This document shows, piece by piece, positions 1-64,000 of a stretch of DNA of 64,000 nucleotides. This DNA is from Nemertoderma westbladi (lineage: Eukaryota; Animalia; Xenacoelomorpha). The stretch lies in assembly GCA_032718475.1 (NCBI GenBank), contig JAUCBJ010005652.1:75676-139675 (forward strand), written 5' to 3'. The translations under genes were made by a program, and so were the position numbers. The notes under the pieces are model-generated. The model saw nothing but the letters and a program-made list of their open reading frames with translations. It was not told the origin of the DNA and searched no databases. How positions within the stretch are numbered: position 1 is the stretch's first letter; each line of letters begins with the position of its first letter.

Positions 1-3000
1 ATTTTCCGGTGTCTTCTCTCTGGACTGCTTTAGGAGCTGTAATTTTACCTCTCCATCTAAGAATGACATGAGATCAGCCATGGTAGGGTCTCTTCGTTGT
101 TGTTGCATCATATACAGAACTCTTTTGTCCCAACGAGTACCCACTCCACGCTTTGGCAAGGTAGATGCTACAGCTCCAATAACCATAGAACTCTGATACT
201 CATGAGACTTACCTAGCCAATCTAATTGTCTACAAATCTCCTGGATCTCATCGGAAAATTCTATAATCCCGCTGCTAATAAACTTTCGTGGCGCTACCAA
301 TTTCGCATACAAATACCTAGCTATGTTATTCCTATTACCATACCTGATGTTTAGTGTATCCCAAACTTGTCTTAATCCATCTGGATGTCCAATAAACTTT
401 AACGCCATTAACTTGGGAGATCCTTCCAAGCACTCGATGAGGAATCTAAGTTTCTCTCCGTTAGATAGCATAGAGTTCTGTATGTTATCTTTATAATATT
501 CATTAAAAGGCAACCATTTCATCTCATCTCCGTTGAACTTGACGATCTCTCCCACCTTTACCGCTTGGCGGGCTTCGGTTCTAGCCATTTGACGCGTAAA
601 ACTTTCTTGGGCCATCGTATTATTTAATATCGAGTTATCGGTATATAAATTTCTCGGATTAGGATCAGGTCTATAGGGAATATCATTATCAACAGGTTTA
701 TCGTTACCCTTAATAGGGTTTACTATAGGAGTTTCTACTTCACTAGCAGTATAGATGCGTGTAGGCTCCACACATTGCGCATGAAATACTTCAGACCTAA
801 CAGGTTGACACATTGTTACAGGGGGTGGTGGTATACCTCTTTGTATATTTACCAATTTATCGCGTTCTAACGCGATACTCTGCTGCACTTCTTGCAACTC
901 TAACCTACCCTCTCTGACTGTTCCCTTTAACTGTTGAACAGTCCCTTCCATCTCTCGGACCTGCTGAGAGGAACACAAACGGTGTTCCCTCAGCTGCCCG
1001 AGCAGGAGACCCATCTCCCGCCGTCCCTCATCCACCCACTCTACCGCCGAAGCGGGAGCCGCCAACATAGTAGCGGGTAGACAAGGGACGATGGGCGATA
1101 AATCGTTAATGTCTCGCTCGGCGTCCAGGACTGGAATTGACTCTGGAACAGTCCTACTGGGTACAGGTAGTTTAGTACTGTACAAAGGGAATTTAGAGTT
1201 AGGTTCTGGAAGTACAGGGGTCTCTATCACAGAAGGGGTGGCTTCGAGAACAGGCCTAATTATTTCAGGCTCATCTACTATAGTAGGGAGTCTTTCTACT
1301 CTAATAATTTGGTCTGTGGGTTCTGTACTACCTAAGTCTGCACTAGCTAGTTCGCCTTCTCACAGCTGGGGGCAAATTAGGCAATATCTGATGGTGAGGC
1401 GTTCTTCTACGTCTGCTGGAACGAGATCTATTTCCTCCGCCTTCAGGATCTGTTGTATCGCCTTCATCAGATGATGTAAATCCCTGTCTCTTGGGAGTAG
1501 ATCGACTTATCATCTGCATATACTTAGCTGTTCTTTGTTTATTGAAGTAATCTTGCTTCTCTTGAAGATTTTCCAACTCTAGTTGGACTGTCTCTTCAGA
1601 ACCCCTCCATTCTGCTGCTGCCACTGCCTCTGCCGCTTTTCTTTCTGCTTCTGCCGCTGCTACCTTTCTTTCAGCATCTGCCTCTGCCGCTGCCGCTTTT
1701 CTTTCGGCTTCTGCCGCTGCCTCTGCCACTGCCGCTGCCGCTGCCGCTTTTCTTTCAGCTTCTGCCGCTGCCGCTGCAGCTGCCGCCTTTCTTTGAACTT
1801 CTGCCGCTGCCACTGCTGCTACCTTTCTGTCTTCTATCCGTTTTTTCTTTAATTGTTCTTCCTGTTCCCTAGCGAGGAGGATGCTTTCATCAAATTTAGC
1901 TTGCTCTGTGACTAACATTTCCGCATCTAATGCGTCTAACACAAATTTGGCTCCTTCACTAGTAGGGTGAAGTCCAGCCAGACGTCTCCTCAACTCTTTG
2001 TCACCTATAAATCATTGATAGTCCGACAGATAGATGTCAATAGCGTCCTTCTTCTGAGGTTTCTCCAATGTCGCTTCGCTTTCCACTTGAGAAAAGGTAG
2101 CGTCTGTTGATTCTCCGTGGGTTGAGTGCTCAGTTAGCTGAATTTTCCATTGGGATGTTCCTTGAACTTTAAGGCTCACCCATTGGAACCAAGTCTTTAC
2201 GGCAACTTGCAACGACGTGTCTTGGCTTCTTTTCGAGGCTTCCTCAAAGGCCGATAGGATTAGTCTGATTCTTAGGATACGTACTCGAACTTGATAAAGC
2301 AGCTCTCCCTGCTCTTGAGGTCCTTGGGGTTGTTGAAACAGTTGTTCCTCTAATCGCTCCAAAGAGCTGAAGAATCCCTGTACATATCCGGCTGCTGACC
2401 TCTTCCACACAGCTGGATCTCTAGTGTCCTTTACCACTCCCATCCTGTATAAGTCCTCCCAGGCAGCTTCCGATAAGTTAAACGGGAGTCCGGGTCCGGG
2501 GAAGTTCCATTGCGTCTCGACAATAGACTTCAGTTCCTCCTTCGTGTATCCCGCATAACTGTCCTTGGTCGATCGCTTACTTCTCGCCCAATCAATTTGA
2601 TGTTCCTCCACCGCAATCAATACTCTAGTGAGTACGGCTTCAGGAAGAATGAGAAGTGGATCCGAATAAACTACATCTGCCATCTTTGCTCCGCGCTCGG
2701 GTGGCAACTCTACAGTATCTGAACTACTGGAGCTATCGGGCTGCTGAGAAATAAGTTCTCGGCTCGGGTGTTGCTGCTGTTTAACAGCTGCCTCTGTGCC
2801 GGCCTCCGTGCTTTGAGCCCGAGTGCCTATGATAGACCTACGGTGCTTTACTAGTCTAGGGTCTGATACTACTACTGAAGGGATGACTTTTCTTACAGTA
2901 GGAGGGGACTTGGACTTCGGTCTCAAATGTTCGGCACTCCTGTCGGAGTCGCAGACTGTTTTTTCTAGGAGACTATCTGACAGAGTTTGCTTTGTGTCAG

Positions 3001-3004
3001 CCAT
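1..3004 (-). pseudogene. Gag of copy A, with an in-frame stop at 2012-2014 and a frameshift near 1345-1350
   Basis: ORFs 2012..3004 and 1343..1993 are in frame across a TGA (DYQ*FIGD vs DYQRFLGD in B/C). Downstream DNA aligns to the DUF1759-like region (KFNGDEMKWLPF). Confidence 0.88.
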
Positions 3005-4897
3005 GTTTGATTGTACAGTTGAATGTCTACTACTATAACGACAGTTAAAGCAAGTATATTAATTCAGTATCAACTGTAAGCCTAGTAATTAATTACCGAT
3101 ATCGTTACTAAATGTAACGCGATATATATATAATATATTAGAATACTGGTATACACTTACAGTATATATATAAGTATTATTACAGACTAGGGTTTGTCAC
3201 AGAATACCGGTATATAATTTCAGCACAAATATATAAATATATAATAAGCCTACCGTGAATACCGGTATACAGCTTACACTTATAGTATATATAAGTATAA
3301 TTATAGACTAGAATTAATTACAGAATACCGGTATATAATTTTAGCATAAATTTATATAAATAAATATAATAAGCCTATAGTAAATACCAGTATGTCAATT
3401 ATTTTATGATAATTGAATTTCTGAGTTTTAGGGTTACTTTTCTTTACTTTGTTACTGTTATTTAAGCAGTAGTCCAACTGATATTAAGACCTAATTGATG
3501 GATAACAGGCCTACTATTTTATAAATCGGTTTGAGTTGATTTATAATATATATATACCCGTATAATGGGTTTTGACAATATTCGAAATAAATGTTATTAT
3601 TTCTGGTAAGGAGTCACTACACAGAAGCTGAACGCTCTCAGCGAAGTGCTACTTGTGGGACACTAAAACAAATAATTCTACTTGACTAAGTTACTTATTA
3701 CTACAAATTACGTACAATTATGGGGTGAGATTACAATCTCTAAATAAACACAAAAATTACACGTACAAATTTTAGGGTAATTTTACAGGAAATTTACAAA
3801 CCAGCCTAACAAGAGGTTATAATTTCTGGTTATTACAACGGACAGGATACTACGGTATTTGAAAATAATTAAGCAGTAGTAAATAAATTGCGTTGTCCAG
3901 ATAAGAAAATACCACCGTCTGACGACTTATAGTCTTTAGCTGTACAGCTCTATAAGTACTACGTTATGTACCCGGAGTGTTCCTACCTAGAAGTTAATTA
4001 CCACAGCCAACCAGAGCTAATGTGCCTATTAACCACTTTACAACACAAATATACCGCCTACTCACTAATTACCTTCGGAAAGTATTGTACACTAAACCCT
4101 AAATTAGGTACAAGTACTTATACAACAAATAACCAGTAGTTAAAAATACTTGTACAGCTAAAAGAACCACGGTATCTGCTGGAGTGACTAGAGCATAAAA
4201 TCACCAGTCTTTACCTACGCCAAGCAGCCCTGATGTAGTACCGGGGTTAATTTAACTATAACGGTATGTATAACAAGCACAATTACTGTAGGAATTAACT
4301 TGGGGAGTTATGTATGTTGCGAATACTCGCATAGACTCTGAATAATAAATAAATACGCTACCCGTGCAGACTACACAAACAAAATACAGACCAAATGCTG
4401 GCAGACTACTATCAAGCCCAAATAAACTACAGTATATGCAGACTCCGAAATGGTTAGTTAGTATGCGTTCTAACCGAGTAGTACGACTTATTCTTTCGGG
4501 GGGGATTTACCTTACCGCACTGGATGCCCCTACCTTCCTAACTAGTACTTTATCGGACATACACTCTACACACACTGCAATCTCTTCAGACTTAACAACA
4601 ACCAAACAACAATCCAGCCTACAAATTATTTATACAATCTGAGCAGGCTTACACGCCTTCTGCTCAATATTACACTTACAAATAAATAAAACTGACAGAA
4701 ATAAGTAAAATCCCAATAAAAAACCAGGGCGGCCGTCCCTGATTAAATATCAAGACCTACCGGTATATAATTATAAAAATCGAATAATACTGCTGTACCT
4801 GTAAGTACCGGTTCGGGCAGTTGGGTAGTTAGGCCTACAGCTTACCGTTCGACCGGTACCTTCGACTTTATTGCCTACGGTGCAATAAAGAATCTGA

Positions 4898-4908
4898 AAA
4901 TCTATTAT
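4898..4908 (-). promoter_or_regulatory. Non-tRNA primer-binding site of copy A (sense ATAATAGATTT), complementary to LTR 5698-5708
   Basis: Abuts the LTR end, lacks TGG, and has a perfect 11-nt inverted match inside its own LTR. Confidence 0.75.
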
Positions 4909-6120
4909 TGTTCGCGCTTTCAGACCTTTAGCAGTTTAACCTGCCAATTTTAGGTGTCCTCTTTTTTATAAATCGACTTTAGCCTATAACAATTATTTAA
5001 TGCACATGAAGTAACATTAGCCGAAGCCAGTCTATGCGCGATCATTCACCCACAGTTAAGGGAGACTGGATTCGGATGCTTTGACCTTATTGCGTTGCAG
5101 ACCTACTGTATTATTCGATTGATTGTTACTATATAATCACTGACAATATTATTCACTTTCAGGGAAATATTAACAGTTCCTTTAGGACGTGGCGCTTTAA
5201 GTATAAAACAGAGTTATGACTTATACTAAACACAACGAGATGGCTAATGATTTTCATAAATAGCGCATTCTTTAGGAGATGCTTTATTATCTGTCACACT
5301 GCTGCATACGATTTCACACTGCTGCACACTGATCTGCCGACCATCACTGAATTTGATCATATATAAGGAGGATAGCCACTGACACATGTAGGGATTATGA
5401 AATAGCATTTACTGCACACTAAAACCAATGTAATGTAAGTCGCAGTTGCTACCGGTAACCGGTCCCTCTAACCTTTAGTAAGCAAGAAGATTGGGGTTTT
5501 ATGATTATTTATCGATATTCTCCAAATATAACAAGATATCCATCAACATATAACCATTAATAACAGACAGTAAACAGAAGTACAATAATGCGGTGATATT
5601 CAGCCAGTATCGGTAATACCGGTACCGCAGTTGCAGGTGCAGTATCAAAGTTGTTCAGTCAGTGCAGACTGCAATTTCATCAGTCAGGTGATCGGAGATA
5701 ATAGATTTACGTTCTTGTAATCAAAGCCGTCTAATGTTGGCCAAAGTCTGAAACTTCTAACACAGAAGTACAGAAGAATCCTAAGCCGGTGTTCTGGGCT
5801 TAGAAAAGATACACACTGACTGAATTGCGTGGGTTTCTGTAGGCACTGTCCAACACAAAGTGAAAATCGCTCTGATTGGCCGAGCAGAACAAAGAACAAA
5901 GAAAAGCTCCACGCTGGCAGTAAATCAGCTGACAGATGTCGTCATCTGAACTACCCTCTATTTAGAGTATTTGGCGTATTGCGGCATAAAATGGCTTGTT
6001 ATGTCCGCTAAAACACCTACAGGGTACATTGCGGAGAAAATGGCTTGTTATGTCCGCTAAAACAACTAAACAGTTCATTGCGGAGAAAAATTACTGGTTA
6101 TATCCGCAAAAGCTTTTACA
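4909..6120 (-). repeat. 5' LTR of copy A (1212 bp, TG..CA)
   Basis: Termini and internal blocks (GCGCGATCATTCACCC; GGGAAATATTAACAGTTCCTTTAGGACGTGGCGCT; CGCTCTGATTGG) are shared with the B and C LTRs. Confidence 0.92.
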
Positions 6121-6770
6121 ATAACTTTCGGAAGCGGTTCTTCATACGGAAGGGGGAATCGTTTATGAGATTGCGATCGTGAGCGAAATATCCCGTTAAA
6201 GTGAATATATATGGAGCTATTAGCTGGAAAGGGAAATCGCCACTAATGATACTACCAGGTAAAGCCCGAATAAACTCGTCAATGTATTGCGATATGGTGC
6301 ATAAAGGAATTATTCCCTTTTTGAAGTCAACATTTCCCGAAAATGACTACGTGTTACAGGCAGACTCGGCTCCTTGCCATAAAAGTAAAGAAACAATGGC
6401 ATTCCTCGATAAAAACAATGTAAACTATTCACCGGGGTGGTGGCCTCCTGAATCACCAGATTTAAATGCCATTGAGTGCGTTTGGCATGAATTGAAGGAA
6501 CATTTTTACGCAATAAAGCGCAACCACGTAATAAAGAAGAACTGATTTCTGGAATAACAGATTTCTGGCAAAACATTATCACTGTTGAGAAATGTCGCAA
6601 TTACATTTGCCATAATCTAAATGTCATACCAATGGTTCAAACAAACAACGGTGGTCCAACTCTCAGTTAATTTATGTTTAATTGTAATTACTGTATAATA
6701 TTATTTCATTACATACTGGCATTACTCGCCTCCATTCGAGCTCGAGGTCAATTATTTGGAGACAATTGTA
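6121..6770 (+). mobile_element. Tc1/mariner transposase 3' fragment, interrupted by LTR copy A
   Basis: ORF 6201..6545 has VYGAISW-like, LQADSAPCH and WPPESPDLNAIECVWHELK motifs of Tc1-family DDE transposases. Probable right end ...GAGACAATTG|TA at ~6768. Confidence 0.88.
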
Positions 6771-7530
6771 TACAAAACTATGTATAATCAAAATTTAATC
6801 TAAATTATACCTTCAGCTTCACATGGGGGAATGTGAATGACGCATCATGGCCGAGATAGGATTTGCGTCAAGATTCCCCTCTTCTCGCATACTGCGTAAT
6901 TGTAAGGTTTTACTGTGTTGAATTGAGTATATTTGATGAATGCCCCATTGCAATATTTCTAGTTAAAGAGTTAATTGTATTTTATTTATTTATCAAGCAC
7001 GTTAAGTAAAAACCTTACCGGTAGGTATGTCAGTGCCAAAGTATGTATTAAACTAAAAAGCAACAAGACCTAGACGTTGCATGGAATCTGTGATCAGCTG
7101 ACGGCAGCCAGCTGATCGGTAGGTTTCGCCCCGCAACTGAAGGCATTCTCAGGAGGCCAAGCCAGGAAATGTAGAGAGAGATTCCCAAAGGGGGACGGAA
7201 CAGGTAACGAAATGAAGATATGTCGTCTGTACTGTAACTAACCACTGGAAAGCAGCACCGTAAACTTGCGCCAGTCACGTCTCTGCTTGTTGTTAACCTG
7301 CTTGTTCTGCTTGTTTTGATGAATGTCCCATTGCAACCAATTGTTTTGGACAGGCGTCCACTGTAGTACCCACGATGACAAATAGTGTTGGACAGGCGTC
7401 CACTGTAGTACCCACAACGACAAATAGTGTTGGACAGGCGTCCACTGTGGTACCAACGATGACAAATAGTGTTCGACAGGCGTCCACTGTGGTACCCACG
7501 ATGACAAATAGTGTTGGACAGGCGTCCACT

Positions 7531-8941
7531 CCCTATAAGCATCAACACGTCAAAAACACGTGGATACGACGTAATTATTTGACGTCAACGTGTTGAAAAT
7601 GACGTCTTGGCCACGTGTATTTTGGAAGTGTCAAACACGTGTTTGAGCACGTCAAACCATGACGTGTTACAGTTTACGTCAAATGACTTGTTAGACACGT
7701 GTCAATTACGTCATCAGACGTCAAATACTACACTGGAACACCACACAAGCACGTCAAATGACGTGCTAGACACGTACTGTAACAATAACAGACGCCAAAT
7801 TCAAATAACTACACCACACAAGCACTTACGCGTCGCTTTTTACATCGCTTAGATCCATGACATTATGATTGAAATTGACGGTGTTTGTTGATACTATAAT
7901 AAAGAAAAAACATTATTATATAATGTAACCAATAATAAACCAAATATAATATAAATAAATATCTAAATATAATAAACCTAATGGGTCAATTTGGCCATTT
8001 TCTTGTCATTGGTGGTGCGCAATAGCACCACTCACACCCACCATAGTACCTTCCTACCCACTCACTCCCACTATAATACCTTCCTACCCACTCACACCCA
8101 CTTCATTACCTTCCTACCCACTCACACCCACCTCATTACTTTCCTACACACTCACACCCACCTCATTACTTTCCTACACACTCACACCCATCATATTACC
8201 TTCCTACCCACTCACACCCACTATATTACCTTCCCACCCACACACACCCACCATATTACCTTGATACCCACTCACACCCATTTCATTACCTTCCTACCCA
8301 CTCACACCCACCTCATTACCATCCTACCCACTCACACCCACCTCATTACTTTCCTACACACTCACACCCACCTCATTACCATCCTACCCACTCACACCCA
8401 CCATATTACCTTCCTACCCACTCACACCCACCATATTACCTTCATACCCACTCATACCCACTTCATTACCTCCCTACCCACTCACACCCACCATATTACC
8501 TTCCTATCCTACCCACACGCACCCACCTCATTACTTTCCTACCCACTCACACCCACCACCAATATAAATAACTAACTAAAATATACCCACCACTAATATA
8601 AATATACTGTACTCATACTGTAGTCAGTGAGTAGGTAAAAGTGGTAAGTAGATGTGTCATTAAGACGTGTTCAAGACGTAATTTTAGGTAATTATTTCCA
8701 ACATGAAAAGTATCACACAGATACGTGCCATCAAGACGTGTTCATGACGTCATTTTAGGTAATTATATCCACCATGTATAAGTCTCATACAGGAACGTGT
8801 CAACAAGACGTGTTCAAGACGTAATTTTACGTAATTACGTCAACCATCAAAACTTTGAGTTCTTGCAACAAACATAATTGACGTAAAATGACGTCCACAT
8901 ACCTGTTGAGGTGTAAAAATAGACGTCAAATGCTTATAGGG
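7531..8941. mobile_element. Non-autonomous CACTA/EnSpm-like DNA transposon (CCC...GGG ends, 2-bp TSD CT)
   Basis: TIR CCCTATAAGCAT / ATGCTTATAGGG. CT is duplicated in the interrupted 42-bp unit. Dense subterminal GACGT/ACACGT motifs lie at both ends. Confidence 0.85.
8028..8560. repeat. 30-bp minisatellite (CACTCACACCCACCTCATTACCTTCCTACC), about 17 units, inside the CACTA-like element
   Basis: Direct tandem periodicity of 30 bp. Confidence 0.92.
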
Positions 8942-9503
8942 CTGTGGTACCCACGATGACAAATAGTGTTGGACAGGCGTCCACTGTGGTAGCCACGATG
9001 ACAAATAGTGTTGGACAGGCGTCCACTGTAGTACACATGATGACAAATAGTGTTGGACAGGCGTCCACTGTAGTACCGACGATGACAAATAGTGTTGGAC
9101 AGGCGTCCACTGTAGTACCCACGATGACAAATACTGTTGGACAGGCGTACAATCCTGTACACCTTATGAATAAACCGGATGCCACAACGAATAAAATCGA
9201 AACAAAATCGAAACATAAACCAAAACCAACCAAGTAAACAAAACAAACCCAGTCTTGCTCGGGACAGGGAAATATAAACGTTGTACCAGGTGAGTAACCT
9301 AAAATTCCATACCCCCCCCCCCCCCCCATCATTAAAAAGAAATATGGGTGTACTTTCACTGAAAGTTATCTAGGCATACAGTACTGTATAATGTATAATA
9401 TCCTGACAAGCCAAAAATAGTAGGCCTATAATAGATAATAATAATATATTTATAATACTGTATTATATATATTTATGTTCATATTGCAGTAGCCGATAAT
9501 GTT

Positions 9504-10346
9504 GTGTTTCCTCCTACACCAACACGTCAACGTTTACTATTAGACGGTGGTATATCTGAACATGATTCAATTAACCGAATTCGTGGTGACGCGTTTCATG
9601 ACTTCAATACCATTGAAGTCCAGTCAGCGACTACTGGTACTTCCCGAGAAAACATTGCTCAATATGGATCAACAGCAAGGCTAAGGATGCCACAACCACC
9701 ACTGGATAACCGATATTTTTCATCAGGATACGCAGTAGTTTCAGCAGGCGATATGTGGATATCTGCATTAAAAGCATTTACGGAAACAATGCAGACGACA
9801 AATTCGTTAATGGTAGAAATCCGAAGTTTATTAGTGAGAAATGGAAATGCGAACTTATTGTCTGCAGTCGTTACGCCTACACCTGCACAAACCGCGACTG
9901 TTCCAAATTCCTCTAACCATCTACACTCTGTCTCCGGGAGCGAATACAACACATCGAAATCGTTTGACATTCTTCAAAGTAGAAAACAATTCCAGCACTA
10001 CCCTGAGCTACAATTGATAGAACTTGAAAAATATGGCATCTCTCGATCTCAATTATCTAACATATGTTCTAATCCGGATTTTGATTCACGTAGCAAACTA
10101 TATTTTAAACTCTTGCAGATGGTTGTATCACCTGAGGAATTGTCATCAAACGCAACGATCAGTACATCCAAAGATAATTCCAAAAATGTTATTGACCAAA
10201 TGAAGGTTAACTGGGCCAAGAAGGAATTGTTTGAGTTGATTAGTGGAATCGAAAATATGCGCCAGGTATGGAGAATGGTCAGAAATTGTGTAAACACCAC
10301 TCTGGCCTCTCTATACAAAAATTGTCAACAAAAGAAGGACTTATAA
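9504..10346 (+). CDS. Probable last exon of a BEN-domain protein
   Basis: C-terminus (YFKLLQMVVSPEELSS...VIDQMKVNWAKKELF...VWRMVRNCVN) fits the BEN-domain pattern and follows a short coiled-coil. No ATG start; acceptor-like ATATTGCAG at ~9489 and donor-like CAG|GTGAGT at ~9289. Confidence 0.6.
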   Translation: MFPPTPTRQRLLLDGGISEHDSINRIRGDAFHDFNTIEVQSATTGTSRENIAQYGSTARLRMPQPPLDNRYFSSGYAVVSAGDMWISALKAFTETMQTTNSLMVEIRSLLVRNGNANLLSAVVTPTPAQTATVPNSSNHLHSVSGSEYNTSKSFDILQSRKQFQHYPELQLIELEKYGISRSQLSNICSNPDFDSRSKLYFKLLQMVVSPEELSSNATISTSKDNSKNVIDQMKVNWAKKELFELISGIENMRQVWRMVRNCVNTTLASLYKNCQQKKDL

Positions 10347-11221
10347 TTACTGTAATATATTGTTACAATATTAATTCAGGATAATGTATTCTGTTACCCT
10401 TTATTTGAACTATTTATTTCATGTGCTCGTTTGTTATATTCAAATTAATATAATGTACAGTAGAAGTTATAGGCTTAATCATAATATCTTGAAGAAAAAT
10501 AAAACCCTCCATGTTAACTCTATATAAATTTTCCCTGGAATAATAATTTCTTGTTTTCAATATAAATTGGCTGAAACGTGCTCGTTTGTGTGCATCCTTC
10601 GTGCCAGAAATAATTAACCAACCCGAATATATAAAAAAAGGTTCATGGGGAGTATACCACCCCCCCCCCCCCCCCCCCCCCCCTTAAGCTAGTTTAGCCC
10701 TTAAGCTTTAATTTAAACATTAAGGGAAAGTAACAGGTTGCGGTGGCTGTGGCATAGTTTTCTAACCAAAACAATAAACGATACTTTATTTCACTTGTGA
10801 TCAATTTGCGGTGAAGATCACTATTTTCACTTGCATAGTCAATGTACGCCATTATCTGGTATCATAATATTGTAACATAAAATAATGTTAGGCAGTTCTG
10901 TGCTCTGAGTTCTTGTGTGTCACATGAAACGAAGCCCCGCCTTAAACATTCTTGCCAAGATCTGACAAGAATCCTCAATTACAGTACTAACAAGAATTAA
11001 CAAAAGTCTCAAATCACACCAAGACAAGCCAAGCCAATATCTCTCAATAACCTCCGAAACCCGCGAAGTCTTGGTGACTCTTGGCCACTCCAGACAAAGC
11101 CCACCAATAATTACCAAGAGCTCAATCAATTCAAACCGCAACTATTGGAGATTCTTGAGAAGAGTTGGCCAATAATTGTGCCAAGTTGTTAAAATGATAT
11201 GGAATTTGTAAAAAGTACTGT

Positions 11222-13925
11222 ACATACGCGTATGTGCCGTATGTAATGGATTCCTATGGAGAATAATCCGTATGTGATTTTAGAGATTAGGCATTGCGGA
11301 CCAGTAAGAAGTGCACATCACACATGCAGACTGAAGACAGGTAGGCCTACTTAAAGCTAAGTGATTTAAAGCGTGTATCTACCGCTACCTTTTGTCAAAT
11401 AAACAATGCAGGACAGGTCCATGGATGAGTGACAGCCGGTGTCCGCCAGCCCCGGGATGCGCCAGCAGTGCAGTACCTATTAACCATAACTCTTCTTGAC
11501 GCCGCTTGGAAATCTAACCAACCGTGATTTATTTTTGAACTGTTTTTCCACCAACCTGGCTATAGAATGTTGTTGGTTGCTACAGTATATATGGCACTAA
11601 CATAGTATAACATAGCATAGACTGATAGAAGCAGCAATGAGAATGCTAAGGGAATAAACATTCGCACGCACATATTGAAAACCATCGTGCCAGTCTGTCC
11701 TTCTTTGTGAATTTATTAACATATAATATACCTTTACTTTCGCTGTTTCGGGGCCAGTATTTAGTTAACCATAGCAGGCCCTATGCAGCCAAGTGCCAAC
11801 AAGACAAACCTACTGTAGTGTCAGTTAGTCAAACCACGGTCAGCGAGTGCAACCGGGTGTCAGTAATTAATCTAAGTCCAACCGGGCGTCCCGTGTCAGT
11901 GACGCGTCCCGTGACAATAAAACAAGCGCTGTGGCGCATCCCGGGGCTGAAGGACATCATCTGTCACTCATCCCGGACCTAAAATGTTTATTTGCCATTA
12001 GGTAGCGGCAGCCGCAGTACATACAGGATAAAACTGAAGCAATTACAACTGCTCACATACAGCAACAATCAAGACTTACCTGGCAAACTGTAAATGAGGT
12101 ATCTGGTCGGATAAGTTGTGCAAAGGGGCGCCTCAAAGCCGATAGTCCTGAAGAACGTGTTGGGAAGTGGAAAAATCACTTCAGCAACTTGCTTGGGCAG
12201 CCACCAAACATCGAGGTCAGCCCTACAAGGAAAATATATGACAAGACACTACCTATACATAGAAACAGGGGACTTCACACCTGCCGAACTCCAAAGAAGC
12301 ATTAAAAGCATGTCCAATAATAAAGCGAGTGGATTAGATGAAATCCCAGCGGAGGTATGGAAAACCGGAGTGCTAAATAGACCATTATTGAATGTTTGCA
12401 ACCGGATGTTAAAAGGGGAAAAGCCACCACCAATTTGGACTAAAGGTAAACTAAAACCTCTCCCCAAGAAAGGAGACCTCGGCATACCAACAAACTATCG
12501 TGGGATCTGTCTGCTTGTGGTAGCTGCCAAAATATACAATAAAATGATTCTATATAGGATTAGGCCTCACATAGAGAAACTACTGCGTAAGAGCCAAAAC
12601 GGATTTCGACCAAGTAGATCAACAATAGCTCAGATACTTGCACTACGGAGACTGATTGAAGGAATAAAGTCAAAGAATCTCCCCGCAGTCATGACTTTTG
12701 TGGACTTCAAGAAGGCATTCCACTCCATCCATAGAGGTAAAATGCTTGAAATCCTAAGAGCTTATGAAATACCAGAAGTAATTGTTGCTGGCATTGGATT
12801 GCTATATTGTGACACAGAAGCGCAGGTACTCTCACCAGATGGTGAAACTGAGTTTTTCTCAATCCTAGCTGGCGTACTGCAAGGTGACACATTAGCACCA
12901 TTACTATTTGTAGTAATTGTGCTGGATTACGCAATGAGGACGGCCACAAAGGGTGAAGATCTGGGATTCACACTTCAAGAACGCAGAAGTAGTAGATATC
13001 CGGCAACTACAGTCACAGACACCGACTTTGCGGATGACATCGCCCTGCTCTCTAACCTGACGCTAGCAGATGCACAGCTTCTACTAAATAAAGTGGAGAG
13101 GGCTGCTAAGGAGGTTGGATTGCATATAAATGCTACCAAGACCGAATTCATGACCTTTAATGTTGATGGAAACTTGACAACCATTGATAATAATCAACTA
13201 AGGAAGGTCGATGACTTCCAGTACCTTGGATCATGGATAGAGAGTAGCAAAAAGGACATAGAAGTTAGGAAAGCAAAGGCTTGGGTAGCTCTATCAAAAA
13301 TGGATACCATCTGGAAATCAGATCTTTCGAGCCACAGTGGAAAGTGTATTTTTATACGGGGGTGAGACCTGGACACTGACTAAATCACTTGAACAACGAA
13401 TTGATGGTTGCTACACAAGACTACTAAGGGCAGCCCTAAACATCTGCTGGAGACAACACATGACAAACGCCGAGCTTTATGGTACAATACCACCTGTATC
13501 AACCACCCTCCGTGAACGCAGATTAAGATTCAGTGGGCACTGCTGGCGAAGTAAAGACGAGGTCATACCAGATCTACTTCTCTGGCAACCAACTCATGGA
13601 AAGCGCAGTCGTGGACGACCTGCCATAACATATATAGATTAACTTGAAAGGGATACTGAACTTGGGAGAAACGAAATTGCGACAACTATGGAGAATCGGG
13701 AAGCCTGGAAGGATCTCATTTCCACTGTCCGAGTTCGCTCGACTTAGTAGTAGTAGTAGTAGCGGCAGCCGCACTCTTTAAATCATATCGCTTTTAAGTA
13801 GGCCTACCTGTCTTCAGTCTGCATGTGTGTTGTGCACTTCTTACTGGTTCGCAATGCCTAATCTTTAAAATCACATACGGATTATTCTCCATAGGAATCC
13901 ATTACATACGCACATACGCGTATGT
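11222..13925. mobile_element. Foldback/MITE-like element with ~250-bp inverted arms; right arm interrupted by an RTE LINE
   Basis: 11222-11355 is the reverse complement of ~13793-13925. Similarity continues from 11355-11470 to 11925-12016. Both ends carry the palindrome ACATACGCGTATGT. Confidence 0.8.
12017..13758 (+). mobile_element. 5'-truncated RTE-clade-like LINE (RT and C-terminus, frameshifted) with (TAG)n tail and 15-bp TSD
   Basis: RT motifs KASGLDEIP, NYRGICLL, QNGFRP, FVDFKKAF, GVLQGDTLAP, FADDIAL, YLGS. C-terminus LYGGETWTL...GKRSRGRP. TSD GTAGCGGCAGCCGCA at 12002-12016 and 13759-13773. Confidence 0.93.
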
Positions 13926-13983
13926 GCATACGGATACGGCAAATGCATACGGATACGGATATAGATACGGCGAAAAGTTATAC

Positions 13984-14175
13984 CCAATAAATAGCCTGTT
14001 GTGTCAACTGATTGTTTGTTTTTATAGCATGTTTATTAGTTGATTGTTTATGTGTCTACTGATTGTCTGTTATTGGCCAATAAATAGCCTGTTGTATCAA
14101 CTGATTGTTTGTTTTTATAGCATGTTTATTAGTTTATTGTTTATGTGTCAGCTGATTGTTTGTTATTGGCCAATA
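13984..14175. repeat. Short tandem duplication (~92-bp unit, about 2 copies)
   Basis: CCAATAAATAGCCTGTTG..CAACTGATTGTTTGTTTTTATAGCATGTTTATTAG is repeated. Confidence 0.75.
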
Positions 14176-14485
14176 GAATGTCATCTGAAAGTTTTTAGTG
14201 TTGATGATTGTTATCTTGTAATAGTATTGCCCTCTTCCAATAAAGTCTTAACGAAAGAAACAATTGGAAAACATAACATTTTAATTTTTAATAGATTAAA
14301 TTAACATTAAACACTAAAATTAGACAAGATTTGGTGTTGATGGATTCGAAATAAACATTCAGATTTAAATTAATATTAACCAAATTCTTATAATCGTACT
14401 TTGTAAGTTATCTATGTAATAATAATATAATAGACTGCACGCACACCGTATGTGAGTATCCACAATGGAGGCTGTTAACTGTAAC

Positions 14486-15055
14486 CAGACATCCCACTCA
14501 AAACAAAAAAAAAACGCAGCCAACTTCAAAAAAACGCAGCATCGAAATGTGCCCTACACCCCTATGTCAGTCCCACACCCACTACACTCGTCGACGCCCC
14601 CCCCCCCCCCCCCCCCCCCAGTCCCACACCCACTACACTCGTTACCCCGATAGCCGATCACAAGGAAGCATACCAAATGAGGAGACAGAGGGCAGGAGGG
14701 AATCCGTACTCTGCAGACAGCACTCACTATGTACATTGTCCAATGTCTAACTGTACTGTAGGGATCCGCCATCCATCCGGTATTTAGCTGATTCAGACAG
14801 AGCGTTGCGTTGCTAGGATACTGTTCCATTGACCATTACTGCATTAACTATCTATTGTTAAATAAATAAAAAATAAACTTAAAGTCTTTTTTTAAGTTCT
14901 AACAAATTTGGATTATGTGTATTTTATTTACAAATATACTCAACATTTCAAGAAAAAAACGCAGGATTGGCATGTTTTCGAAAAAAAAAGTGGCTTTAGC
15001 GCAAGCTGTGAGAGAAAAACGCATTGCGTTAAAAACCGCAGCAGTGGGATGCCTG
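14486..15055. mobile_element. hAT-like MITE
   Basis: TIR CAGACATCCCACT / AGTGGGATGCCTG; 8-bp TSD ACTGTAAC / GCTGTAAC (7/8 match); subterminal AAAAACGC repeats. Confidence 0.8.
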
Positions 15056-15554
15056 GCTGTAACCTAAATTAATCCAGCGATTAGACCTCGACATTATTAG
15101 TATCCAAACACCATTTAGACCTCGAACGAAAGTTTAGATTCAGAAAATAGTAAAGAAAAAAAGTCGAAAAGTAAGTAAATAATGTGTAGGCGTATATGAA
15201 TGAATACAATATAAATCCAGAATTCCTAAGTAAAATAGCACAATAGGTTGCAATCGTATTATATATTAAATGTGTTTTTAAATTAATTAAATAATTACTA
15301 AATTATTAAATTGAAACATTTAGAAAGTTTAGATTGTTAAAATATTTAGAGCGTAAGTATCAAACAACCGTAATATTTCGATGAAAGTGAAAGGGGGTGT
15401 AGGTGTGGGTGTGATTGCAGAGCAGGGTTGAGTTGAAGGTTTGAAATACCCTTTTAAGACATTGTTCGCCAAGGCCAACTATTATCTCAATACAAAAAAT
15501 ATAGAGGTCCAAAGTCAATCTAACGCCCAATTACAAATAAAAATAAACAGTGAC

Positions 15555-18130
15555 AGTACCACAGCGCCTCAACGTTGTTACCTAACTGCCCCACCAGCAG
15601 TACCACAGTGCCACTAGAGGTTACCTAACTGTCCAGCCAGCAGTACCACAGTGCCACTAGAGGTTACCTAACTGCCCCACCAGCAGTACCACAGTGCCAC
15701 TAGTGGTTACCTAACTGTCCCACCAGCAGTACCACAGTGCCACTAGAGGTTACCTAACTGTCCAGCCAGCAGTACCACAGTGCCACTAGTGGTTACCTAA
15801 CTGTCCCACCAGCAGAACCACAGTGGCACTATTGGTTACCTAACTGCCCCACCAGCAGTACCACAGTGCCACTAGTGGTTACATAACTGTCCCACCAGCA
15901 GTACCACAGTGCCACTAGAGGTTACCTAACTGTCCAGCCAGCAGTACCACAGTGCCTCTAGTGGTTACCTAACTGCCCCACCAGCAGTACCACAGTGCCA
16001 CTAGTGGTTACCTAACTGTCCAGCCAGGAGTACCACAGTGCCTCTAGTTGTTACCTAACTGCCCCACCAGCAGTCACAGTGCCTCTAGTGAGTGGTTACC
16101 TAACTGTCCAGCCAGCAGTACCACAGTGCCACTAGTGGTTACCTAACTGTCCCACCAGCAGTACCACAGTGCCACTAGTGGTTACCTAACTGTCCAGCCA
16201 GCAGTACCACAGTGCCACTAGTGGTTACATAACTGTCCCACCAGCAGTACCACAGTGCCACTAGAGGTTACCTAACTGTCCAGCCAGCAGTACCACAGTG
16301 CCACTAGTGGTTACATAACTGCCCCACCAGCAGTACCACAGTGCCTCTAGTGGTTACCTAACTGCCCCACCAGCAGTACCACAGTGCCTCTAGTGGTTAC
16401 CTAACTGCCCCACCAGCAGTACCACAGTGCCTCTAGTTGTTACCTAACTGCCCCACCAGCAGTCACAGTGCCACTAGTGGTTACATAACTGCCCCACCAG
16501 CAGTACCACAGTGCCACTAGTGGTTACCTAACTGTCCAGCCAGCAGTACCACAGTGCCACTAGTGGTTACATAACTGCCCCACCAGCAGTACCACAGTGC
16601 CTCTAGTGGTTACCTAACTGCCCCACCAGCAGTCACAGTGCCTCTAGTGGTTACCTAACTGTCCAGCCAGCAGTACCACAGTGCCACTAGTGGTTACCTA
16701 ACTGTCCCACCAGCAGAACCACAGTGGCACTATTGGTTACCTAACTGCCCCACCAGCAGTACCACAGTGCCACTAGTGGTTACATAACTGTCCCACCAGC
16801 AGTACCACAGTGCCACTAGAGGTTACCTAACTGTCCAGCCAGCAATACCACAGTGCCTCAAATGGTTACCTAACTGTCCCACCAGCAGTACCACAGTGCC
16901 ACTAGTGGTTACCTAACTGTCCAGCCAGCAGTACCACAGTGCCACTAGTGGTTACATAACTGCCCCACCAGCAGTACCACAGTGCCTCTAGTGGTTACCT
17001 AACTGCCCCACCAGCAGTCACAGTGCCTCTAGTGGTTACCTAACTGTCCAGCCAGCAGTACCACAGTGCCACTAGTGGTTACCTAACTGTCCCACCAGCA
17101 GAACCACAGTGGCACTATTGGTTACCTAACTGCCCCACCAGCAGTACCACAGTGCCACTAGTGGTTACATAACTGTCCCACCAGCAGTACCACAGTGCCA
17201 CTAGAGGTTACCTAACTGTCCAGCCAGCAGTACCACAGTGCCTCAAATGGTTACCTAACTGTCCCACCAGCAGTACCACAGTGCCACTAGTAGTGGTTAC
17301 CTAACTGTCCAGCCAGCAGTACCACAGTGCCACTAGTGGTTACATAACTGTCCCACCAGCAGTACCACTGTGCCACTAGTGGTTACCTAACTGTCCCACC
17401 AGCAGAACCACAGTGGCACTATTGGTTACCTAACTGCCCCACCAGCAGTACCACATTCCCACTAGTGGATACCTAACTGTCCAGCCATCAGTACCACAGT
17501 GCCACTAGTGGTTACATAACTGCCCCACCAGCAGTACCACAGTGCCTCTAGTGGTTACCTAACTGCCCCACCAGCAGTCACAGTGCCTCTAGTGGTTACC
17601 TAACTGTCCAGCCAGCAGTACCACAGTGCCACTAGTGGTTACCTAACTGTCCCACCAGCAGAACCACAGTGGCACTATTGGTTACCTAACTGCCCCACCA
17701 GCAGTACCACAGTGCCACTAGTGGTTACATAACTGTCCCACCAGCAATACCACAGTGCCACTAGTGGTTACATAACTGTCCCACCAGCAGTACCACAGTG
17801 CCACTAGAGGTTACCTAACTGTCCAGCCAGCAGTACCACAGTGCCTCTAGTGGTTTCCTAACTGCCCCACCAGCAGTACCACAGTGCCACTATTGGTTAC
17901 CTAACTGTCCAGCCAGCAGTACCACAGTGCCACTAGTGGTTACATAACTGCCCCACCAGCAGTACCACAGTGCCACTAGTGGTTACATAACTGTCCCACC
18001 AGCAGTACCACAGTGCCTCTAGTGGTTACCTAACTGTCCAGCCAGCAGTACCACAGTGCCACTAGTGGTTCCCTAACTGCCCCACCAGCAGTGCCACAGT
18101 GCCACTAGTGGTTCCCTAACTGCCCCGCCA
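15555..18130. repeat. 43-bp satellite (GTTACCTAACTGCCCCACCAGCAGTACCACAGTGCCACTAGTG), about 60 units, overlapping the HEXD-like stop codon
   Basis: Direct tandem periodicity; recurring variant units suggest higher-order structure. Confidence 0.95.
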
Positions 18131-19835
18131 CTGCAATTGCGTCGTTTTTATTAAGATTCGAAAGTTCTTTCTGCCTTATAGACTCGCATTGTTCGAGAAT
18201 GGCCTGTAGTTGCTTGGCAACTGGTTCTACGTAAGATTCAATCAATTCATCGATGTGATAAACCGGCATAAAGTCGACTAGAGCCGATCGGGTTAGAGTC
18301 TCTGTAGCAGAGAGCAACTCGACGAAATGTTTAGCTTTACGTTGTAGGTCGTCAACACGAAGCAGATTGATTTGGTTGCGTTTGAGTTTGGCGGGATTCA
18401 GCCAGCCAGCCACGTATTGGCCGTGGACGAAGTCCTTAGAGCGGTGCAGATAGCGGTTCAGATCAACTACAATCTGGTAGATATTGGCGCCCGGGAAATC
18501 GCCGACGCCGGAAGATCCGTCGTCCAGTTCCATGGATTCTAGACGGAGCGGGTTGAGGAAACCCAGCGATCTGGAGACCTCCTCGTGGAGTTGGTTGGTA
18601 AAGCAACCGGTGTCCAGAGCTCGGAGACATACAACCAGCGAGGGGACAGACACCGGTAGCAACTCGCACTGGATCGCGAAGTGGTCGTAGCGAGACCAGC
18701 CGGTGAGCGCGACTCCGCGGAAATCGATCGAGTGCGGAAGCTCGTTGACGACGTTCAACCAGAGGACCTGCGGGACGACTTGGTTGAGAATAGGAGTGGT
18801 TAGTTTGTCGCTGTTTGTGGACCCTTTGAAGCAACTGGCGCCCCAGACGCGAGGGAACACAGCCGCGTAGTTGGCCCACATGTTGGGCGGGTAGAGTTGC
18901 TTGTGGTTGTACCAGCGGTAGTTCCAGACCATCGGCTCGACCAGGCGACCCAGATCGAGTTGTTTCATTGCGTCAACAGAGGCCGTGCGAATCATATCGT
19001 CCCAGATTATCGGTGTGACGCGTTTCTCGCGAACGTATTTGGCTACGGTTACGACGTGGTTGAGAAAGAACAGCGTTTTATCGCCGTGGAATGTTTCACG
19101 TAGAACTCGCTGTGTCAGCTCGTTCTCCGCAATGTTATAAACTTCGTCGCAGCCGATGTGAAGGTATTTAACAGCGGGATGCATCGCAAGGATTTGATCT
19201 ATTATAGTTTCTATGAGTCTCTGAGATTCGTCCAAACTTGGGTTTATTACCATCGAGTACAACGGCACTTCCCTAAGATGCGCGAATTTACCGTGTTTCA
19301 GAACGAATTCCATGTGACCGTAAGTCTGGATCAACGGAATAACATCCAGGTTGTGAGCGGCGGAGAGTTCTAGTATCTCTGCGATATCGGCGCTCTGGTA
19401 GGCGTGTTTAGCTGATAAGACGGAAAGTTCTCCGGAATACGGAAAAGTATCTTCGTACTCTATCAGTAAACCGGTTGCTCCCCATTGGGATAAGTAAGGA
19501 ATTATCTTCCTGAGATAAGAAATACTAGGGGGAGATCCTTTTAAGTCTAGATGTACGAGTTTATGTTTATCTTTCATTAAATCGGGTTTGGATTCGCATT
19601 TAATGTCAACGTCCATCTTACAGTTTGTGTCTCCGTACTTTACGAACCGCCCTCTGTTGGAGTCCGGACTGGTGGACGCGACTGACGTGCTGTGGGAGAT
19701 CGACTTACTAAGATTATTGTGTGGGAAGGTCAACTTCTCATTAGCGATCGATGTGTACCCGAAATAACTTACTGAAGAAAACACAATGATAGCCCCCAAT
19801 AGTTTGAGATAAAACTGCAACCCTCTTCTCCTCAT
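18105..19835 (-). CDS. HEXD: Hexosaminidase D-like glycoside hydrolase (GH20) with an N-terminal signal-anchor; single coding exon
   Basis: Motifs LVHLDLKG, GATGLLIEYEDTFPY, IPLIQTYGHMEFVLK, catalytic HIGCDEV, WDDMIR, WGASCFKG, LTGWSRYDHFA..CELLP. Hydrophobic segment LLGAIIVFSSVSYFGY. Confidence 0.92.
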   Translation of the reverse strand: MRRRGLQFYLKLLGAIIVFSSVSYFGYTSIANEKLTFPHNNLSKSISHSTSVASTSPDSNRGRFVKYGDTNCKMDVDIKCESKPDLMKDKHKLVHLDLKGSPPSISYLRKIIPYLSQWGATGLLIEYEDTFPYSGELSVLSAKHAYQSADIAEILELSAAHNLDVIPLIQTYGHMEFVLKHGKFAHLREVPLYSMVINPSLDESQRLIETIIDQILAMHPAVKYLHIGCDEVYNIAENELTQRVLRETFHGDKTLFFLNHVVTVAKYVREKRVTPIIWDDMIRTASVDAMKQLDLGRLVEPMVWNYRWYNHKQLYPPNMWANYAAVFPRVWGASCFKGSTNSDKLTTPILNQVVPQVLWLNVVNELPHSIDFRGVALTGWSRYDHFAIQCELLPVSVPSLVVCLRALDTGCFTNQLHEEVSRSLGFLNPLRLESMELDDGSSGVGDFPGANIYQIVVDLNRYLHRSKDFVHGQYVAGWLNPAKLKRNQINLLRVDDLQRKAKHFVELLSATETLTRSALVDFMPVYHIDELIESYVEPVAKQLQAILEQCESIRQKELSNLNKNDAIAVAGQLGNH

Positions 19836-20174
19836 AACAAATATAAATTGTTGAAATAGGTAGGGGGTTAAAGGGCTACGGCTAAACTAGACCTACTATA
19901 CTTTGTTGATTACTAGTGGAACTGATTGATAAAAACTGGCGTTAGCGGTACGTACATCGGTCGCTATGGCACAACAATGTGTACAGTATACCTGTATACA
20001 GGTATAGGCTTACCTGTATTCAGATGGAAAGTGAAATAATAACTTTCGGTATGGTATGGAGCGAGCACGAGATATGGTATATCAATATCAGTATTCAGGT
20101 TAGCAATTGCAAAACTCTTCCTATAGTAGTAGTAGTCCAGGAGTCTACTAAAACATAATAATTATGATACTGTG

Positions 20175-21196
20175 TTCCATTGCTTGTCTGACTCGCTTGG
20201 CTGGGGTCTCTCAGTGAGGTGAGAGTTTATTCTATTTGGTTGTCTGACTCGTTGGCTGGGGTCTCCCAGTGAGGTGAGAGTTGATTCCATTGGTTGTCTG
20301 ACTCACTGGCTGGGCTCTCCCAGTGAGGTGAGAGTTGATTCCATTGGTTGTCTGACTGGCTGGCTGGGGTCTCTCGGGTAGCAGATAGGAGTAGCGCCCA
20401 ACTCTACCTTCGGGTAGCAGATAGGACTACCAATGAGGTGAGAGTTGATTCCATTGGTTGTCTGACTCGCTGGCTGGGGTCTTCCAGTGAGGTGAGAGTT
20501 GATTCCATTGGTTGTCTGACTCGCTGGCTAGGGTCTCCCAGTGAGGTGAGAGTTGATTCCATTGGTTGTCTGACTCGCTTGGCTGGGGTCTCTCAGTGAG
20601 GTGAGAGTTGATTCCATTGGTTGTCTGACTGGCTGGTTGGGGTCTCCCGCAGTGAGATGATAGTTGATTCCATTGGTTGTCTGACTCACTGGCTGGGCTC
20701 TCCCAGTAGGTGAGAGTTATTCCATTGGTTGTCTGACTCACTGGCTGGGCTCTCCCAGTGAGGTGAGAGTTGATTCCATTGGTTGTCTGACTGGCTGGCT
20801 GGGGTCTCTCGGGTAGCAGATAGGAGTAGCGCCCAACTCTACCTTCGGGTAGCAGATAGGAGTACCAATGAGGTGAGAGTTGATTCCATTGGTTGTCTGA
20901 CTCGCTGGCTGGGGTCTTCCAGTGAGGTGAGAGTTGATTCCATTGGTTGTCTGACTGGCTGGTTGGGGTCTCCCAGTGAGATGATAGTTGATTCCATTGG
21001 TTGTCTGACTCACTGGCTGGGCTCTCCAGTAGGTGAGAGTTATTCCATTGGTTGTCTGACTGGCTATGGCTGGGTCTTCCAGTGGAGGTGAGAGTTGATA
21101 CTATTTGGTTGTCTGACTCGCTGGCTAGGGTCTTCCAGTGAGGTGAGAGTTGATTCCATTGGTTGTCTGACTGGGGTCTCCCAGTGAGGTGAGAGG
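20175..21196. repeat. 54-bp tandem repeat with a ~435-bp higher-order duplication
   Basis: Unit GAGGTGAGAGTTGATTCCATTGGTTGTCTGACTCGCTGGCTGGGGTCTCCCAGT. The insert CGGGTAGCAGATAGGAGTAGCGCCC recurs at ~20375 and ~20810. Confidence 0.92.
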
Positions 21197-21327
21197 GATG
21201 TTTTATATTCGTTCTACGTTAGAGTAGTGAGTGTACTTGTGTAATATTGCATTTGTAACCATGTAACATGAAGGACCCCTTTGCAGCCTTGGAAATAAAG
21301 CTGCAAAGCTTTAAGGGCAATCCATGT

Positions 21328-21563
21328 GTCGCAGTGTCCGAGTGGATACGGCGCCTGAACTGCTTACACAATAGTGTTTGTTGGCGCAGGTTCGAATTCG
21401 GCTAAGGGGTTTGCAAGACACTTTGACTAGTGCTACGCCAACCCACCATAGATGGGAATCTGGCTTTGTTGGGTGCTTGGGTGTTATGATAATAAAAGCG
21501 CTTTGAGTATGTCGAGCCTAGAAAAGTGCTAGACCTATATAAGTAATCAATATTATTATTATT
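21328..21563 (+). mobile_element. tRNA-derived SINE
   Basis: Pol III A box TGTCCGAGTGG and B box GGTTCGAATTC. 3' tail AAAGCGCTTTGAG...GAAAAGTGCTA..TATAAGT..(TAT)n resembles L2/CR1-partnered SINE tails. Confidence 0.75.
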
Positions 21564-22190
21564 TTTTGTTTGTGTTGGACAATTAATACATACATTGTTT
21601 TGGTGTATATTTGTTATTGTTGTATATAAAAAAAATAGGCGGGAAATTCAAAAGGTTAGATCCAGTGAAGGAGTGAACTGGAATGGTATTGTGAATTTTC
21701 AGAATACGGGACGGGTACCCTACGCCCTCCTCATGTCTGCATGTACCTACTACTGCTTCCTTACTAACTGTGTAACTGTAGTGTCTGCCGGTCTGACTGT
21801 ACTACAGTATGCAGTACCGGTACTGCAGTGCAGTTAGGTTGTAATGTTGTAGTAAACTGTACAACCTGTTGCTTGTAGCTGTAGTCCTGTAGACACTTAG
21901 TCAGTTAGACAATAGGAGGTCTACACCTACATCCAGACAGCTACACCACCCAGCCACCACGCCTACGCCTATCAGCCTACAGGTTCTAGCCAGACAGCTA
22001 GATGCTAGAAGCCAGCTAGCAGTGCAGTAGCCGTGAATACTGAAATAGTCGAGCCCGTGGTCCGCCGATAGTAGTAGTCGAGTAGTCCGTCGATAGTAGT
22101 AGTGATCATACTGTCCTACAAAGTACAGTAGGCCTACCGGCTACCCTTTTTAAACTTTGCTATAAACATACTGACAGACTGACCAATAAA

Positions 22191-22934
22191 ATGTTATGTT
22201 TTAATATATTTAGATTGCGGGTTGTTGGCAATAACTCCAAACAAAGCTTTAATTTTAAACAAAAAGTCGTTTATAATTCAACTCAGGGACAGAGATTTTC
22301 CTTTGAAAATCGCTCACTATTTGTTTACATGAACCCGCATACCTGTTATGGTAGTTTATATAAAGCGTTTAAAATCGGCGGAGTCTATTCAATAACAAAA
22401 AGGAACTTTGCGAATACTGATGATGATGTGGAGGAAAACATTGCCGACAATGATGACGAAGAAGATGACCTGGAAGTAGATGATGTGGGGCCGGTAATCG
22501 AAAAGGATCCGCGGTTCGCTGGTATTCCTTCCTACGATAAAATCAATGTGAGGCTTCAGGGTCATGACTTCCCTGTATTGGAAAACTATTGTCGATTTAT
22601 TGAGCGGCAAGTTCCCAAACGTTTACCTGGTATATATATAGAGGAAATATTTCCTCTTCCAACTAAATTATTGGCAATGAGTTACTTACCAATAGGCGGG
22701 GTAAAAATGGAGAACGTTAATTTGAAGTTGCACGAACGGGTTGTAACTGTGGTCGATCTTCCCACAATAATTGGCCCCATTTTAATAGAGTTTCTCCAAT
22801 GCAATCTCCCTGAAGGTGTTTCCATGCTAATCGAACATTATAATGATTCCTTGTCGGAGCAACGCTATAAGAGTGAAGATGAATTAATTAGAGAGATATC
22901 AATGATTGCTGATACTGAAAAGTTTTTCAAATGA
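22191..22934 (+). CDS. MRPL48: Mitochondrial ribosomal protein mL48; single coding exon
   Basis: INVRLQGHDFPVLENY...EEIFPLPTK...LKLHERVVTV...IEFLQCNLPEGV matches the S10-like domain of MRPL48. The basic N-terminus resembles a mitochondrial presequence. Confidence 0.85.
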   Translation: MLCFNIFRLRVVGNNSKQSFNFKQKVVYNSTQGQRFSFENRSLFVYMNPHTCYGSLYKAFKIGGVYSITKRNFANTDDDVEENIADNDDEEDDLEVDDVGPVIEKDPRFAGIPSYDKINVRLQGHDFPVLENYCRFIERQVPKRLPGIYIEEIFPLPTKLLAMSYLPIGGVKMENVNLKLHERVVTVVDLPTIIGPILIEFLQCNLPEGVSMLIEHYNDSLSEQRYKSEDELIREISMIADTEKFFK

Positions 22935-23328
22935 ACAATATCAGTGAAATTTATTATAGTTACTATTAGTACTGTAGCATCATGTCGTTACTGATTAGAA
23001 TGATGTAACTATTATGGACTCATTATACATACCGCTCCTTAGGAGTATAACTTTATTATACAATGCTATTTTATTTTATTCTCCTCTCTTGGAACCGGGT
23101 ATTTTTTTTCGCGATGAACAACATAGCTACTAAACCAGCAGCAAGTTTCGGTTTCATAGATTTTAAGATTTTTCCAATTAAATGTTATTAGTTACCTGGT
23201 CCATCATGGTGGGTATTATAGTCAGCCGTCCTCAGTGATTCACAAGGACATGACATTACAAAATGTTAATGTTGGCCCATATGTATGAAGTATACCAGAC
23301 TTTCTTCCGTTATATTTCACTTTGCAGT

Positions 23329-23566
23329 TAACCCCCATATGAAGAATACCGGTACCAGGTTTTCTCCAAAAACACAGGTTACAGAAGGGCTGAATCTAAC
23401 CAAAACAATAAACGAATTAGTATATGTACAGGTTACAAGACAGAAATAAGCGCTATAAAACACTTAATAAAGATAAATTTAAAAAAATAGAAATTCTTCA
23501 TATATGAAATTCCAATAAAAAGTCGATCGAAAAGTGAAATCCTGGTATTCTTCACATGGGCGGTTA
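23329..23566. mobile_element. Small MITE-like element
   Basis: Inverted termini TAACCCCCATATGAAGAATACC / GGTATTCTTCACATGGGCGGTTA. Confidence 0.6.
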
Positions 23567-24539
23567 TTCTAAAATATGATTTGGTGACTTCCGCTGTCCT
23601 TTGCCGACATATATTAATTTTGTTGATTTGGACATCAGATATTATAAAATGAGCTAAAATGTAACTAACCTGTGTTGTTTTTACATTTTTCTTTTGTAAT
23701 CTATTTTGTGTAAACAGGTAAATTTAACGTAAATTTTAATGTTACCAATTTAAGAATTCTCAGTAAGCAATGTGGTTTGCATATCAGTAGGATCGAATGC
23801 TGGTTAACATGATGTACATGCGTTTGACGTTGACCCATATCATAAATCATTATGAATTTAATTGCCTTTTTTATACTACAATATACTTTTATAAACATAC
23901 AGTCTCCATAGTATTAATGTCGGCATTAATGTAGCCAACACAAGTCATTCAGCTTACATTATCAGAGTGAGTAACTTGTATATATTCCCATAGAATGCAT
24001 TGGGAAGAGTTATTCAGCTGAGGCGGTAATAGATTTCAAACTAAACCAACCAGTTAATGTTTGCATTGCCAGACAGTGGTAGGGCCTAAACAAACATTAT
24101 GGGTGTACTAAGTACAATAATCTCATCGATTTATACTAAGCATTGTGTAGAAATCCATTACATAATTTTTACCAATTTCATAGCCAATTAATTTATTACA
24201 GTGATACCGTGATACTGAATATTTTGCCGCAACAATTATATTTTATATGAGTGTTTAGATCGTGGCTCTACCAGTTAGTTACCTTTATTCCATTTTGTAG
24301 CAAGGCCATTACTGTTATTGGCGAAAGCTGCTCCTATAAGCAGCAACCAATCGCGTTATTGTAGTTTAACACAGTCAATGATAATGTAATATTGGCAACT
24401 GGTACTGTACAAGTTCAGGTTACGATTATTCCAGATCTTTTTTTTTATCACGGAGTTAATGAAGCTGGAACCGTAATTCGAACAAGTTGAGATTGACATT
24501 ATTCTAAATCTGTAATAAGATATTGATCACGGTGTTTAG

Positions 24540-25845
24540 TGTTTTAGTTATCCGTTACTCAATGTGGGGCGAGCCACGAAGTTGGCGGAGCCTTAGCGAA
24601 TTGACACTGTTAGGGGGTGGGTCAATTTATGCAAATAGTTGTCGTCGTCGTCGTCGTCGTCGTTGTCGTCGTCGTCGTTGTCGTCGTCGTCGTTGTCGTC
24701 GTCGTTACGATTTTGACATGCTAATAACTTTGTCGGATTTAAAGCTGCCAAGTTGAAAATTTGTAGGTATCAATATGAGCAAAAGTTGAGATTTTTGAGA
24801 GACTTTCAGACACCATCAGTGCAATGGTCTCCCGCTAGAGGGCCACATGTCTAAACATTAAATGGCCACCCATTTCTTTGCTTTTAATCCGTTTAAGCTG
24901 AAACTTGGGAAGTATGTACTAGACCATTAGCTGTAAATTTCAAAGGAGGCTAATCTGTCTGCAGTTCTCCAGTCTGCCGCTAGAGGGCGAAATGTCCCGA
25001 ATGTGAAATTATTCTTCCATTTAGTTGTTTATGATCTGATTACGCTGAAACTTGTCATATATGTACTAGATGACATCCTGAGTCTTTGTGTGGATTGTAA
25101 TCGGTCCGAAGTTTTCCAGTCTCCCGCTAGAGGGCCACATGTCTAAACATTAAATGGCCACCCATTTCTTTGCTTTTAATCCGTTTAAGCTGAAACTTGG
25201 GAAGTATGTACTAGACCATTAGCTGTAAATTTCAAAGGAGGCTAATCTGTCTGCAGTTCTCCAGTCTGCCGCTAGAGGGCGAAATGTCCCGAATGTGAAA
25301 TTATTCTTCCATTTAGTTGTTTATGATCTGATTACGCTGAAACTTGTCATATATGTACTAGAAGACATCCTAAGTCTTTGTGTGGACAGTAATCGGTCCG
25401 GAGTTTTCGAGTCTGCCGCTAGAGGGCGAAATGTAGGAAAGTGATAACCTTTGCGAATTCCTTGATCTTAATCTATTTAAGCTGAATTTTGGAATATACA
25501 GTACCGGTATGTACTAGCCACCACATGCCTCGTCTTTGTGAGGAAGGTGATCGATCCGTAGTTCTTTAATATGCCGCTAGAGGGCTAAATGTATGAAAGT
25601 GAAAACCTTCCAACATTTCGTTATTTATGATCCGTCAATCGGAAACTTGGTAGATATGTAATAGACCATAGGATGTGGCTTTGTAGGGAAACTAATCCTT
25701 CCTTCTTCAGTTACCCAGTCTCCCGCTAGAGGGTTAACGTTTTCCGGGAAAATCTTCTCCTATGTTTTTATAATCCTTTCGAGTTGATACTTAGCATTAA
25801 CTCATTTCACGTGCTGCGCGAAGGCCCCACTTCGTGTAATAATAT
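24540..25845 (+). mobile_element. Helentron-associated (HINE/DINE-like) non-autonomous element with a (GTC)n microsatellite and ~146-bp tandem units
   Basis: 5' GTGGGGC..CACGAAGTTGGC is complementary to 3' GCCCCACTTCGTG. (GTC)n lies at 24640-24705, followed by units containing GAAACTTGG and CCGCTAGAGGG. Confidence 0.6.
24832..25734 (+). promoter_or_regulatory. Array of seven CTCF-like motifs (CCGCTAGAGGG[C/T])
   Basis: Cores start at 24832, 24977, 25124, 25269, 25416, 25574 and 25723. Two carry the upstream CTGCAGTT module with CTGCAG 12 nt before the core. Confidence 0.6.
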
Positions 25846-26905
25846 ATACAGGTGTACATAACATCCCTCATGTTTGAAAAACTTCGACCTCCCTTTTAAG
25901 GTTCTCCAGCTTTTAAAGTACTGTAGGATTAAGTTTATAATGGAGTCTCCGAGACTCCGACTATAAAAGTGTGAGTATCCTCAATTGCTATCAGTAGTGG
26001 CTTCCCAAGCGAAGGGTTTAGTAGACTTACTGTTGCTTACTGAAGGCGTTTACACTCGTGGATTACAGATTTGGAATAATGGTTACTAATATTCTATTCT
26101 CATTGACTCCCTGCTGCCCTGTTAAGGGGGGGGGGGGGGGGGGGGGGTCTCTGGAGGTCGTGGGTTCAATCCCCGCATGGCACGAATTCTACGAATGCGT
26201 TTCGGCACGAATGCTTTGAAGGGACCAGCCAGGGCGCATCGGACTCTGCCTTGCCTCCTTAAGTGGTAGCTAAATGAGTACTGGAGTTTCTTCTGGGGAG
26301 CATAGTTCTGGGGGGACCGCACTTGAATTAAATCGTTTACCTGTCGATTGTGCGTTATCATTGGTTTAACGGCCGAAGAAAACTTACTTTTTTTAGGCAT
26401 ATTGCATTAGGCTGGCTGTTAGGAAGTCAGACCAGATACAATCCATCAATTACTACATCAATTTATATTAATTTACTAATAAATCAATTAGCCTATATTC
26501 ATGTAATAATAATCAATTATAATTTATAATTGATCATTATTAAAATGGATTACTGGGGTGTCGTTATAATGCAGTGGTGTCGATCACCCATAGTGGTGGC
26601 CATGGCGGTGGATGAACAGGCACTCATTGGCTTAAAGAGTTAAAGACCCTAATCGATTATCTCAATCAATTAAATTAATTTTGCTGCAGTTCTTAGATTC
26701 TAGTTCAGACTTGTTTGTACATTGTAGTGATTGCACGGTGACGGTACATGTAGTACGCTGTACTGTAACTAAATATGATGTAGTACTGTACAGTCAGAAG
26801 ACAGTGTAGCTTAGCTACTGAGCTAATTCAGTCAATTTTACTGGATATACCCTACTCAGCTACTGCCGTACAGCTGTACGTACAGCCCTGCAGCCGTATA
26901 TCATA

Positions 26906-29347
26906 ATGGGGCGCCGAACTGCCAAGGGACAATCAGGACTCGGTAAAACTATAATGAGAGATAAAAAGAGTTCTGGTATCCATCTCCGTAAAGACGGTTT
27001 GGTTAACTATCAACCCCCAGCGACCGTGGATGCATTGGTTTCGGTAACAGACCAGACCAGTCTGGAGGACTTCCTAACCACCGCCGATCTGGCGGGGCGC
27101 GACTTCACTGCTGAGCGCCACAAAAACAGCGCGAAAATAATCAACCCCGCATGTGCAGTGGAGTGTGACGCGTCAGAGGATATGTTGAGGAAGCAGGAGA
27201 AACTCGCTGATATGGTGCGGATCCCTCGACGTCCGCCCTGGGACACAACGACCACTCCCGATGAGTTGGAGGCTGCGGAGAGAGAGAGTTTCCTCGACTG
27301 GCGTCGGGGGTTGGCCTTGATGCAGGAGCAGTACGACGTGTTGGTGACTCCTTACGAGAGAAACCTCGAGATTTGGCGTCAGTTGTGGCGGGTCATTGAA
27401 CGCAGTCACCTCGTTGTACAGATCGTGGACGCGCGGAATCCCTTGCTCTTCCATTGCGAGGACATCGATAGGTACGTAAAGGAAACCGACTCCAATAAGG
27501 TGAACCTCTTGTTACTAAACAAGGCGGATCTCCTGACAGAGCGACAGCGCCGAAGCTGGGCCGAATACTTCAGTTCCCAGCGGATAAACTTTGCGTTCTG
27601 GTCGGCGTCGACTGAGATGGACCTTGTGGCCTCCTCGGCGTCGGATACGGACTCCGATACCGACAGCTCCGAGGGACCGGATTCCCCGGGGTACGAACTG
27701 GTCTCCGGTTCGCGGTTCAACTATAGAGATGTTGAGGGATTCGCTGACGACCTTCCTGGCGTGGTTAATGAAGGTGTAGAGGAGAACGATAATTATAATG
27801 GTGGCACCAAAAGTATGGGGGCCCATAAACTCGTCCACGTCCAACAATCTCCTAATTCCTGCAGCTCCTCCTCCCATTCTTCCTCTAGCTCCTCCCGCTC
27901 CTCCTCAGCCCGCTCCTCTCCCTTCCAACCCCCCTCTCCCACCCCCGATTATACCCCCCATGACTGTCTCCCATTGGTCACGATTACCTCGGACCAGCTC
28001 TCACTAATAGACCCCCATCGTCCCGATGGCAGCGACGACGACTACTACAGGGACTTCGAGGAGCTCTCCGACTACGGCTACCAGCCCCTCCCCGACAACG
28101 ATGACGATGTGGACTCCGCTGACGATATGGAGAGCAATGTTGACAAAGTAATGGAAGAGCCGAAGGCGTTCGAAGCGTTTTCCAACGATATGGAAGTCAA
28201 CGAAGTAGCTTTGGAGGTTTTAGGTGTTGAAGCGATGGTGGAGCTGGCTGAGGTCGTAAAGGAAGTCGAAACAACTGGGGTTGTAGATGAGGAAGACGTT
28301 GTGACCAGGTACAGCGTTATATCGCCGGACGTCCACGCAATATTCGACACGAGTAGCGCGGGGAGTGTGGGAGACGTTAACCAAGGAGCGATGGGGGACA
28401 TGGATGGGGTTGTAGACGAGGAAGTTATGGAGAACAGCAGCGGTGAGAGCGACACTAACGATCTATCGTACAAGGTACTCAGTGGGGATGAGTTGCTTCG
28501 TTTGTTCCGACGGTTGGGATCCGACGTACCCCGGACAGGATCCGACGTACCCCGTACCGGATCCGAGACCCCCACACGGCTCACTGTCGGTCTCCTAGGC
28601 TATCCTAATGTCGGTAAGAGCTCGACCATCAACGCGCTCCTCGCATCCAAGAAGGTCGCTGTGAGCGCGACCCCGGGCCGTACCAAACACCTACAGACGC
28701 TCTACGTCTCCGACGACTTGGTGCTGGCCGACTGCCCCGGCCTGGTCTTCCCTTCCTTCGTCTCCACTAAGGCCGAACTCATCCTTAACGGAGTTCTCTC
28801 AGTCGACCAGATGCGGGACTACGTGGCTCCGGTCGCGTTGCTATGCCAACGCGTACCGCGACCCGTGCTGGCCGGCCTCTACGGGTTCCGGTTGGCCGAA
28901 GGTTCCGAGTCCAACAGGATTCCGGACGTCCGACCCGCCACTGTTGTGTCGATGACTCACGAATTTCTCGACGCCCACGCAACGTCGCGCGGCTTTATGA
29001 CGTCACGAGGTCGTCCTGACGGGCAGCGTTCCGCCAGACTGGTGCTGAAGGACTACGTACAGGCCCGTATAGTCTACTGCCATGCGCCCCCTGGTGTTCC
29101 TACCCGCGGCTTCCAGGATTGGATGAAGTCGCGTGTCTCCCTAGGCAACACAGTGACGTCATCGCCACCACCCACTAAGGAACCGCAGTTGAGTCAGTTT
29201 GATAGTCAGTTTTTTTCGGGGCAGCAGTCGAGACTCGGGGTGAAGGGTAACCGGGTCCCGGGTGCTATGACAACCGGCAGGAAGAGACATAACAATAAGT
29301 GTAAAAAGGAAAAGTTAAGACGTGTTTATAAACATTTGGATCAATAA
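26906..29347 (+). CDS. LSG1: Large subunit GTPase 1 (circularly permuted GTPase for 60S maturation); single coding exon
   Basis: PYERNLEIWRQLWRVIERS, QIVDARNPL, G4 NKAD, G1 GYPNVGKSS, G2 SATPGRTKH, G3 DCPGLVFP, basic C-terminus KKEKLRR. Confidence 0.96.
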   Translation: MGRRTAKGQSGLGKTIMRDKKSSGIHLRKDGLVNYQPPATVDALVSVTDQTSLEDFLTTADLAGRDFTAERHKNSAKIINPACAVECDASEDMLRKQEKLADMVRIPRRPPWDTTTTPDELEAAERESFLDWRRGLALMQEQYDVLVTPYERNLEIWRQLWRVIERSHLVVQIVDARNPLLFHCEDIDRYVKETDSNKVNLLLLNKADLLTERQRRSWAEYFSSQRINFAFWSASTEMDLVASSASDTDSDTDSSEGPDSPGYELVSGSRFNYRDVEGFADDLPGVVNEGVEENDNYNGGTKSMGAHKLVHVQQSPNSCSSSSHSSSSSSRSSSARSSPFQPPSPTPDYTPHDCLPLVTITSDQLSLIDPHRPDGSDDDYYRDFEELSDYGYQPLPDNDDDVDSADDMESNVDKVMEEPKAFEAFSNDMEVNEVALEVLGVEAMVELAEVVKEVETTGVVDEEDVVTRYSVISPDVHAIFDTSSAGSVGDVNQGAMGDMDGVVDEEVMENSSGESDTNDLSYKVLSGDELLRLFRRLGSDVPRTGSDVPRTGSETPTRLTVGLLGYPNVGKSSTINALLASKKVAVSATPGRTKHLQTLYVSDDLVLADCPGLVFPSFVSTKAELILNGVLSVDQMRDYVAPVALLCQRVPRPVLAGLYGFRLAEGSESNRIPDVRPATVVSMTHEFLDAHATSRGFMTSRGRPDGQRSARLVLKDYVQARIVYCHAPPGVPTRGFQDWMKSRVSLGNTVTSSPPPTKEPQLSQFDSQFFSGQQSRLGVKGNRVPGAMTTGRKRHNNKCKKEKLRRVYKHLDQ

Positions 29348-30496
29348 TTAATGTGTTACAGTTAGTAATGCACGGTTATTTTGCAAGATTAATTTCGTTA
29401 GTGCTTTCTATTTGGTGTATCTATGTAGAACTATATCAACTATACATGTTGCATTCTGTCTATATAAAGGAAAGAGTATTCAATGTTTGTACAAACACGA
29501 TATGGAGTTTTCTATCAACATGTTCCCGGTTTCATATGCGAATGCAAACAGACGGGAATGCACTGGTCGTCCTATATATATTTTTGCATATATTTACTTA
29601 CGGTATTGTCAGGTCAGTAGGTACAGCACTAGATCTACAGCCGACCCTTTATCTGTATGCAGATTTTTGATATGAAATCACTTTTCATCTCACCGTGAAT
29701 TACCTGTTGTACTCTGAAAATTCAAAGGCCAATTAGAAGACTCAAATCGATACCAATTCAATTAATTTTTACTGTTATAAAAATGCTTAACTATATAATT
29801 ACATTTTTGAACTTAATCAATAAAAAAATTCCACCGATAAACATAATTGTAAAAATAGGAGAGAAGGGGGTGGGTTGTCTTGAAATGTTAAAGAAGTTAT
29901 TATATTAAGGGCGATGGTGAATTCTATGTATAACGTTTTTTATTTAATTTGTTTATTTAAAAAAATATTATATCGGTTTTCAGACACTCGTTTATTTACG
30001 TAAACCTCCCCCGTTGCGCTCGCTCTCTTCTGGCATATATGGGGGACTTTCCACGCAATCAAATCAGCTGATTATAAATAATGATAATATTAATATATTA
30101 AATATAAAACCCAAAAGTTGCTGCGGCGTATCTCAAACCGAATTTCTATATTAGAGGCCTCCTAAAATGTCATCCCACTTTCTCGGTGACAATTATCAAC
30201 GATGTTGTACTGGAATGATTAATTCTAGGATTAAATATATCAAGTTGTGTATCAAAAATACAATAGTGTGTTTGTCGATCATAAAACATTCTTCCATAAG
30301 TAAAACATACGCGATAATTTATCATTATTGCTCCGGGGTAAATTTATAAGAGAAGCGTGAAATACTTACATAATACTCAAAAAATAAAAACAAAAGTACA
30401 ATAACAAACTGCACGTATAACGATCGCAGACTATTTATACACCTAATAAACATTTTTCCACTTTTCACTTTTAAAAATTATGACTTACAACTAAAT

Positions 30497-31907
30497 TTAC
30501 TTCATCCAAGTTTTTGATTGTGGTATAAAATATATTCTCCAAGCGTTTGGCTTCGTCGCTGTCACGCAATTGGTTGATTGTGGCACAGAATGCCTTTTCC
30601 AGAAACTTGTAGCAATTCTTTTGGCCGGTTCAGGTGATATACCGGACGATTCCGAATCCTCAGCCAACTTTTCCGCTTTGGTAGCCTGCTCCATGAAATA
30701 TCGCACTTTAGACATGGGGTCCTTTGAATGAATATTGGGCACAACTGTCGCATCCGATTGCGATTTCATCAAAACGCTTTCAGTTTCGCTATTTTGCAAT
30801 AATCTCGGATACTTTTTTTTGTCTTTCAGGTTTTCCTGTGACTTGTTACCTCGTGTATGGGTATCGAGATTTGTGTTGTAGTTAGTGAGTGCTGGCCTCG
30901 AGGTTGGAAGCGTCCAACCTACACTCAATGGATTATTTATTGTAGTACTAGAGGCAGATGTAACGGACAAGGGTAACTGATCTGTAGGTAGTGATGGTTC
31001 CTTTGATGTGTGTGAAGGCGAGGTAACATGTGGTGTGTCTTGGGGGACCTGAATGCTGCCTACTGGAGGTTGTTTAGAGTGAGATTTAAGGTCTGTGGAT
31101 ATTGTTTTATGTGACGTGTCAATACCAATTGAGTTTGAATGTTGTGGCTGTGGCATGGTGGTATGGAAAGGATATCGTACGTAGCCTTGGGTCTGGTGAC
31201 GTCATTACTTTCGAATGCGGAGGAATAATATTGGGATGAGTATGTGCGGGTAGTTGAGGTGGATGAGAATAGTGATTGATCTGGTTTGGAGGTAAAATAA
31301 CTGGCTCAAGAGGAGGGGGAGGGTGATGCATTTGATAGCGACTAAAAGGAAATGTTTTATCTGGTGGAGGTCGTTAGAATGGCGGGTGTATCGAGAACTG
31401 CTTCGATTTACGGAGCTGTCCAAATAGGTTCTTTGCTTTTGAATTCGAAACTTGTATGTTACTGGTAGCTTCATCGATAATCGAAAGTTTCATCAGTTTT
31501 GAATAGCTCTTTATTATTTCTTGAAAAGATTGTCTTATAATAGTTGGAAACTTCTCAGTACAATTTTGTATAATTGTTGCAGCTAATTCTCTAATCGTGT
31601 ATCGAGGAACGCAGAGTTTGCTTGATAAAACACACTTGATGCCTTTATCATTAAATATGTTAATCGAACATCTAAAGCGTATCTCCAGTTTTCTAAGCAT
31701 TTCCCTATTTTTACAACTTAGTACAGAAGATATGCTAGGTGTAATATCGAAGAGTAGTTTATATTTATTGCCATTATTCCTTTCTGAAACAAATCTTGAA
31801 ACATTATTCCATTGTAAATAAACATCGTATTCTTTCTTATCGGAGCTAGAAGACGCGGCAGTCGGTACAAAATGTGCTTTTGCACAATGCGGTTGCCCTG
31901 GTTCCAT
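30497..31907 (-). pseudogene. Disrupted ORF with a possible degenerate KH-like domain and a Pro/Ser-rich tail
   Basis: ORFs 31374..31907 and 31119..31331 are in the same frame across one TAA, then shift frame into 30497..31156. LLFDITPSISSVLSCKNREMLRKLEIRFRCSINI has KH-like spacing but no GxxG. Confidence 0.45.
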
Positions 31908-31918
31908 CCGGGTTTACT

Positions 31919-32029
31919 CAAGGACTTCTAGAACATAGTATACATTCATATACATATAGAATATATGAATGTATAGAATGTATAGAATGTATTACATATA
32001 GAATATATACTATGTTCTAGAAGTCCCTG
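31919..32029. mobile_element. 111-bp palindromic hAT-like MITE
   Basis: Arms GGACTTCTAGAACATAGTATA / TATACTATGTTCTAGAAGTCC; flanking direct repeat GTTTACT (7-8 bp TSD). Confidence 0.8.
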
Positions 32030-32391
32030 GTTTACTATGAAATTGAATTTCTTACCGGTCAGCCAGTACCGGTACTATACCAGTAAACAATATTCTTAAC
32101 CCCAGACGGACTGACGGCAGTTTCCTTTCCTTGTTCATTGTTTTGATTCTTTATTACTATGAGCAGCCAGCACCATTTATTGGCTTATTGATAAGTTAAA
32201 TAATCACCACATAATGAATATGTAATAAAGTCTTACTGTCTTAAGAATAACATAAAATCTGACATCATGTATCAGCATTTTCAAATTTTGAAAAAAAGTA
32301 GGGTCCCCTATATTTAAGGAGTGCCGCTAAAACGTCTGTCCTTATCATCTGTTCCGATCTGACAGTATCTGACACTTGTTCCACTTGTTCC

Positions 32392-32705
32392 TTGAATAGG
32401 CTTTCCAGGATTTGGAAGTCACCTAGAATTAATCGGAAACTTAAGGTCCGATTATTCAGAGCAGCAGTAGTTCCAGTACTCCTCTACGGGAGTCCATGCT
32501 GGGCTCTAACTGCTGAGGACACCAAATCTCTGGATGGCACATTCACAAGAATGCTACGCCGGGTTCATTGTGTCAAGTACAATGCACACATCTCCAACCA
32601 GACACTATATAACATTGGAGGTGTCTCATTGGTTCCCCCAAGCTTGACACTAGAACAAAATCGCCTCCGCTTTGCAGGACATTGCTTTCGCCGTGAGGAC
32701 CAGCC
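32392..32705 (+). mobile_element. 3' fragment of an RTE-like LINE, split by LTR copy B (continues at 44613-~44770)
   Basis: Reads IWKS...LLYGSPCWALT...RLRFAGHCFRREDQP, then resumes after the element as QPVHNLVLWQPHG...LKDTGL..DRELWR. Confidence 0.87.
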
Positions 32706-33941
32706 TGTTCGCGCTTTTGAAGACCTTTAGCAGTTTAACCTGCCAAAATTTATATGTCTTTTAGTTAATTAACACACCTTTAGCATACGACAATATTTTA
32801 TGCTAATAAACAAAACATTAGCCGAAGCCAGCCCATGCGCGATCATTCACCCGATGGATCTACACCCGGGAGGCTGAATTCGGATGCTTAGATTTTATTA
32901 TTGCAGTGTAAGGTTGCAGTGTAAGCCTACTGTATTATTCGATAGATCACTAATAATTAATTTCTGACAGATATTATTAACTTTCGGGAAATATTAACAG
33001 TTCCTTTAGGACGTGGCGCTCTATCTATTTAAACAGAGCTAGGACTTATACTAAACGCAACGATAAGGCTTATGATTAAAGTATAAGTCGCATTCTTTAG
33101 GAAATGCTTTGTTACCAGTCACATCACACTCACAATCATGCACACTATTCTGCCGACCGTCAGTACATTTGATCACACATGAAGAGAACAGCAATTGACT
33201 CAGGTAGTGTCCACTAAATAACATTAGATTCAATACACACCACATTGATATAAATCGCAATTGTTATATATAGCCCGCCTCTCTAACCTGTAGTGTATCA
33301 AGAAAATTGGGAATTTGGGTGATTTATCCGTATTATCCAAAGAGCAATATTTCCATCAACAAATAGGTACAATTAATAACTGACGGTAAATAGCAGTACA
33401 AACAATATGATTAGTGCAGTTAAATTAAGTGAGGTAACACCGCCGCCGGTAACAGTTATACTTTCTATAATCTAAGCAGTTTACTAGAGTTCTTACCAAA
33501 AAGCCGGTGTTTCTGGCTTGGACAGCAATAACAACAAAGTATCAAGTAAAAACAGTAAGACTGAACACTCTCCTTATGATCGGCTGAAAAGCTACACGTC
33601 GACAGGAAAAATCGCTCTGATTGGCTCAAGCCAAACAAAGAACTATGCGTCCAATGGCTGTTTCCATGTCAGCAACCAGCTGTTAGATGTCGTAATATGA
33701 ATCATCACGGCTAAGCTGTGAAAGGTAGTTGGTGCATTACAGGTTTTTTGCTTTACCATGTCCGCCAAAACACGTATATAGCAGAATGATTTTTATGTCC
33801 GTTAAAACACCTGTAACGGTACCTTGCGGGCGAGGGGAATATATATACAGTTAGAGAACCTTTTTAGAGTATTCCAGCGCCTGGGGGGAAACTGGATTGC
33901 GAAGCAAAAGGGGCCAGTTATATCCCACAGAAGCTTTTACA
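32706..33941 (-). repeat. 3' LTR of copy B
   Basis: TG..CA, 1236 bp, matches 43377-44612. Preceded on the sense strand by a short purine-rich TGGGAGCGG (33942-33950), also present in copy C. Confidence 0.97.
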
Positions 33942-34019
33942 CCGCTCCCAGAAAATGGGATTTAAGTCTATAAAATATACAAAATCACAGTTTCTCAAAT
34001 ACGAAAATACTCTAAACAG

Positions 34020-35330
34020 TTAGTCTTTCATGCGCGGACGGCGTTTACGCAGTTTTTTAAAGCTAGCCAGAGTCTTTTTCTCTTTGGGGCGAGCCACTTT
34101 ACAAGGAGGGCTATAACTCCTGGGTGAAGGGTGCAACATGATTGCATCAGAGGGTATAGGATTATGGTCGGTGTATCCGCCAGTCGAAGTGCCGAGTTGA
34201 TTGACATCAACGTCGGGGGAGAGGGGTCTAACGGCTTTGAGAGCTCGTTTCAAGACAGCCGCTCTTACGGGTCCTTTACGAGTGGTCTGAATGAGGGCCG
34301 TGGGTGGACCATAGGCAGTTAGAAACTTCCTTGGTTTAATGGTTCTTTCCAACTCGCGTTCGCGGGCTCGGTACTCGTAAGGCCGTCGATATACTTCCTG
34401 TAACTCGATATGCGTGATTTCTGTTCGACAGAAGCGAATAGATAAGGATGGAACGCATAAATTCCTTCGTAAGCGCGTCCAAGATAATAGCGATGGCGCG
34501 AATCACGATGTAAATCAGCGTTCGCTTCCCAAGCTCTAATGTAACGTAGTGTGATCATTTCATCTACGCTTTCCAAATCGCGATTAAAAGGGCAATCGAA
34601 ACTGGCGTGTCCCTTTAGTGGACAGTGGTGACATTGAGTCATAAATTGAGGGTAAACCGCAAAAATATGCAAATTATTAAATCTGCAATACGCTCAATAA
34701 ATTTCCATCGCCGGTTGTTCGTGGAAATAGGAACAGCGGACGTTTGTGTCCATGGGCGTAACATGGTCTCTCGATGCGCATAACCGACAACGTTGCCGAG
34801 AAACATAGTTGGCATGGCGATAATCGTACGCAGTGAGACACTGTGGACCTTGATACCATTCTAGGATGTAATCGTTGTCGCTGTTCCGAGCGCGATAGGC
34901 TGAATCTCCTCAGATTCTAGGCATATTGGTTCGTCTTCCCAGTCTGTTACGAATATAATTTTCGTGATCTATTCTCGGTTTATCGTTACGACTCCGCTGG
35001 GTATGATATTTAAATAGAACCATTTCCCTTTAGGGTGTCTACATCGTCCGTATCATGTAAATCGATAGGATGGCCGGTAGTTAAGAAGTCCATACACGTA
35101 CCATTACGATGCGTATAGCGAGCGGTTAATTTTCGATAGTCCAATTCACGCGTAAGTTGCTCTTGGGACATCGGCGGTTCGATATAACGACCATCGTCCT
35201 CCGTAATAGTCGGATCGGCTTCACCGCGTATCAAGCTATCCACAAACGCTAATACCAAGGTCATCTTCTATTAATTCCGTCATATCTGCTATCTGAGTTT
35301 ATTAATATTAGTATGAGTCAATATTTAGGC
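34020..35330 (-). CDS. Accessory 3' coding region of copy B (pieces 35010..35264, 34319..34672 with a CCHC knuckle, 34020..34352 with a basic tail); spliced or decayed
   Basis: N-terminal piece AFVDSLIRG..EDDGRYIEPPMSQEQLTRELDYRK and C-terminal piece LHPSPRSY...KKLRKRR..KD* are conserved in copy C. Contains CHHCPLKGHASFDC. Confidence 0.6.
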
Positions 35331-36909
35331 AAGCGGGCGTCGCTGCCTACTAGTCTTTGACCCCGGACAGTGGGTTTCTCAGCGCCGATGTACCGTTGTA
35401 GCGGTGTTTGCGCCAACATGTAGCAACAGCACGACAACGATAATCGACACAAGTCCCACCACTGTCCGTCCCAAAGGCTTGAATCCACTTGAGGTTATCT
35501 CGGTAGAGTTAGGCTACTTTACAATTGCGATTAGCTACTGTAAACACACTTTAGTAGTATCATTCACCTATAAACGCACAAATTCCATACAATCATTACT
35601 TACTGCACACATGCAAGCCATTTTGTCCGTTAGTCATTGTCTTCCAGAATGTCACGTTATTACTATGTATCCTTGGATACTAATAGTGCGCTATGTATTC
35701 TCTTATGCTACGCAATGGGGCAAGCCTTTATTGTTCCTTTAACTTGCTTCTAATTCCAGCGTGGGTGTTGCCATGGTGACATTATGGAAAACTAGCGGTA
35801 GAATTAGGGTAATTCTCATGCATACAGATCTGGGATGTTATTTAATAGTAATTCTTTAATTGTCAATATCCTCTTTATGCATGATTTTATAAATTTTATC
35901 GGCTATTGACTATATGTTGGAGATTCTCACACTCTAATACACTCAATATGAATCTCCGCTCCCATGATCTATTAATTACTGGAATTTTGGGAATGTTATA
36001 AATTGCACAAAATGACAATTTATGAAATTCATTTGAATATGAATTTAAATTTATTCCCGTGAATTTTATTATTTGATGTTAAATTGACACAAATTTTATT
36101 CCAGAGCATATCTGGGGACTTAGGATCCTTAATTCTATAAAATAGTCCTTCTAAGAATATCGGTAAATACTGCGATATCTTAATTGACTAGAAATTTTAA
36201 AGGATCGGGATTTTACAGATTTTAATAAATATTAAATTAATATTTAGGATGGGCACCGATTTATTCCAGAACTTGTCTGGGGACATTAACCACTGATTCT
36301 AGAATTTGTCTTTCAAGTATATCGGTGGGTGCCGCGATATCTTAATCGACTAGAATTACAGGTGGTCAAAGGGTTTAACAGATTTATTTTGCGTTATACG
36401 CTACTGTTAAAGGGACATCACGCTACTATATGTATTATTTAATATAAGGTAGAAGAGCAATATCGCACGAAGCAATGTCAGTGTGAAGAGGCAAGTCGTT
36501 TCCAAGGTCTACCCAGAGCTTGGTTTAGCCGAGACACGAGGATCTGAACTTTGCATTCCTAATACTCTGCCTACCAATAATACTTAAATATAGTAGTGGC
36601 TTTATTGTACTTTAATAAGTACGGACATTTCATCTTACTGTAGTCACGTATTTATAATATGATACGGACAGTAAGGAAAGAGAAAAAATAATTATTTCTC
36701 GCCGTCGCACTAAATATATATTATAAATAATTACGTACGTAATAAACGCTAATATATTGCACTAATCTACTAAATAATCCCTAAAATAACATTCTACCAA
36801 ATAAAATTAAAGAAAACGATTATAATAATATTACGTAATAATACATACATAAATATAAAATAAAAAACAAATATAAAATGATATAGTCACACACCCACTC
36901 CATATGTTA

Positions 36910-39900
36910 TTATGTTATGGAGTCCCTAGATATTTGTCGGATTAGGGAAGTGGTCGTAGGAAGAGTATCTTGCCTTCCATAGTTTCCGGACAGTTTTTGG
37001 TCTCTTTCCAGTAAACATAAACGACCAGCTGGGTGATTGGGTTGTCGTGTTACTTTCTCCGCTCCCTTGGCCTGTCTAATCTCAGCCGGGTTAAGGTGGG
37101 GAGGCCATTCATCTTCTTCTTTACTTAGGGAGTCGGGTCCACCTAACCAGCCTGGAGTATCTATCAGTTCTTGAGGAGTTGCTCCTCTGGAAGCGATGTC
37201 GGCTGGATTAATCGTCCCAAGGCAATGTCTCCATTGATCTACATTGGAGTTAATATCGTCATTATCTGAGGAGTATGGTGTTCCCTCAGTTGGGTCGTCC
37301 ACATCACTGCTCTCCACTTCCCCCTTTACTTGGTATACCTGTTGTTGAGGTAATCTCTCTTTGAGAGTTCTACGGGAAGGGCCAGTGAAGTACCAACCTA
37401 CTCTAGTTCTTACCGCATAGGTTTGTAGTGGCTGTGGTTGAGCAGGCCGTTTCTCTAATGGCTCGAGCGCCTCATGCGCGTTTTGGCCGATGAGTATTTG
37501 CACTCCAGGATAATCGGTTTGGAATCGAGGTATCTCAAGATGTTGGATGCACTCGTCCTCGTCCCAGTTATAAGGTTCTGCTTGAGTAGTAGCAAAGTTC
37601 TTTATAGCCACCATTTTTACTGACCTTATACCTTGTGTTCCTAACTTATCCTGGGGGGTGGACAACACACCTACATAGTAATCTGCCGTTAGGGTAGATT
37701 TCCAAACCTGCATAATTCCTGACATATTCAATTTAGTCCGGAACTTGGGTTGTCCAGCAAAGATATCTTCGGCTAGTTCTTGATCGATGAATGTTCCTGT
37801 GATGCCGGAGTCAAGTAGGGCGTTCACTATGTAACTCTTGTTGGGACCATGAACTCGAACTTGCACTACAGGAAATTCTCTTATTCCTATGTTGGAAGTT
37901 GGAACTTTCCAAGATGGTTGTTTGTCAAAAGGAGTTGGAGTAAACTCGTCAGTGTCCTTTTCATCCGTAAGTGCTCGATACACTGTGGTATTTATTAGAT
38001 AACAGGATTCGTTGGCATCGGAGAATTCGTCTGTATAGAATCCTTCCCACTCAGAACCTTGGTCAGTGTCGTTCACATCACTGAATTGGACATGTAATTC
38101 GGGCTCACTTACCTGACTCGGGTTGTCTCGTTCGAACTCACTGTGTAACAAAATGTGATGTTTCGCGCCACACTTTGCACACTTTGCGTCGGAGTAACAG
38201 GTTCGCCGTTGGTGTCCTGATCTGAGGCAATTATAGCATAACCGCTTATTCCACAGGACTGTACGTCTGTCTACAGGGGATTTCTTTAGAAATTCAGCAC
38301 ACGCACTCAAACGGTGAGGCCCGTCGCACAGCGCACATTTTGGTTTGATGTTACTCACCTTAACTTGGTTAACGTTATGCACTCTCGTTCTTTCTTCGGG
38401 CTTTCTTCCGTGAATTCTCTTAGGAGACGTAGGAGGAGTTGTTGTTACCTGTTCTCTCCTGTCACTGGTTCGAGACTTGTATTTACTTACGTCTTTATAG
38501 GTCTTGTTGTCATAGTAAGATTTTGCTGTGTCTTTCCCGCTGTCCTCTTCTTGAGAAGCTTGGCTTTCGCCGTCGTCAGTATAACACACTGGTATTATCC
38601 TTCTCCTAGAATCGGGTTTCTCACTTACCTTATTTTCCGATGTTTTCTCTCTGGCCTGCCTTATAAGTTGTAATTTTACTTCACTATCTAAGAAAGACAT
38701 GAGATCAGCCATGGTAGGACTTCGTCGTTGTTGTTCATTCATGTACAACACTTTCTTGTCCCAGCGTGTACATACTCCACCCTTTGGTAAAGTAGAGACT
38801 ACGGCTCCAATAACCATGGAACTCTGATATTCATGCGACTTACCTAACCAGTCCAGTTGTCTACAGATCTCTTGAATTTCATCGGAAAACTCTATAATCC
38901 CGCTACTAAGGAAGTGTCGGGGGGCTACTAATTTTGCATACAAATACTTAGCTATGTTATCCTTGTTACCATACCTGATGTTTAGTGTATCCCAAACTTG
39001 TCTTAATCCATCTGGATGTCCAATAAACTTTAACGCCATTAACTTGGGAGGTCCTTCCAAGCACTTGATGAGGAATCTAAGTTTCTCTCCGTTAGATAGT
39101 ACAGAGTTCTGTATGCTATCTTTGTAATATTCGTTGAAAGGTAACCATTTCATCTCATCTCCATTGAATTTGACGATCTCTCCCACTTTGACCGCTTGGC
39201 GGGCTTCTGTTCTAGCCATCTGACGCGTAAAGCTTTCTTGGACCATCGTGTTATTTAATATCGAATTATCGGTATATAAATTTCTCGGATCATTATCAGG
39301 TCTATAGGGAATATCATTAATAACAGGTTTATAATCACCCTTAATAGGGTTTGCTATAGGAGTTTCAACTTCACTAGCAGTATAGATGCGTGTAGGCTCC
39401 ACACCTTGCGCATGTAGTACTTCAGACCTAACAGGTTGACACAATGTTACAGGGGGTATTGGTATGCCCTTTTGGATATTGACTAATTTGTCGCGTTCTA
39501 GTGCGATACTTTGCTGCACTTCTTGCAACTCTGCTCTACCTTCCCTCACTGTTCCCTTAAGTTGGTGGACAGTCTCCTGCATCTGTCCCAGCAGGAGATT
39601 CATCCCCCGCCGTCCCTCTTCCACCCACTCAACCGCCAAAGCGGGAGTCGCCAACATAGTAGCGGGCTGACGCGGGACGACGGGAGACAAATTATTGATT
39701 TCTCTCTCTGCTATCTGGACAGGGGTATTTGCATGGACTGTTCCACCGGGTACAGGCAGTGTAGTACTATGTAAAGGGAATTTAGAGTTAAGCTCTGGAA
39801 GTACAGGGGTCTCTAACACAGAAGTGACTTTGGGAACGACAGGCCTAATTATTTCAGGCTCATCAACTATTGTAGGGAGTCTTGTGACCTGAATAATTTG

Positions 39901-41109
39901 TTCTGTGGGTTCTGTACTACCTAAATCTGTGCTAGTTAGCTGTCTTTTAACAGCGGGGGGCAAATCAGGCAGTTTATGACGGTGAGATGTTTTTCTACGC
40001 CTGCTTAGACGAGATCTATTTCCTCCGCCTTCAGGATCGGTGGTCTCGCCTTCCTCCGATGATGTGTATCCTTGGCGCTTGGGAGTAGATCGACTCATCA
40101 TCTGCATTTGATTAGCAGTAAACTGTTTATTTATACTGTCTTGTGTCTCTTGCAGATTTTCCAACTCCAGTTGGGTAGTCTGCTCAGAGGCTCTCCGTTC
40201 TGCTTCGGCCACTGCCCTTTCCGCCTTTGCTTCTGCCGCCGCTGCCTTTCTTTTTGCTTCTGCTTCTGCCGCTGCTGCCCTTGCTGCTATTCTTTCTGCT
40301 TCTACTTCTGCCGCCGCTGCCTTTCTTTCTGCTTCTGCTTCTGCCATAGCCGCCGCCTTTTGTTCCTCTATCCTTCTTTTCTTTATTTGTTCTTCTCGGA
40401 CTCTAATGAGGCGGAGTTTTTCATCACATTCAGCTTGGTTTGCAGCTAACATTTCGGCATCGATTGCGTCCAACACAAGCTTGGTTCCTTCACTATTAGG
40501 GGAAAGTCCAGACAGCCGTCTCCTCAACTCTTCGTCTCCTAGGAATCGCTGATAGTCGGACAAATAAATGTCGATAGCGTCTCTAGTTCGCGGCTTCTCT
40601 GCTGATGTTAATTCGCTTTCCACTTCGCTTTCCACCTCGCTTTCCACTTCGCCTTCCACCTCACTTTCCACTTCGCCTTCCACCTCACTTTCCACTTGAG
40701 AAGAAGTGGCGTCGGTTGATTCCCCACAGGCTGGCCGCCCATCATAAACCGTATCCGCCATCTTCGCTCCGCGTTCGGGCGTCCGCTCAACAGTATCCGA
40801 ACTACTGGAGCTATCGGGCCGCTGAGAACTAGGTTCTTGGCTAGGAGGTTGCTGCTGTTTTATAGCTTCTTCTTGATCCCGCTTGACTTGGGCCCGAGTG
40901 CCTATGGCAGACCAACGGCGCTTCACTAACTTCGCAAATTGCGAAATCTTTTCTACCAACCTAGGTTCTGTCACAATCACCGCAGGGGTTGCCCTTCTTA
41001 CAGTATGAGGGGTTTCAGACCTCGGTCTGGGATTCTCTACACTTTGATCCGAGAAACAGGCTGTTGTTTCTAGGAGACTATCTGACAGAGTTTGCCTTGT
41101 GTCAGCCAT
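36910..41109 (-). CDS. BEL/Pao Gag-aspartic protease polyprotein of copy B; RT and integrase absent
   Basis: DUF1759-like KFNGDEMKWLPF; three knuckles CALCDGPHRLSAC, CYNCLRSGHQRRTC, CAKCGAKHHILLH; protease ALLDSG; RNase H tail QWRH..NPADIASRG..WLGGP. Confidence 0.93.
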   Translation of the reverse strand: MADTRQTLSDSLLETTACFSDQSVENPRPRSETPHTVRRATPAVIVTEPRLVEKISQFAKLVKRRWSAIGTRAQVKRDQEEAIKQQQPPSQEPSSQRPDSSSSSDTVERTPERGAKMADTVYDGRPACGESTDATSSQVESEVEGEVESEVEGEVESEVESEVESELTSAEKPRTRDAIDIYLSDYQRFLGDEELRRRLSGLSPNSEGTKLVLDAIDAEMLAANQAECDEKLRLIRVREEQIKKRRIEEQKAAAMAEAEAERKAAAAEVEAERIAARAAAAEAEAKRKAAAAEAKAERAVAEAERRASEQTTQLELENLQETQDSINKQFTANQMQMMSRSTPKRQGYTSSEEGETTDPEGGGNRSRLSRRRKTSHRHKLPDLPPAVKRQLTSTDLGSTEPTEQIIQVTRLPTIVDEPEIIRPVVPKVTSVLETPVLPELNSKFPLHSTTLPVPGGTVHANTPVQIAEREINNLSPVVPRQPATMLATPALAVEWVEEGRRGMNLLLGQMQETVHQLKGTVREGRAELQEVQQSIALERDKLVNIQKGIPIPPVTLCQPVRSEVLHAQGVEPTRIYTASEVETPIANPIKGDYKPVINDIPYRPDNDPRNLYTDNSILNNTMVQESFTRQMARTEARQAVKVGEIVKFNGDEMKWLPFNEYYKDSIQNSVLSNGEKLRFLIKCLEGPPKLMALKFIGHPDGLRQVWDTLNIRYGNKDNIAKYLYAKLVAPRHFLSSGIIEFSDEIQEICRQLDWLGKSHEYQSSMVIGAVVSTLPKGGVCTRWDKKVLYMNEQQRRSPTMADLMSFLDSEVKLQLIRQAREKTSENKVSEKPDSRRRIIPVCYTDDGESQASQEEDSGKDTAKSYYDNKTYKDVSKYKSRTSDRREQVTTTPPTSPKRIHGRKPEERTRVHNVNQVKVSNIKPKCALCDGPHRLSACAEFLKKSPVDRRTVLWNKRLCYNCLRSGHQRRTCYSDAKCAKCGAKHHILLHSEFERDNPSQVSEPELHVQFSDVNDTDQGSEWEGFYTDEFSDANESCYLINTTVYRALTDEKDTDEFTPTPFDKQPSWKVPTSNIGIREFPVVQVRVHGPNKSYIVNALLDSGITGTFIDQELAEDIFAGQPKFRTKLNMSGIMQVWKSTLTADYYVGVLSTPQDKLGTQGIRSVKMVAIKNFATTQAEPYNWDEDECIQHLEIPRFQTDYPGVQILIGQNAHEALEPLEKRPAQPQPLQTYAVRTRVGWYFTGPSRRTLKERLPQQQVYQVKGEVESSDVDDPTEGTPYSSDNDDINSNVDQWRHCLGTINPADIASRGATPQELIDTPGWLGGPDSLSKEEDEWPPHLNPAEIRQAKGAEKVTRQPNHPAGRLCLLERDQKLSGNYGRQDTLPTTTSLIRQISRDSIT

Positions 41110-43364
41110 GTTTGATTGTACAGTCGAATGCCTACTGCTATATTACAGTTAAAGCAAGTCTAGTAATTCAGTATCACTGTTAGCCTAATAATTAATTACC
41201 GATACTGCTACTCAGTGTAGCGTGATATATATATAATATATTAGAATACCGGTATGCTTATAATATATATATAAGTATTATTACAGACTAGATTTGTCAC
41301 AGAGTACCGGTATATAATTTTAGCACAAATATATATAAATATATAATAGGCCTATCGTGAATACCGGTATACAGCCTACACTTATAGTATATAAGTATAA
41401 TTCTGGACTATAATTAATTACAGAGTACCGGTATGATTTCAGCACAAATTTATAGAAATAAATATAATAAGCCTATGGTAAGTACCGGTATGTCAATTAT
41501 TTTTAGAATAATTGAATTCCTGAATATTTTAGGGTTACTTAGTTACTTTAACTTACTTTATTACCGTTATTTAAGCAGTAGTCCAACTGATATTGAGACC
41601 TAGTTGTTGTATGGCAGGCCTACTATTTATAAATCGTTTGAGTTGATTTATAATATTTATATACCCGTTTAAATGGGTTTTTGTCAATATTTGAAATAAA
41701 TGTTATTATTTCTGGGGGTCACTACACGGAAGCTGTGCACTCTCAGTGAAGTGCTATTTATTTGACACTAAAACTGATAATTCTAATTTACCTAAGTTAC
41801 TTAATACTACGAATTACTTACGATACGGGTGAGATTAATTCTCTAATTAAACACAACAAAATATTACGTACGAAATTTTTTAGGGTAATTTTACAGGAAG
41901 TCTACAAACCAGTCCAACAAAGGGTTAGATTTCTGGCTATTACAAAGGACAGGGTACTACGGTATTTAAATAATAAGTAGTAGTAAATATATTGTACTGT
42001 CCAGATAGGAAAATACCACCGCCTGACGACCTATAACCGTATCGCTATAGGTACTACGTTATGTATCACGGATTGTTCCTACCCAGAAGCTAATAGAGCT
42101 AACGAATGTGCCTATCAACCACTTTACAACACAAATATACTGCCTACACTAATTACTTTGGAAAGCACTGTACACTAAACCCTAAATTAGGTACAAGTAC
42201 CGGTATAACAAATAATCAGTAGTTAAATATACTTGAACAGTTAAAAGAACCACGGCATCTGCTGGAGTGACCGAAGCACAAAGTCGTCAGTCTTTACCTA
42301 CGCCAAGCAGCCCTGATGTAGTACCGGGGTTAGTTTAACTATAACGGTATGTATAACAAGCACAATTACTGTAGGAATAAACTTGGGGACATGAATGTTG
42401 CGAATAATCGCATAAACTCTGAATAATAAATATTACGCTACCCGTACAGAATACTCAAACAAATACAAACCAAACGCTGGCAGACTACTATTAAGCCTAA
42501 ACAAACTACAGTATATGTGCAGATTCTGAAACTGTTAGTTAGTATGCGTTCTAACACGGTAGTACGACTTACTCTTTAAGAGGGGATTGTCCTTACAGCA
42601 TATGGCTGCCCCAACTTACTAACGGCACTTGATCAGACCAACTCTACACACGCAGCAATCCCTTCAGACCCAAAAATAGCCAGACAACAATCCAGCCTAC
42701 AAAATATTTGAGTAATAACTATTACGGTACCTGAACAGACCACACAAACAAACACAGACTAAAACACTGGCAGACTACGATCAAGCCTAAACAAACTACA
42801 GTATGTGCAGATTCTGAGACTGTTAGTTAGTATGCGTTCTAACACGGTAGTACGACTTATTCTTTAAGAGGGGATTGACCTTCAGCATATGGCTGCCCCA
42901 ACTTACTAACGGCACTTGATCAGACCAACTCTACACACGCCGTAATCTCTCCAAACTCAACAACAGTCAGACAGCAGCTCAGCCTACAATTATCTGAACA
43001 ATCTGAGCAGGGTCACACGCCTTCTGCTCAATATTAGCCTACTAGTAAATAAAACCGACAGAAATAAGTAAACTATACAAAAGAATGAGGGGTGATCAAT
43101 CCCTATTCCCCTGGCAGCCTACAATATACAATAGATCACAATCGAAATAATACTAAATGTACTTGTACAGCAGTACCGGTACCGGTGATGACAGTTAGGC
43201 CTACTGACCTACAGAAGTACCGGTTCAGTTTTACCGGTCACTACGGTATTTTGCAACCTTATTGCTTACTGCAATAAGATCGATAACTGTTACTGTTCGA
43301 CAGAACAGTATTAAACTGTATTTAATGCCTACACTTGCAACCTTATTGCTTACTGCAATAAGAT

Positions 43365-43376
43365 TATAACTGTTAC
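43365..43376 (-). promoter_or_regulatory. Non-tRNA primer-binding site of copy B (sense GTAACAGTTATA), complementary to LTR 44120-44131 (33449-33460 in the 3' LTR)
   Basis: Perfect 12-nt inverted match ending exactly at the LTR edge. Confidence 0.78.
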
Positions 43377-44612
43377 TGTTCGCGCTTTTGAAGACCTTTA
43401 GCAGTTTAACCTGCCAAAATTTATATGTCTTTTAGTTAATTAACACACCTTTAGCATACGACAATATTTTATGCTAATAAACAAAACATTAGCCGAAGCC
43501 AGCCCATGCGCGATCATTCACCCGATGGATCTACACCCGGGAGGCTGAATTCGGATGCTTAGATTTTATTATTGCAGTGTAAGGTTGCAGTGTAAGCCTA
43601 CTGTATTATTCGATAGATCACTAATAATTAATTTCTGACAGATATTATTAACTTTCGGGAAATATTAACAGTTCCTTTAGGACGTGGCGCTCTATCTATT
43701 TAAACAGAGCTAGGACTTATACTAAACGCAACGATAAGGCTTATGATTAAAGTATAAGTCGCATTCTTTAGGAAATGCTTTGTTACCAGTCACATCACAC
43801 TCACAATCATGCACACTATTCTGCCGACCGTCAGTACATTTGATCACACATGAAGAGAACAGCAATTGACTCAGGTAGTGTCCACTAAATAACATTAGAT
43901 TCAATACACACCACATTGATATAAATCGCAATTGTTATATATAGCCCGCCTCTCTAACCTGTAGTGTATCAAGAAAATTGGGAATTTGGGTGATTTATCC
44001 GTATTATCCAAAGAGCAATATTTCCATCAACAAATAGGTACAATTAATAACTGACGGTAAATAGCAGTACAAACAATATGATTAGTGCAGTTAAATTAAG
44101 TGAGGTAACACCGCCGCCGGTAACAGTTATACTTTCTATAATCTAAGCAGTTTACTAGAGTTCTTACCAAAAAGCCGGTGTTTCTGGCTTGGACAGCAAT
44201 AACAACAAAGTATCAAGTAAAAACAGTAAGACTGAACACTCTCCTTATGATCGGCTGAAAAGCTACACGTCGACAGGAAAAATCGCTCTGATTGGCTCAA
44301 GCCAAACAAAGAACTATGCGTCCAATGGCTGTTTCCATGTCAGCAACCAGCTGTTAGATGTCGTAATATGAATCATCACGGCTAAGCTGTGAAAGGTAGT
44401 TGGTGCATTACAGGTTTTTTGCTTTACCATGTCCGCCAAAACACGTATATAGCAGAATGATTTTTATGTCCGTTAAAACACCTGTAACGGTACCTTGCGG
44501 GCGAGGGGAATATATATACAGTTAGAGAACCTTTTTAGAGTATTCCAGCGCCTGGGGGGAAACTGGATTGCGAAGCAAAAGGGGCCAGTTATATCCCACA
44601 GAAGCTTTTACA
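43377..44612 (-). repeat. 5' LTR of copy B
   Basis: Same sequence and length as 32706-33941; followed by the TSD. Confidence 0.97.
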
Positions 44613-44899
44613 CAGCCAGTGCATAATCTTGTACTTTGGCAGCCTCATGGAGTGAATAAGCATGGTGGACAGCCATGACTTTCTTGAGACGCATCTTAAA
44701 GGACACTGGCCTTAAAGATGCGGATGATCTAGCAAATGTCATGGGTGATAGGGAGTTGTGGCGGTGCAATTTTGTTGACTAGCCGGCACAGCATTCTTAA
44801 AAATGCAGCTGCAATGCAGCATGCCGATCCTAGTAGTAGTAGTTCCACATTAGTGTTGTGGTTTATACTATTAGTTGATACTTACATGAACAAGGTAGT

Positions 44900-47800
44900 A
44901 AACGAGTGCATTCTGCCAGTATGTTTCGAGTTTTATAACGCCAATAAACCCCAAAACCAACCCCAAAACCCATGTCCCACTCTCGACGCCCGAATTTCTG
45001 CCACCGAAGTTACAGAACCCAGTTAAACATGAGTATGTGTTTCATATATGGTTGCCATAAATAATTCGACATGTGATACATATATGTAAATGTTACAGTG
45101 TTGTCAAATGTGATCCATATGTGGAATGTTCACATGTGATACACATATGTTTTTTATGTGACAAGTGCGACAAAAAGAGTAAAAATTTAAACTGAGACCG
45201 ACCAATCACTGGTGTGGGTCTGCATTTCCTATAGAGAGGTGGGGCGGGGGGGGGGGGGTAGCCTACCTCAGTACCATTATCCTATCCAATCCCTACACCC
45301 TATCCTACGGCCCTACACCTACCCTATACATTTAGAGAAGGAAGCATCGGAGTATATATGACAATATTTAATCCATAGTGATATGAGAGTATCCTTAATA
45401 GATTTTGGTGATGATCCGTAAATTCGTATTCTATTAGTTAGATTTAATTAAGTTATCTAATTTCCAGCTATAATAGATTATTCATTTTGATAAATCTTCG
45501 AAAATTAATTAATTCTAAGATCATATAATTGCTCATATGATATTTTATATCTAATTTTAAGACATCTTTTCCCTACAACATATATATACCACATATGAAA
45601 CATATGTTCAATTTTTTAACGGGATAAGAACTGCAATAGGCCTGCCTACCTTACGGATGGTATAGTGCATGTATGTTATCTGTCTATGTCTGTACCCCTT
45701 ACTGATACTTAGCAGCGCAGATGACAATGCACAACCACAACCTGACAAGTGAAAACCACCATACAGTCATACATATGTTTGTCTAATTCTGTTAATACAG
45801 CACTGTACAGTGCAAATGGACAGCACAATGTGCATAGTGCAAGGCAGAAAGCAGGCAAGTCACACACTGCATCACTGAACAATTGAGTCAGTGAGTGGAC
45901 TATGATAAGCGGTAGGCTTATGCAACGCATTATGCTGTTATGGGTAAAATATAAAATAATTCGCGATTCACTAGCTAAACTGCAAGCGACACGACGTGGT
46001 TAAGAAGAAAGATTGGAGGATCAGACTATGAAATGCCTATCATTTTAAGAATGTGTCCCACCACCAGCCCTCAAATGCAATAAACAAAACAATTGGACGA
46101 TCGACTATGGTTACTTCAATTTAGTGTCCATACAGCCTTCACAGATCATTCAAACCTTATAGCAGGCCTATGTCTGTATGTATTGATTATACATTATATG
46201 GTTAAATAGCCGGTACTTTGAAAATACAGTATAACAAAAAATATAGATTCAACGTATTATACTGCTGATTAAAACGATATTTGTTCTTAATGCAAAAAGC
46301 TGAGTAGTGACATCAAGAAATTCCGCATCCCCCCTCGTTATTCTTTTCTGTACATGTATTACTGTAAGGACTGTATTACCATAAGGCAAACATGTGTGCA
46401 ACATATAAAATCCATGAACTGGATTACAAAATTACGAATTGAATAGTTTATAGATTGAAATTTAACTTCGGAGTCTTGGCTATGGCTATTTCACATATGC
46501 TCGACATATATTATTCACATGCGCATTCTCACACATTTATTTATGATAAATCATGTAAATTCATATGTGCAACATATAAATACCATAAATGGCGATACAC
46601 ACATTCTAAGTGTATGTATCACCGCATGCGTGACATGTATTATTCATACATGAGCATAAAAACCCAATTTCCAGACACACCTATTCCATACAACATATAT
46701 ATACCACATATGAAACATAAGTTCATGTTTAACTGGGAAGCAGTCAAAGACCAGAAAGCCCATAAGGCAGCTGGTCCAGACAGAATAACCAACGAAATAT
46801 TAAAATCCGGTTTTGGGTTATTATTACCCTACTTACTTGCTTTATTCTCTTTGTGCTTTAATTGTGCCTGTTGCCCAGTTTCGTGGTTAGCGTCGTATCT
46901 ACTACCACTTTACAAGGGAAAAGGCCCCAAGTGCTCTCCTGATAGTTATCGGGGTATAGCGATACTTTCTTGTTTACTCAAAACTTACACCGCCATTCTA
47001 TTTACTAGACTTTATACGTGGGCGGAGTCTCATTTTATTTTACCGGTCCAGCAGTTCGGCTTTCGAAAAAAGCATTCCACAAAAATGGCTGTCAATTTAC
47101 TGTATAACTTCATTCATACATCGCTACAACCCGCAGGTGGTCATGTGTATTGTGTTTTTGTTGATTTTACCAAAGCTTTTGACTCCGTTAACAGGCAAAA
47201 ACTTTGTTTTAAATTATCTCGTTTCGGTGTCAGCAAACATTTTATATCCTGTATTTGGGCCCTTATTGCTATTAATTTTGTCTACATTTGTGTTGGTGCA
47301 TACGTTCTACAGCCGATAATTCAGACCATTGGTGTTGTGCAAGGGGATAAACTTTCACCTCTTTTATTTAGTTTGTTTGTTGCAGATCTACCTAGTATTT
47401 TAGTTGCAGCTGGCTGCCTTGTTATTATGATGCCGACGACCTGGCAATAGATGGTAACTCGATTGTTGACGTACAAAATGGTCTTGATTCTCTAGTTGAC
47501 TATTGTAAGGTAAATGACCTAACCGTCAATTTATCCAAAACCAAAGCCATAAAATTTCGCCGGGGAGGTCGCATGTGTAACAATGATGTTCTAATTTACA
47601 AAGGTACGAAGATCGAATTTGTCAGTGAGTTTAATTATCTCGGTACAACTCTCTCAACCAAAAATGGCCCCAGCGGTCACTTCGCGCACTTGCACAAAAG
47701 GGGTCTGGCATGCTGTGTCCACTTAGCCTCGAAAATAAATATGTATCTGATCTCCTTAGACTCAGCAAAACGTCTATGGCTCTCGGTGGTCTTCCCTGCA

Positions 47801-48215
47801 GTCACCCATGGGTGCGATATTTTCACACCCTCCGAGAACATTGCCGTTCTAGAACATGTTCGCAAATGTCGCGCCTTTTATTTTAAACTGTGGTGTGGAG
47901 TAAGCAAGTTCTCCTCCTCCACTGCGATACTAGACGCCGTAGACAACGTCGTCAACCCCGATTGTGACATCAGGTTGGGAGGCCTGTCCGGCTTCCGCCG
48001 CCGTGCAGCGGCGTTGCTTCTCTCCAACGGGTGTCATCAGACTCTTTGCAGCAGTCCCAACTGTTGGAAAGCGGATGATGGTTGCATCTGCTTGCTGTGC
48101 ATCAATCCGGCTGACACTAAATTGCACTTCAAATCTTGCCCTGGCATTCCCCCATGCGCGACTGACCTTCGATGCGCTCTTTTCCTTCTCACCCTGGGTC
48201 TCCCCAAATAATTAT
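44900..48215 (+). mobile_element. 5'-truncated non-LTR retrotransposon (LINE; RT plus C-terminal CCHC), interrupted at 45018-46737
   Basis: Removing the insert restores LDARISATEVTEAVKDQKAHKAAGPDRI. Motifs YRGIAIL, QFGFRK, FVDFTKAFDSV, QGDKLSPLLF, frameshifted ADD, FNYLG, CLLC..H..SCP. Confidence 0.88.
45018..46737. mobile_element. Non-autonomous CACTA/EnSpm-like element (CCC...GGG, 2-bp TSD AA)
   Basis: TIR CCCAGTTAAACATGA / TCATGTTTAACTGGG. AA is duplicated and the LINE frame is restored on removal. Subterminal CATATG/CACAT repeats; a second right-end-like copy ends at 45623. Confidence 0.88.
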
Positions 48216-48639
48216 TTTTATCACTGTTTGCCATATTTTAATCGCCTTATATTTTTCTGCCACTGTATATTTAAATTATATGAATTCATACGTAGGCTAC
48301 TTACTGTATTGTATATAATTATATTACTCGTATGAGTGTTACCCTGTTACCCATTTGTATTATTATTTAACTAATATTCCGAATGTTATGGGATTAAAAT
48401 AAATAAATTCATAAAACCAAAACGGTGACACAGGATAAAACACGGACGTACAGTATTGGGAATCAGTGCATGTAAATGCGGCCATGTGAAGTATCACAGG
48501 ATTCCATTCCCCAGCGAAAAAATAAACACATCGGAAAGGAATCTGGCCCATTCACTATATCATTAGGCAACTTTCGTATTTTCCCGTGCTGGGCGATGTC
48601 CTTTATTTTATGAGGGGGATGATCTGTCGATCAGTCAGT

Positions 48640-49345
48640 CGGATGGTAAGTAAGAAGGTGGGTGGTGGGTGGAGCAGATGTTGGAAGGTGGGTGGATGGC
48701 AGGTGGTTGGATGGGCTTATGGGAAGGTGCCTGGATTGGCATGTGGTAAGATGAGAAAGTGGGTGGGCGGGAATGTGAGGAGGTGGCCGGATGGTATTTT
48801 ATTGTTTTGGTTAGAAAAAACAGCCCCTGTAACATTCTCCTTTCCCTCAGTTGCTAGGTGACATAATCGTTTGTTTTGGTTAGAACCGTACCTCTATAAC
48901 CTGCTCCTTTCCCTCAATTGGTAGGTAGGTATCAACAAAGTTTAATGTTTTGGTTAGAAAAGCAAAACCATGTACAGATGTAACCTGCTCGACACACTTT
49001 TATTGTTTTGGTTCTGAGGTAAGTAACAACAACATCGTTTATTGTTTTGGTTAGAAAAGCCAGATTATGTGAACTGCTTTATTCCCTAAATTGGTAACAA
49101 CATCGATTATTGTTTTGGTTAGAAAATCCAACCCCTGTATCCTTAACCTGCTCCTTTTCCCTCAATTTGTAGGTACCTACATCGTTTATTGTTTTGGTTA
49201 GAAATTGCCGCCGCTGAAACCTGCTCTTTTCCTTCAATTGGAAGGTAACAACAGCGTTTATTGATTTGAGTCCCACATTCCCATCCACCTTTCCACATTC
49301 CCATCTTCCCACATTCCCATCAACCTTCACATCTTTCCTTCATCG
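48640..49345. repeat. Degenerate tandem array of TTTATTGTTTTGGTTAGAA-containing units, flanked by G-rich and C-rich arms
   Basis: The motif repeats about 7 times at 48798-49203; its reverse complement also occurs at ~10762 and ~23395. Confidence 0.6.
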
Positions 49346-49730
49346 TCTGGGTATAAACTCCACCGTATCAGCTGGCAATCAGGGCAATATGCGGCATGTT
49401 AGTGTTTCGCCATATTCGGCAGTACATAGAGGCCTACCCCTTCATGGGGGTTGTTATGTATATATTAACTTAAAGGAAGAACAGGAGTCTTACACCCCCA
49501 ATAAAAAATATAGAATCAGGACATTTAGCCCAAAATATACTTCTCGACACCTAGGGTCATCGAAGAACAACAAACACACAAACAAATATAAATACATGCT
49601 AAACATAGAGTTATGTCTGTTAGTCAGTATGTCGTTAACATCAATTATTATAACGAACCTGCCTATTAATAGGCCAGGGTAGTTCTTGTCAAGAGTTGAG
49701 CCGTTTAAAAACACGATGTGGTTGTGTGTG

Positions 49731-50934
49731 TGTTCGCGCTTTCAGACCTTTGGCAGTTTAACCCGCCAAATTAGGATGTCTTCTAGATAATAAATCACCT
49801 TTAGCCTATGACAAGTATTTAATTCACTACACTAGTCGAAACCAATCTGTGCGCGATCATTCACCCGTTGGATATACCCGGGAGATTGGGTTCGACGGCT
49901 TAATTTTATTGCTATGTAAGCCTAATGTATTATTCGACTGACAGTATTATATAATCTCTGACAATATTATTCACCTTCGGGAAATATTAACAGTTCCTTT
50001 AGGACGTGGCGCTCTATCTATATAAACAGAGTTATGACTTAAACTACTCACAACGATATGGCTTAGTTACAATTCACATATATGGCGCATTCTTTAGGAA
50101 ATGCTTCGTTATCAGTCTCACTCATACACAATGCTGCACAATACTGCACACTGATCTGCCGATCTTCACTGATTTTAGTCACATATAAAAGGAACACGGA
50201 CCGAATCATGTAGGGTCTATCAAATAACATTAGATTCACTTCAAACCACTCAACATAGGTCGCAATCATTTATCTGTAACCTTTCTCTCTTACCTTCGGT
50301 ATATCAAGAATATTGGGTTTTCGGGGTTATTTGTCGTTATTCCAAATATAATAATTCATCAACCATATTATGAAGAACTGACAGTAAATAGCAGTATAAC
50401 AATATAAAAGTATGCACAGTGTTACACAGTATGCAGTGTATGCAGTACTGCAGTATGCAGTATGCAGACATCAGACATCAGATAACGGATATATGTCCTT
50501 ATAATTAAGCCTACTAGTGTAAGACTAAAAACTGAAAACACGGAGGTGCCAAAAGCCGGTTCTTAGGCTCTGGGCAAAACATAACACTGAACTACTGAGT
50601 TTCTGTATACACCTCCAACACAGAGACAACAAACGCTCTGATTGGTCAACCTGAACAACGAGAGAACAAAGAAACAAAGAAACGTCGACGTGGCAATATC
50701 AGCTGCTAGCCGTCGTCATGGTAGCGACACTGTTTTCAAGAGTATCGAGCTTTTACGTCACGGAATTACGGATTATGTCCTCTAAAGTACAAATACAGAA
50801 GAAATAGCTTTTATGTCCGCTAAAACACCAGTACAGCAAGGACACGGCCTTTTTATGCCTGGTAAACCAACTACAGAGTATTTTACGGGAAAAATAAGGA
50901 AAAATAACCGGACAATTCAGCAAAAGCTTTTACA
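49731..50934 (-). repeat. 3' LTR of copy C (1204 bp)
   Basis: TGTTCGCGC...AGCTTTTACA, followed by CCGCTCCCAGAAAATGGG as in copy B. Confidence 0.95.
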
Positions 50935-51012
50935 CCGCTCCCAGAAAATGGGATTTTCAGTCTATAAAATATAAAAATCACAGTTTCTAAAACATAAAGA
51001 TACTCTAAACAG

Positions 51013-52375
51013 TTAGTCTTTCTTACGCAGACGGCGTTTACGCAGTTTTTTGAGGCTAGCAAGAGTCTTTTTCTCTTTGGGGGGAGCCACTTTACTAGGA
51101 GGGCCATAACTCCTGGGTGAAGGGTGCAATATGATTGCATCAGAAGGTCTAGGTTTATGGTCGAGGTATCTGCCGTTTCGATATGCTTCTCCTCGAGCTG
51201 ATTTTCCTCCACTCGTAGCTGGATACGTTCATCCAAAAACTCTCGCAGAGAATAGGATCGTCCAAGTTCGATAACTTCTTAGAGATTCTGGATTTCCCAA
51301 TCGAATTGAGATAAGGCCAATTCGTTTATCGATTGGACTTACTGTTATAACTTACGTTTATCTGAACAAACGCAGGTTTCTTTTTTGATCTTTATAGAAT
51401 AGCGTTTAACTCGTTTCGTACAACGCTCTCCTTCACCTTGATGAGGGGTTGTATCGCGTTAAACGGGACAACCATACGGTTGGATAGTGATATTAGGTGT
51501 CTGCGTCATAATCCGGCTAGGTAAGATGGGCGGCTAGCTAGAAATCACTGTCGGAGTGTTACCGATTAATTGTTAGGGTAGCACTAGATCTTTGAACAGT
51601 GAATACAGTCCGCGAGGATCCGCGACACCACCAGGATCGCAGGTCTGAGGTCCAACTAAGGAATGAGGAGGTTTGACCGAGTATTCCGGGACTCTGATCG
51701 TAGGTTTACTCCAGGATCGTTCGAGCCGAGTGAGCATAGGTGATACGTCAACAAGTTTCGGTTTACGTGGATGTTTATGTCTTTCCGTTTATTAGTTGGG
51801 TCTAGGGCATTTATCGTAATAATACCAAAGACGCACGTCTGGTAGGGTAAACGCGGGTGATATTTATTTGTTGTTACAATGCTTCTATCAAGAATTCCAA
51901 ATATACGTTGGAGTTACCGCGTTTATTTGTTTCTTTAGTGTCTTTTCTTTCGAGTCGATTTCGAATAGAATTTTCGCATTCGAATTTCAGTTTATGGTTC
52001 CGACTCCGCTGGGCAGGATATATAGTCGACATAGTCCGTATTATGTTAATCGATAGGATGACCAGTAGTTAAGAAGCCCATATACGTACCATTACGCTGC
52101 GTATATTGAGCAGCGAATTTTCTATAGTCCAACTCACGCGTGAGCTGCTCTTGGGACATTGGCGGTTCGATATAACGACCATCGTCCTCCGCAGCAGTTG
52201 GACTAACGTCGCCGCGTATTAAGCTATCAACAAACGCTTGTAAAAGTAGGGTATATCGCTCCCCGATACCAAGACCATCTTCTATCAACTCCGTCATATC
52301 TGCTATATATGAGTTTATCCATATTATAATGAGTCCACATTTAGGCGAGCGGGCGTCGCTGCCTACCCCAATCAA
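51013..52375 (-). CDS. Accessory 3' coding region of copy C (homologous to 34020-35330)
   Basis: 52046..52375 shares AFVDSLIRG..EDDGRYIEPPMSQEQLTRELDYRK..FLTTGHPID. The 3' end reads LHPSPRSYGPPSKVAPPKEKKTLASLKKLRKRRLRKKD* with the same stop position as B. Confidence 0.6.
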
Positions 52376-54145
52376 CCCCCGGACAGTACGAGATCCTCAG
52401 CGCCGATGTGTCGTCGCCGCCGTACTTTCGCCAACGACGTAGCCGCACAACGACAACGACAACCGGCACAAGTCACTCGACTGTCCGTCCCAAAGGCTTA
52501 GATGTACTTCAGGTTTTCCTTGGAGAGTTAGGTTACTTTTACGATTGCGACTAGCTACTGTAAACACACCTTAGCAGTAACATTCACCTATAAACTCACA
52601 AATACCACACAACTGGTCACAACTACGCACATTCGGGCCATTTGTCCGTTAGTCAATGCCTTCCAGAATGTCACTGTATTATTATGTATCCTTGGATACT
52701 AGTAGTGCGCTATTTATTCCCTATGCTATTCAATGGGACAAGCTTTCTATTGTTCTTTTAACTCAATTCTAATTCTAGCGTGGTTGTTGCTATGGTGACA
52801 TTATGCAAAGCTAGCGGTAGAATTAGGGTAATTCCAATGCATACAGATCTGGGATGTTATTTAATAGTAATTCTTTAATAGTCAATGTCCTGTTTTATAC
52901 ATGACTTTATGAATTTTATCGGCTATTGACTATGTTTGGGAGACTTTCGCACACTCATACGCATAATAAGATAAATCTCCGCTCCCTTGATCTATTAATT
53001 AATGGAATTTTGGGAATGTTATAAATTGCGTAAAAATGGCAATTTATTAAATTCATTAAAAGGCATGAATTTAAATTTATTCCCTGAAATTTTATTATTT
53101 GATAATTAAATGGGCATATTTTGATTCTAGAACATGTCTAGGGACACAAGATCCTTAATTCTAAGAAAATTGTCTCTTTAAGAATATCGGTAAATGCTAC
53201 GATATCTTAATTGACTAGAATTGTTGAAGGATCTGAATTTTACAGATTTTGACTTATTTGATTTGTAAATATTAAATAATTAATATTTGAGATGGGCACC
53301 GATTTATTCCAGAACTTGTCTGGGGACGTTAACCACTGATTCTAGAATTTGTCTTTCAAGTATATCGGTGGGTGCCGCGATATCTTAATCGACTAGAATT
53401 ACAGATGGTCAAAGGGTTTAACAGATTTATTTTGCGTTATACGCTACTGTTAAAGGGACATCACGCTACTATATGTATTATTTAATATACGGTATGAGAG
53501 CAATATCGCACGAAGCAATGTCAGTGTGAAGAGGCAAGTCGTTTCCAAGGTCTACCCAGAGCTTGGTTTAGCCGAGACACGAGGATCTGAACTTTGCATT
53601 CCTAATACTCTGCCTACCAATAATACTTGAATATAGTAGTGGCTTTATTGTACTTTAATAAGTACAGACATTTCATCTTACTGTAGCTACGTATTTATAA
53701 TATAATACGGACAGTAAGGAAGGAGAAAAAGAATTATTTCTTGCCGTCGCATTAAATATAATATATACGTAATTAAGTAATAAACGCGAATATATATTGC
53801 ACTAATCTACTAAATAATCGCTAAAATAACATTCTACTGAATAAAATTAAAGAAAACGATTATAATAAAATTACATAGTAATACATACGTAAATATAAAA
53901 ATAATAAAATAATATAAAATAATAGAGTCACACACCCACTCCATATGTTGCTACGTTATGGAGTCCCTAGATGTTTGAAGGATTAGGGAGGTGGTCGTGG
54001 GAAGAGAATCTTGCCTTCCACAGTTTCCGGAGAGTCCTCCATTCCCTTCCGGTAAACACAAACGACCGACTGGGTGATTGAGTCGCTGCATCCCGAATAC
54101 AATTCCAGGTTTCCTCTTCGTCCTGGAATAGTGACGATAGAAACA

Positions 54146-57100
54146 TCACTCAAAGTATATGACGGCGTTACAAAGCCGATTCCAGGAGCTATAGTGGTCC
54201 GTCGCTCCCTGCAGGAGAGGTAAGAGTCCCTGCGAGACGTCTGATGTTCCAGAGCTCCAATCGCTCCCTCTGATCTTCATGAAGGATCCACTCGCGGTGG
54301 GGAGGTCCAGATCCACGGCGTCGTCCCTGGCAATATGTAATACCGACAGATCTATCCCGGGTTCAAATAACTCCGCTCCACCCGTCCGGGTTTTAGGTTT
54401 AACTTTCTCCGCTCCCTTGGCTGGTCTAATCTCAGTCGGAGTAAGATGGGGAGACCATTCATCCTCCTTACTCAGGAAGTCGGGTTCACCTAACCGGTCT
54501 GTAGTATCTGTCAGTTCTTGAGGAGTTGCTCCTCTGGAAGCGATATCAGTTGGATTAAACTTCTTGGGGCAATATCTCCATTGATCTACATTGGAGCTAA
54601 GATTGTCATTATCTGAGGAGTGTGGTGTTCCCTCAGTTGGGTCGTCTCCCTCACTAGTATCATCTTCCCATTCACTCACCTGGCGGACGCGATCTTGAAG
54701 CAGTCTTTCCCTGAGCGTTCTACGGGAAGGTCCAGTAAGGTACCAACCTACTCTAGTTCTTACCGCATAGGTCTGTAGTGGCTGCGGTTGAGCAGGTCGT
54801 TTCTCTAATGTCTCCAGCGCCTCATGCGCGTTTTGGCCGATGAGTATTTGCACTCCAGGATAATCAGTCTGGAATCGAGGTATGTTAAGATGTTGGATGC
54901 TCTCATCCTCGTCCCAATTATAAAGGTCTGCTTGAGTAGTAGCGAAGTTCTTTATAGCCACCATTTTCACTGACCTTATGCTATGTTCTCCTAGTTCGTC
55001 CTGGGGGGTGGACAACGCGCCTACATAATAATCAGCTGTTACTGTAGATTTCCAAACTTGCATGATTCCTGACATGTTTAGCTTGGTTCCGAACTTGGGT
55101 TGTCCAGCAAAGATGACTTCGGCTAGTTCTTTATCGATGAATGTTCCTGTGCTACCGGAGTCCAGGAGGGCGTTCACTATATAGCTCTTCTGAGGTCCGT
55201 GGACCCGTAACTGGACTACAGGAAATTCTCGGATTCCTATATTGGAAGTTGGCGCTTTCCAAGATGGTTGTTGATCGGAAGTAGTTAAGGTAGGGTCGCT
55301 GTCTGTGTCTTTCTCATACACGAGTGCTCGATACACTGCGGTGGTGTTTATTAGGTAACAGGATTCGTTTTGGTCGGAGAACTCGTCCGTATAGAATCCT
55401 TCCATCTCAGATTGATCAGTGTCGTTCACATCACTGAATTGGACATGTAGTTCGGACTCACTTACCTGACTCGGGCTGTTTCGTTCGAATTCCGTGTGCA
55501 ACAAGATATGATGTTTTGCGCCGCACTTTGCACACCTTGCGTCGGAGTTACAGGTTCGCCGTTGGTGTCCTCGTCTGAGGCAATTATAACACAACCGCTT
55601 ATCCCACATGACTTCACGTCTATCCTTTAGTGATTTCCTCAGGAATTTATCACACGCATTTAAACGGTGGGGCCCGTCGCACAGCACACATTTCGGCTTG
55701 ATGTTACTTACTTTAACCTGTGCTATGTGGTGCACACTTGTTCTTTCCTCGGGCTTTCTCACCTGAATTCTTTTAGGAGACGTAGGAAGGGTTTTTTGTA
55801 CCGGTTCCCTTCTGTCATTGGGTCGAGACTCGGATTTACTTACCTGATCTTTAGGCATTTTATTGACATAATAAGATCTGTCAGTGTCTTTCCCGCTGTC
55901 CTCTCCTTGAGAAGTTTGGCTTTCACCGTCGTCGGTATAACATACTGGTGTTACACTTCTCCTAGAAACGGGTTTCTCACTTACCTTGTTTTCCAATGTC
56001 TTCTCTCTGGACTGCCTTAGGAGCTGTAATTTCACTTCTCTATCTAAGAATGACATGAGATCAGCCATGGTAGGGTCTCGTCGTTGTTGTTCCATCATAT
56101 ATAACACTTTCTTATCCCAGCGTGTACCTACTCCACCCTTCGGTAAAGTAGAAGCCACTGCTCTAATAACCATAGCACTCTGATACTCATGAGACTTACC
56201 TAGCCAATCTAATTGTCTGCAGATCTCCTGAATTTCATCGGAAAACTCTATAATCCCGCTGCTAATAAACTTTCGGGGCGCTACCAACTTTGCATACAAA
56301 TACCCAGCTATGTTATTCCTATTACCATACCTGATGTTTAGTGTATCCCAAACTTGTCTTAATCCGTCTGGATGTCCAATAAACCTTAACGCCATTAACT
56401 TGGGAGATCCTTCCAAGCACTCGATGAGGTATCTAAGTTTTTCTCCATTAGATAGTACAGAGTTCTGTATGTTATCTTTGTAATATTCATTAAAAGGTAA
56501 CCATTTCATCTCATCTCCATTGAACTTGACGATCTCTCCCACCTTTACCGCTTGCCGGGCTTCGGTTCTAGCCATTTGACGCGTAAAACTTTCTTGGGCC
56601 ATCGTGTTATTTAATATAGAATTATCGATATATAAATTTCTCGGATTATGATCAGTTCTATAGGGAATATCATTATCAACAGGTCTATAATTACCCTTAA
56701 TAGGGTTCACTATAGGAGTTTCTACTTCGCTAGCAGTATAGATGCGTGTAGGCTCCACACCTTGCGCATGAGATACTTCAGACCTAACGGGTTGACACAT
56801 TGTTACAGAGGGTGGTGGTATACCCTTTTTTAAGTTTACTAATTTATCGCGTTCTAACGCGATACTTTGCTGCACTTCTTGCAACTCTAACTTACTTTCC
56901 CTCACTGTTCCTTTTAAATGTTGGACAGTCCCTTCCAACTCTCGGACCTGTTGGGAAGAGCGTATCCGATTCTCCTTCATCTCTCCTAGGAGAATATCCA
57001 TCCCCCGCCGTCTCTCGTCTACCCAATCAACCGCCGAAACGGGATCCGCCAACGTCGTAGCGGGCAAACGAGGGACAACGGGCGACAAATTTGGAATATT

Positions 57101-58150
57101 TCGCTCGGGGTCCAGGACCTGAACTGTCTCCTGGGCAGTTCTACGGGGCACAGGTAGCTTAGTGCTATGCAGAGGGAATTTATAGGTAGCTTCAGGGAGC
57201 ACAGGTGTATCTATTACCGAAGGGGTGATTTCAAGAACAGGCCTACCTATTTCAGGCTCATCTACTATAGTAGGGAGTCTTTCTATTGTAATTATTTGGT
57301 CTGTGGGTTCTGTACTCTCTAAGTTGGTGTTATTTAGTTGCCTTCTAACAGCTGGAGGCAAATCAGGCAATTTCTGACGGTGGAATGTTCTTTTACGTCT
57401 GCTTAGGCGGGATCGATTTCCTCCGCCTTCAGTGTCGGTGGTATCGCCTTCCTCAGATGATGTATAACCTTGTCTTTTGGGAGTAGATCGATTCATCATC
57501 TGCATATTACTAGCTGTTAACTGTTTATTAAAGTTATCTTGCCTCTCTTGAAGATTTTCCAACTCTAGTTGGGTTGTCTCTTCAGATGCCCTCCGTTCTG
57601 CTTCTGCCACTGCTATCTTTCTTTCCGCTTCTGCCGCTGCCGCTTTCCTTTCCGCTTCTACGGCTGCAGCTGCCGCCTTTGCCTCTGCCGCTGCCGCTTT
57701 CCTTTCCGCTTCTACGGCTGCAGCTGCCGCTTTTGCCTCTGCCGCTGCCGCTTTTATTGCTGCAGCTGCCGCTTTTGCCTCTGCCGCTGCCTCTGCTGCC
57801 TTTCTTTCCGCTTCTGCCGCTGCCACTGCCGCTGCTGCTGTCTTTCTATCTTCTATACGTTTTTTCCTTACTTGCTCTTCTTGAACTCTATTGATGCGGA
57901 GGAGTTCATCAAATTTAGCTTGGTTCGCCGCTAACATTTCCGCATCAATTGCGTCCACCACAAGCTTGGTTCCTTCACTATTAGGGCTAAGCCCCTCCAG
58001 CCTTCTCCTCAACTCGTCATCTCCTAAAAAACGCTGATAGTCTGACAGATAGATGTCAATGGCATCCCTCTTATGCGGTTTCTCTGCTGTCACTTCGCTC
58101 TCGGTTGTATCTAGTAGACTGTCTGACAGGTTCTGCTTTGCGTCAGACAT
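54146..58150 (-). CDS. BEL/Pao Gag-aspartic protease polyprotein of copy C; RT and integrase absent
   Basis: Same domains as B: three knuckles, ALLDSGSTGTFI, QWRY..NPTDIASRG. Ends in the pre-integrase-like YSSWNRLCNAVIYF. Confidence 0.93.
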   Translation of the reverse strand: MSDAKQNLSDSLLDTTESEVTAEKPHKRDAIDIYLSDYQRFLGDDELRRRLEGLSPNSEGTKLVVDAIDAEMLAANQAKFDELLRINRVQEEQVRKKRIEDRKTAAAAVAAAEAERKAAEAAAEAKAAAAAIKAAAAEAKAAAAAVEAERKAAAAEAKAAAAAVEAERKAAAAEAERKIAVAEAERRASEETTQLELENLQERQDNFNKQLTASNMQMMNRSTPKRQGYTSSEEGDTTDTEGGGNRSRLSRRKRTFHRQKLPDLPPAVRRQLNNTNLESTEPTDQIITIERLPTIVDEPEIGRPVLEITPSVIDTPVLPEATYKFPLHSTKLPVPRRTAQETVQVLDPERNIPNLSPVVPRLPATTLADPVSAVDWVDERRRGMDILLGEMKENRIRSSQQVRELEGTVQHLKGTVRESKLELQEVQQSIALERDKLVNLKKGIPPPSVTMCQPVRSEVSHAQGVEPTRIYTASEVETPIVNPIKGNYRPVDNDIPYRTDHNPRNLYIDNSILNNTMAQESFTRQMARTEARQAVKVGEIVKFNGDEMKWLPFNEYYKDNIQNSVLSNGEKLRYLIECLEGSPKLMALRFIGHPDGLRQVWDTLNIRYGNRNNIAGYLYAKLVAPRKFISSGIIEFSDEIQEICRQLDWLGKSHEYQSAMVIRAVASTLPKGGVGTRWDKKVLYMMEQQRRDPTMADLMSFLDREVKLQLLRQSREKTLENKVSEKPVSRRSVTPVCYTDDGESQTSQGEDSGKDTDRSYYVNKMPKDQVSKSESRPNDRREPVQKTLPTSPKRIQVRKPEERTSVHHIAQVKVSNIKPKCVLCDGPHRLNACDKFLRKSLKDRREVMWDKRLCYNCLRRGHQRRTCNSDARCAKCGAKHHILLHTEFERNSPSQVSESELHVQFSDVNDTDQSEMEGFYTDEFSDQNESCYLINTTAVYRALVYEKDTDSDPTLTTSDQQPSWKAPTSNIGIREFPVVQLRVHGPQKSYIVNALLDSGSTGTFIDKELAEVIFAGQPKFGTKLNMSGIMQVWKSTVTADYYVGALSTPQDELGEHSIRSVKMVAIKNFATTQADLYNWDEDESIQHLNIPRFQTDYPGVQILIGQNAHEALETLEKRPAQPQPLQTYAVRTRVGWYLTGPSRRTLRERLLQDRVRQVSEWEDDTSEGDDPTEGTPHSSDNDNLSSNVDQWRYCPKKFNPTDIASRGATPQELTDTTDRLGEPDFLSKEDEWSPHLTPTEIRPAKGAEKVKPKTRTGGAELFEPGIDLSVLHIARDDAVDLDLPTASGSFMKIRGSDWSSGTSDVSQGLLPLLQGATDHYSSWNRLCNAVIYFE

Positions 58151-60515
58151 GCTTATGTGTACAGTTGAATGTCTACTGCTGTATTACAGTCTGAGCAAGT
58201 CTAGTAACTCAGTATTAACTGCTAGCCTAGTAATTAATTACCGGTACTGCTACTCAGTGTAGCGTGATATATATAATATATTAGAATACCGGTATGCTTA
58301 TAGTATATATAACTATTATTACAGACTAGGTTTATCACAGAATACCGGTATAATTTTAGCACAAATATATATAAATATATAATAGGCCTATCGGAATACC
58401 GGTATACAGCTTACAGTTTGTAGTATATATAATTCTGGACTAGAATTAATTACAAGTACCGGTATAATTTCAGCCTAAATTTATAGAAATAAAGATAATA
58501 GGCCTATCGTAAATACCGGTATGCAGTTTACACATATAGTGTATATATATAAGTATAATTACAAACTAGAATTAATTACAGAATACCGGTATGATTTCAA
58601 CCTAAAATTTATAGAAATAAATATAATAAGCCTATTGTAAATACCGGTATATCAATTATTTTAAATAACTGAATTTCTGAATTTCAAGGGTTACTTGGTT
58701 ACCTTACTTACTTTATTACCGTTATTTGAGCAGTAATCCAACTGATATTGAGACCTAATGGTTGTATGGTAGGCCTACTATTTATAAATCGTTAGATTTG
58801 ATTTATAATATATATATACCCGTTTTAATGGGTTTTGTCAATGTTTGAAATAAATGTTATTATTTCTGGGGAGTAATCACTACACAAAGCGGTGCGCTTT
58901 CAGTGAAGTGTTACTTATAGGACACTAAAACAAATAATGCTAATTTACCTAAGTTACTTAATACTACAAATTACGTACAATTCGGGTGAGATTACAATCT
59001 CTAAATAAACACAAAAATTTACAAAAAACACAAAATACGAATTTTTAGGGTAATTTTACAAGAAGTCTACAAACCAGCCTAACAAAGGGTTAGAAATCTG
59101 GTTATTACAACGGACAGGGTACTGCGGTATTTGAAAATAATACGTAGTAGTAAATACACTGCGTTGTCCAGATAGGAAAATACCACCGCCTGACGACCTA
59201 TAGCCGTATCGCTATAGGTTCTACGTTATGTATCACGGAGTGTTCCTACCTAGAAGTTAATAGAGCTAATCGAACGTGCCTATCAACCACTTTACAACAC
59301 AAATATAATGCCTACACTAATTACTTCGGAAAGTACTGTACAGTAAACCCTAAATTAGGTACGAGTACTTGTACAACAGATAATCAGTAGTTAAATATAC
59401 TTGAACAGCTAAAAGAACCACGGCATCTGCTGGAGTGACCGATGCACAAAATCACCAGTCTTTACCTACGCCAAGCAGCCCGTGTAGTACCGGGGTTAAT
59501 TTAACTATAGCCGTATGTATAACAAACACAATTACTGTAGGAACAAACTTGGGGAATTAATGTTGCGAATAATCGCATAAACTCTGAATAATAAATATTA
59601 CGCTACGCGTACAAACTACTCAAACAAAATGCAGACCGAACACTGACAGACTACTATCAAGCCTAAACAAACTACAGGACATGCAGACTCCGAAATGATT
59701 AGGGAGTATGCGTTCTAACCCAGTAGTACGACTTATTCTTTAGTTGGGGGTTTACCTTACAGCGTTCGCTGCCCCTACTTCCTAACCGTACTTAATCGGA
59801 CAAGTGATCTACACACGCTGCAATCCGCTCAGGCCTAATAACAACCAGACAACTATCCAGCCTACAAATTATCTAAATAAAATTATATGCTACCCGTACA
59901 GACTTACACAAACAAAGTACAGACTAAACGATGACAGACTACTCTCAAGCCTAAATAAACTACAGGACATGCAGACTCCGAAATGATTAGGGAGTATGCG
60001 TTCTAACCCAATAGTACGACTTATTCTTTAGTTGGGGGTTTACCTTACAGCATCTGCTGCCCCTACTTCCTAACCGTACTCAATCGGACAGGTGCTCTAC
60101 ACATACTGTAATCCGTTCAGACCTAACAGCAATCAGACAACAGCTCAGCCTACAAATTGTCTGTACAATCTGATCAGGTTTACACGCCTTCTGTTCAATA
60201 CTGGCCTACTAACAAATAAAACTGACAGAAATAAGTAAGCTCCAAAAGAAACAAGGGGTGTACAGTCCCTAATCTCTTAAACAGCCTACCGGTATACAAC
60301 AATCAAATCGAATAATACTAATGTACTTATACGGGAAGTACCGGTTAGGACAGTTAGGCCTACGGACCTACAGAAGTACCGGTTCTGGCAGTTGGACCTA
60401 CGGGCCTACGGCAGTACCGGTTCTGGCAGTTGGGCCTACTGACCTACAGATGGACCGTTCAGGTTTACCGGTTGACCGGTACTTTCAACTTTATTGCTTA
60501 CTGCAATAAAGAAGC

Positions 60516-60527
60516 TATATCCGTTAT
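60516..60527 (-). promoter_or_regulatory. Non-tRNA primer-binding site of copy C (sense ATAACGGATATA), complementary to LTR 50482-50493
   Basis: Perfect 12-nt inverted match ending at the LTR edge; seen via the intact 3' LTR. Confidence 0.78.
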
Positions 60528-60878
60528 TGTTCGCGCTTTCAGACCTTTGGCAGTTTAACCCGCCAAATTAGGATGTCTTCTAGATAATAAATCACCTTTA
60601 GCCTATGACAAGTATTTAATTCACTACACTAGTCGAAACCAATCTGTGCGCGATCATTCACCCGTTGGATATACCCGGGAGATTGGGTTCGACGGCTTAA
60701 TTTTATTGCTATGTAAGCCTAATGTATTATTCGACTGACAGTATTATATAATCTCTGACAATATTATTCACCTTCGGGAAATATTAACAGTTCCTTTAGG
60801 ACGTGGCGCTCTATCTATATAAACAGAGTTATGACTTAAACTACTCACAACGATATGGCTTAGTTACAATTCACATAT
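60528..60878 (-). repeat. U5-side part of the 5' LTR of copy C
   Basis: Matches 49731-50081, then breaks abruptly. Confidence 0.93.
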
Positions 60879-63800
60879 CCCTGCTAACCAGACACGCTAC
60901 ACGCTATTATACCAAACGTTTGTTTATATGCTTGAATCATGTTGACATGTTTTTTTTCTAAACTTGTTTTAATCAACATGTTATTTTAACATCTAAATAA
61001 CATAATATCCAATCATGTTATAATCAAACATTTGTTGATCACGTTTTAATGATACCTAAATGTAACATGTTTTATCATGTAATTATTTAACATTTGTTTT
61101 ACATGTTATTGTGTAACATAAATCATACATGTTTATTCCAGCTGTTTGTTAAATGCTACTTTGTCGTGTTGAACAAACGTCCTGCACATCATTGCCAATA
61201 TGTCTTAAGGCTGTTTGAATAAACCGCCTAAAATTTACCGCCAAATTCGTTTATAGGCCTATAAATCATGCAGCAGTGCATGCAGTACATCAGTCAGTCA
61301 GTAGACACTCCACTGCCTGCCCCAGCCTACCAGCACCCTCTCCATGCACTCCAGCCACATTCTGAGAGCTTGACAGTAGTGCTGCAGTGTGTAGGCCAGC
61401 TGTTTACTGGTTTAAGTGCTGCAATAGGGTTGACCATACTGCCATATGTTTGTTTACTGCCGTATGCCTATATTAACTGTTTAAGTTATTTTTAATTAAG
61501 CTTCATACTGTCTGACTGTCATAAAATGATAAATCTTTTTATATTATACATTATATGTTATATAGGCCTACATAACATATATAATACATAATATATGTCA
61601 TATACATTATATATTATTTATGTACATTATATAGGCCTAGCAGCCTAGCCTCGCTAATTGTATTGTAATACCAGAATACAGTAATATGTCTGTATGTAAT
61701 GCAGTCAGGCAGTGCAGTGCCAGTAATTCGATGACGACGACAGTTTAGATTGGGCTCTGTCTTCCTGGCGCTGGTTGGTCGAAACAACAGGCAAGCGGCA
61801 AGGGCTGCACTGGCAGACTGGAAAAATATTATGGCCTCCTCGAAATGCCGGCCTACTGTTACCGGTACGTTGGAAAGAATTTTCGAATCCAGATCTTCTG
61901 TCAACTGTCAAGTTGGCCCACATTTAATGCGAAGGTTCTTCACTTAACAGGTTTGTATTGAACTTGAATAGGCTTCTTACACATCGTTATTTCAGTGATT
62001 CAAGTGATTAAAATCCTAATCCTGTAATCTATTTGGATCAAATAGAGGGAAAAAGCGCCGGCGGCCGGAAGTAAATTACACATGCGGTCCCAGGCAGCCA
62101 GCTAAAGATACGCATCAGATTCTGGCGATGAGGTTATTATTTTACTTACTACTAGGCCTTGCTGTTAGGTTTGGCCCACTTGGTACTTTGGGCCGTTTAT
62201 AAATCGTCAGAGCGTGCATATGTATACTGTAATTTAAAATAAAACATGCCTTACTCTGGCTATCTATGGTAGGTAAGTAAATGTTTGCTTTATTTTTTAC
62301 TCATTTCCTCTTTATAAACCAGTCCCCAGTGCAGTGGCAATGTGAAACAGTCTGTGATGGGTTGTGGTGACTTGTGCACGTTGATCTAATTGCTCCAATG
62401 CTACATATGTATATATATTATTATCATTTTAGGTGGAATATATGAGCGACAATGAATCCAATCATGTTTCCAATACGATACTCACACTGATTACCCAGAC
62501 AACTAACAATACGTTGATCATTGATACTCAGAGGTGAAGCCTCTCCCTCTATCTACAACCTAACCCTATTCTAAGACAACACTAAACTCTAGACTTACCT
62601 AACCAAACCCTTTCACTAAGCTACCACTATATATCCCATGGCGATATTTTCTCGAAATATTTTTCCAGTCTCGATGTTTTATATATCGAGACGCTTTTTT
62701 ATACTTTTGGAAGCAGAGACAGAAGTTGGGCGAGACAGAAGTCACAGCCACTCAATGCAATGTCACAACCACTCAATGCTATGTCACAGCCGCTCAATGC
62801 TATGTCACAGCCGCTCAATGCTATGTCACAGCCACTCAAAGCTATGTCACAGACACTCAACGCTATGTCACAGCCACTCAACGCTATCTCACAGGCGCTC
62901 AATGCCATGTCACAGCCACTCAATGCAATGTCACAACCACTCAATGCTATGTCACAGCCGCTCAATGCTATGTCACAGCCGCTCAATGCTATGTCATACC
63001 CACTCAACGCTATGCCACAGCCACCCAACGCTATGTCACAGCCACAGCCACTCAACGCTATCTCACAGGCGCTCAATGCCATGTCACAGCCACTCAACGC
63101 TATGTCACAACCACGCAATGCTATGCCACAGCCACCCAACGCTATGTCACAGCCACTCAACGCTATGTCACAGACACTCAACGCTATGTCACAGCCACTC
63201 AACGTATTGTCACAGCCACCCAACGCTTTGTCACAACAACCACTCAACCGCTATGCCACACTGCCACAGCCACCCAACGCTATGTCACATCACAACCACC
63301 CAACGCTATGTCACAGCCGCCCAATGCTATGTCACATCCACTCAATGCTTTGTCACAGCCACTCAACGCTATGTCACAGCCACTCAACGCTATGTCACAG
63401 CCACTCAACGCTATGTCACAGCCAATCAACGCTAGCCACCCAACGTTATGTCACAGCCAATCAACGCTATGTCACAGCCACTCAATGCTATGCCACAGTC
63501 ACCCAACGCTATGTCACAGCCGCCCAATGCTATGTCACAGCCGCTCAACGCTATGCCACAGCCACCCAACGCTATGTCACATCACAACCACCCAACGCTA
63601 TGTCACAGCCGCTCAATGCTATGTCACAGCCGCTCAATGCTATGTCACAGCCACTCAAAGCTATGTCACAGCCACTCAACGCTATGTCACAGCCAATCAA
63701 CGCTATGTCACAGCCACTCAATGCTATGCCACAGCCACCCAACGCTATGTCACAGCCGCTCAATGCTATGTCACAGCCGATCAATGCGTCACAGCCGCTC

Positions 63801-64000
63801 AATGCTTTGTCACAGCCACTCAAAGCTATGTCACAGCCACTCAACGCTATGTCACAGTTACTCAACGCTATGTCACAGCCACTCAACGCTATGCCACAGC
63901 CACTCAATTCTATGCCACAGCCACCCAACGCTATGTCACAGTCACCCAACGCTGGCCACCCATCGCTGGCCACCCAACGCTGTGTCACAGTCACCCAACG
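60879..64000. mobile_element. Probable CACTA-like insertion into the copy C LTR (other end not seen)
   Basis: LTR identity stops at CACATAT|CCCTGCTAACC. The CCC start and subterminal AACATGTT repeats resemble the other CCC..GGG elements. The right boundary is not visible. Confidence 0.5.
62740..64000. repeat. 21-bp satellite (GCTATGTCACAGCCACTCAAC)
   Basis: Direct tandem periodicity running to the window end. Confidence 0.95.

Follow-up and report, generated by a model that had tools for sequence, protein, structure and literature searches.

Three related elements on the minus strand

The window, by which we mean the whole stretch of 64,000 nt of DNA that was analysed, contains three related elements, A, B and C, all on the minus strand. 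Copy A runs off the window start, with its 3' LTR and left TSD lying beyond it; copy B is complete, and copy C retains only part of its 5' LTR. Their features, together with the pairing sites discussed below, are as follows.

1-3058, minus strand: copy A gag region, in three stop-free pieces (2012-3058, 1343-2011 and 1-1359), with DUF1759 in the last piece (1-1359)
4866-4890, minus strand: copy A, predicted 9-bp hairpin just downstream of the PBS
4898-4908, minus strand: copy A PBS, 11 nt, directly abutting the LTR, no TGG
4909-6120, minus strand: copy A 5' LTR, 1212 bp, TG...CA, terminal CA at 4909-4910
4928-4947, minus strand: copy A, predicted U5 hairpin ~20 nt before the LTR end
5698-5708, minus strand: copy A, predicted self-primer, pairs perfectly with the PBS
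5698, minus strand: copy A, predicted cleavage point after this 3' base of the primer, by analogy with Tf1
5819-5823, minus strand: copy A, TCAGT initiator-like motif, candidate transcription start (putative function)
5875-5879, minus strand: copy A CCAAT box, in a block of 12 nt that does not vary between the three copies
6121-6125, no strand: ATAAC flanking copy A, an expected 5-bp TSD only, its partner being outside the window
32706-33941, minus strand: copy B 3' LTR, purine tract before it at 33942-33949
36910-41142, minus strand: copy B open frame, 1410 aa, coding for a Gag with DUF1759 and three zinc knuckles, for an aspartic protease and for a short RNase H tail
43365-43376, minus strand: copy B PBS, 12 nt
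43377-44612, minus strand: copy B 5' LTR, same as its 3' LTR; TSD CAGCC
44120-44131, minus strand: copy B, predicted self-primer, 3' LTR counterpart at 33449-33460
49731-50934, minus strand: copy C 3' LTR, 1204 bp
50482-50493, minus strand: copy C, predicted self-primer, taken from the 3' LTR
54146-58183, minus strand: copy C open frame, 1345 aa, domain set as in B
60516-60527, minus strand: copy C PBS, 12 nt
60528-60878, minus strand: copy C 5' LTR, truncated at 60878; the remaining 351 bp match the end of the 3' LTR exactly

The end of the copy A LTR was set by the equivalent end in B and C, where it is marked independently by the 3' LTRs of these copies. Copy B shows 0 differences between its LTRs over 1,235 compared bases and is flanked by a TSD, and the 351-bp LTR overlap of copy C is identical; elements with these PBSs thus moved recently. 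The predicted hairpins on both sides of the LTR end are shared among the copies: the U5 hairpin is kept in B and C (in C with one G-U to G-C change), and the hairpin behind the PBS is also found in B (8 bp, each arm minus one base) and in C (with a different loop). A stem between U5 and the leader is predicted in A, weakly in C, and not in B. Stem-loops were reportedly described around the Tf1 PBS by Lin and Levin in 1998.

The protein content places the copies in BEL/Pao. DUF1759 was detected at E ~1e-11 in A, B and C, and B and C each carry one long frame in which DUF1759 and the three Cys/His zinc knuckles of Gag are followed by an aspartic protease motif and a short RNase H tail. Among related proteins, all 5 matches of one search carry DUF1759 and PF05380, and the relatives that were scanned have Pao-specific Pfam families. 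RT and integrase are absent, as tblastn of 58 relatives longer than 1,600 aa (of 157 proteins) matched only Gag, protease and the RNase H tail. The DUF1759 Gag, the Pao-specific relatives and the missing RT and integrase are the sequence grounds on which we assign A, B and C to BEL/Pao as non-autonomous, deleted derivatives. TG...CA LTRs, a purine tract and a TSD (CAGCC in B) are all present, as in Belpaoviridae; the Belpaoviridae Pol order of protease, RT, RNase H and integrase is reduced to protease and the RNase H tail, and an 18-nt tRNA-type PBS is missing from A, B and C, with no TGG at the PBS start. A Ty3/gypsy Gag-Pol with a chromodomain integrase was not found, both Pfam domains and homologues being those of BEL/Pao, and a kinship with the Tf1 group, which an earlier note on this DNA might imply by its comparison with the Tf1 primer length, is not supported.

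In the frames of B and C, which are 84% identical over aligned columns, no stop interrupts the passage from the protease to the RNase H tail, where the RT is missing; from these stop-free frames, Gag-protease seems to be kept under selection in a non-autonomous family. Between the open frame and the 3' LTR, B (33942-36900) and C (50935-54100) share a stretch of ~3 kb that is 84-90% alike in parts and gave no BEL/Pao protein match and no long ORF. At 4904-5260, the summed contig depth reached nearly 1 million in run X1 (7,481 contigs), a depth that is no copy number and that suggests a very large family in the host animal.

The rest of the window holds host-like genes, further RT frames and repeats. 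A glycoside hydrolase 20 (18105-19886), a ribosomal S10 domain (22086-22934) and an LSG1 GTPase (26822-29347) are encoded in single stop-free frames of 593, 282 and 841 codons, respectively. The LSG1 frame is of animal type with no close match (39-55% identity among the 120 matches listed), and a search with the mitochondrial S10 frame gave no match. These single-frame host-like genes suggest that the host is an intron-poor animal of a poorly sampled lineage. An inverted repeat of 118-170 nt (11219-13928) flanks a 416-aa RT frame (12115-13365), a second RT frame lies at 46443-47450, and tandem arrays occupy 7968-8627 (30-nt units), 15443-18130 (43-nt units) and 62586-64000 (21-nt units).

Pairing between the PBS and the LTR

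In copy A, AAATCTATTAT at 4898-4908 has its perfect complement, ATAATAGATTT, at 5698-5708 in the LTR, which confirms, at these very positions, the 11-nt pairing abutting the LTR that the earlier note had reported. The same arrangement is found in all three copies: the bases right after the terminal CA are a perfect complement of one site in the copy's own LTR, over 11 nt in A and 12 nt in both B and C, and in none of them does the PBS start with TGG. When each LTR was dinucleotide-shuffled 10,000 times, an 11-nt complement at offset 0 appeared 16, 9 and 13 times for A, B and C, respectively (a chance of ~0.001 per copy), and a complement at any offset of 0-5 arose 54, 61 and 23 times. Among the 4,898 internal 11-mers of A, 5 are complementary to a stretch of its LTR, the PBS itself being one of them, and across copies the number is 5-8 of 4,900-9,600.

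The pairing persists with different bases. The LTRs of A, B and C are 78-82% identical, and the 11-mers differ at 4 (A/B), 3 (A/C) and 3 (B/C) positions, with each difference matched on the other side. Accordingly, own pairs have 0 mismatches and swapped pairs 3-4 mismatches of 11; the duplex energies are -8.0, -11.7 and -12.0 kcal/mol for own pairs, compared to 0.1 to -5.0 kcal/mol for swapped ones. This bears out the earlier statement that the pairing outlived the divergence of the LTRs. The co-variation comes from only three window copies of common ancestry, with the C site taken from its 3' LTR, and the "independent" showing that had been claimed for copy A is true of its substitutions, which are its own, but not of its descent, which it shares with B and C.

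As to whether the three LTR sites are positionally homologous, a check that the earlier note had called for, a MAFFT alignment brings the A site and the C site into register and puts the B site ~60 columns off, in a poorly aligned part. The distance from the CCAAT box to the site end is 181, 175 and 163 nt in A, B and C, that from the site end to the LTR end 789, 743 and 751 nt, and the flanking context agrees in all three. Homology is thus borne out by alignment for A and C, and for B it rests on distance and context, since MAFFT does not align this site with the other two. All three LTR sites end in TTAY followed by C, and a T-A stands at -1/+1 of the 11-mer in every copy; in copy A, the conserved T preceding the 11-mer faces a mismatch.

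Split complements in autonomous BEL/Pao relatives

Relatives were collected with an alignment of 24 long BEL/Pao proteins, which gave the best 80 of at least 567 loci in metagenome contigs; the 46 of these that have some sequence upstream of gag were analysed. The alignment found no relative in viral contigs, and a 20-nt LTR pattern of the window family had 0 matches in metagenome contigs. In many relatives, the PBS likewise opens with GT or AT, at 0-6 nt from the LTR end. Its complement lies in two parts, one of 4-8 nt behind a YAG acceptor and the other of 4-9 nt in front of a GTAAGT-type donor (which we take to be the splice donor consensus) some 100-430 nt upstream. The complement thereby grows from 4-9 nt in unspliced DNA to 10-16 nt across the splice junction in 18 loci of 13 families. 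When the GT that best extends the match was chosen among 17-88 candidates, it belonged to a donor agreeing with GTAAGT at 6/6 positions in 9 loci and at 5/6 in 9, with ties in 3, and PBS/primer matches between families did not exceed 7 nt in 538 pairings. With the window copies included, 24/24 PBSs begin with GT or AT, the primer end ...AY is conserved in 24/24 rows, and 11 nt is the commonest duplex length. The acceptor lies 35-226 nt from the PBS in the relatives.

A split-primer rule, fixed only after the data had been seen, was passed by 17/46 loci, by 0/46 on the opposite strand, and by a mean of 0.27 in 15 shuffled sets; locus L013, whose LTR end is not ACA, fails it. A looser blind search returned 52 hits, of which 14 lie immediately behind CA and many are due to chance or contig-end artefacts, and a contiguous-match rule was weak in the relatives (7/46, versus 2.9 in shuffled sequences and 5 on the opposite strand). 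No PBS call was obtained for 22/46 loci (L008, L076 and L071 are among those without a clear PBS), several of the contigs lacking the junction. The LTR end was fixed independently by a 3' LTR in L014, L052, L077 and L080.

Some of these loci carry the complement joined in DNA. In L052, the 3' LTR has the junction as a contiguous 11-mer and the 5' piece has the acceptor, which looks like a precise loss of the intron in the 3' LTR via spliced RNA, in contigs of a kind that may merge copies; its relative L058 has a donor at the matching place, with the split checkable on one side only. Contiguous matches also occur in L028 and L037. The sister locus of L028, L024, has a split primer (2428-2438), and L028 has a contiguous match of 11 nt (122-132 and 273-283) with the same seven 3' bases, an apparent second intron loss. 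A TGG-type PBS, five bases after the LTR, was found in only two loci, L032 (53-80) and L033 (15-42), which serve as a conventional control. In an unrooted integrase tree of 43 loci (3 were left out for lack of a stop-free segment), self-complementary loci extend over most of the tree, on one side of a branch versus the two TGG loci.

The window family itself is only distantly related to these loci. Its Gag-protease is ~22-27% identical to the proteins of its closest relatives, and no autonomous helper of the family was found among the proteins compared. A Gag-protease tree, which left out 5 near-duplicate loci and loci without a 1,450-aa stop-free segment, puts the window pair on a long branch beside the two TGG loci (93/81) and not inside the split-primer group, a position flagged as a possible long-branch artefact. 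For a possible descent from the split-primer group, the arguments are traits held in common: the start of the PBS, the lack of a spacer, the length of the duplex and the end of the primer. When a split primer was sought in the window LTRs, the best split match was 6 nt in A, 6 in B and 8 in C, compared to 11-12 nt for the contiguous one. The same priming layout is found in autonomous BEL/Pao, mostly with a primer split by a putative GT-AG intron in the LTR, and in an intron-free form in the window family. That a large BEL/Pao branch builds its primer by host splicing of an LTR intron, with the window family as an intron-lost descendant that arose via spliced RNA (compare L052 and L028) and was freed from the splicing checkpoint, is for us close to an even call, falling slightly on the doubtful side. 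If true, only the spliced 5' end would pair with the PBS in that branch.

Probable self-priming, its alternatives and known systems

From the sequence evidence above, A, B and C very likely prime reverse transcription with their own RNA, via the 11-12 nt site in the LTR. The PBS is of non-TGG type and pairs perfectly from the first base after the LTR. A transcript from the 5' LTR would fold back over a loop of 740-790 nt, presumably helped by the zinc knuckles of Gag and framed by the U5 and post-PBS hairpins. By analogy with Tf1, RNase H would then cut after the last base of the primer (...AY, then C), leaving a 3' OH for minus-strand synthesis. Because the copies encode only Gag and protease, RT and integrase would act in trans from a helper element, whose RT-RNase H would do the cutting. 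Selection may maintain the perfect co-variation, as may a copying of the primer into the PBS at every cycle, or the two may act together. The pairing is well supported by this co-variation and would belong to a broader system of priming without tRNA in BEL/Pao.

The transcript of the window family probably starts ~100-125 nt upstream of the site end. The TCAGT motif, which we take to be an initiator, lies 125, 115 and 116 nt upstream of the site end in A, B and C, downstream of what we likewise take to be a CCAAT box. A start exactly at the first base of the primer was considered as a general rule and rejected: most relatives would then have first exons of 4-7 nt, and in L052 and L014 TATA boxes are found 130-140 nt ahead of the splice junction. 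Given the TCAGT positions and these TATA boxes, the primer RNA may reach ~100 nt or more and pair through its 3' end only. The likeness to the Tf1 primer length that the earlier note drew therefore likely stands for the duplex only, since the promoter-like motifs point ~100-125 nt upstream.

Right after the predicted primer end, at 5618-5697, the similarity within the family falls; the LTR alignment is also poorest there. In run X1, the summed contig depth was 675 at 5618-5668 versus 20,688 at 5669-5719, and contig cover on a short stretch begins at 5693-5699 in all 4 runs. This drop, which short-stretch mapping may exaggerate, may mark the first strand-transfer point.

In a variant of self-priming that we consider rather unlikely, the primer would be supplied in trans or as a small RNA, from another transcript copy or the 3' R region. 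Two observations speak for it. The loop is long, 743-789 nt versus the 35-226 nt between acceptor and PBS in the relatives, and the fold-back is not the predicted minimum. When the whole stretch from site to PBS was folded, the duplex reached a pair probability of 0.14-0.43 in A and of 0.0 in B, and with 150 nt of extra upstream LTR it was 0.0 in both copies, a result that also speaks against the self-priming reading itself. Against the variant, a perfect match to the own copy in three diverged copies is simplest to explain in cis.

It is improbable that the pairing is instead a structural or regulatory long-range contact (for packaging, dimer formation or leader shielding) and that the primer is a host RNA such as a tRNA fragment. 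BEL/Pao elements are described as tRNA-primed (PMC8742986), priming by half-tRNAs is known in Copia lineages according to excerpts of PMC6317226, the predicted primers of several relatives are rich in palindromes, and the window has 0 tRNA genes. A fixed host primer would, however, hold the PBS constant, and the PBS differs at 3-4 of 11 positions among the copies, and across 13 families, in step with the LTR; the pair also begins within 0-6 nt of the LTR end, the place at which priming has to start. Finally, a chance inverted repeat or a functionless inherited one-off duplication is highly improbable: AT-rich 11-mers do find complements by chance, as counted above, and the B site escapes the MAFFT alignment, but wherever the copies differ, PBS and LTR site have changed together, which largely refutes this explanation, and the layout recurs in 13 other families.

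Self-priming from the own LTR, as we propose for the window copies, has precedents. In Tf1, an LTR-derived RNA of ~11 nt that is complementary to the PBS primes after RNase H cleavage, as given in excerpts of PMC7175516; passages of the same paper and of PMC4600332 describe self-priming in Tf1 and Tj1, and passages of PMC6317226 extend it to the Tf1/sushi group and, by prediction, to Tcn1 and the TAR lineage. For TAR and Tcn1, the criterion used in those passages was a 5' LTR complement of at least 10 nt to sequence 0-5 nt after the LTR. Belpaoviridae, in their ICTV profile, are tRNA-primed, with an 18-nt PBS for tRNA-Arg or tRNA-Gly (PMC8742986). No report of self-priming or splice-junction priming in BEL/Pao was found in the literature searched, which lay outside subscription journals, Repbase, GyDB, the full ICTV report and supplements; the accessible portions of PMC3601003, PMC6934838 and PMC8220671 hold nothing on BEL/Pao self-priming, and priming is not discussed in the text of PMC3118150, PMC554778, PMC6238403 and PMC12440569 that term look-ups covered.

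If true, our reading would extend self-priming to a third LTR superfamily, one that ICTV describes as tRNA-primed, and would account for the many BEL/Pao elements that PBS finders overlook. Control by tRNA fragments would presumably not reach a tRNA-free primer, and the split form would couple the onset of reverse transcription to splicing by the host, a connection absent from the literature searched.

Like Belpaoviridae, the window family has a DUF1759 Gag with three zinc knuckles, an aspartic protease, an RNase H tail motif, TG...CA LTRs of 1.2 kb, a 5-bp TSD and an animal host; unlike them, its copies lack the 18-nt tRNA PBS, RT and integrase. As in Tf1/Tf2, Tj1 and Tf1/sushi, there is no tRNA PBS, a complement of ~11 nt to the own LTR, and stem-loops by the PBS, which in the window copies are predicted. 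In contrast to Tf1, the window copies are BEL/Pao elements and not Ty3/gypsy chromoviruses, are non-autonomous and have a longer loop; their transcript probably starts ~100-125 nt upstream, whereas the Tf1 primer is the first 11 nt of the RNA, and their BEL/Pao relatives would need splicing to make a primer. Like TAR (Houba and Osr-1, of Ty1/copia) and Tcn1, as far as the excerpts of PMC6317226 describe them, the window copies show a complement of at least 10 nt within 0-5 nt of the LTR; those elements are plant or fungal Copia or Gypsy, with no split primer described in the same excerpts, whereas the window copies belong to BEL/Pao.

Follow-up and report, generated by a model that had tools for sequence, protein, structure and literature searches.

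Organization of three related elements

Analysis of the window (the whole 64-kb stretch of Nemertoderma westbladi DNA) revealed three diverged copies of a retroelement family, designated A, B, and C (Table 1). Element B is a BEL/Pao LTR element of 11.9 kb on the reverse strand (32706-44612). Comparison of its LTR pair revealed 0 differences over 1,236 positions, and the same five bases flank the element on both sides, which confirmed the identical LTRs and perfect target site duplication (TSD) proposed in the first-pass annotation. The 5' LTR remnant of C likewise shows 0 differences from the C 3' LTR over 351 positions; only these last 351 bases of its 5' LTR are present. In element A, gag is interrupted by a stop (2012-2014) and a frame change near 1345-1359. 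Element A ends at the window edge before the junction described below, and the common junction was therefore judged on two of the three copies, B and C.

Table 1 Features of elements A, B, and C (positions in the window)
Feature	Position	Strand	Remarks
Element A	1..6120	-	Reaches the window edge; 5' LTR 4909-6120
B TSD, downstream copy	32701..32705	-	5 bp
B 3' LTR	32706..33941	-	Starts with TG, ends with CA
B polypurine tract (PPT)	33942..33950	-	Identical in C
B second coding region, frame broken	34020..35282	-	Candidate coding remnant; omega 0.29 over 69 codons common with C
B single ORF	36910..41109	-	ATG at 41109; 1,399 aa: Gag, zinc knuckles, protease, RNase H tail
B second junction	37040..37052	-	~309 bases kept in C absent from B; runs X3, X4, and X5 show loose ends at 37052
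B RNase H C-terminal remnant	37066..37251	-	Profile E 1e-13; omega 0.58, p 0.22 against 1
B junction (RT and most of RNase H gone)	37243..37252	-	Profile restarts at 37251
B aspartic protease	37372..37839	-	Profile E 1.3e-17; D-S-G triad; omega 0.13
B zinc-knuckle region	38137..38337	-	tblastn E 5e-11 to P0003; omega 0.28
B capsid-like domain (DUF1759, PF03564)	38782..39168	-	E 8.5e-12; omega 0.17
B 5' untranslated region	41110..43376	-	Holds a duplicated unit of ~288 bp
B primer binding site (PBS)	43365..43376	-	12 nt, immediately next to the LTR; tRNA-type TGG start absent; exact complement of 44120-44131
B 5' LTR	43377..44612	-	1,236 bp, TG...CA
B LTR segment pairing with PBS	44120..44131	-	Predicted self-primer, inferred RNA 5' end
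B TSD, upstream copy	44613..44617	-	5 bp, matching 32701-32705
C 3' LTR	49731..50934	-	1,204 bp
C-only segment 3' of RNase H tail	54084..54401	-	Includes the C stop codon; best match to a post-RNase H profile has only E 0.61
C single ORF	54146..58150	-	ATG at 58150; 1,334 aa
C RNase H C-terminal remnant	54425..54598	-	Profile E 1.9e-9
C aspartic protease	54722..55189	-	Profile E 1e-19
C PBS	60516..60527	-	12 nt, unlike that of B; exact complement of 50482-50493 in the C LTR; 0/1,000 shuffles
C 5' LTR remnant	60528..60878	-	Last 351 bp only

The ORFs of B and C both exceed 1,300 codons, as previously noted, and encode Gag, three zinc knuckles, a protease, and a short RNase H tail in the same order. 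The DUF1759 domain was found in Pfam with an E value of about 1e-11 in each of A, B, and C, and the atlas neighbors were DUF1759 clusters at 0.91 to 0.95. The zinc-knuckle region scored inside the range of held-out BEL proteins. The aspartic protease triad is present in B and C in the frame of Gag; the protease profile scores of both were lower than those of all 55 held-out proteins. For the RNase H tail, C scored low (2/55 held-out proteins as low) and B did not (10/55), so that these scores do not mark the tail of B as decayed; the proteases scored lower still. On these sequence features, namely DUF1759 Gag with zinc knuckles, protease, TG...CA LTRs, PPT, and the 5-bp TSD of B, elements B and C are classified as BEL/Pao LTR retrotransposons. 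The BEL/Pao derivation suggested earlier was upheld.

The 3' coding remnant of B gave no usable Pfam match (best E value, 0.054) and no atlas cluster above 0.81; these comparisons neither established nor ruled out an env gene in this remnant.

Loss of pol at a common junction

A profile was built from 55 full-length BEL polyproteins, with approximate domain borders taken from the Pfam coordinates of P0003 as landmarks. Element B matched model positions 29 to 699 and 1251 to 1311, element C matched positions 31 to 695 and 1251 to 1308, and no further match to this profile was obtained in either element. About 550 profile positions, comprising the reverse transcriptase (RT) and most of RNase H, are therefore absent from B and C at the same junction, and the junction region is collinear in both. 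The junction peptides quoted in the first-pass annotation were recovered from both translations. Searches of 2,681 six-frame segments of the window with profiles for RT, the RNase H core, and the integrase core gave a best E value of 2.3, in agreement with the claimed absence of RT and integrase from B and C. Spliced or hidden pol sequence inside the elements was rejected, since the searches revealed no pol pieces there. To the eye, B and C seem to end in a scrap of integrase C terminus, but neither of the two profiles built for it gave a detection, and it is not claimed here. Two RT frames of the window (12115-13365; 46443-48211) showed no match to BEL profiles and are not the helper.

The proposal of a common deletion held for one side only. 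The RT/RNase H junction is shared, whereas the integrase-side deletion differs, with B lacking about 309 more bases than C. Both copies lack integrase, and both carry a broken 3' coding region. Internal deletions that keep the frame occur commonly among BEL proteins: jumps of more than 250 positions were found in nine other proteins among 106 non-full-length ones profiled; the jump in barnacle P0023 lands at model position 1249, adjoining position 1251 of B and C.

In one public run (X3), contigs depart from B at the junction, some on its protease side and some on its RNase H side, so relatives that do not have the junction exist. At least 7 + 1 contigs diverge at 37253/37255 on the protease side, and at least 2 low-depth contigs diverge at 37241/37242 on the RNase H side (taken from 6/38 loose-end rows and 8/554 pieces). 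The listed contigs with the RNase H side but without the junction have depths of 9.7 and 18.3. The summed X3 depth roughly halves over the junction bins. One contig of X3, which shows a single difference from B, reached a depth of 9,251, compared with 10 to 33 for divergent relatives. This depth, which is uncalibrated and gives no copy number, together with the three copies in 64 kb suggests that the family is multi-copy, and it seems abundant. Protein searches for a close relative or a pol-containing partner returned nothing nearer than about 20 to 42% identity. Eight of the matches were of near length and one was shorter, and the best 150 of 12,056 representatives showed 25 to 39% identity.

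Selection on Gag-protease and drift of the RNase H remnant

The first-pass annotation had claimed selection on the elements' own capsid and protease and had named a dN/dS near 1 between B and C as the refuting outcome. Comparison of B and C with a maximum-likelihood codon model revealed an omega (dN/dS) of 0.25 over 1,182 codons (p ~1e-46), far below 1. By domain, omega was 0.17 in the capsid, 0.13 in the protease, and 0.58 in the RNase H tail, the last being indistinguishable from 1 (p 0.22) and resting on 61 codons with an interval of 0.20 to 1.21. A counting method agreed (overall, 0.23; capsid, 0.13; protease, 0.11; RNase H tail, 0.45). The capsid and protease differed from the RNase H tail in omega (p = 0.003), and element A gave values of 0.23 to 0.33 against B and C. 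Of the 21 indels between B and C within the frame, 18 have lengths divisible by three, and the remaining 3 give a net change of six bases; lengths divisible by three account for 6/59 indels in the 5' untranslated region and 4/28 in the 3' region. The RNase H remnants differ at 17/121 bases. With 5 to 8% neutral change per lineage, 7 to 11 stops per copy are expected upstream of the junction; none is present.

These results indicate that Gag-protease is under constraint and that the RNase H remnant drifts near neutrality, since omega is low in the capsid and protease and 0.58 in the tail. As an internal neutral control, the RNase H stub places the selection on Gag-protease later than the loss of pol. 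Drift of the remnant combined with constraint on capsid and protease is the pattern predicted by a non-autonomous model, and the selection claim is supported accordingly. For the RT/RNase H junction, none of the three refuting outcomes named in the first-pass annotation (dN/dS near 1, unlike deletion junctions, spliced pol sequence) was observed.

Synonymous divergence between B and C varies along the frame. dS was 0.35 to 0.50 in six of seven gag-protease segments, 0.79 at the N terminus, and 0.18 to 0.25 around the junction and tail. At four-fold sites, 2/28 differences in the junction and tail compared with 110/379 in gag-protease gave p 0.014 in a post hoc test. A 25-codon hypervariable patch (dS 1.6) lies directly upstream of the junction. 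Noncoding regions of B and C are 82 to 98% identical, above the synonymous sites of gag, and a max-chi test for a three-way mosaic among A, B, and C was borderline (p 0.053). Given that gag has a higher dS than the junction, recombination may contribute to the gag divergence between B and C.

Primer binding sites complementary to the element's own LTR

Each PBS is complementary to the LTR of its own copy, over 11 nt in A and 12 nt in both B and C, with the best cross-copy matches reaching only 5 to 6 nt. Such a complement was reached in 0/1,000 shuffles for B (12 nt) and in 1/1,000 shuffles for A. When folding of B was started at the 44120-44131 site, 11 of 12 pairs had a probability of 0.81 to 1.0, and the PBS duplex adjoined a stem between LTR end and leader; in the fold of A, the predicted primer duplex was absent (probability, 0.03). 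Judged from these sequences, a PBS next to the LTR end that complements the element's own LTR and is not tRNA-like, as found in 3/3 copies, is a Tf1-type feature. In Tf1 and Tj1, the PBS directly after the 5' LTR is described as complementary to a segment of the same element's LTR (PMC4600332; PMC6317226). These two sources report self-priming of this type in autonomous Gypsy chromoviruses and plant TAR Copia elements, whereas the elements here are BEL/Pao and lack their own RNase H. The predicted RNA start would give an R-U5 of about 750 nt.

Proposed life cycle and alternative explanations

Elements B and C probably derive from one old deletion in a BEL/Pao element and are probably mobile, with their own constrained Gag-protease and with RT, RNase H, and integrase borrowed from a full-length relative. 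The element RNA would be translated into Gag-protease, which would preferentially package its own RNA; without such a preference, mutants in gag would profit as free riders, and a higher omega would be expected. A helper Gag-Pol would coassemble into the same particle, helper RNase H would cut the self-primer off the RNA 5' end, helper RT would copy the element RNA, and helper integrase would insert the copy. Given the retained shell and protease genes, and the identical end repeats of B, the family is probably still mobile through packaging of its own RNA. That Gag is constrained although the element is unable to copy itself implies a Gag with a preference for its own RNA and a Pol that is shared. 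Weighing against this reading are the protein searches that gave no close partner, the lower dS around the junction and tail, the 61 codons behind the tail estimate, the profile score of the B tail, the halving of X3 depth over the junction bins, the two copies on which the junction is judged, and the primer duplex absent from the fold of A.

This arrangement might extend to a mutualistic BEL/Pao pair, a tentative idea that is more doubtful than not. In such a pair, an abundant self-priming Gag-protease family would give surplus capsid, which a single-frame Gag-Pol partner cannot make, and would receive RT, RNase H, and integrase from that partner. With a primer brought along by each RNA, subfamilies could drift to private PBSs while using one helper. 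If so, the shared-PBS rule that pairs helpers with dependants in plants would fall.

The variation in dS raises an alternative in which gag diverged before the deletion backbone arose. Through template switching, B and C would each have acquired gag-protease from a different autonomous subfamily, and a large part of the purifying selection would have acted in intact elements. The drop in dS from the gag-protease segments to 0.18 in the junction and tail, the four-fold sites, the hypervariable patch, the high noncoding identity, the borderline max-chi result, and the contigs carrying B protease-side sequence without the junction are consistent with this alternative. However, the differences in the tail argue that the junction itself is old, freedom from the expected stops would require gag to have been captured recently in both copies, and the listed junction-free contigs of the RNase H side are of low depth. 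Moreover, gag divergence exceeding that of the flanks is also described in the non-autonomous RLG_Quinta, where it arises by recombination among its own lineages (PMC11302176). Such a mosaic origin is therefore considered improbable. Still less credit is given to B and C as independent dead-end products of a recurring deletion, caused by a hot spot or by reverse transcription of spliced RNA. The in-frame deletions in other BEL proteins, including P0023, and the unlike integrase-side junctions point in this direction. The tail of fresh products should, however, keep the parental constraint, whereas omega there is 0.58 to 0.72, above that of capsid and protease (p 0.003), and the absence of integrase and the broken 3' coding region are common to both copies.

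The strong constraint on capsid and protease in elements without pol would also be expected if the Gag-protease were kept to restrain an autonomous family or to serve the host. Known precedents for such a role are the Gag-derived restriction of copy number in Ty1 and the domestication of capsid genes. A domesticated gene is, however, expected to be fixed at its locus, its LTRs having diverged or been lost. Here, LTRs, PPT, covarying PBS, and TSD are kept, the LTRs of B are identical, and three diverged copies, one with a broken gag, lie within 64 kb; this explanation is the least probable of those considered, and a helper-dependent element remains the preferred reading.

Comparison with known systems

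The first-pass annotation had named plant TR-GAG elements as the analogue. TR-GAG elements resemble B in having one Gag frame between LTRs, a PBS, a PPT, and a 5-bp TSD and in being still mobile, but they are defined as shorter than 4 kb and without protease similarity (PMC4350172; PMC8704663). Assignment of B to TR-GAG was rejected, given its length of 11.9 kb and its conserved protease (omega 0.13). A better fit, and the closest precedent in the literature consulted, is RLG_Sabrina_SA of wheat and barley, described as a high-copy "semi-autonomous" Gypsy family with intact GAG and protease and without RT and integrase, and proposed to be a Gag supplier relying on the autonomous partner RLG_Wilma (PMC9744471). 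A GAG-protease frame without RT and integrase is likewise found in B and C (2/2 copies spanning the region). RLG_Sabrina_SA is, however, a plant Ty3/Gypsy family, whereas B and C are animal BEL/Pao elements whose deletion is marked by an RNase H remnant kept in frame and whose PBS pairs with the LTR of the same copy.

RLG_Quinta is described as a long-lived (28 to 35 My) non-autonomous family that keeps GAG and has RLG_Cereba as its partner (PMC11302176). As in B and C, its gag is more diverged than the flanks. The portions of that source available name GAG and a domain whose function is unknown, but no protease, and a known partner with the same PBS; unlike in this pair, the PBS varies even among A, B, and C. 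Autonomous BEL/Pao elements (Belpaoviridae; P0003, P0004, P0006, and P0017) share with B and C the DUF1759 domain, zinc knuckles, protease, and RNase H C-terminal segment, as well as a single frame, TG...CA LTRs, and a 5-bp TSD. They differ in that B and C lack RT, the RNase H core, and integrase and carry 1.2-kb LTRs and roughly 3 kb of 3' sequence, and the best matches are only about 20 to 42% identical. In the available parts of PMC3286476, PMC6934838, PMC3601003, and PMC12440569, no Gag-protease-only or self-primed BEL/Pao case was found.

The semi-autonomous Gag-protease lifestyle is itself already known, so the surprise is moderate; the elements described here would extend it from plant Gypsy families to animal BEL/Pao elements. 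Annotation based on RT misses this Gag-protease family despite its seeming abundance.

Structure and coding content of the elements

Analysis of the window revealed three related LTR elements (A, B, and C), all on the minus strand. B is complete, with a 5-bp target-site duplication (TSD) at its flanks, a 2.3-kb leader, about 3 kb of sequence after the frame, and a purine tract preceding the 3' LTR. C has a single frame (1334 codons), and its 5' LTR consists of the last 351 bases only. The window edge falls inside gag of A, whose frame is broken at two places. Over 1203 codons, identity between B and C is 79% at the protein level and 83% at the DNA level; the LTRs of A, B, and C are 78 to 82% identical over aligned columns. 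The Gag N terminus (positions 2088 to 2666 and 40625 to 41060) shortens in frame in the order A, B, C: A has about 580 bases more than B, and about 460 bases of B are absent from C.

Features of the window with coordinates, strand, and description
Feature	Position	Strand	Description
B LTRs	43377-44612, 32706-33941	minus	1236 bp each, 0 differences, TG...CA
B open frame	41109-36910	minus	single frame, 1399 codons
C 3' LTR	49731-50934	minus	full
A PBS / LTR complement	4898-4908 / 5698-5708	minus	
B PBS / LTR complement	43365-43376 / 44120-44131	minus	
C PBS / LTR complement	60516-60527 / 50482-50493	minus	
LSG1 GTPase gene	26822-29347		single frame, 841 codons; animal matches ~38-55% identical over part of query
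Ribosomal S10 domain	22086-22934		single long frame
Glycosyl hydrolase 20 domain	18105-19886		single long frame
Tandem array	7252-9239		units 30/42 bp
Tandem array	15443-18100		unit 43 bp
Tandem array	20198-21172		unit 54 bp
Tandem array	62586-64000		unit 21 bp

The BEL Gag domain DUF1759 (Pfam) was detected in A, B, and C. Searching with seven BEL polyproteins by tblastn returned matches in Gag, the knuckles, protease, and a short RNase H tail, and none to RT or integrase. A BEL profile, built from 55 proteins of 1600 to 2100 residues picked by length from searches, matched B at model positions 29 to 699 and 1251 to 1311 and C at 31 to 695 and 1251 to 1308, with just 35 to 40 residues between the two stretches. 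Since the profile stretches end at 699/695 and resume at 1251, about 550 positions are absent in frame from both copies; mapped on the reference protein P0003, these comprise RT together with the portion of RNase H annotated as Peptidase_A17 in Pfam. Profiles for RT, the RNase H core, and the integrase core gave a best match of E 2.3 across the whole window. A hidden or spliced pol in the elements, the latter named as contrary evidence by the first-pass annotation, was ruled out by tblastn and by full-length and domain-specific profiles. The proteases of B and C scored under all 55 held-out full-length BEL proteins, for which a distant lineage may be the cause.

In-frame internal jumps were also seen in nine of 106 non-full-length BEL proteins (P0023, P0052, P0054, P0055, P0074, P0077, P0091, P0111, and P0144); the six that were looked up fall in clusters of one to three members. 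P0023, from a barnacle, resumes at almost the same model position as B and C, yet retains the integrase zinc finger.

A shared junction and different integrase-side deletions

The B/C alignment is gap-free from the acidic conserved stretch after the protease into the RNase H tail. Together with profile resumption at 1251 in both copies, this bears out the common junction proposed for the loss of RT and most of RNase H. The integrase-side deletion differs: about 309 bases after the tail, within which the frame stops, are kept in C and absent from B, where the frame reads on.

Contigs from public sequencing runs were aligned to B, in which the profile match starts again at 37251. Among the X3 rows listed (6 of 38 loose-end rows), the match to B ends at 37253 in seven protease-side contigs and at 37255 in an eighth; these carry no depth figures. 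Among the X3 contigs listed (8 of 554 pieces), two cover the RNase H side only, one of 556 bp (depth 9.7) departing at 37242 and one of 154 bp (depth 18.3) at 37241; X1 contains a 558-bp contig of the same limits. Bracketed from both sides, the junction lies at 37243 to 37252. This shows that junction-free sequences are present in the same runs, and the departing contigs are no more than candidates for a parent or helper. Summed X3 depth was about 225,000 across the junction versus 350,000 to 500,000 and 390,000 to 790,000 on either side, which could stem from contigs broken at variant positions or from an actual fraction of copies without the junction. The copies spanning the junction are B and C only. 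Loose ends also occur at the B integrase-side site in X3, X4, and X5.

Between protease and junction lies a hypervariable patch of 25 codons (37300 to 37375; dS 1.6), with loose ends and a joint in X1, X3, and X4. In X5, whose label names a different organism, 30/30 bins of the B coding region (36000 to 41300) are covered at 80% likeness; none of the listed X5 contigs bridges the junction.

Selection on Gag-protease and recent movement

Pairwise maximum likelihood (ML) codon analysis of B versus C, the check proposed by the first-pass annotation, gave a dN/dS (omega) of 0.25 over 1182 codons, far from 1 (p 1e-46), in agreement with counting estimates. Regional omega values were 0.17 (capsid-like domain), 0.28 (knuckles), 0.13 (protease), and 0.15 to 0.37 (N terminus and linkers); pieces of A gave 0.23 to 0.33 against B and C. 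Inside the ORF, 18 of 21 indels are multiples of three and the remaining three net six bases, versus 6/59 and 4/28 outside it. The short RNase H tail gave an omega of 0.58 (interval, 0.20 to 1.21; p 0.22), rising to 0.72 when the junction was included, and differed from capsid plus protease (p 0.003). Because the tail is common to both copies 3' of the junction, differs at 17/121 bases, and lacks measurable constraint, it appears to be a useless remnant that B and C have carried for long; its profile scores did not show decay in B. Upstream of the junction, equal neutral change would be expected to leave 7 to 11 stops per copy, and none was seen. The unconstrained tail and the missing stops date selection on Gag-protease to the time after pol was lost, unless B and C each acquired gag from an intact element recently.

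Such capture from autonomous donors, whose constraint would then account for part of that measured, finds some support in dS, which is 0.18 to 0.25 at the junction and tail and 0.35 to 0.50 across most of gag-protease. Four-fold sites differ at 2/28 versus 110/379 (p 0.014, post hoc), noncoding DNA is 82 to 98% identical between B and C, and a three-way mosaic test of A, B, and C gave p 0.053. Recombination probably shaped the family, and autonomous donors could be the source of some constraint. As the full explanation it is improbable, since the absence of all 7 to 11 expected stops would require recent gag capture by both copies. Origin of B and C as independent products of repeated deletion, which their different integrase-side deletions would fit, is very unlikely; host use of Gag-protease, which purifying selection might also reflect, is slightly more unlikely still.

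LTR divergence of B is bounded at about 0.24% (0/1236; rule of three) versus the 14% B-C difference in the tail. The identical LTRs and TSD mean that B itself, in deleted form, was recently copied and inserted, as had been proposed; from one window, gene conversion or assembly smoothing is also possible. C, with 0/351 LTR differences, was also recently inserted; the greater part of its 5' LTR was lost afterwards. An X3 contig with one difference from B had a depth of 9251, versus 10 to 33 for divergent relatives, which suggests a high copy number on an uncalibrated scale.

Self-complementary primer binding sites

None of the three elements has a tRNA-like start at its PBS. Starting at the base that directly follows the LTR, each PBS is the exact complement of a segment in its own LTR (11, 12, and 12 bases in A, B, and C, at LTR offsets 413, 482, and 442). 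Among 1000 shuffled LTRs each, the complement was matched once for A and never for B or C; across copies, PBS and LTR match over just 5 to 6 bases. The three PBS sequences differ and covary with their respective LTRs, at comparable offsets, which is a self-priming signature. Folds begun at the LTR complement site paired 12/12 bases in B, beside an LTR-end/leader stem, and did not form the PBS duplex in A. The same PBS-LTR geometry is described for Tf1 and Tj1 (PMC4600332), and PMC6317226 describes self-priming in Tf1/Sushi, Tcn1, and TAR elements. By eye, a splice-donor-like motif conserved in all three LTRs was noted at about 43950 to 43962, 3' of the predicted RNA start, and at the matching places in the A and C LTRs; a spliced Gag mRNA without the PBS is possible.

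Proposed cycle and known systems

The layout, shared junction, selection pattern, recent B insertion, and PBS complement observed in B and C are likely to reflect a Gag-protease family borrowing helper enzymes. Element RNA would yield Gag-protease, which would favour its own RNA, since gag mutants would otherwise spread as free-riders. Gag-Pol of a full-length helper would join the same particle, its RNase H would free the self-primer, and its RT and integrase would complete the cycle. In Tf1, RNase H is reportedly required for the primer cut.

Support is good for B and C as a BEL/Pao family of long standing that moved recently and is probably semi-autonomous. Plant Gypsy elements already show this lifestyle; what is new is its occurrence in an animal BEL/Pao family, together with the neutral RNase H stub and the predicted copy-specific self-primer. 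Published accounts describe wheat RLG_Sabrina_SA, termed semi-autonomous, with GAG and protease, without RT or integrase, and in 5397 copies (PMC9744471), and RLG_Quinta, which retained GAG for 28 to 35 million years with recombination among its own lineages (PMC11302176). The analogy drawn to TR-GAG elements, whose transposition is on record (PMC8704663), stands for the way of working, which is similar; TR-GAG elements are shorter than 4 kb and were chosen for absence of protease similarity (PMC4350172), so B and C fall outside that group. Nonautonomous LTR families are also on record in animals, among them noncoding ones (PMC3286476) and Troyka (PMC12440569). No Gag-protease-only or self-primed BEL/Pao family turned up in open literature searched without the slashed name; one may be in print, for example in Repbase, subscription journals, or supplements.

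Further features of the window

In the 3' region, 300 noncoding bases (B, 36296 to 36596; C, 53339 to 53639) are 98% identical, with neighbours at 87 to 91%, and are a candidate cis element or recent exchange. A second, frame-broken coding region precedes the polypurine tract (B, 34020 to 35282; C, 51013 to 52310). Its start is common to both copies (omega 0.29) and the same basic peptide ends both; the middle parts (B, 34181 to 34934; C, 51174 to 51946) are unrelated.

Host genes in single long frames with distant best matches suggest that the host animal is divergent and intron-poor; the matches include no close relative. An RT frame (12115 to 13365; RVT_1 E 5.6e-32) lies within 11219 to 13928, flanked by inverted repeats of about 170 bp (92% identical), possibly a Penelope-like or nested element. 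Between B and C, two consecutive RVT_1-matching frames that are not BEL-like (46443 to 48211) probably represent a broken non-LTR element.

Follow-up and report, generated by a model that had tools for sequence, protein, structure and literature searches.

Three related BEL/Pao elements in the window

The window, by which we mean the whole 64,000-nt stretch of DNA that was analysed, holds three related BEL/Pao copies, A, B and C, all on the minus strand, whose LTRs are 66-70% identical among themselves. Copy B is complete (32706-44612); its two 1236-nt LTRs show 0 mismatches and are flanked by a 5-bp TSD, indicating that it inserted recently. Copy A extends past the left edge of the window, and its sole LTR within the window is the 5' LTR. 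Copy C has a whole 3' LTR, while its 5' LTR is broken off beyond 60878; from 60879 onward an AT-rich insertion interrupts it. The features of the three copies are as follows.

43377-44612, minus strand: 5' LTR of B, 1236 nt, TG...CA, identical to the 3' LTR
43365-43376, minus strand: PBS of B, 12 nt, adjoining the LTR, without TGG
44120-44131, minus strand: complementary site of B, predicted 3' end of the self-primer, with a putative cut between 44120 and 44119
44132-44156, minus strand: conserved context 5' of the site in B, predicted to form a weaker second helix with post-PBS bases
44288-44295, minus strand: CCAAT box of B, conserved (A 5879, C 50645)
44231-44236, minus strand: TTCAGT, putative initiator-like motif of B, at which transcription is predicted to start (corresponding positions: A 5824, C 50591)
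44172-44190, minus strand: conserved hairpin of B in the predicted start-to-site interval
43565-43570, minus strand: AATAAA of B, candidate poly(A) signal; that of A is not identical
43398-43417, minus strand: U5 hairpin of B, a predicted fold kept in all three copies
43342-43362, minus strand: hairpin of B directly 3' of the PBS, kept in all three copies
43258-43298, minus strand: leader duplicate found only in B, in which the end of the LTR, 11 nt of the PBS and the hairpin are repeated
36910-41142, minus strand: ORF of B, with Gag (DUF1759, zinc knuckles), a protease-like region and a C-terminal RNase H remnant
33942-33949, minus strand: polypurine tract (PPT) of B before the 3' LTR, the same in C
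32706-33941, minus strand: 3' LTR of B, in which the site recurs at 33449-33460
44613-44617 and 32701-32705, minus strand: 5-bp TSD of B, flanking the LTR pair
4909-6120, minus strand: 5' LTR of A, 1212 nt
4898-4908, minus strand: PBS of A, 11 nt
5698-5708, minus strand: complementary site of A, in its 5' LTR
60528-60878, minus strand: what remains of the 5' LTR of C, its 3' portion, interrupted past 60878
60516-60527, minus strand: PBS of C, 12 nt
54146-58183, minus strand: ORF of C, Gag-protease with an RNase H remnant
49731-50934, minus strand: 3' LTR of C, 1204 nt, with its complementary site at 50482-50493

Coding content of the elements and their neighbours

Pfam DUF1759 is matched in A, B and C (E 4e-12 to 2e-11). 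B and C each carry one long ORF that runs from a DUF1759 Gag through zinc knuckles and a protease-like region to an RNase H end, a remnant of 56-67 residues after the protease. These ORFs match a profile of 29 BEL/Pao polyproteins at 2e-80 and 7e-82, and four of four homologues of the window proteins carry PF03564, PF05380 and PF18701. The elements also have the LTRs, PPT and short TSD of BEL/Pao. Membership in BEL/Pao, which had been proposed in an earlier reading made from the sequence only, holds in these sequence comparisons: DUF1759, the domains of the homologues and the polyprotein profile all agree, and the placement rests on Gag-protease. Close protein relatives were absent from the collections searched, where the best matches are 24-38% identical.

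Neither RT nor integrase could be matched in B or C with BEL/Pao proteins or with the 29-polyprotein profile. Because RT and integrase are missing, we regard A, B and C as non-autonomous BEL/Pao elements, which are likely to borrow their enzymes from an intact relative. Such an RT-encoding partner, which the sequence-only reading had proposed to collect along with the family's copies, turned up neither in the window nor in metagenome and viral contigs in protein and LTR-pattern searches; the viral contigs yielded one partial locus, which is unrelated. Two RT ORFs in the window (12115-13365 and 46443-48211) were considered as BEL/Pao partners and rejected, since BEL/Pao proteins and the profile leave them unmatched; these RT fragments probably belong to non-LTR elements. 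In B, the interval from the pol remnant to the 3' LTR contains a broken frame with a CCHC zinc-knuckle-like motif (34322-34693, minus strand), and C holds pieces related to it, possibly a decayed extra gene.

The remainder of the window includes host genes for a glycosyl hydrolase 20 (18105-19886), a ribosomal protein S10-like protein (22086-22934) and the Lsg1 GTPase (26822-29347), each a single open frame with no apparent introns. Lsg1 resembles its counterparts in many different animals to a similar degree, with ~47% identity. There are also tandem arrays at 15554-18130 (43-nt units), 20175-21172 (54), 62741-63953 (21) and 8028-8558 (30).

Each PBS is complementary to the LTR of its own copy

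The sequence-only reading held that the bases following each 5' LTR lack the TGG of a tRNA PBS and are instead complementary to a site within the copy's own LTR. All seven strings that it quoted are found at the positions it gave, and no TGG occurs in the first 20 nt past each LTR of A, B and C. Read from the LTR edge, the PBS finds its reverse complement within its own LTR over at most 11 nt in A, 12 nt in B and 12 nt in C, at 789, 743 and 751 nt from the U5 end, which reproduces the lengths and distances first reported; the complement to the LTRs of the other two copies is only 5-6 nt. For C the site was taken from the 3' LTR, its 5' LTR being interrupted, and the 351 comparable bases of the two are identical. 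A was read from its 5' LTR, its 3' LTR lying beyond the window.

A low chance probability had been estimated for these matches, and shuffling bears this out: dinucleotide-shuffled LTRs equal the observed length in 4/3000 cases for A, 0/3000 for B and 0/3000 for C. When offsets of 0-5 and spliced pairings are permitted, the counts are 2/300, 0/300 and 0/300.

The pairing is precise at the LTR boundary. An offset scan agrees with the earlier claim that it halts exactly there: in all three copies pairing begins at the LTR edge itself. The sites of A, B and C are orthologous, lying beside a common conserved upstream context, as had also been noted. The PBSs differ among copies while complementarity stays; 5 of 11 aligned PBS positions vary, and all five are compensated in the copy's own site. 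Altogether, 35 of 35 site:PBS pairs are Watson-Crick, with zero G-U, and in a 3x3 comparison of site/PBS duplexes the cognate pairs are the most stable. The base following the site is C in all three copies and is unable to pair with the LTR's final A. All three PBSs begin RTAAY. A tRNA-like gene inside the LTR was considered and rejected, given that ARAGORN reports zero tRNAs in the window and that Rfam returns only noise-level matches on the LTR and leader of B.

Predicted start and folding of the RNA

Upstream of the site, each LTR carries two motifs at a regular spacing. The first is a CCAAT box, and it precedes the second, TTCAGT, by 54-59 nt in all three LTRs. From TTCAGT to the site it is a further 98-116 nt in each LTR, with a conserved hairpin in between, and the distance from CCAAT to the site is 152-171 nt. 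By analogy with invertebrate promoters, we take TTCAGT to be a putative initiator; the site would therefore fall inside R, and the primer would be 110-127 nt long rather than 11-12. The sequence-only reading had put the start of transcription at or near the complementary site, and this part is probably wrong, since CCAAT and TTCAGT together place the predicted start well upstream. A second short helix is predicted between bases 5' of the site and bases after the PBS; this helix, too, would need RNA upstream of the core.

In whole-leader folds, which span 800-1400 nt and are unreliable at such length, the probability of the site:PBS helix is ~0 in 14 of 16 runs and 0.05 and 0.21 in the remaining two, and forcing the helix costs 3-13 kcal/mol; these folds lend a helix in cis no support. 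The bare site:PBS helix is weak (-8 to -13 kcal/mol). A U5 hairpin and a post-PBS hairpin are predicted in A, B and C, and a U5-leader stem of ~5-7 bp appears in some folds only. A conserved duplex directly after the primer, of the Tf1 helper type, is absent among the three copies.

The leader duplicate of B (43258-43298) sits 84 nt downstream and is a possible second annealing site. Downstream of the site, donor-like and acceptor-like motifs occur at corresponding positions on the minus strand of all three copies (B 43722-43958, A 5226-5472, C 50044-50293); a putative intron of 236-249 nt between them would cut the distance from primer to PBS. We saw zero read support for this LTR intron in A, B or C.

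Alleles in host sequencing runs

The family is very abundant in host DNA runs, and we sampled its host copies as contigs of four public runs, X1, X3, X4 and X5, none of them registered as RNA, though X5 may be. A PBS allele that is one base longer (at 43367) is present in all four, with depths of 78,833/241,698 in X1, 28,387/103,603 in X3, 266/266 in X4 and 27/37 in X5. A site carrying the matching extra base is found in four contigs of X1 and one of X3, the longer PBS and longer site alleles falling on separate short contigs that are not physically linked. The contigs with the longer site are unlike B past the site, so conservation ends at its 3' end. Site alleles had been predicted from PBS alleles beforehand: one of the three was found, and the other two were not seen in the contigs of the runs. 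For the covariation that the sequence-only reading proposed to test in other host copies, the longer allele, present at both PBS and site, speaks in favour, and the two unseen alleles count against it.

In a single X1 contig, plus-strand sequence from 44120 onward follows directly on the final 17 bases of U5. The contig reads U5, PBS and then the reverse complement of sequence upstream of the site. This junction could be the expected product of copying a primer of >12 nt; it could also be a fold-back chimera of the library.

Self-complementary PBSs in BEL/Pao elements of other animals

We fetched relatives with the alignment of 29 BEL/Pao polyproteins, from animal DNA inside prokaryote genome bins. 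Animal LTR retrotransposons are numerous in bins G001, G002, G074, G206 and others (38 matches in G074), which suggests that these bins contain host DNA. Matches came from 3 of the 201 genomes of one family that were searched. In total, 38 BEL/Pao loci or regions were inspected and the 20 with a readable LTR end were scored; in the 18 that were dropped, the LTR end and following sequence were unreadable (L001, L003, L005-L008, L011, L014, L017, L019, L020, L037, L054, L055, L057, L090, L094, L096).

In 13 of the 20 scored elements TGG stands at most a few bases from the LTR; a self-complement of >6 nt occurs in 0/13. The other seven, from five families, lack TGG, and six of them have a self-complement of 11-14 nt. 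With offsets of 0-5 and both contiguous and spliced pairings permitted in the null, shuffles reach the observed length in 0-3 of 300 for each of the six. Self-complement and TGG are thus mutually exclusive in 19 of 20 scored elements. Cross-pairs between relatives reach 5-9 nt. These comparisons indicate that a self-complementary PBS extends beyond one BEL/Pao family.

In one of the six, L002, the complement is contiguous (11 nt), as in the window copies. The other five (L004, L009, L012, L051, L052) have theirs only across a predicted LTR intron, bounded by a GTRAG donor and, 318-1022 nt away, by a YAG acceptor rich in pyrimidines. The introns are predicted from sequence, with LTR donors at L004:2095, L009:7478 and L012:7472. 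In L012 and L009, a complement of 7-8 nt begins right after the pyrimidine-rich YAG, and a GTAAG donor is preceded by bases that match the rest of the PBS. The splice rule was derived from these two and then applied to other loci. L004 obeys it (11 nt, 0/400 in two nulls), and so do L051 and L052, which were fetched later (11 nt each). L051 and L052 have a common donor; two of the last three bases of exon 1 differ between them, and their PBSs carry the corresponding changes. The sibling of L004, L053, fails the preset pyrimidine acceptor filter (8 nt, 73/300 shuffles), with the same donor and acceptor visible by eye. For these readings the LTR end of L004 was set by eye, the site of L009 was read from the 3' LTR, and the LTR of L012 was taken without TG...CA ends; the L012 LTR pair (L012:7166-7870) nonetheless has a flanking 5-bp duplication. 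The complement would not exist before splicing, which suggests that the pairing takes place in RNA and involves a transcript of the element itself.

Two further features concern the ends of these predicted exons. AATAAA comes within a few bases after the complement in L004, L051, L052 and L053. TATA boxes predict an exon 1 of ~190 nt in L004 and L053 and of ~95 nt in L051 and L052, in line with an internal primer end.

In a FastTree phylogeny of RT-RNase H-integrase (38 rows), the six self-complementary elements fall within one 24-row clade with support 99, which excludes the six TGG elements in the tree and includes sea-urchin elements. Its host range suggests that this clade may be the Sinbad/Suzu ('Sailor') part of BEL/Pao. 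The window family offers only Gag-protease for trees, and its branch there is long. It falls outside the self-complementary clade in one tree (SH-aLRT 98) and is joined to that clade in another (support 72). A single origin of the window family and the clade is neither shown nor rejected by these sequences.

A probable primer made from the element's own RNA

Self-priming of the window family, with all its variants taken together, is likely given the complement in the copy's own LTR, its compensation, the alleles, the split between TGG and self-complement, and the intron-spanning complements. The proposal in the sequence-only reading of a tRNA-independent, self-priming BEL/Pao lineage is in this sense well supported by sequence comparison; its Tf1-like start at the site is probably wrong. 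Our best reading, to which we give a probability of about 0.6, is that A, B and C are non-autonomous BEL/Pao elements in which the PBS pairs with the copy's own LTR and the primer is the predicted 110-127-nt fragment from the 5' end of the RNA.

Transcription would start at TTCAGT, which precedes the site by ~100 nt. The site, lying within R, would anneal to the PBS with the help of the short second helix just 5' of it. The RNase H of the partner's RT would cut right after the site, before the conserved C, leaving a 3' OH that faces U5. From this end RT would make minus strong-stop DNA of up to ~750 nt, which would jump to the 3' R, and the site would be recopied from the 3' LTR. Plus-strand synthesis would then copy the last 11-12 nt of the primer, rewriting the PBS from the LTR site in every round; such rewriting would explain the 35 Watson-Crick pairs and the stop at the LTR edge. 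In the intron-bearing relatives, removal of the LTR intron by splicing would create this primer end. More broadly, we consider it reasonably probable that a branch of animal BEL/Pao does without tRNA priming and uses a long 5' primer from its own RNA, built by splicing in many members, with the window family being intron-free and having an unusually long distance (~750 nt) between primer and PBS.

Several other explanations bear on the same observations. That the complements arose by chance, or as an inverted repeat in the DNA that a single ancestor passed on, might be entertained because the window holds only three related copies and its sequence is AT-rich; the shuffles and the five compensated positions speak against this, and intron-spanning complements in the elements of other animals cannot be DNA hairpins, so that we regard this idea as negligible and already contradicted by the sequences. 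A functional helix need not prime, however. Long-range leader helices are common among retroelements, and the site is present in the 3' R too, as would suit a structure for leader folding, dimerisation, packaging or 5'-3' circularisation via the 3' R, with a host RNA or another route doing the priming. Yet TGG is missing from the first 20 nt after the three LTRs and the three PBSs are different, every one of the 35 pairs is Watson-Crick, the pairing ends exactly where DNA synthesis must begin, and TGG and self-complement exclude one another in 19/20 other elements; a purely structural role is therefore doubtful, and the least favoured of the readings that accept a real helix.

Two variants of self-priming differ from ours in where the primer comes from. 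In a strict Tf1-type scheme, transcription would start at or just before the site and the primer would be the first 11-25 nt of the RNA. Three traits resemble Tf1: the length of 11-12 nt, the location right at the edge of the LTR, and a PBS that begins RTAAY. The conserved motif that lies 8-20 nt ahead of the site might also act as an initiator. We find this scheme unlikely, because a CCAAT box 152-171 nt before the site is far for a start there, because TTCAGT follows CCAAT by 54-59 nt in 3/3 copies, and because TATA in L051/L052 and L004/L053 predicts an exon 1 of ~95-190 nt. Alternatively, the primer could act in trans: a separate short LTR transcript, running from the start to the poly(A) site, would anneal to the PBS of the full-length RNA and be cut, substituting for a tRNA; it would be spliced in intron-bearing relatives and possibly come from solo or 3' LTRs. 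This would account for intron retention in the relatives, the packaged RNA remaining unspliced, and for AATAAA directly after the site in L051, L052, L004 and L053; it requires no 750-nt loop, which folding does not favour, and the family is very abundant in host DNA. Against this, each copy pairs with its own LTR and not with those of others, which is simplest in cis, and a shared pool would draw the PBSs towards the most expressed subfamily. Such a primer in trans is about as improbable as the Tf1-type start, and we favour the 110-127-nt primer made in cis.

Relation to known systems

Self-priming is demonstrated in Tf1 and has been deduced for Tf1/sushi, Tcn1 and copia TAR, according to the available parts of PMC7175516, PMC4600332, PMC10085805 and PMC6317226. 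Tf1/Tf2 (Schizosaccharomyces pombe), Tj1, Tosmo1-3 and Tf1/sushi have a PBS of ~11 nt adjoining the 5' LTR that is complementary to the element's own LTR, and no tRNA, like the window copies. The Tf1 self-primer is cut by RNase H in the accessible part of PMC7175516. The portion available of PMC11042837 describes that the PBS is copied into cDNA and the primer end copied during plus-strand synthesis, and gives a Tf1 PBS that begins ATAAC, compared with RTAAY in the window copies. In contrast, Tf1/sushi are Ty3/gypsy chromoviruses, whereas the window copies encode BEL/Pao proteins, of another superfamily, and in Tf1 the very 5' end of the RNA supplies the complement, an arrangement against which the motif spacing in the window argues. 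Compared with the three-duplex pretzel of Tf1, the window copies have the predicted U5 and post-PBS hairpins and, in some folds only, the U5-leader stem of ~5-7 bp, with no conserved duplex following the primer.

For plant TAR elements (Houba, Osr-1; Ty1/copia) and Tcn1 (gypsy), self-priming was predicted from a complement of at least 10 nt between post-LTR sequence and LTR, as the part of PMC6317226 that was available states; this is the same level of evidence, a sequence complement, as for the window copies. TAR and Tcn1 belong to other superfamilies, with plants as hosts of the TAR elements, and the part of that study available reports contiguous complements only; its screen would miss intron-split ones.

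The Belpaoviridae (Tas, BEL, Pao, Sinbad, Suzu) have in common with the window copies a DUF1759 Gag, zinc knuckles and a protease, and also RNase H (a remnant here), TG...CA LTRs, a 5-bp TSD and a PPT. They differ in having a tRNA PBS as well as RT and integrase, which together with RNase H stand in a gypsy-like order, whereas the window copies lack a TGG PBS, RT and integrase. Their ICTV profile describes them as tRNA-primed, with a PBS of 18 nt that serves host tRNA-Arg or tRNA-Gly (PMC8742986), and in that source tRNA priming of BEL/Pao is described by assumption. PBS or tRNA terms are absent from PMC3118150 and PMC554778, and the available portions of PMC3601003, PMC3286476, PMC8220671, PMC6934838, PMC9873768 and PMC13524379 contain no self-priming BEL/Pao. 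In the open full-text literature searched, as far as its accessible parts go and with Repbase, GyDB, subscription papers and supplements outside the scope, self-priming BEL/Pao elements are undescribed.

These elements are thus most likely self-priming, in a superfamily where this is undescribed, and the splice-built primer of their relatives is the newest part. If true, each of the three superfamilies of LTR retrotransposons would have acquired self-priming. A primer located inside the RNA, or one put together by splicing, would represent a mode of priming unseen in the accessible parts of the literature searched, and in the intron-bearing relatives host splicing would license reverse transcription and bar the unspliced 3' copy from use. 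The predicted site and start provide exact coordinates for mapping RNA ends, and self-complementarity would offer a simple annotation rule for the many BEL/Pao elements without a recognisable PBS.

Follow-up and report, generated by a model that had tools for sequence, protein, structure and literature searches.

Candidate self-primers with covarying LTR complementarity in non-autonomous BEL/Pao elements of Nemertoderma westbladi

Self-priming of reverse transcription has been described for the Tf1/sushi group of gypsy long terminal repeat (LTR) elements and has been predicted for the Tcn1 clade and the copia TAR lineage (PMC6317226). The Tf1 primer is 11 nt long; the 11 bases at the start of the RNA pair with the primer-binding site (PBS), with RNase H cleavage falling between bases 11 and 12 (PMC7175516). 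Approximately half of Tf1 cDNA ends 3' in a DNA copy of the PBS (PMC11042837), and priming needs two further duplexes formed by PBS-adjacent sequence with the LTR (bioRxiv 10.1101/2022.12.06.519325). For the Belpaoviridae, the ICTV profile gives an 18-nt PBS complementary to a host tRNA, with tRNA priming, and calls BEL/Pao replication poorly understood (PMC8742986). The main texts of PMC3118150 and PMC554778 contain no match for those primer, PBS and tRNA terms that were looked up. No report of BEL/Pao self-priming was found in the literature searched, the coverage of which fell short of subscription papers and repeat-database entries. The BEL-like element Cer7 of Caenorhabditis elegans has been proposed to bring a primer sequence of its own, in its case a tRNA-like insert within the internal region, unlike the LTR-derived candidate primer of the copies described here. 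Houba and Osr-1 of the Ty1/copia TAR lineage, and the Tcn1 clade, are predicted plant cases that differ from these copies in superfamily and host.

The window analyzed here is a 64,000-nt stretch of N. westbladi contig JAUCBJ010005652.1 containing three related elements, designated copies A, B and C. Like Tf1/Tf2 of Schizosaccharomyces pombe, Tj1 and Tosmo1-3, each has a stretch of its LTR complementary to an LTR-adjacent PBS (PMC7175516, PMC4600332). They differ from Tf1 in having a BEL/Pao Gag, a 1.2-kb LTR, a site approximately 750 nt from the PBS and no detectable reverse transcriptase (RT) of their own. The Tf1 PBS starts with ATAAC (PMC11042837), as does that of copy C, and those of A and B are each off by one of these five letters.

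Three BEL/Pao copies and their family

The features of the three copies are as follows.

4898-4908, minus strand: putative PBS of copy A, with an 11-nt complement at 5698-5708
4909-6120, minus strand: 5' LTR of copy A; the element runs off the window start
32706..44612, minus strand: copy B, 11,907 nt, with target site duplication (TSD) CAGCC on both sides
43365-43376, minus strand: putative PBS of copy B, with LTR sites at 33449-33460 and 44120-44131
Copy C, minus strand: BEL/Pao element interrupted or truncated within its 5' LTR, comprising the features below
49726..49730: candidate TSD GTGTG in the left flank, on the left side only within the window
49731..50934, minus strand: 3' LTR, 1204 nt, TG...CA in the element sense
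50482..50493, minus strand: candidate self-primer at LTR position 442-453, the exact complement of the PBS
50640..50646, minus strand: CCAAT box, conserved across the three copies
50935..50945, minus strand: candidate PPT, a purine-rich tract adjoining the 3' LTR, the same in B
54149..58183, minus strand: frame of 1345 codons with a DUF1759 Gag, three Cys/His clusters and a protease-like motif
60496..60511, minus strand: post-PBS arm; predicted partner at LTR 60702-60718, or a local hairpin
60516..60527, minus strand: putative PBS, flush with the LTR end at 60528 with no spacer
60528..60878, minus strand: 5' LTR remnant, 351 nt without a difference from the 3' LTR
60531-60536 with 60648-60653: U5 helix predicted by folding
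60879..64000: unrelated DNA beyond copy C that interrupts or truncates the 5' LTR

The orientation of copy C follows from the purine-rich tract and the open reading frame, which fix the strand. Nothing of the remainder of its 5' LTR was found in 60879-64000.

DUF1759 (PF03564) was identified in the long frames of C (E = 1.5e-11) and B (E = 8.5e-12). All nine database protein matches are BEL-type polyproteins by Pfam content, with 21-28% identity along the main alignment and, in one short piece, 43%; the best of them contain PF03564, PF05380 and PF18701. The short last piece of the copy C frame matches BEL polyproteins near residue 1250-1400. When the nine full polyproteins were compared with the window using tblastn, the copies matched only in Gag, in the protease region and in a single piece of 45-60 aa farther on, and no RT, RNase H or integrase was detected. 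The LTRs have the TG...CA ends, TSD (both sides in B, one side in C) and PPT of BEL/Pao elements. Because the Gag and protease regions match and RT and integrase do not, the copies are, on their sequences, non-autonomous BEL/Pao derivatives; membership in the Tf1/sushi group (Ty3/gypsy chromoviruses) is ruled out by the BEL-type Gag. They resemble the Belpaoviridae (Semotivirus) in their DUF1759 Gag, Cys/His clusters, protease-like motif, 1.2-kb TG...CA LTRs, 5-bp TSD and PPT. They depart from the family profile in that RT and integrase are undetected and, judged from the element sequence alone, no tRNA-type PBS is seen.

The two LTRs of copy B are identical to each other across 1236 nt, and those of B and C share 64.7% identity. 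From these sequences, B and C are descendants of a single ancestor, and the identity of the LTRs within each copy marks both as recent insertions. Recent movement would in turn imply a helper element. No helper for copies A-C was found, which counts against self-priming. Contig pieces matching the copy B LTR numbered 14,678, 3,817, 262 and 72 in four runs and contained many variant letters, in keeping with a family whose copies are many and diverged. The copy B PBS with one extra base was present in 20, 6, 2 and 2 contigs of the four runs, for which a mirror change would be predicted at 44126-44128; among the contig pieces listed from these runs none spans both a PBS and the LTR site belonging to it. 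Viral and metagenome contigs held no match to a 24-nt motif conserved in the LTR, protein queries found no relative among viral contigs, and a search for host genes was likewise negative.

Complementarity and covariation of PBS and LTR

An earlier note on this DNA had proposed that a 12-mer abutting the 5' LTR of copy C pairs with another inside its 3' LTR, and both placements were confirmed. The 12-mer TATATCCGTTAT at 60516-60527 adjoins the 5' LTR end, and ATAACGGATATA at 50482-50493 lies within the 3' LTR; the 5' LTR copy of the latter falls outside the window, and the pairing is therefore taken from the 3' LTR. The complementarity is exact over 12 nt, and the two 12-mers are the sole two matches in the window, where 0.01 were expected. 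Anchored at the LTR end, the exact complement in the copy's own LTR is 11 nt in A, 12 nt in B and 12 nt in C. When the LTR of each copy was dinucleotide-shuffled 5000 times, an anchored match this long was obtained 6 times for A, 2 times for B and once for C; with offsets of 0-5 allowed, the counts were 26, 2 and 4. The Tf1-type arrangement, an exact own-LTR complement of at least 10 nt that starts 0-5 nt from the LTR end, is thus present in all three copies, in each at offset 0, and all three conform to the rule used for predictions in plants, in which an LTR complement of at least 10 bp lies 0-5 nt after the 5' LTR (PMC6317226).

The candidate primer sites lie at LTR position 413 in A, 482 in B and 442 in C, and directly follow a motif common to the three. 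MAFFT misaligned B at the primer site, and positional homology was taken from the distance to the CCAAT box and from the shared upstream motif. The 12-mers of B and C differ at 3 of 12 positions (counted from the LTR end, positions 1, 6 and 8), and at all three the partner in the LTR has changed to the complement, as had been claimed. The earlier note further held that copy C shows the pairing independently. The pairing is real and the substitutions are independent; the trait itself was inherited by B and C from one ancestor, and in this respect the claim did not hold. Copy A adds a third case of 11 nt at the matching LTR position. Across the three related copies on which the covariation rests, 5 of 11 pair positions vary, including one adjoining the LTR end, and each of the 33 pairs is Watson-Crick, G-U being absent.

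Chance complementarity is the least credible explanation of these matches. Such complements do occur at a rate of approximately 1 in 9,500 internal 12-mers (1 of 9553 in copy C). The cross-copy comparison refutes it, since the complement sits at one position in all three copies, varies in its letters from copy to copy and matches only within a copy: each PBS fits its own LTR, and the same anchored complement against the LTRs of the other copies reaches only 5-6 nt.

Priming by a host tRNA or tRNA fragment, with the LTR match as a by-product, would accord with the 18-nt tRNA-Arg or tRNA-Gly PBS of the family profile (PMC8742986). On the sequences of the three copies, we regard it as very improbable. 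A fixed host primer would keep the PBS constant, whereas here any pair of copies shows 3-4 differences over 11 PBS positions, against 78-82% identity in the next 60 nt of U5, and every PBS follows its own LTR. No TGG occurs within the first 40 nt past the LTR in A, B or C, ARAGORN identified no tRNA genes in the window, and a search of Rfam gave two weak sub-threshold matches in the window, neither at an LTR nor at a PBS.

Given the complementarity, its flush position, the way it covaries across the three copies and the missing tRNA-type site, copy C probably uses its own RNA to prime reverse transcription, in the manner of Tf1. The 11-12 nt would instead be a long-range RNA structure, acting in packaging, dimerization or translation control while another RNA primes, in a reading that we consider improbable. 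It draws on a leader rich in predicted conserved helices and on the putative status of DNA synthesis from the site. It is countered by the lack of an alternative primer site (the missing TGG and tRNA genes) and by the duplex itself, which in every copy stops precisely at the LTR boundary and has no G-U, unlike its neighbors. The flanking helices do use G-U, with 4 one-sided changes among 27 pairs, and this difference suggests that the PBS duplex is more like copied than folded sequence.

Promoter context, predicted flanking helices and a proposed model of priming

In each copy the candidate primer follows a conserved CCAAT box at a distance of 153-172 nt. Every one of the sites has a T followed by A plus 10 nt, a sequence compatible with an 11-nt RNA whose first base lies at a pyrimidine-purine step. 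There is no TATA near -30 of the candidate start in any of the three copies, which counts against a start there, as does the long R-U5 of approximately 760-800 nt that it implies. Both points favor a form of self-priming in which the primer comes from an internal or 3'-end site, either released by cuts on one side or both or supplied by the RNA 3' end folding onto the PBS. This we consider unlikely: the pairing stops sharply at 11-12 nt, as would be expected for a discrete primer from an RNA 5' end, and poly(A)-like signals near LTR position 1025-1120 lie far downstream of the site.

In the Tf1 pretzel of three duplexes, both PBS-adjacent arms pair with the LTR downstream of the primer (bioRxiv 10.1101/2022.12.06.519325); here such an arrangement is clear only in B. 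Folding of native stretches predicted a U5-end helix with an invariant LTR 6-mer at a probability of 0.98 in C and 0.6 in B, and did not predict it in A. The post-PBS arm is predicted to pair with the LTR approximately 190-220 nt before its end. In copy B this helix is of approximately 28 bp, and none of 233 internal or 200 shuffled controls was as good. The whole 38-nt arm was no better than controls in A (132 of 200 shuffles as good) or in C (162 of 237 internal controls and 84 of 200 shuffles as good), and a local hairpin competes with the arm helix in both. For the 19-nt arm core, the best LTR site in A is at the position predicted from B, with 0 of 1107 other windows as good, and C has a near-best site at that position, with 12 of 1099 windows as good. 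A three-row alignment of the helices has 98.8% of cells paired, with one double and four single changes; this covariation is not above shuffles, 162 of 500 of which reach the same scores. Folds of the whole leader gave a primer-PBS pairing probability of approximately 0.4 in A and 0 in B, which counts against self-priming. In copy B the stronger arm helix crosses the primer-PBS pairs as a pseudoknot, which the folding program cannot model. Taken as predictions, these folds suggest a Tf1-like pretzel that is strong in B and partial in A and C.

Under the preferred reading of Tf1-like self-priming, transcription would start at or beside the LTR primer site, and the first 11-12 nt of the transcript would fold onto the PBS, with the two predicted flanking helices keeping the PBS accessible in the way of the Tf1 pretzel. 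The 11-12 nt would then be cut free as primer by the RNase H of a helper element; the duplex ends flush with the LTR, the place that a primer 3' end has to occupy. Plus-strand synthesis would copy the primer into the PBS, such that a change in the LTR site is written into the PBS in the next round. Copying of this kind would let the pair drift quickly while staying perfectly matched and free of wobble, as in the three copies, and the double changes between B and C could each represent one mutation followed by primer copying rather than two selected mutations.

Distant coding relatives and implications

A scan with an alignment of nine BEL proteins gave 79 metagenome loci. Of these, 10 had a usable 5' LTR end, and 69 were excluded as the flanks, a repeat or the LTR end was missing. 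The relatives are distant (21-28% identity), which limits what they say about the window copies; the loci represent distinct families except for L057 and L058. In 9 of the 10, a self-complement of 10-15 nt lies 2-4 nt from the LTR end, a point in favor of self-priming. It is contiguous in two (11 and 10 nt; 1 and 2 per 300 shuffles) and runs across a GT-AG LTR intron in six (11-15 nt; 0-1 per 300 shuffles). L002 is a seventh spliced case, which was seen after the offset was widened and is without a shuffle control of its own. L012, the LTR end of which is poorly defined, has no convincing self-complement. All seven predicted introns begin with GTAAG and end in a pyrimidine-rich acceptor, neither of which was required by the search. 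None of the 10 relatives has TGG in the first 10 nt, and one (L064) has a TATA at about -30. A blind scan of LTR ends at nine loci (eight distinct) gave 1 of 40 shuffles as good for L018, 2 and 1 of 40 for L057 and L058, and 3 of 40 for L052; at the other five loci 10-38 of 40 were as good, a weak result, mostly at chance level, that counts against self-priming.

The spliced matches in the seven relatives draw only 4-9 nt from the first exon, which calls for a first exon of very small size or, alternatively, a primer from inside the transcript; this is a further point for a primer released from an internal or 3'-end site. The relatives have a spacer of 2-4 nt before the self-complement, in contrast to the window family, in which the PBS is flush with the LTR and no splice is needed. 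A search for splice-made primers in A, B and C yielded no solution of at least 10 nt beyond trivial 1-nt extensions in B. For the window family and the relatives together, we think it reasonably likely that a broad animal branch of BEL/Pao left tRNA priming, using either a contiguous LTR primer, as in the window family, or a primer made by splicing of an LTR intron, as in 7 of the 10 coding relatives.

The mechanism itself is known from Tf1, and the finding is to that extent less surprising; copy C confirms the sequence signature and is not an independent origin of it. A covarying, self-complementary PBS offers a testable alternative to tRNA priming in BEL/Pao, and self-complementarity provides a simple sequence rule for elements with an unannotated PBS. 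If the reading of the window copies is true, self-priming would extend from gypsy, where it has been shown, and copia, where it is predicted, to a third LTR superfamily, and the elements may be freed from control through tRNA supply or tRNA fragments. If the broader reading that takes in the relatives is also true, self-priming would occur in all three LTR superfamilies, and reverse transcription would be gated by host splicing in many BEL/Pao elements.

Other content of the window

Two RVT_1 frames look like fragments of non-LTR retrotransposons, and host genes in the window look intron-poor, since three long frames with conserved domains run uninterrupted.

12115-13365, RVT_1 frame, most of it lying between a pair of inverted repeats of 118 nt (11238-11355 and 13793-13910)
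46443-48211, RVT_1 frame
18105-19886, uninterrupted frame, Glyco_hydro_20
22086-22934, uninterrupted frame, Ribosomal_S10
26822-29347, uninterrupted frame, MMR_HSR1 GTPase
7968-8627, tandem array, 30-nt unit
15443-18130, tandem array, 43-nt unit
62666-64000, tandem array, 21-nt unit

The DNA at which the 5' LTR of element C breaks off (60879-62600) starts with CCCT after ATAT, and neither a second copy nor a matching inverted end was found within the window. We guess that it is the end of a DNA transposon.

LTR structure in the non-autonomous BEL/Pao elements

The LTR of element B has a 16-nt duplication, which is matched by B-specific sequence following the primer binding site (PBS); together these lengthen the predicted arm helix of B to ~28 bp.

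43327-43361 with 43568-43597, partners of the predicted B arm helix

A block of ~35 nt is without any change across the LTRs of A, B and C (49977-50026 and homologues) and adjoins an antisense TATA-like motif. This block may be an antisense promoter, a branch region or a structure.

Predicted LTR introns and the primer match

Among 10 distant coding BEL loci with a usable 5' LTR end, seven (L002, L017, L025, L033, L036, L059 and L064) have in the LTR a predicted exon-exon junction complementary to the PBS over 11-15 nt. L018, which is not one of these 10, is a weaker case. The search for introns required GT and AG only; those predicted in the seven LTRs are 76-164 nt long, and in each the donor is GTAAG and the acceptor is rich in pyrimidines.

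All three LTRs of A, B and C carry a donor-like AGGT(T/A)AG at LTR position 640-653 and an acceptor-like TGTCAG at 971-975.

50295-49958, minus strand, donor-/acceptor-like pair of C, with homologous sites in A and B

Judged from these motifs, all three elements may contain, downstream of the primer site, an intron of ~330 nt. Such an intron, if real, would shorten their long R region.
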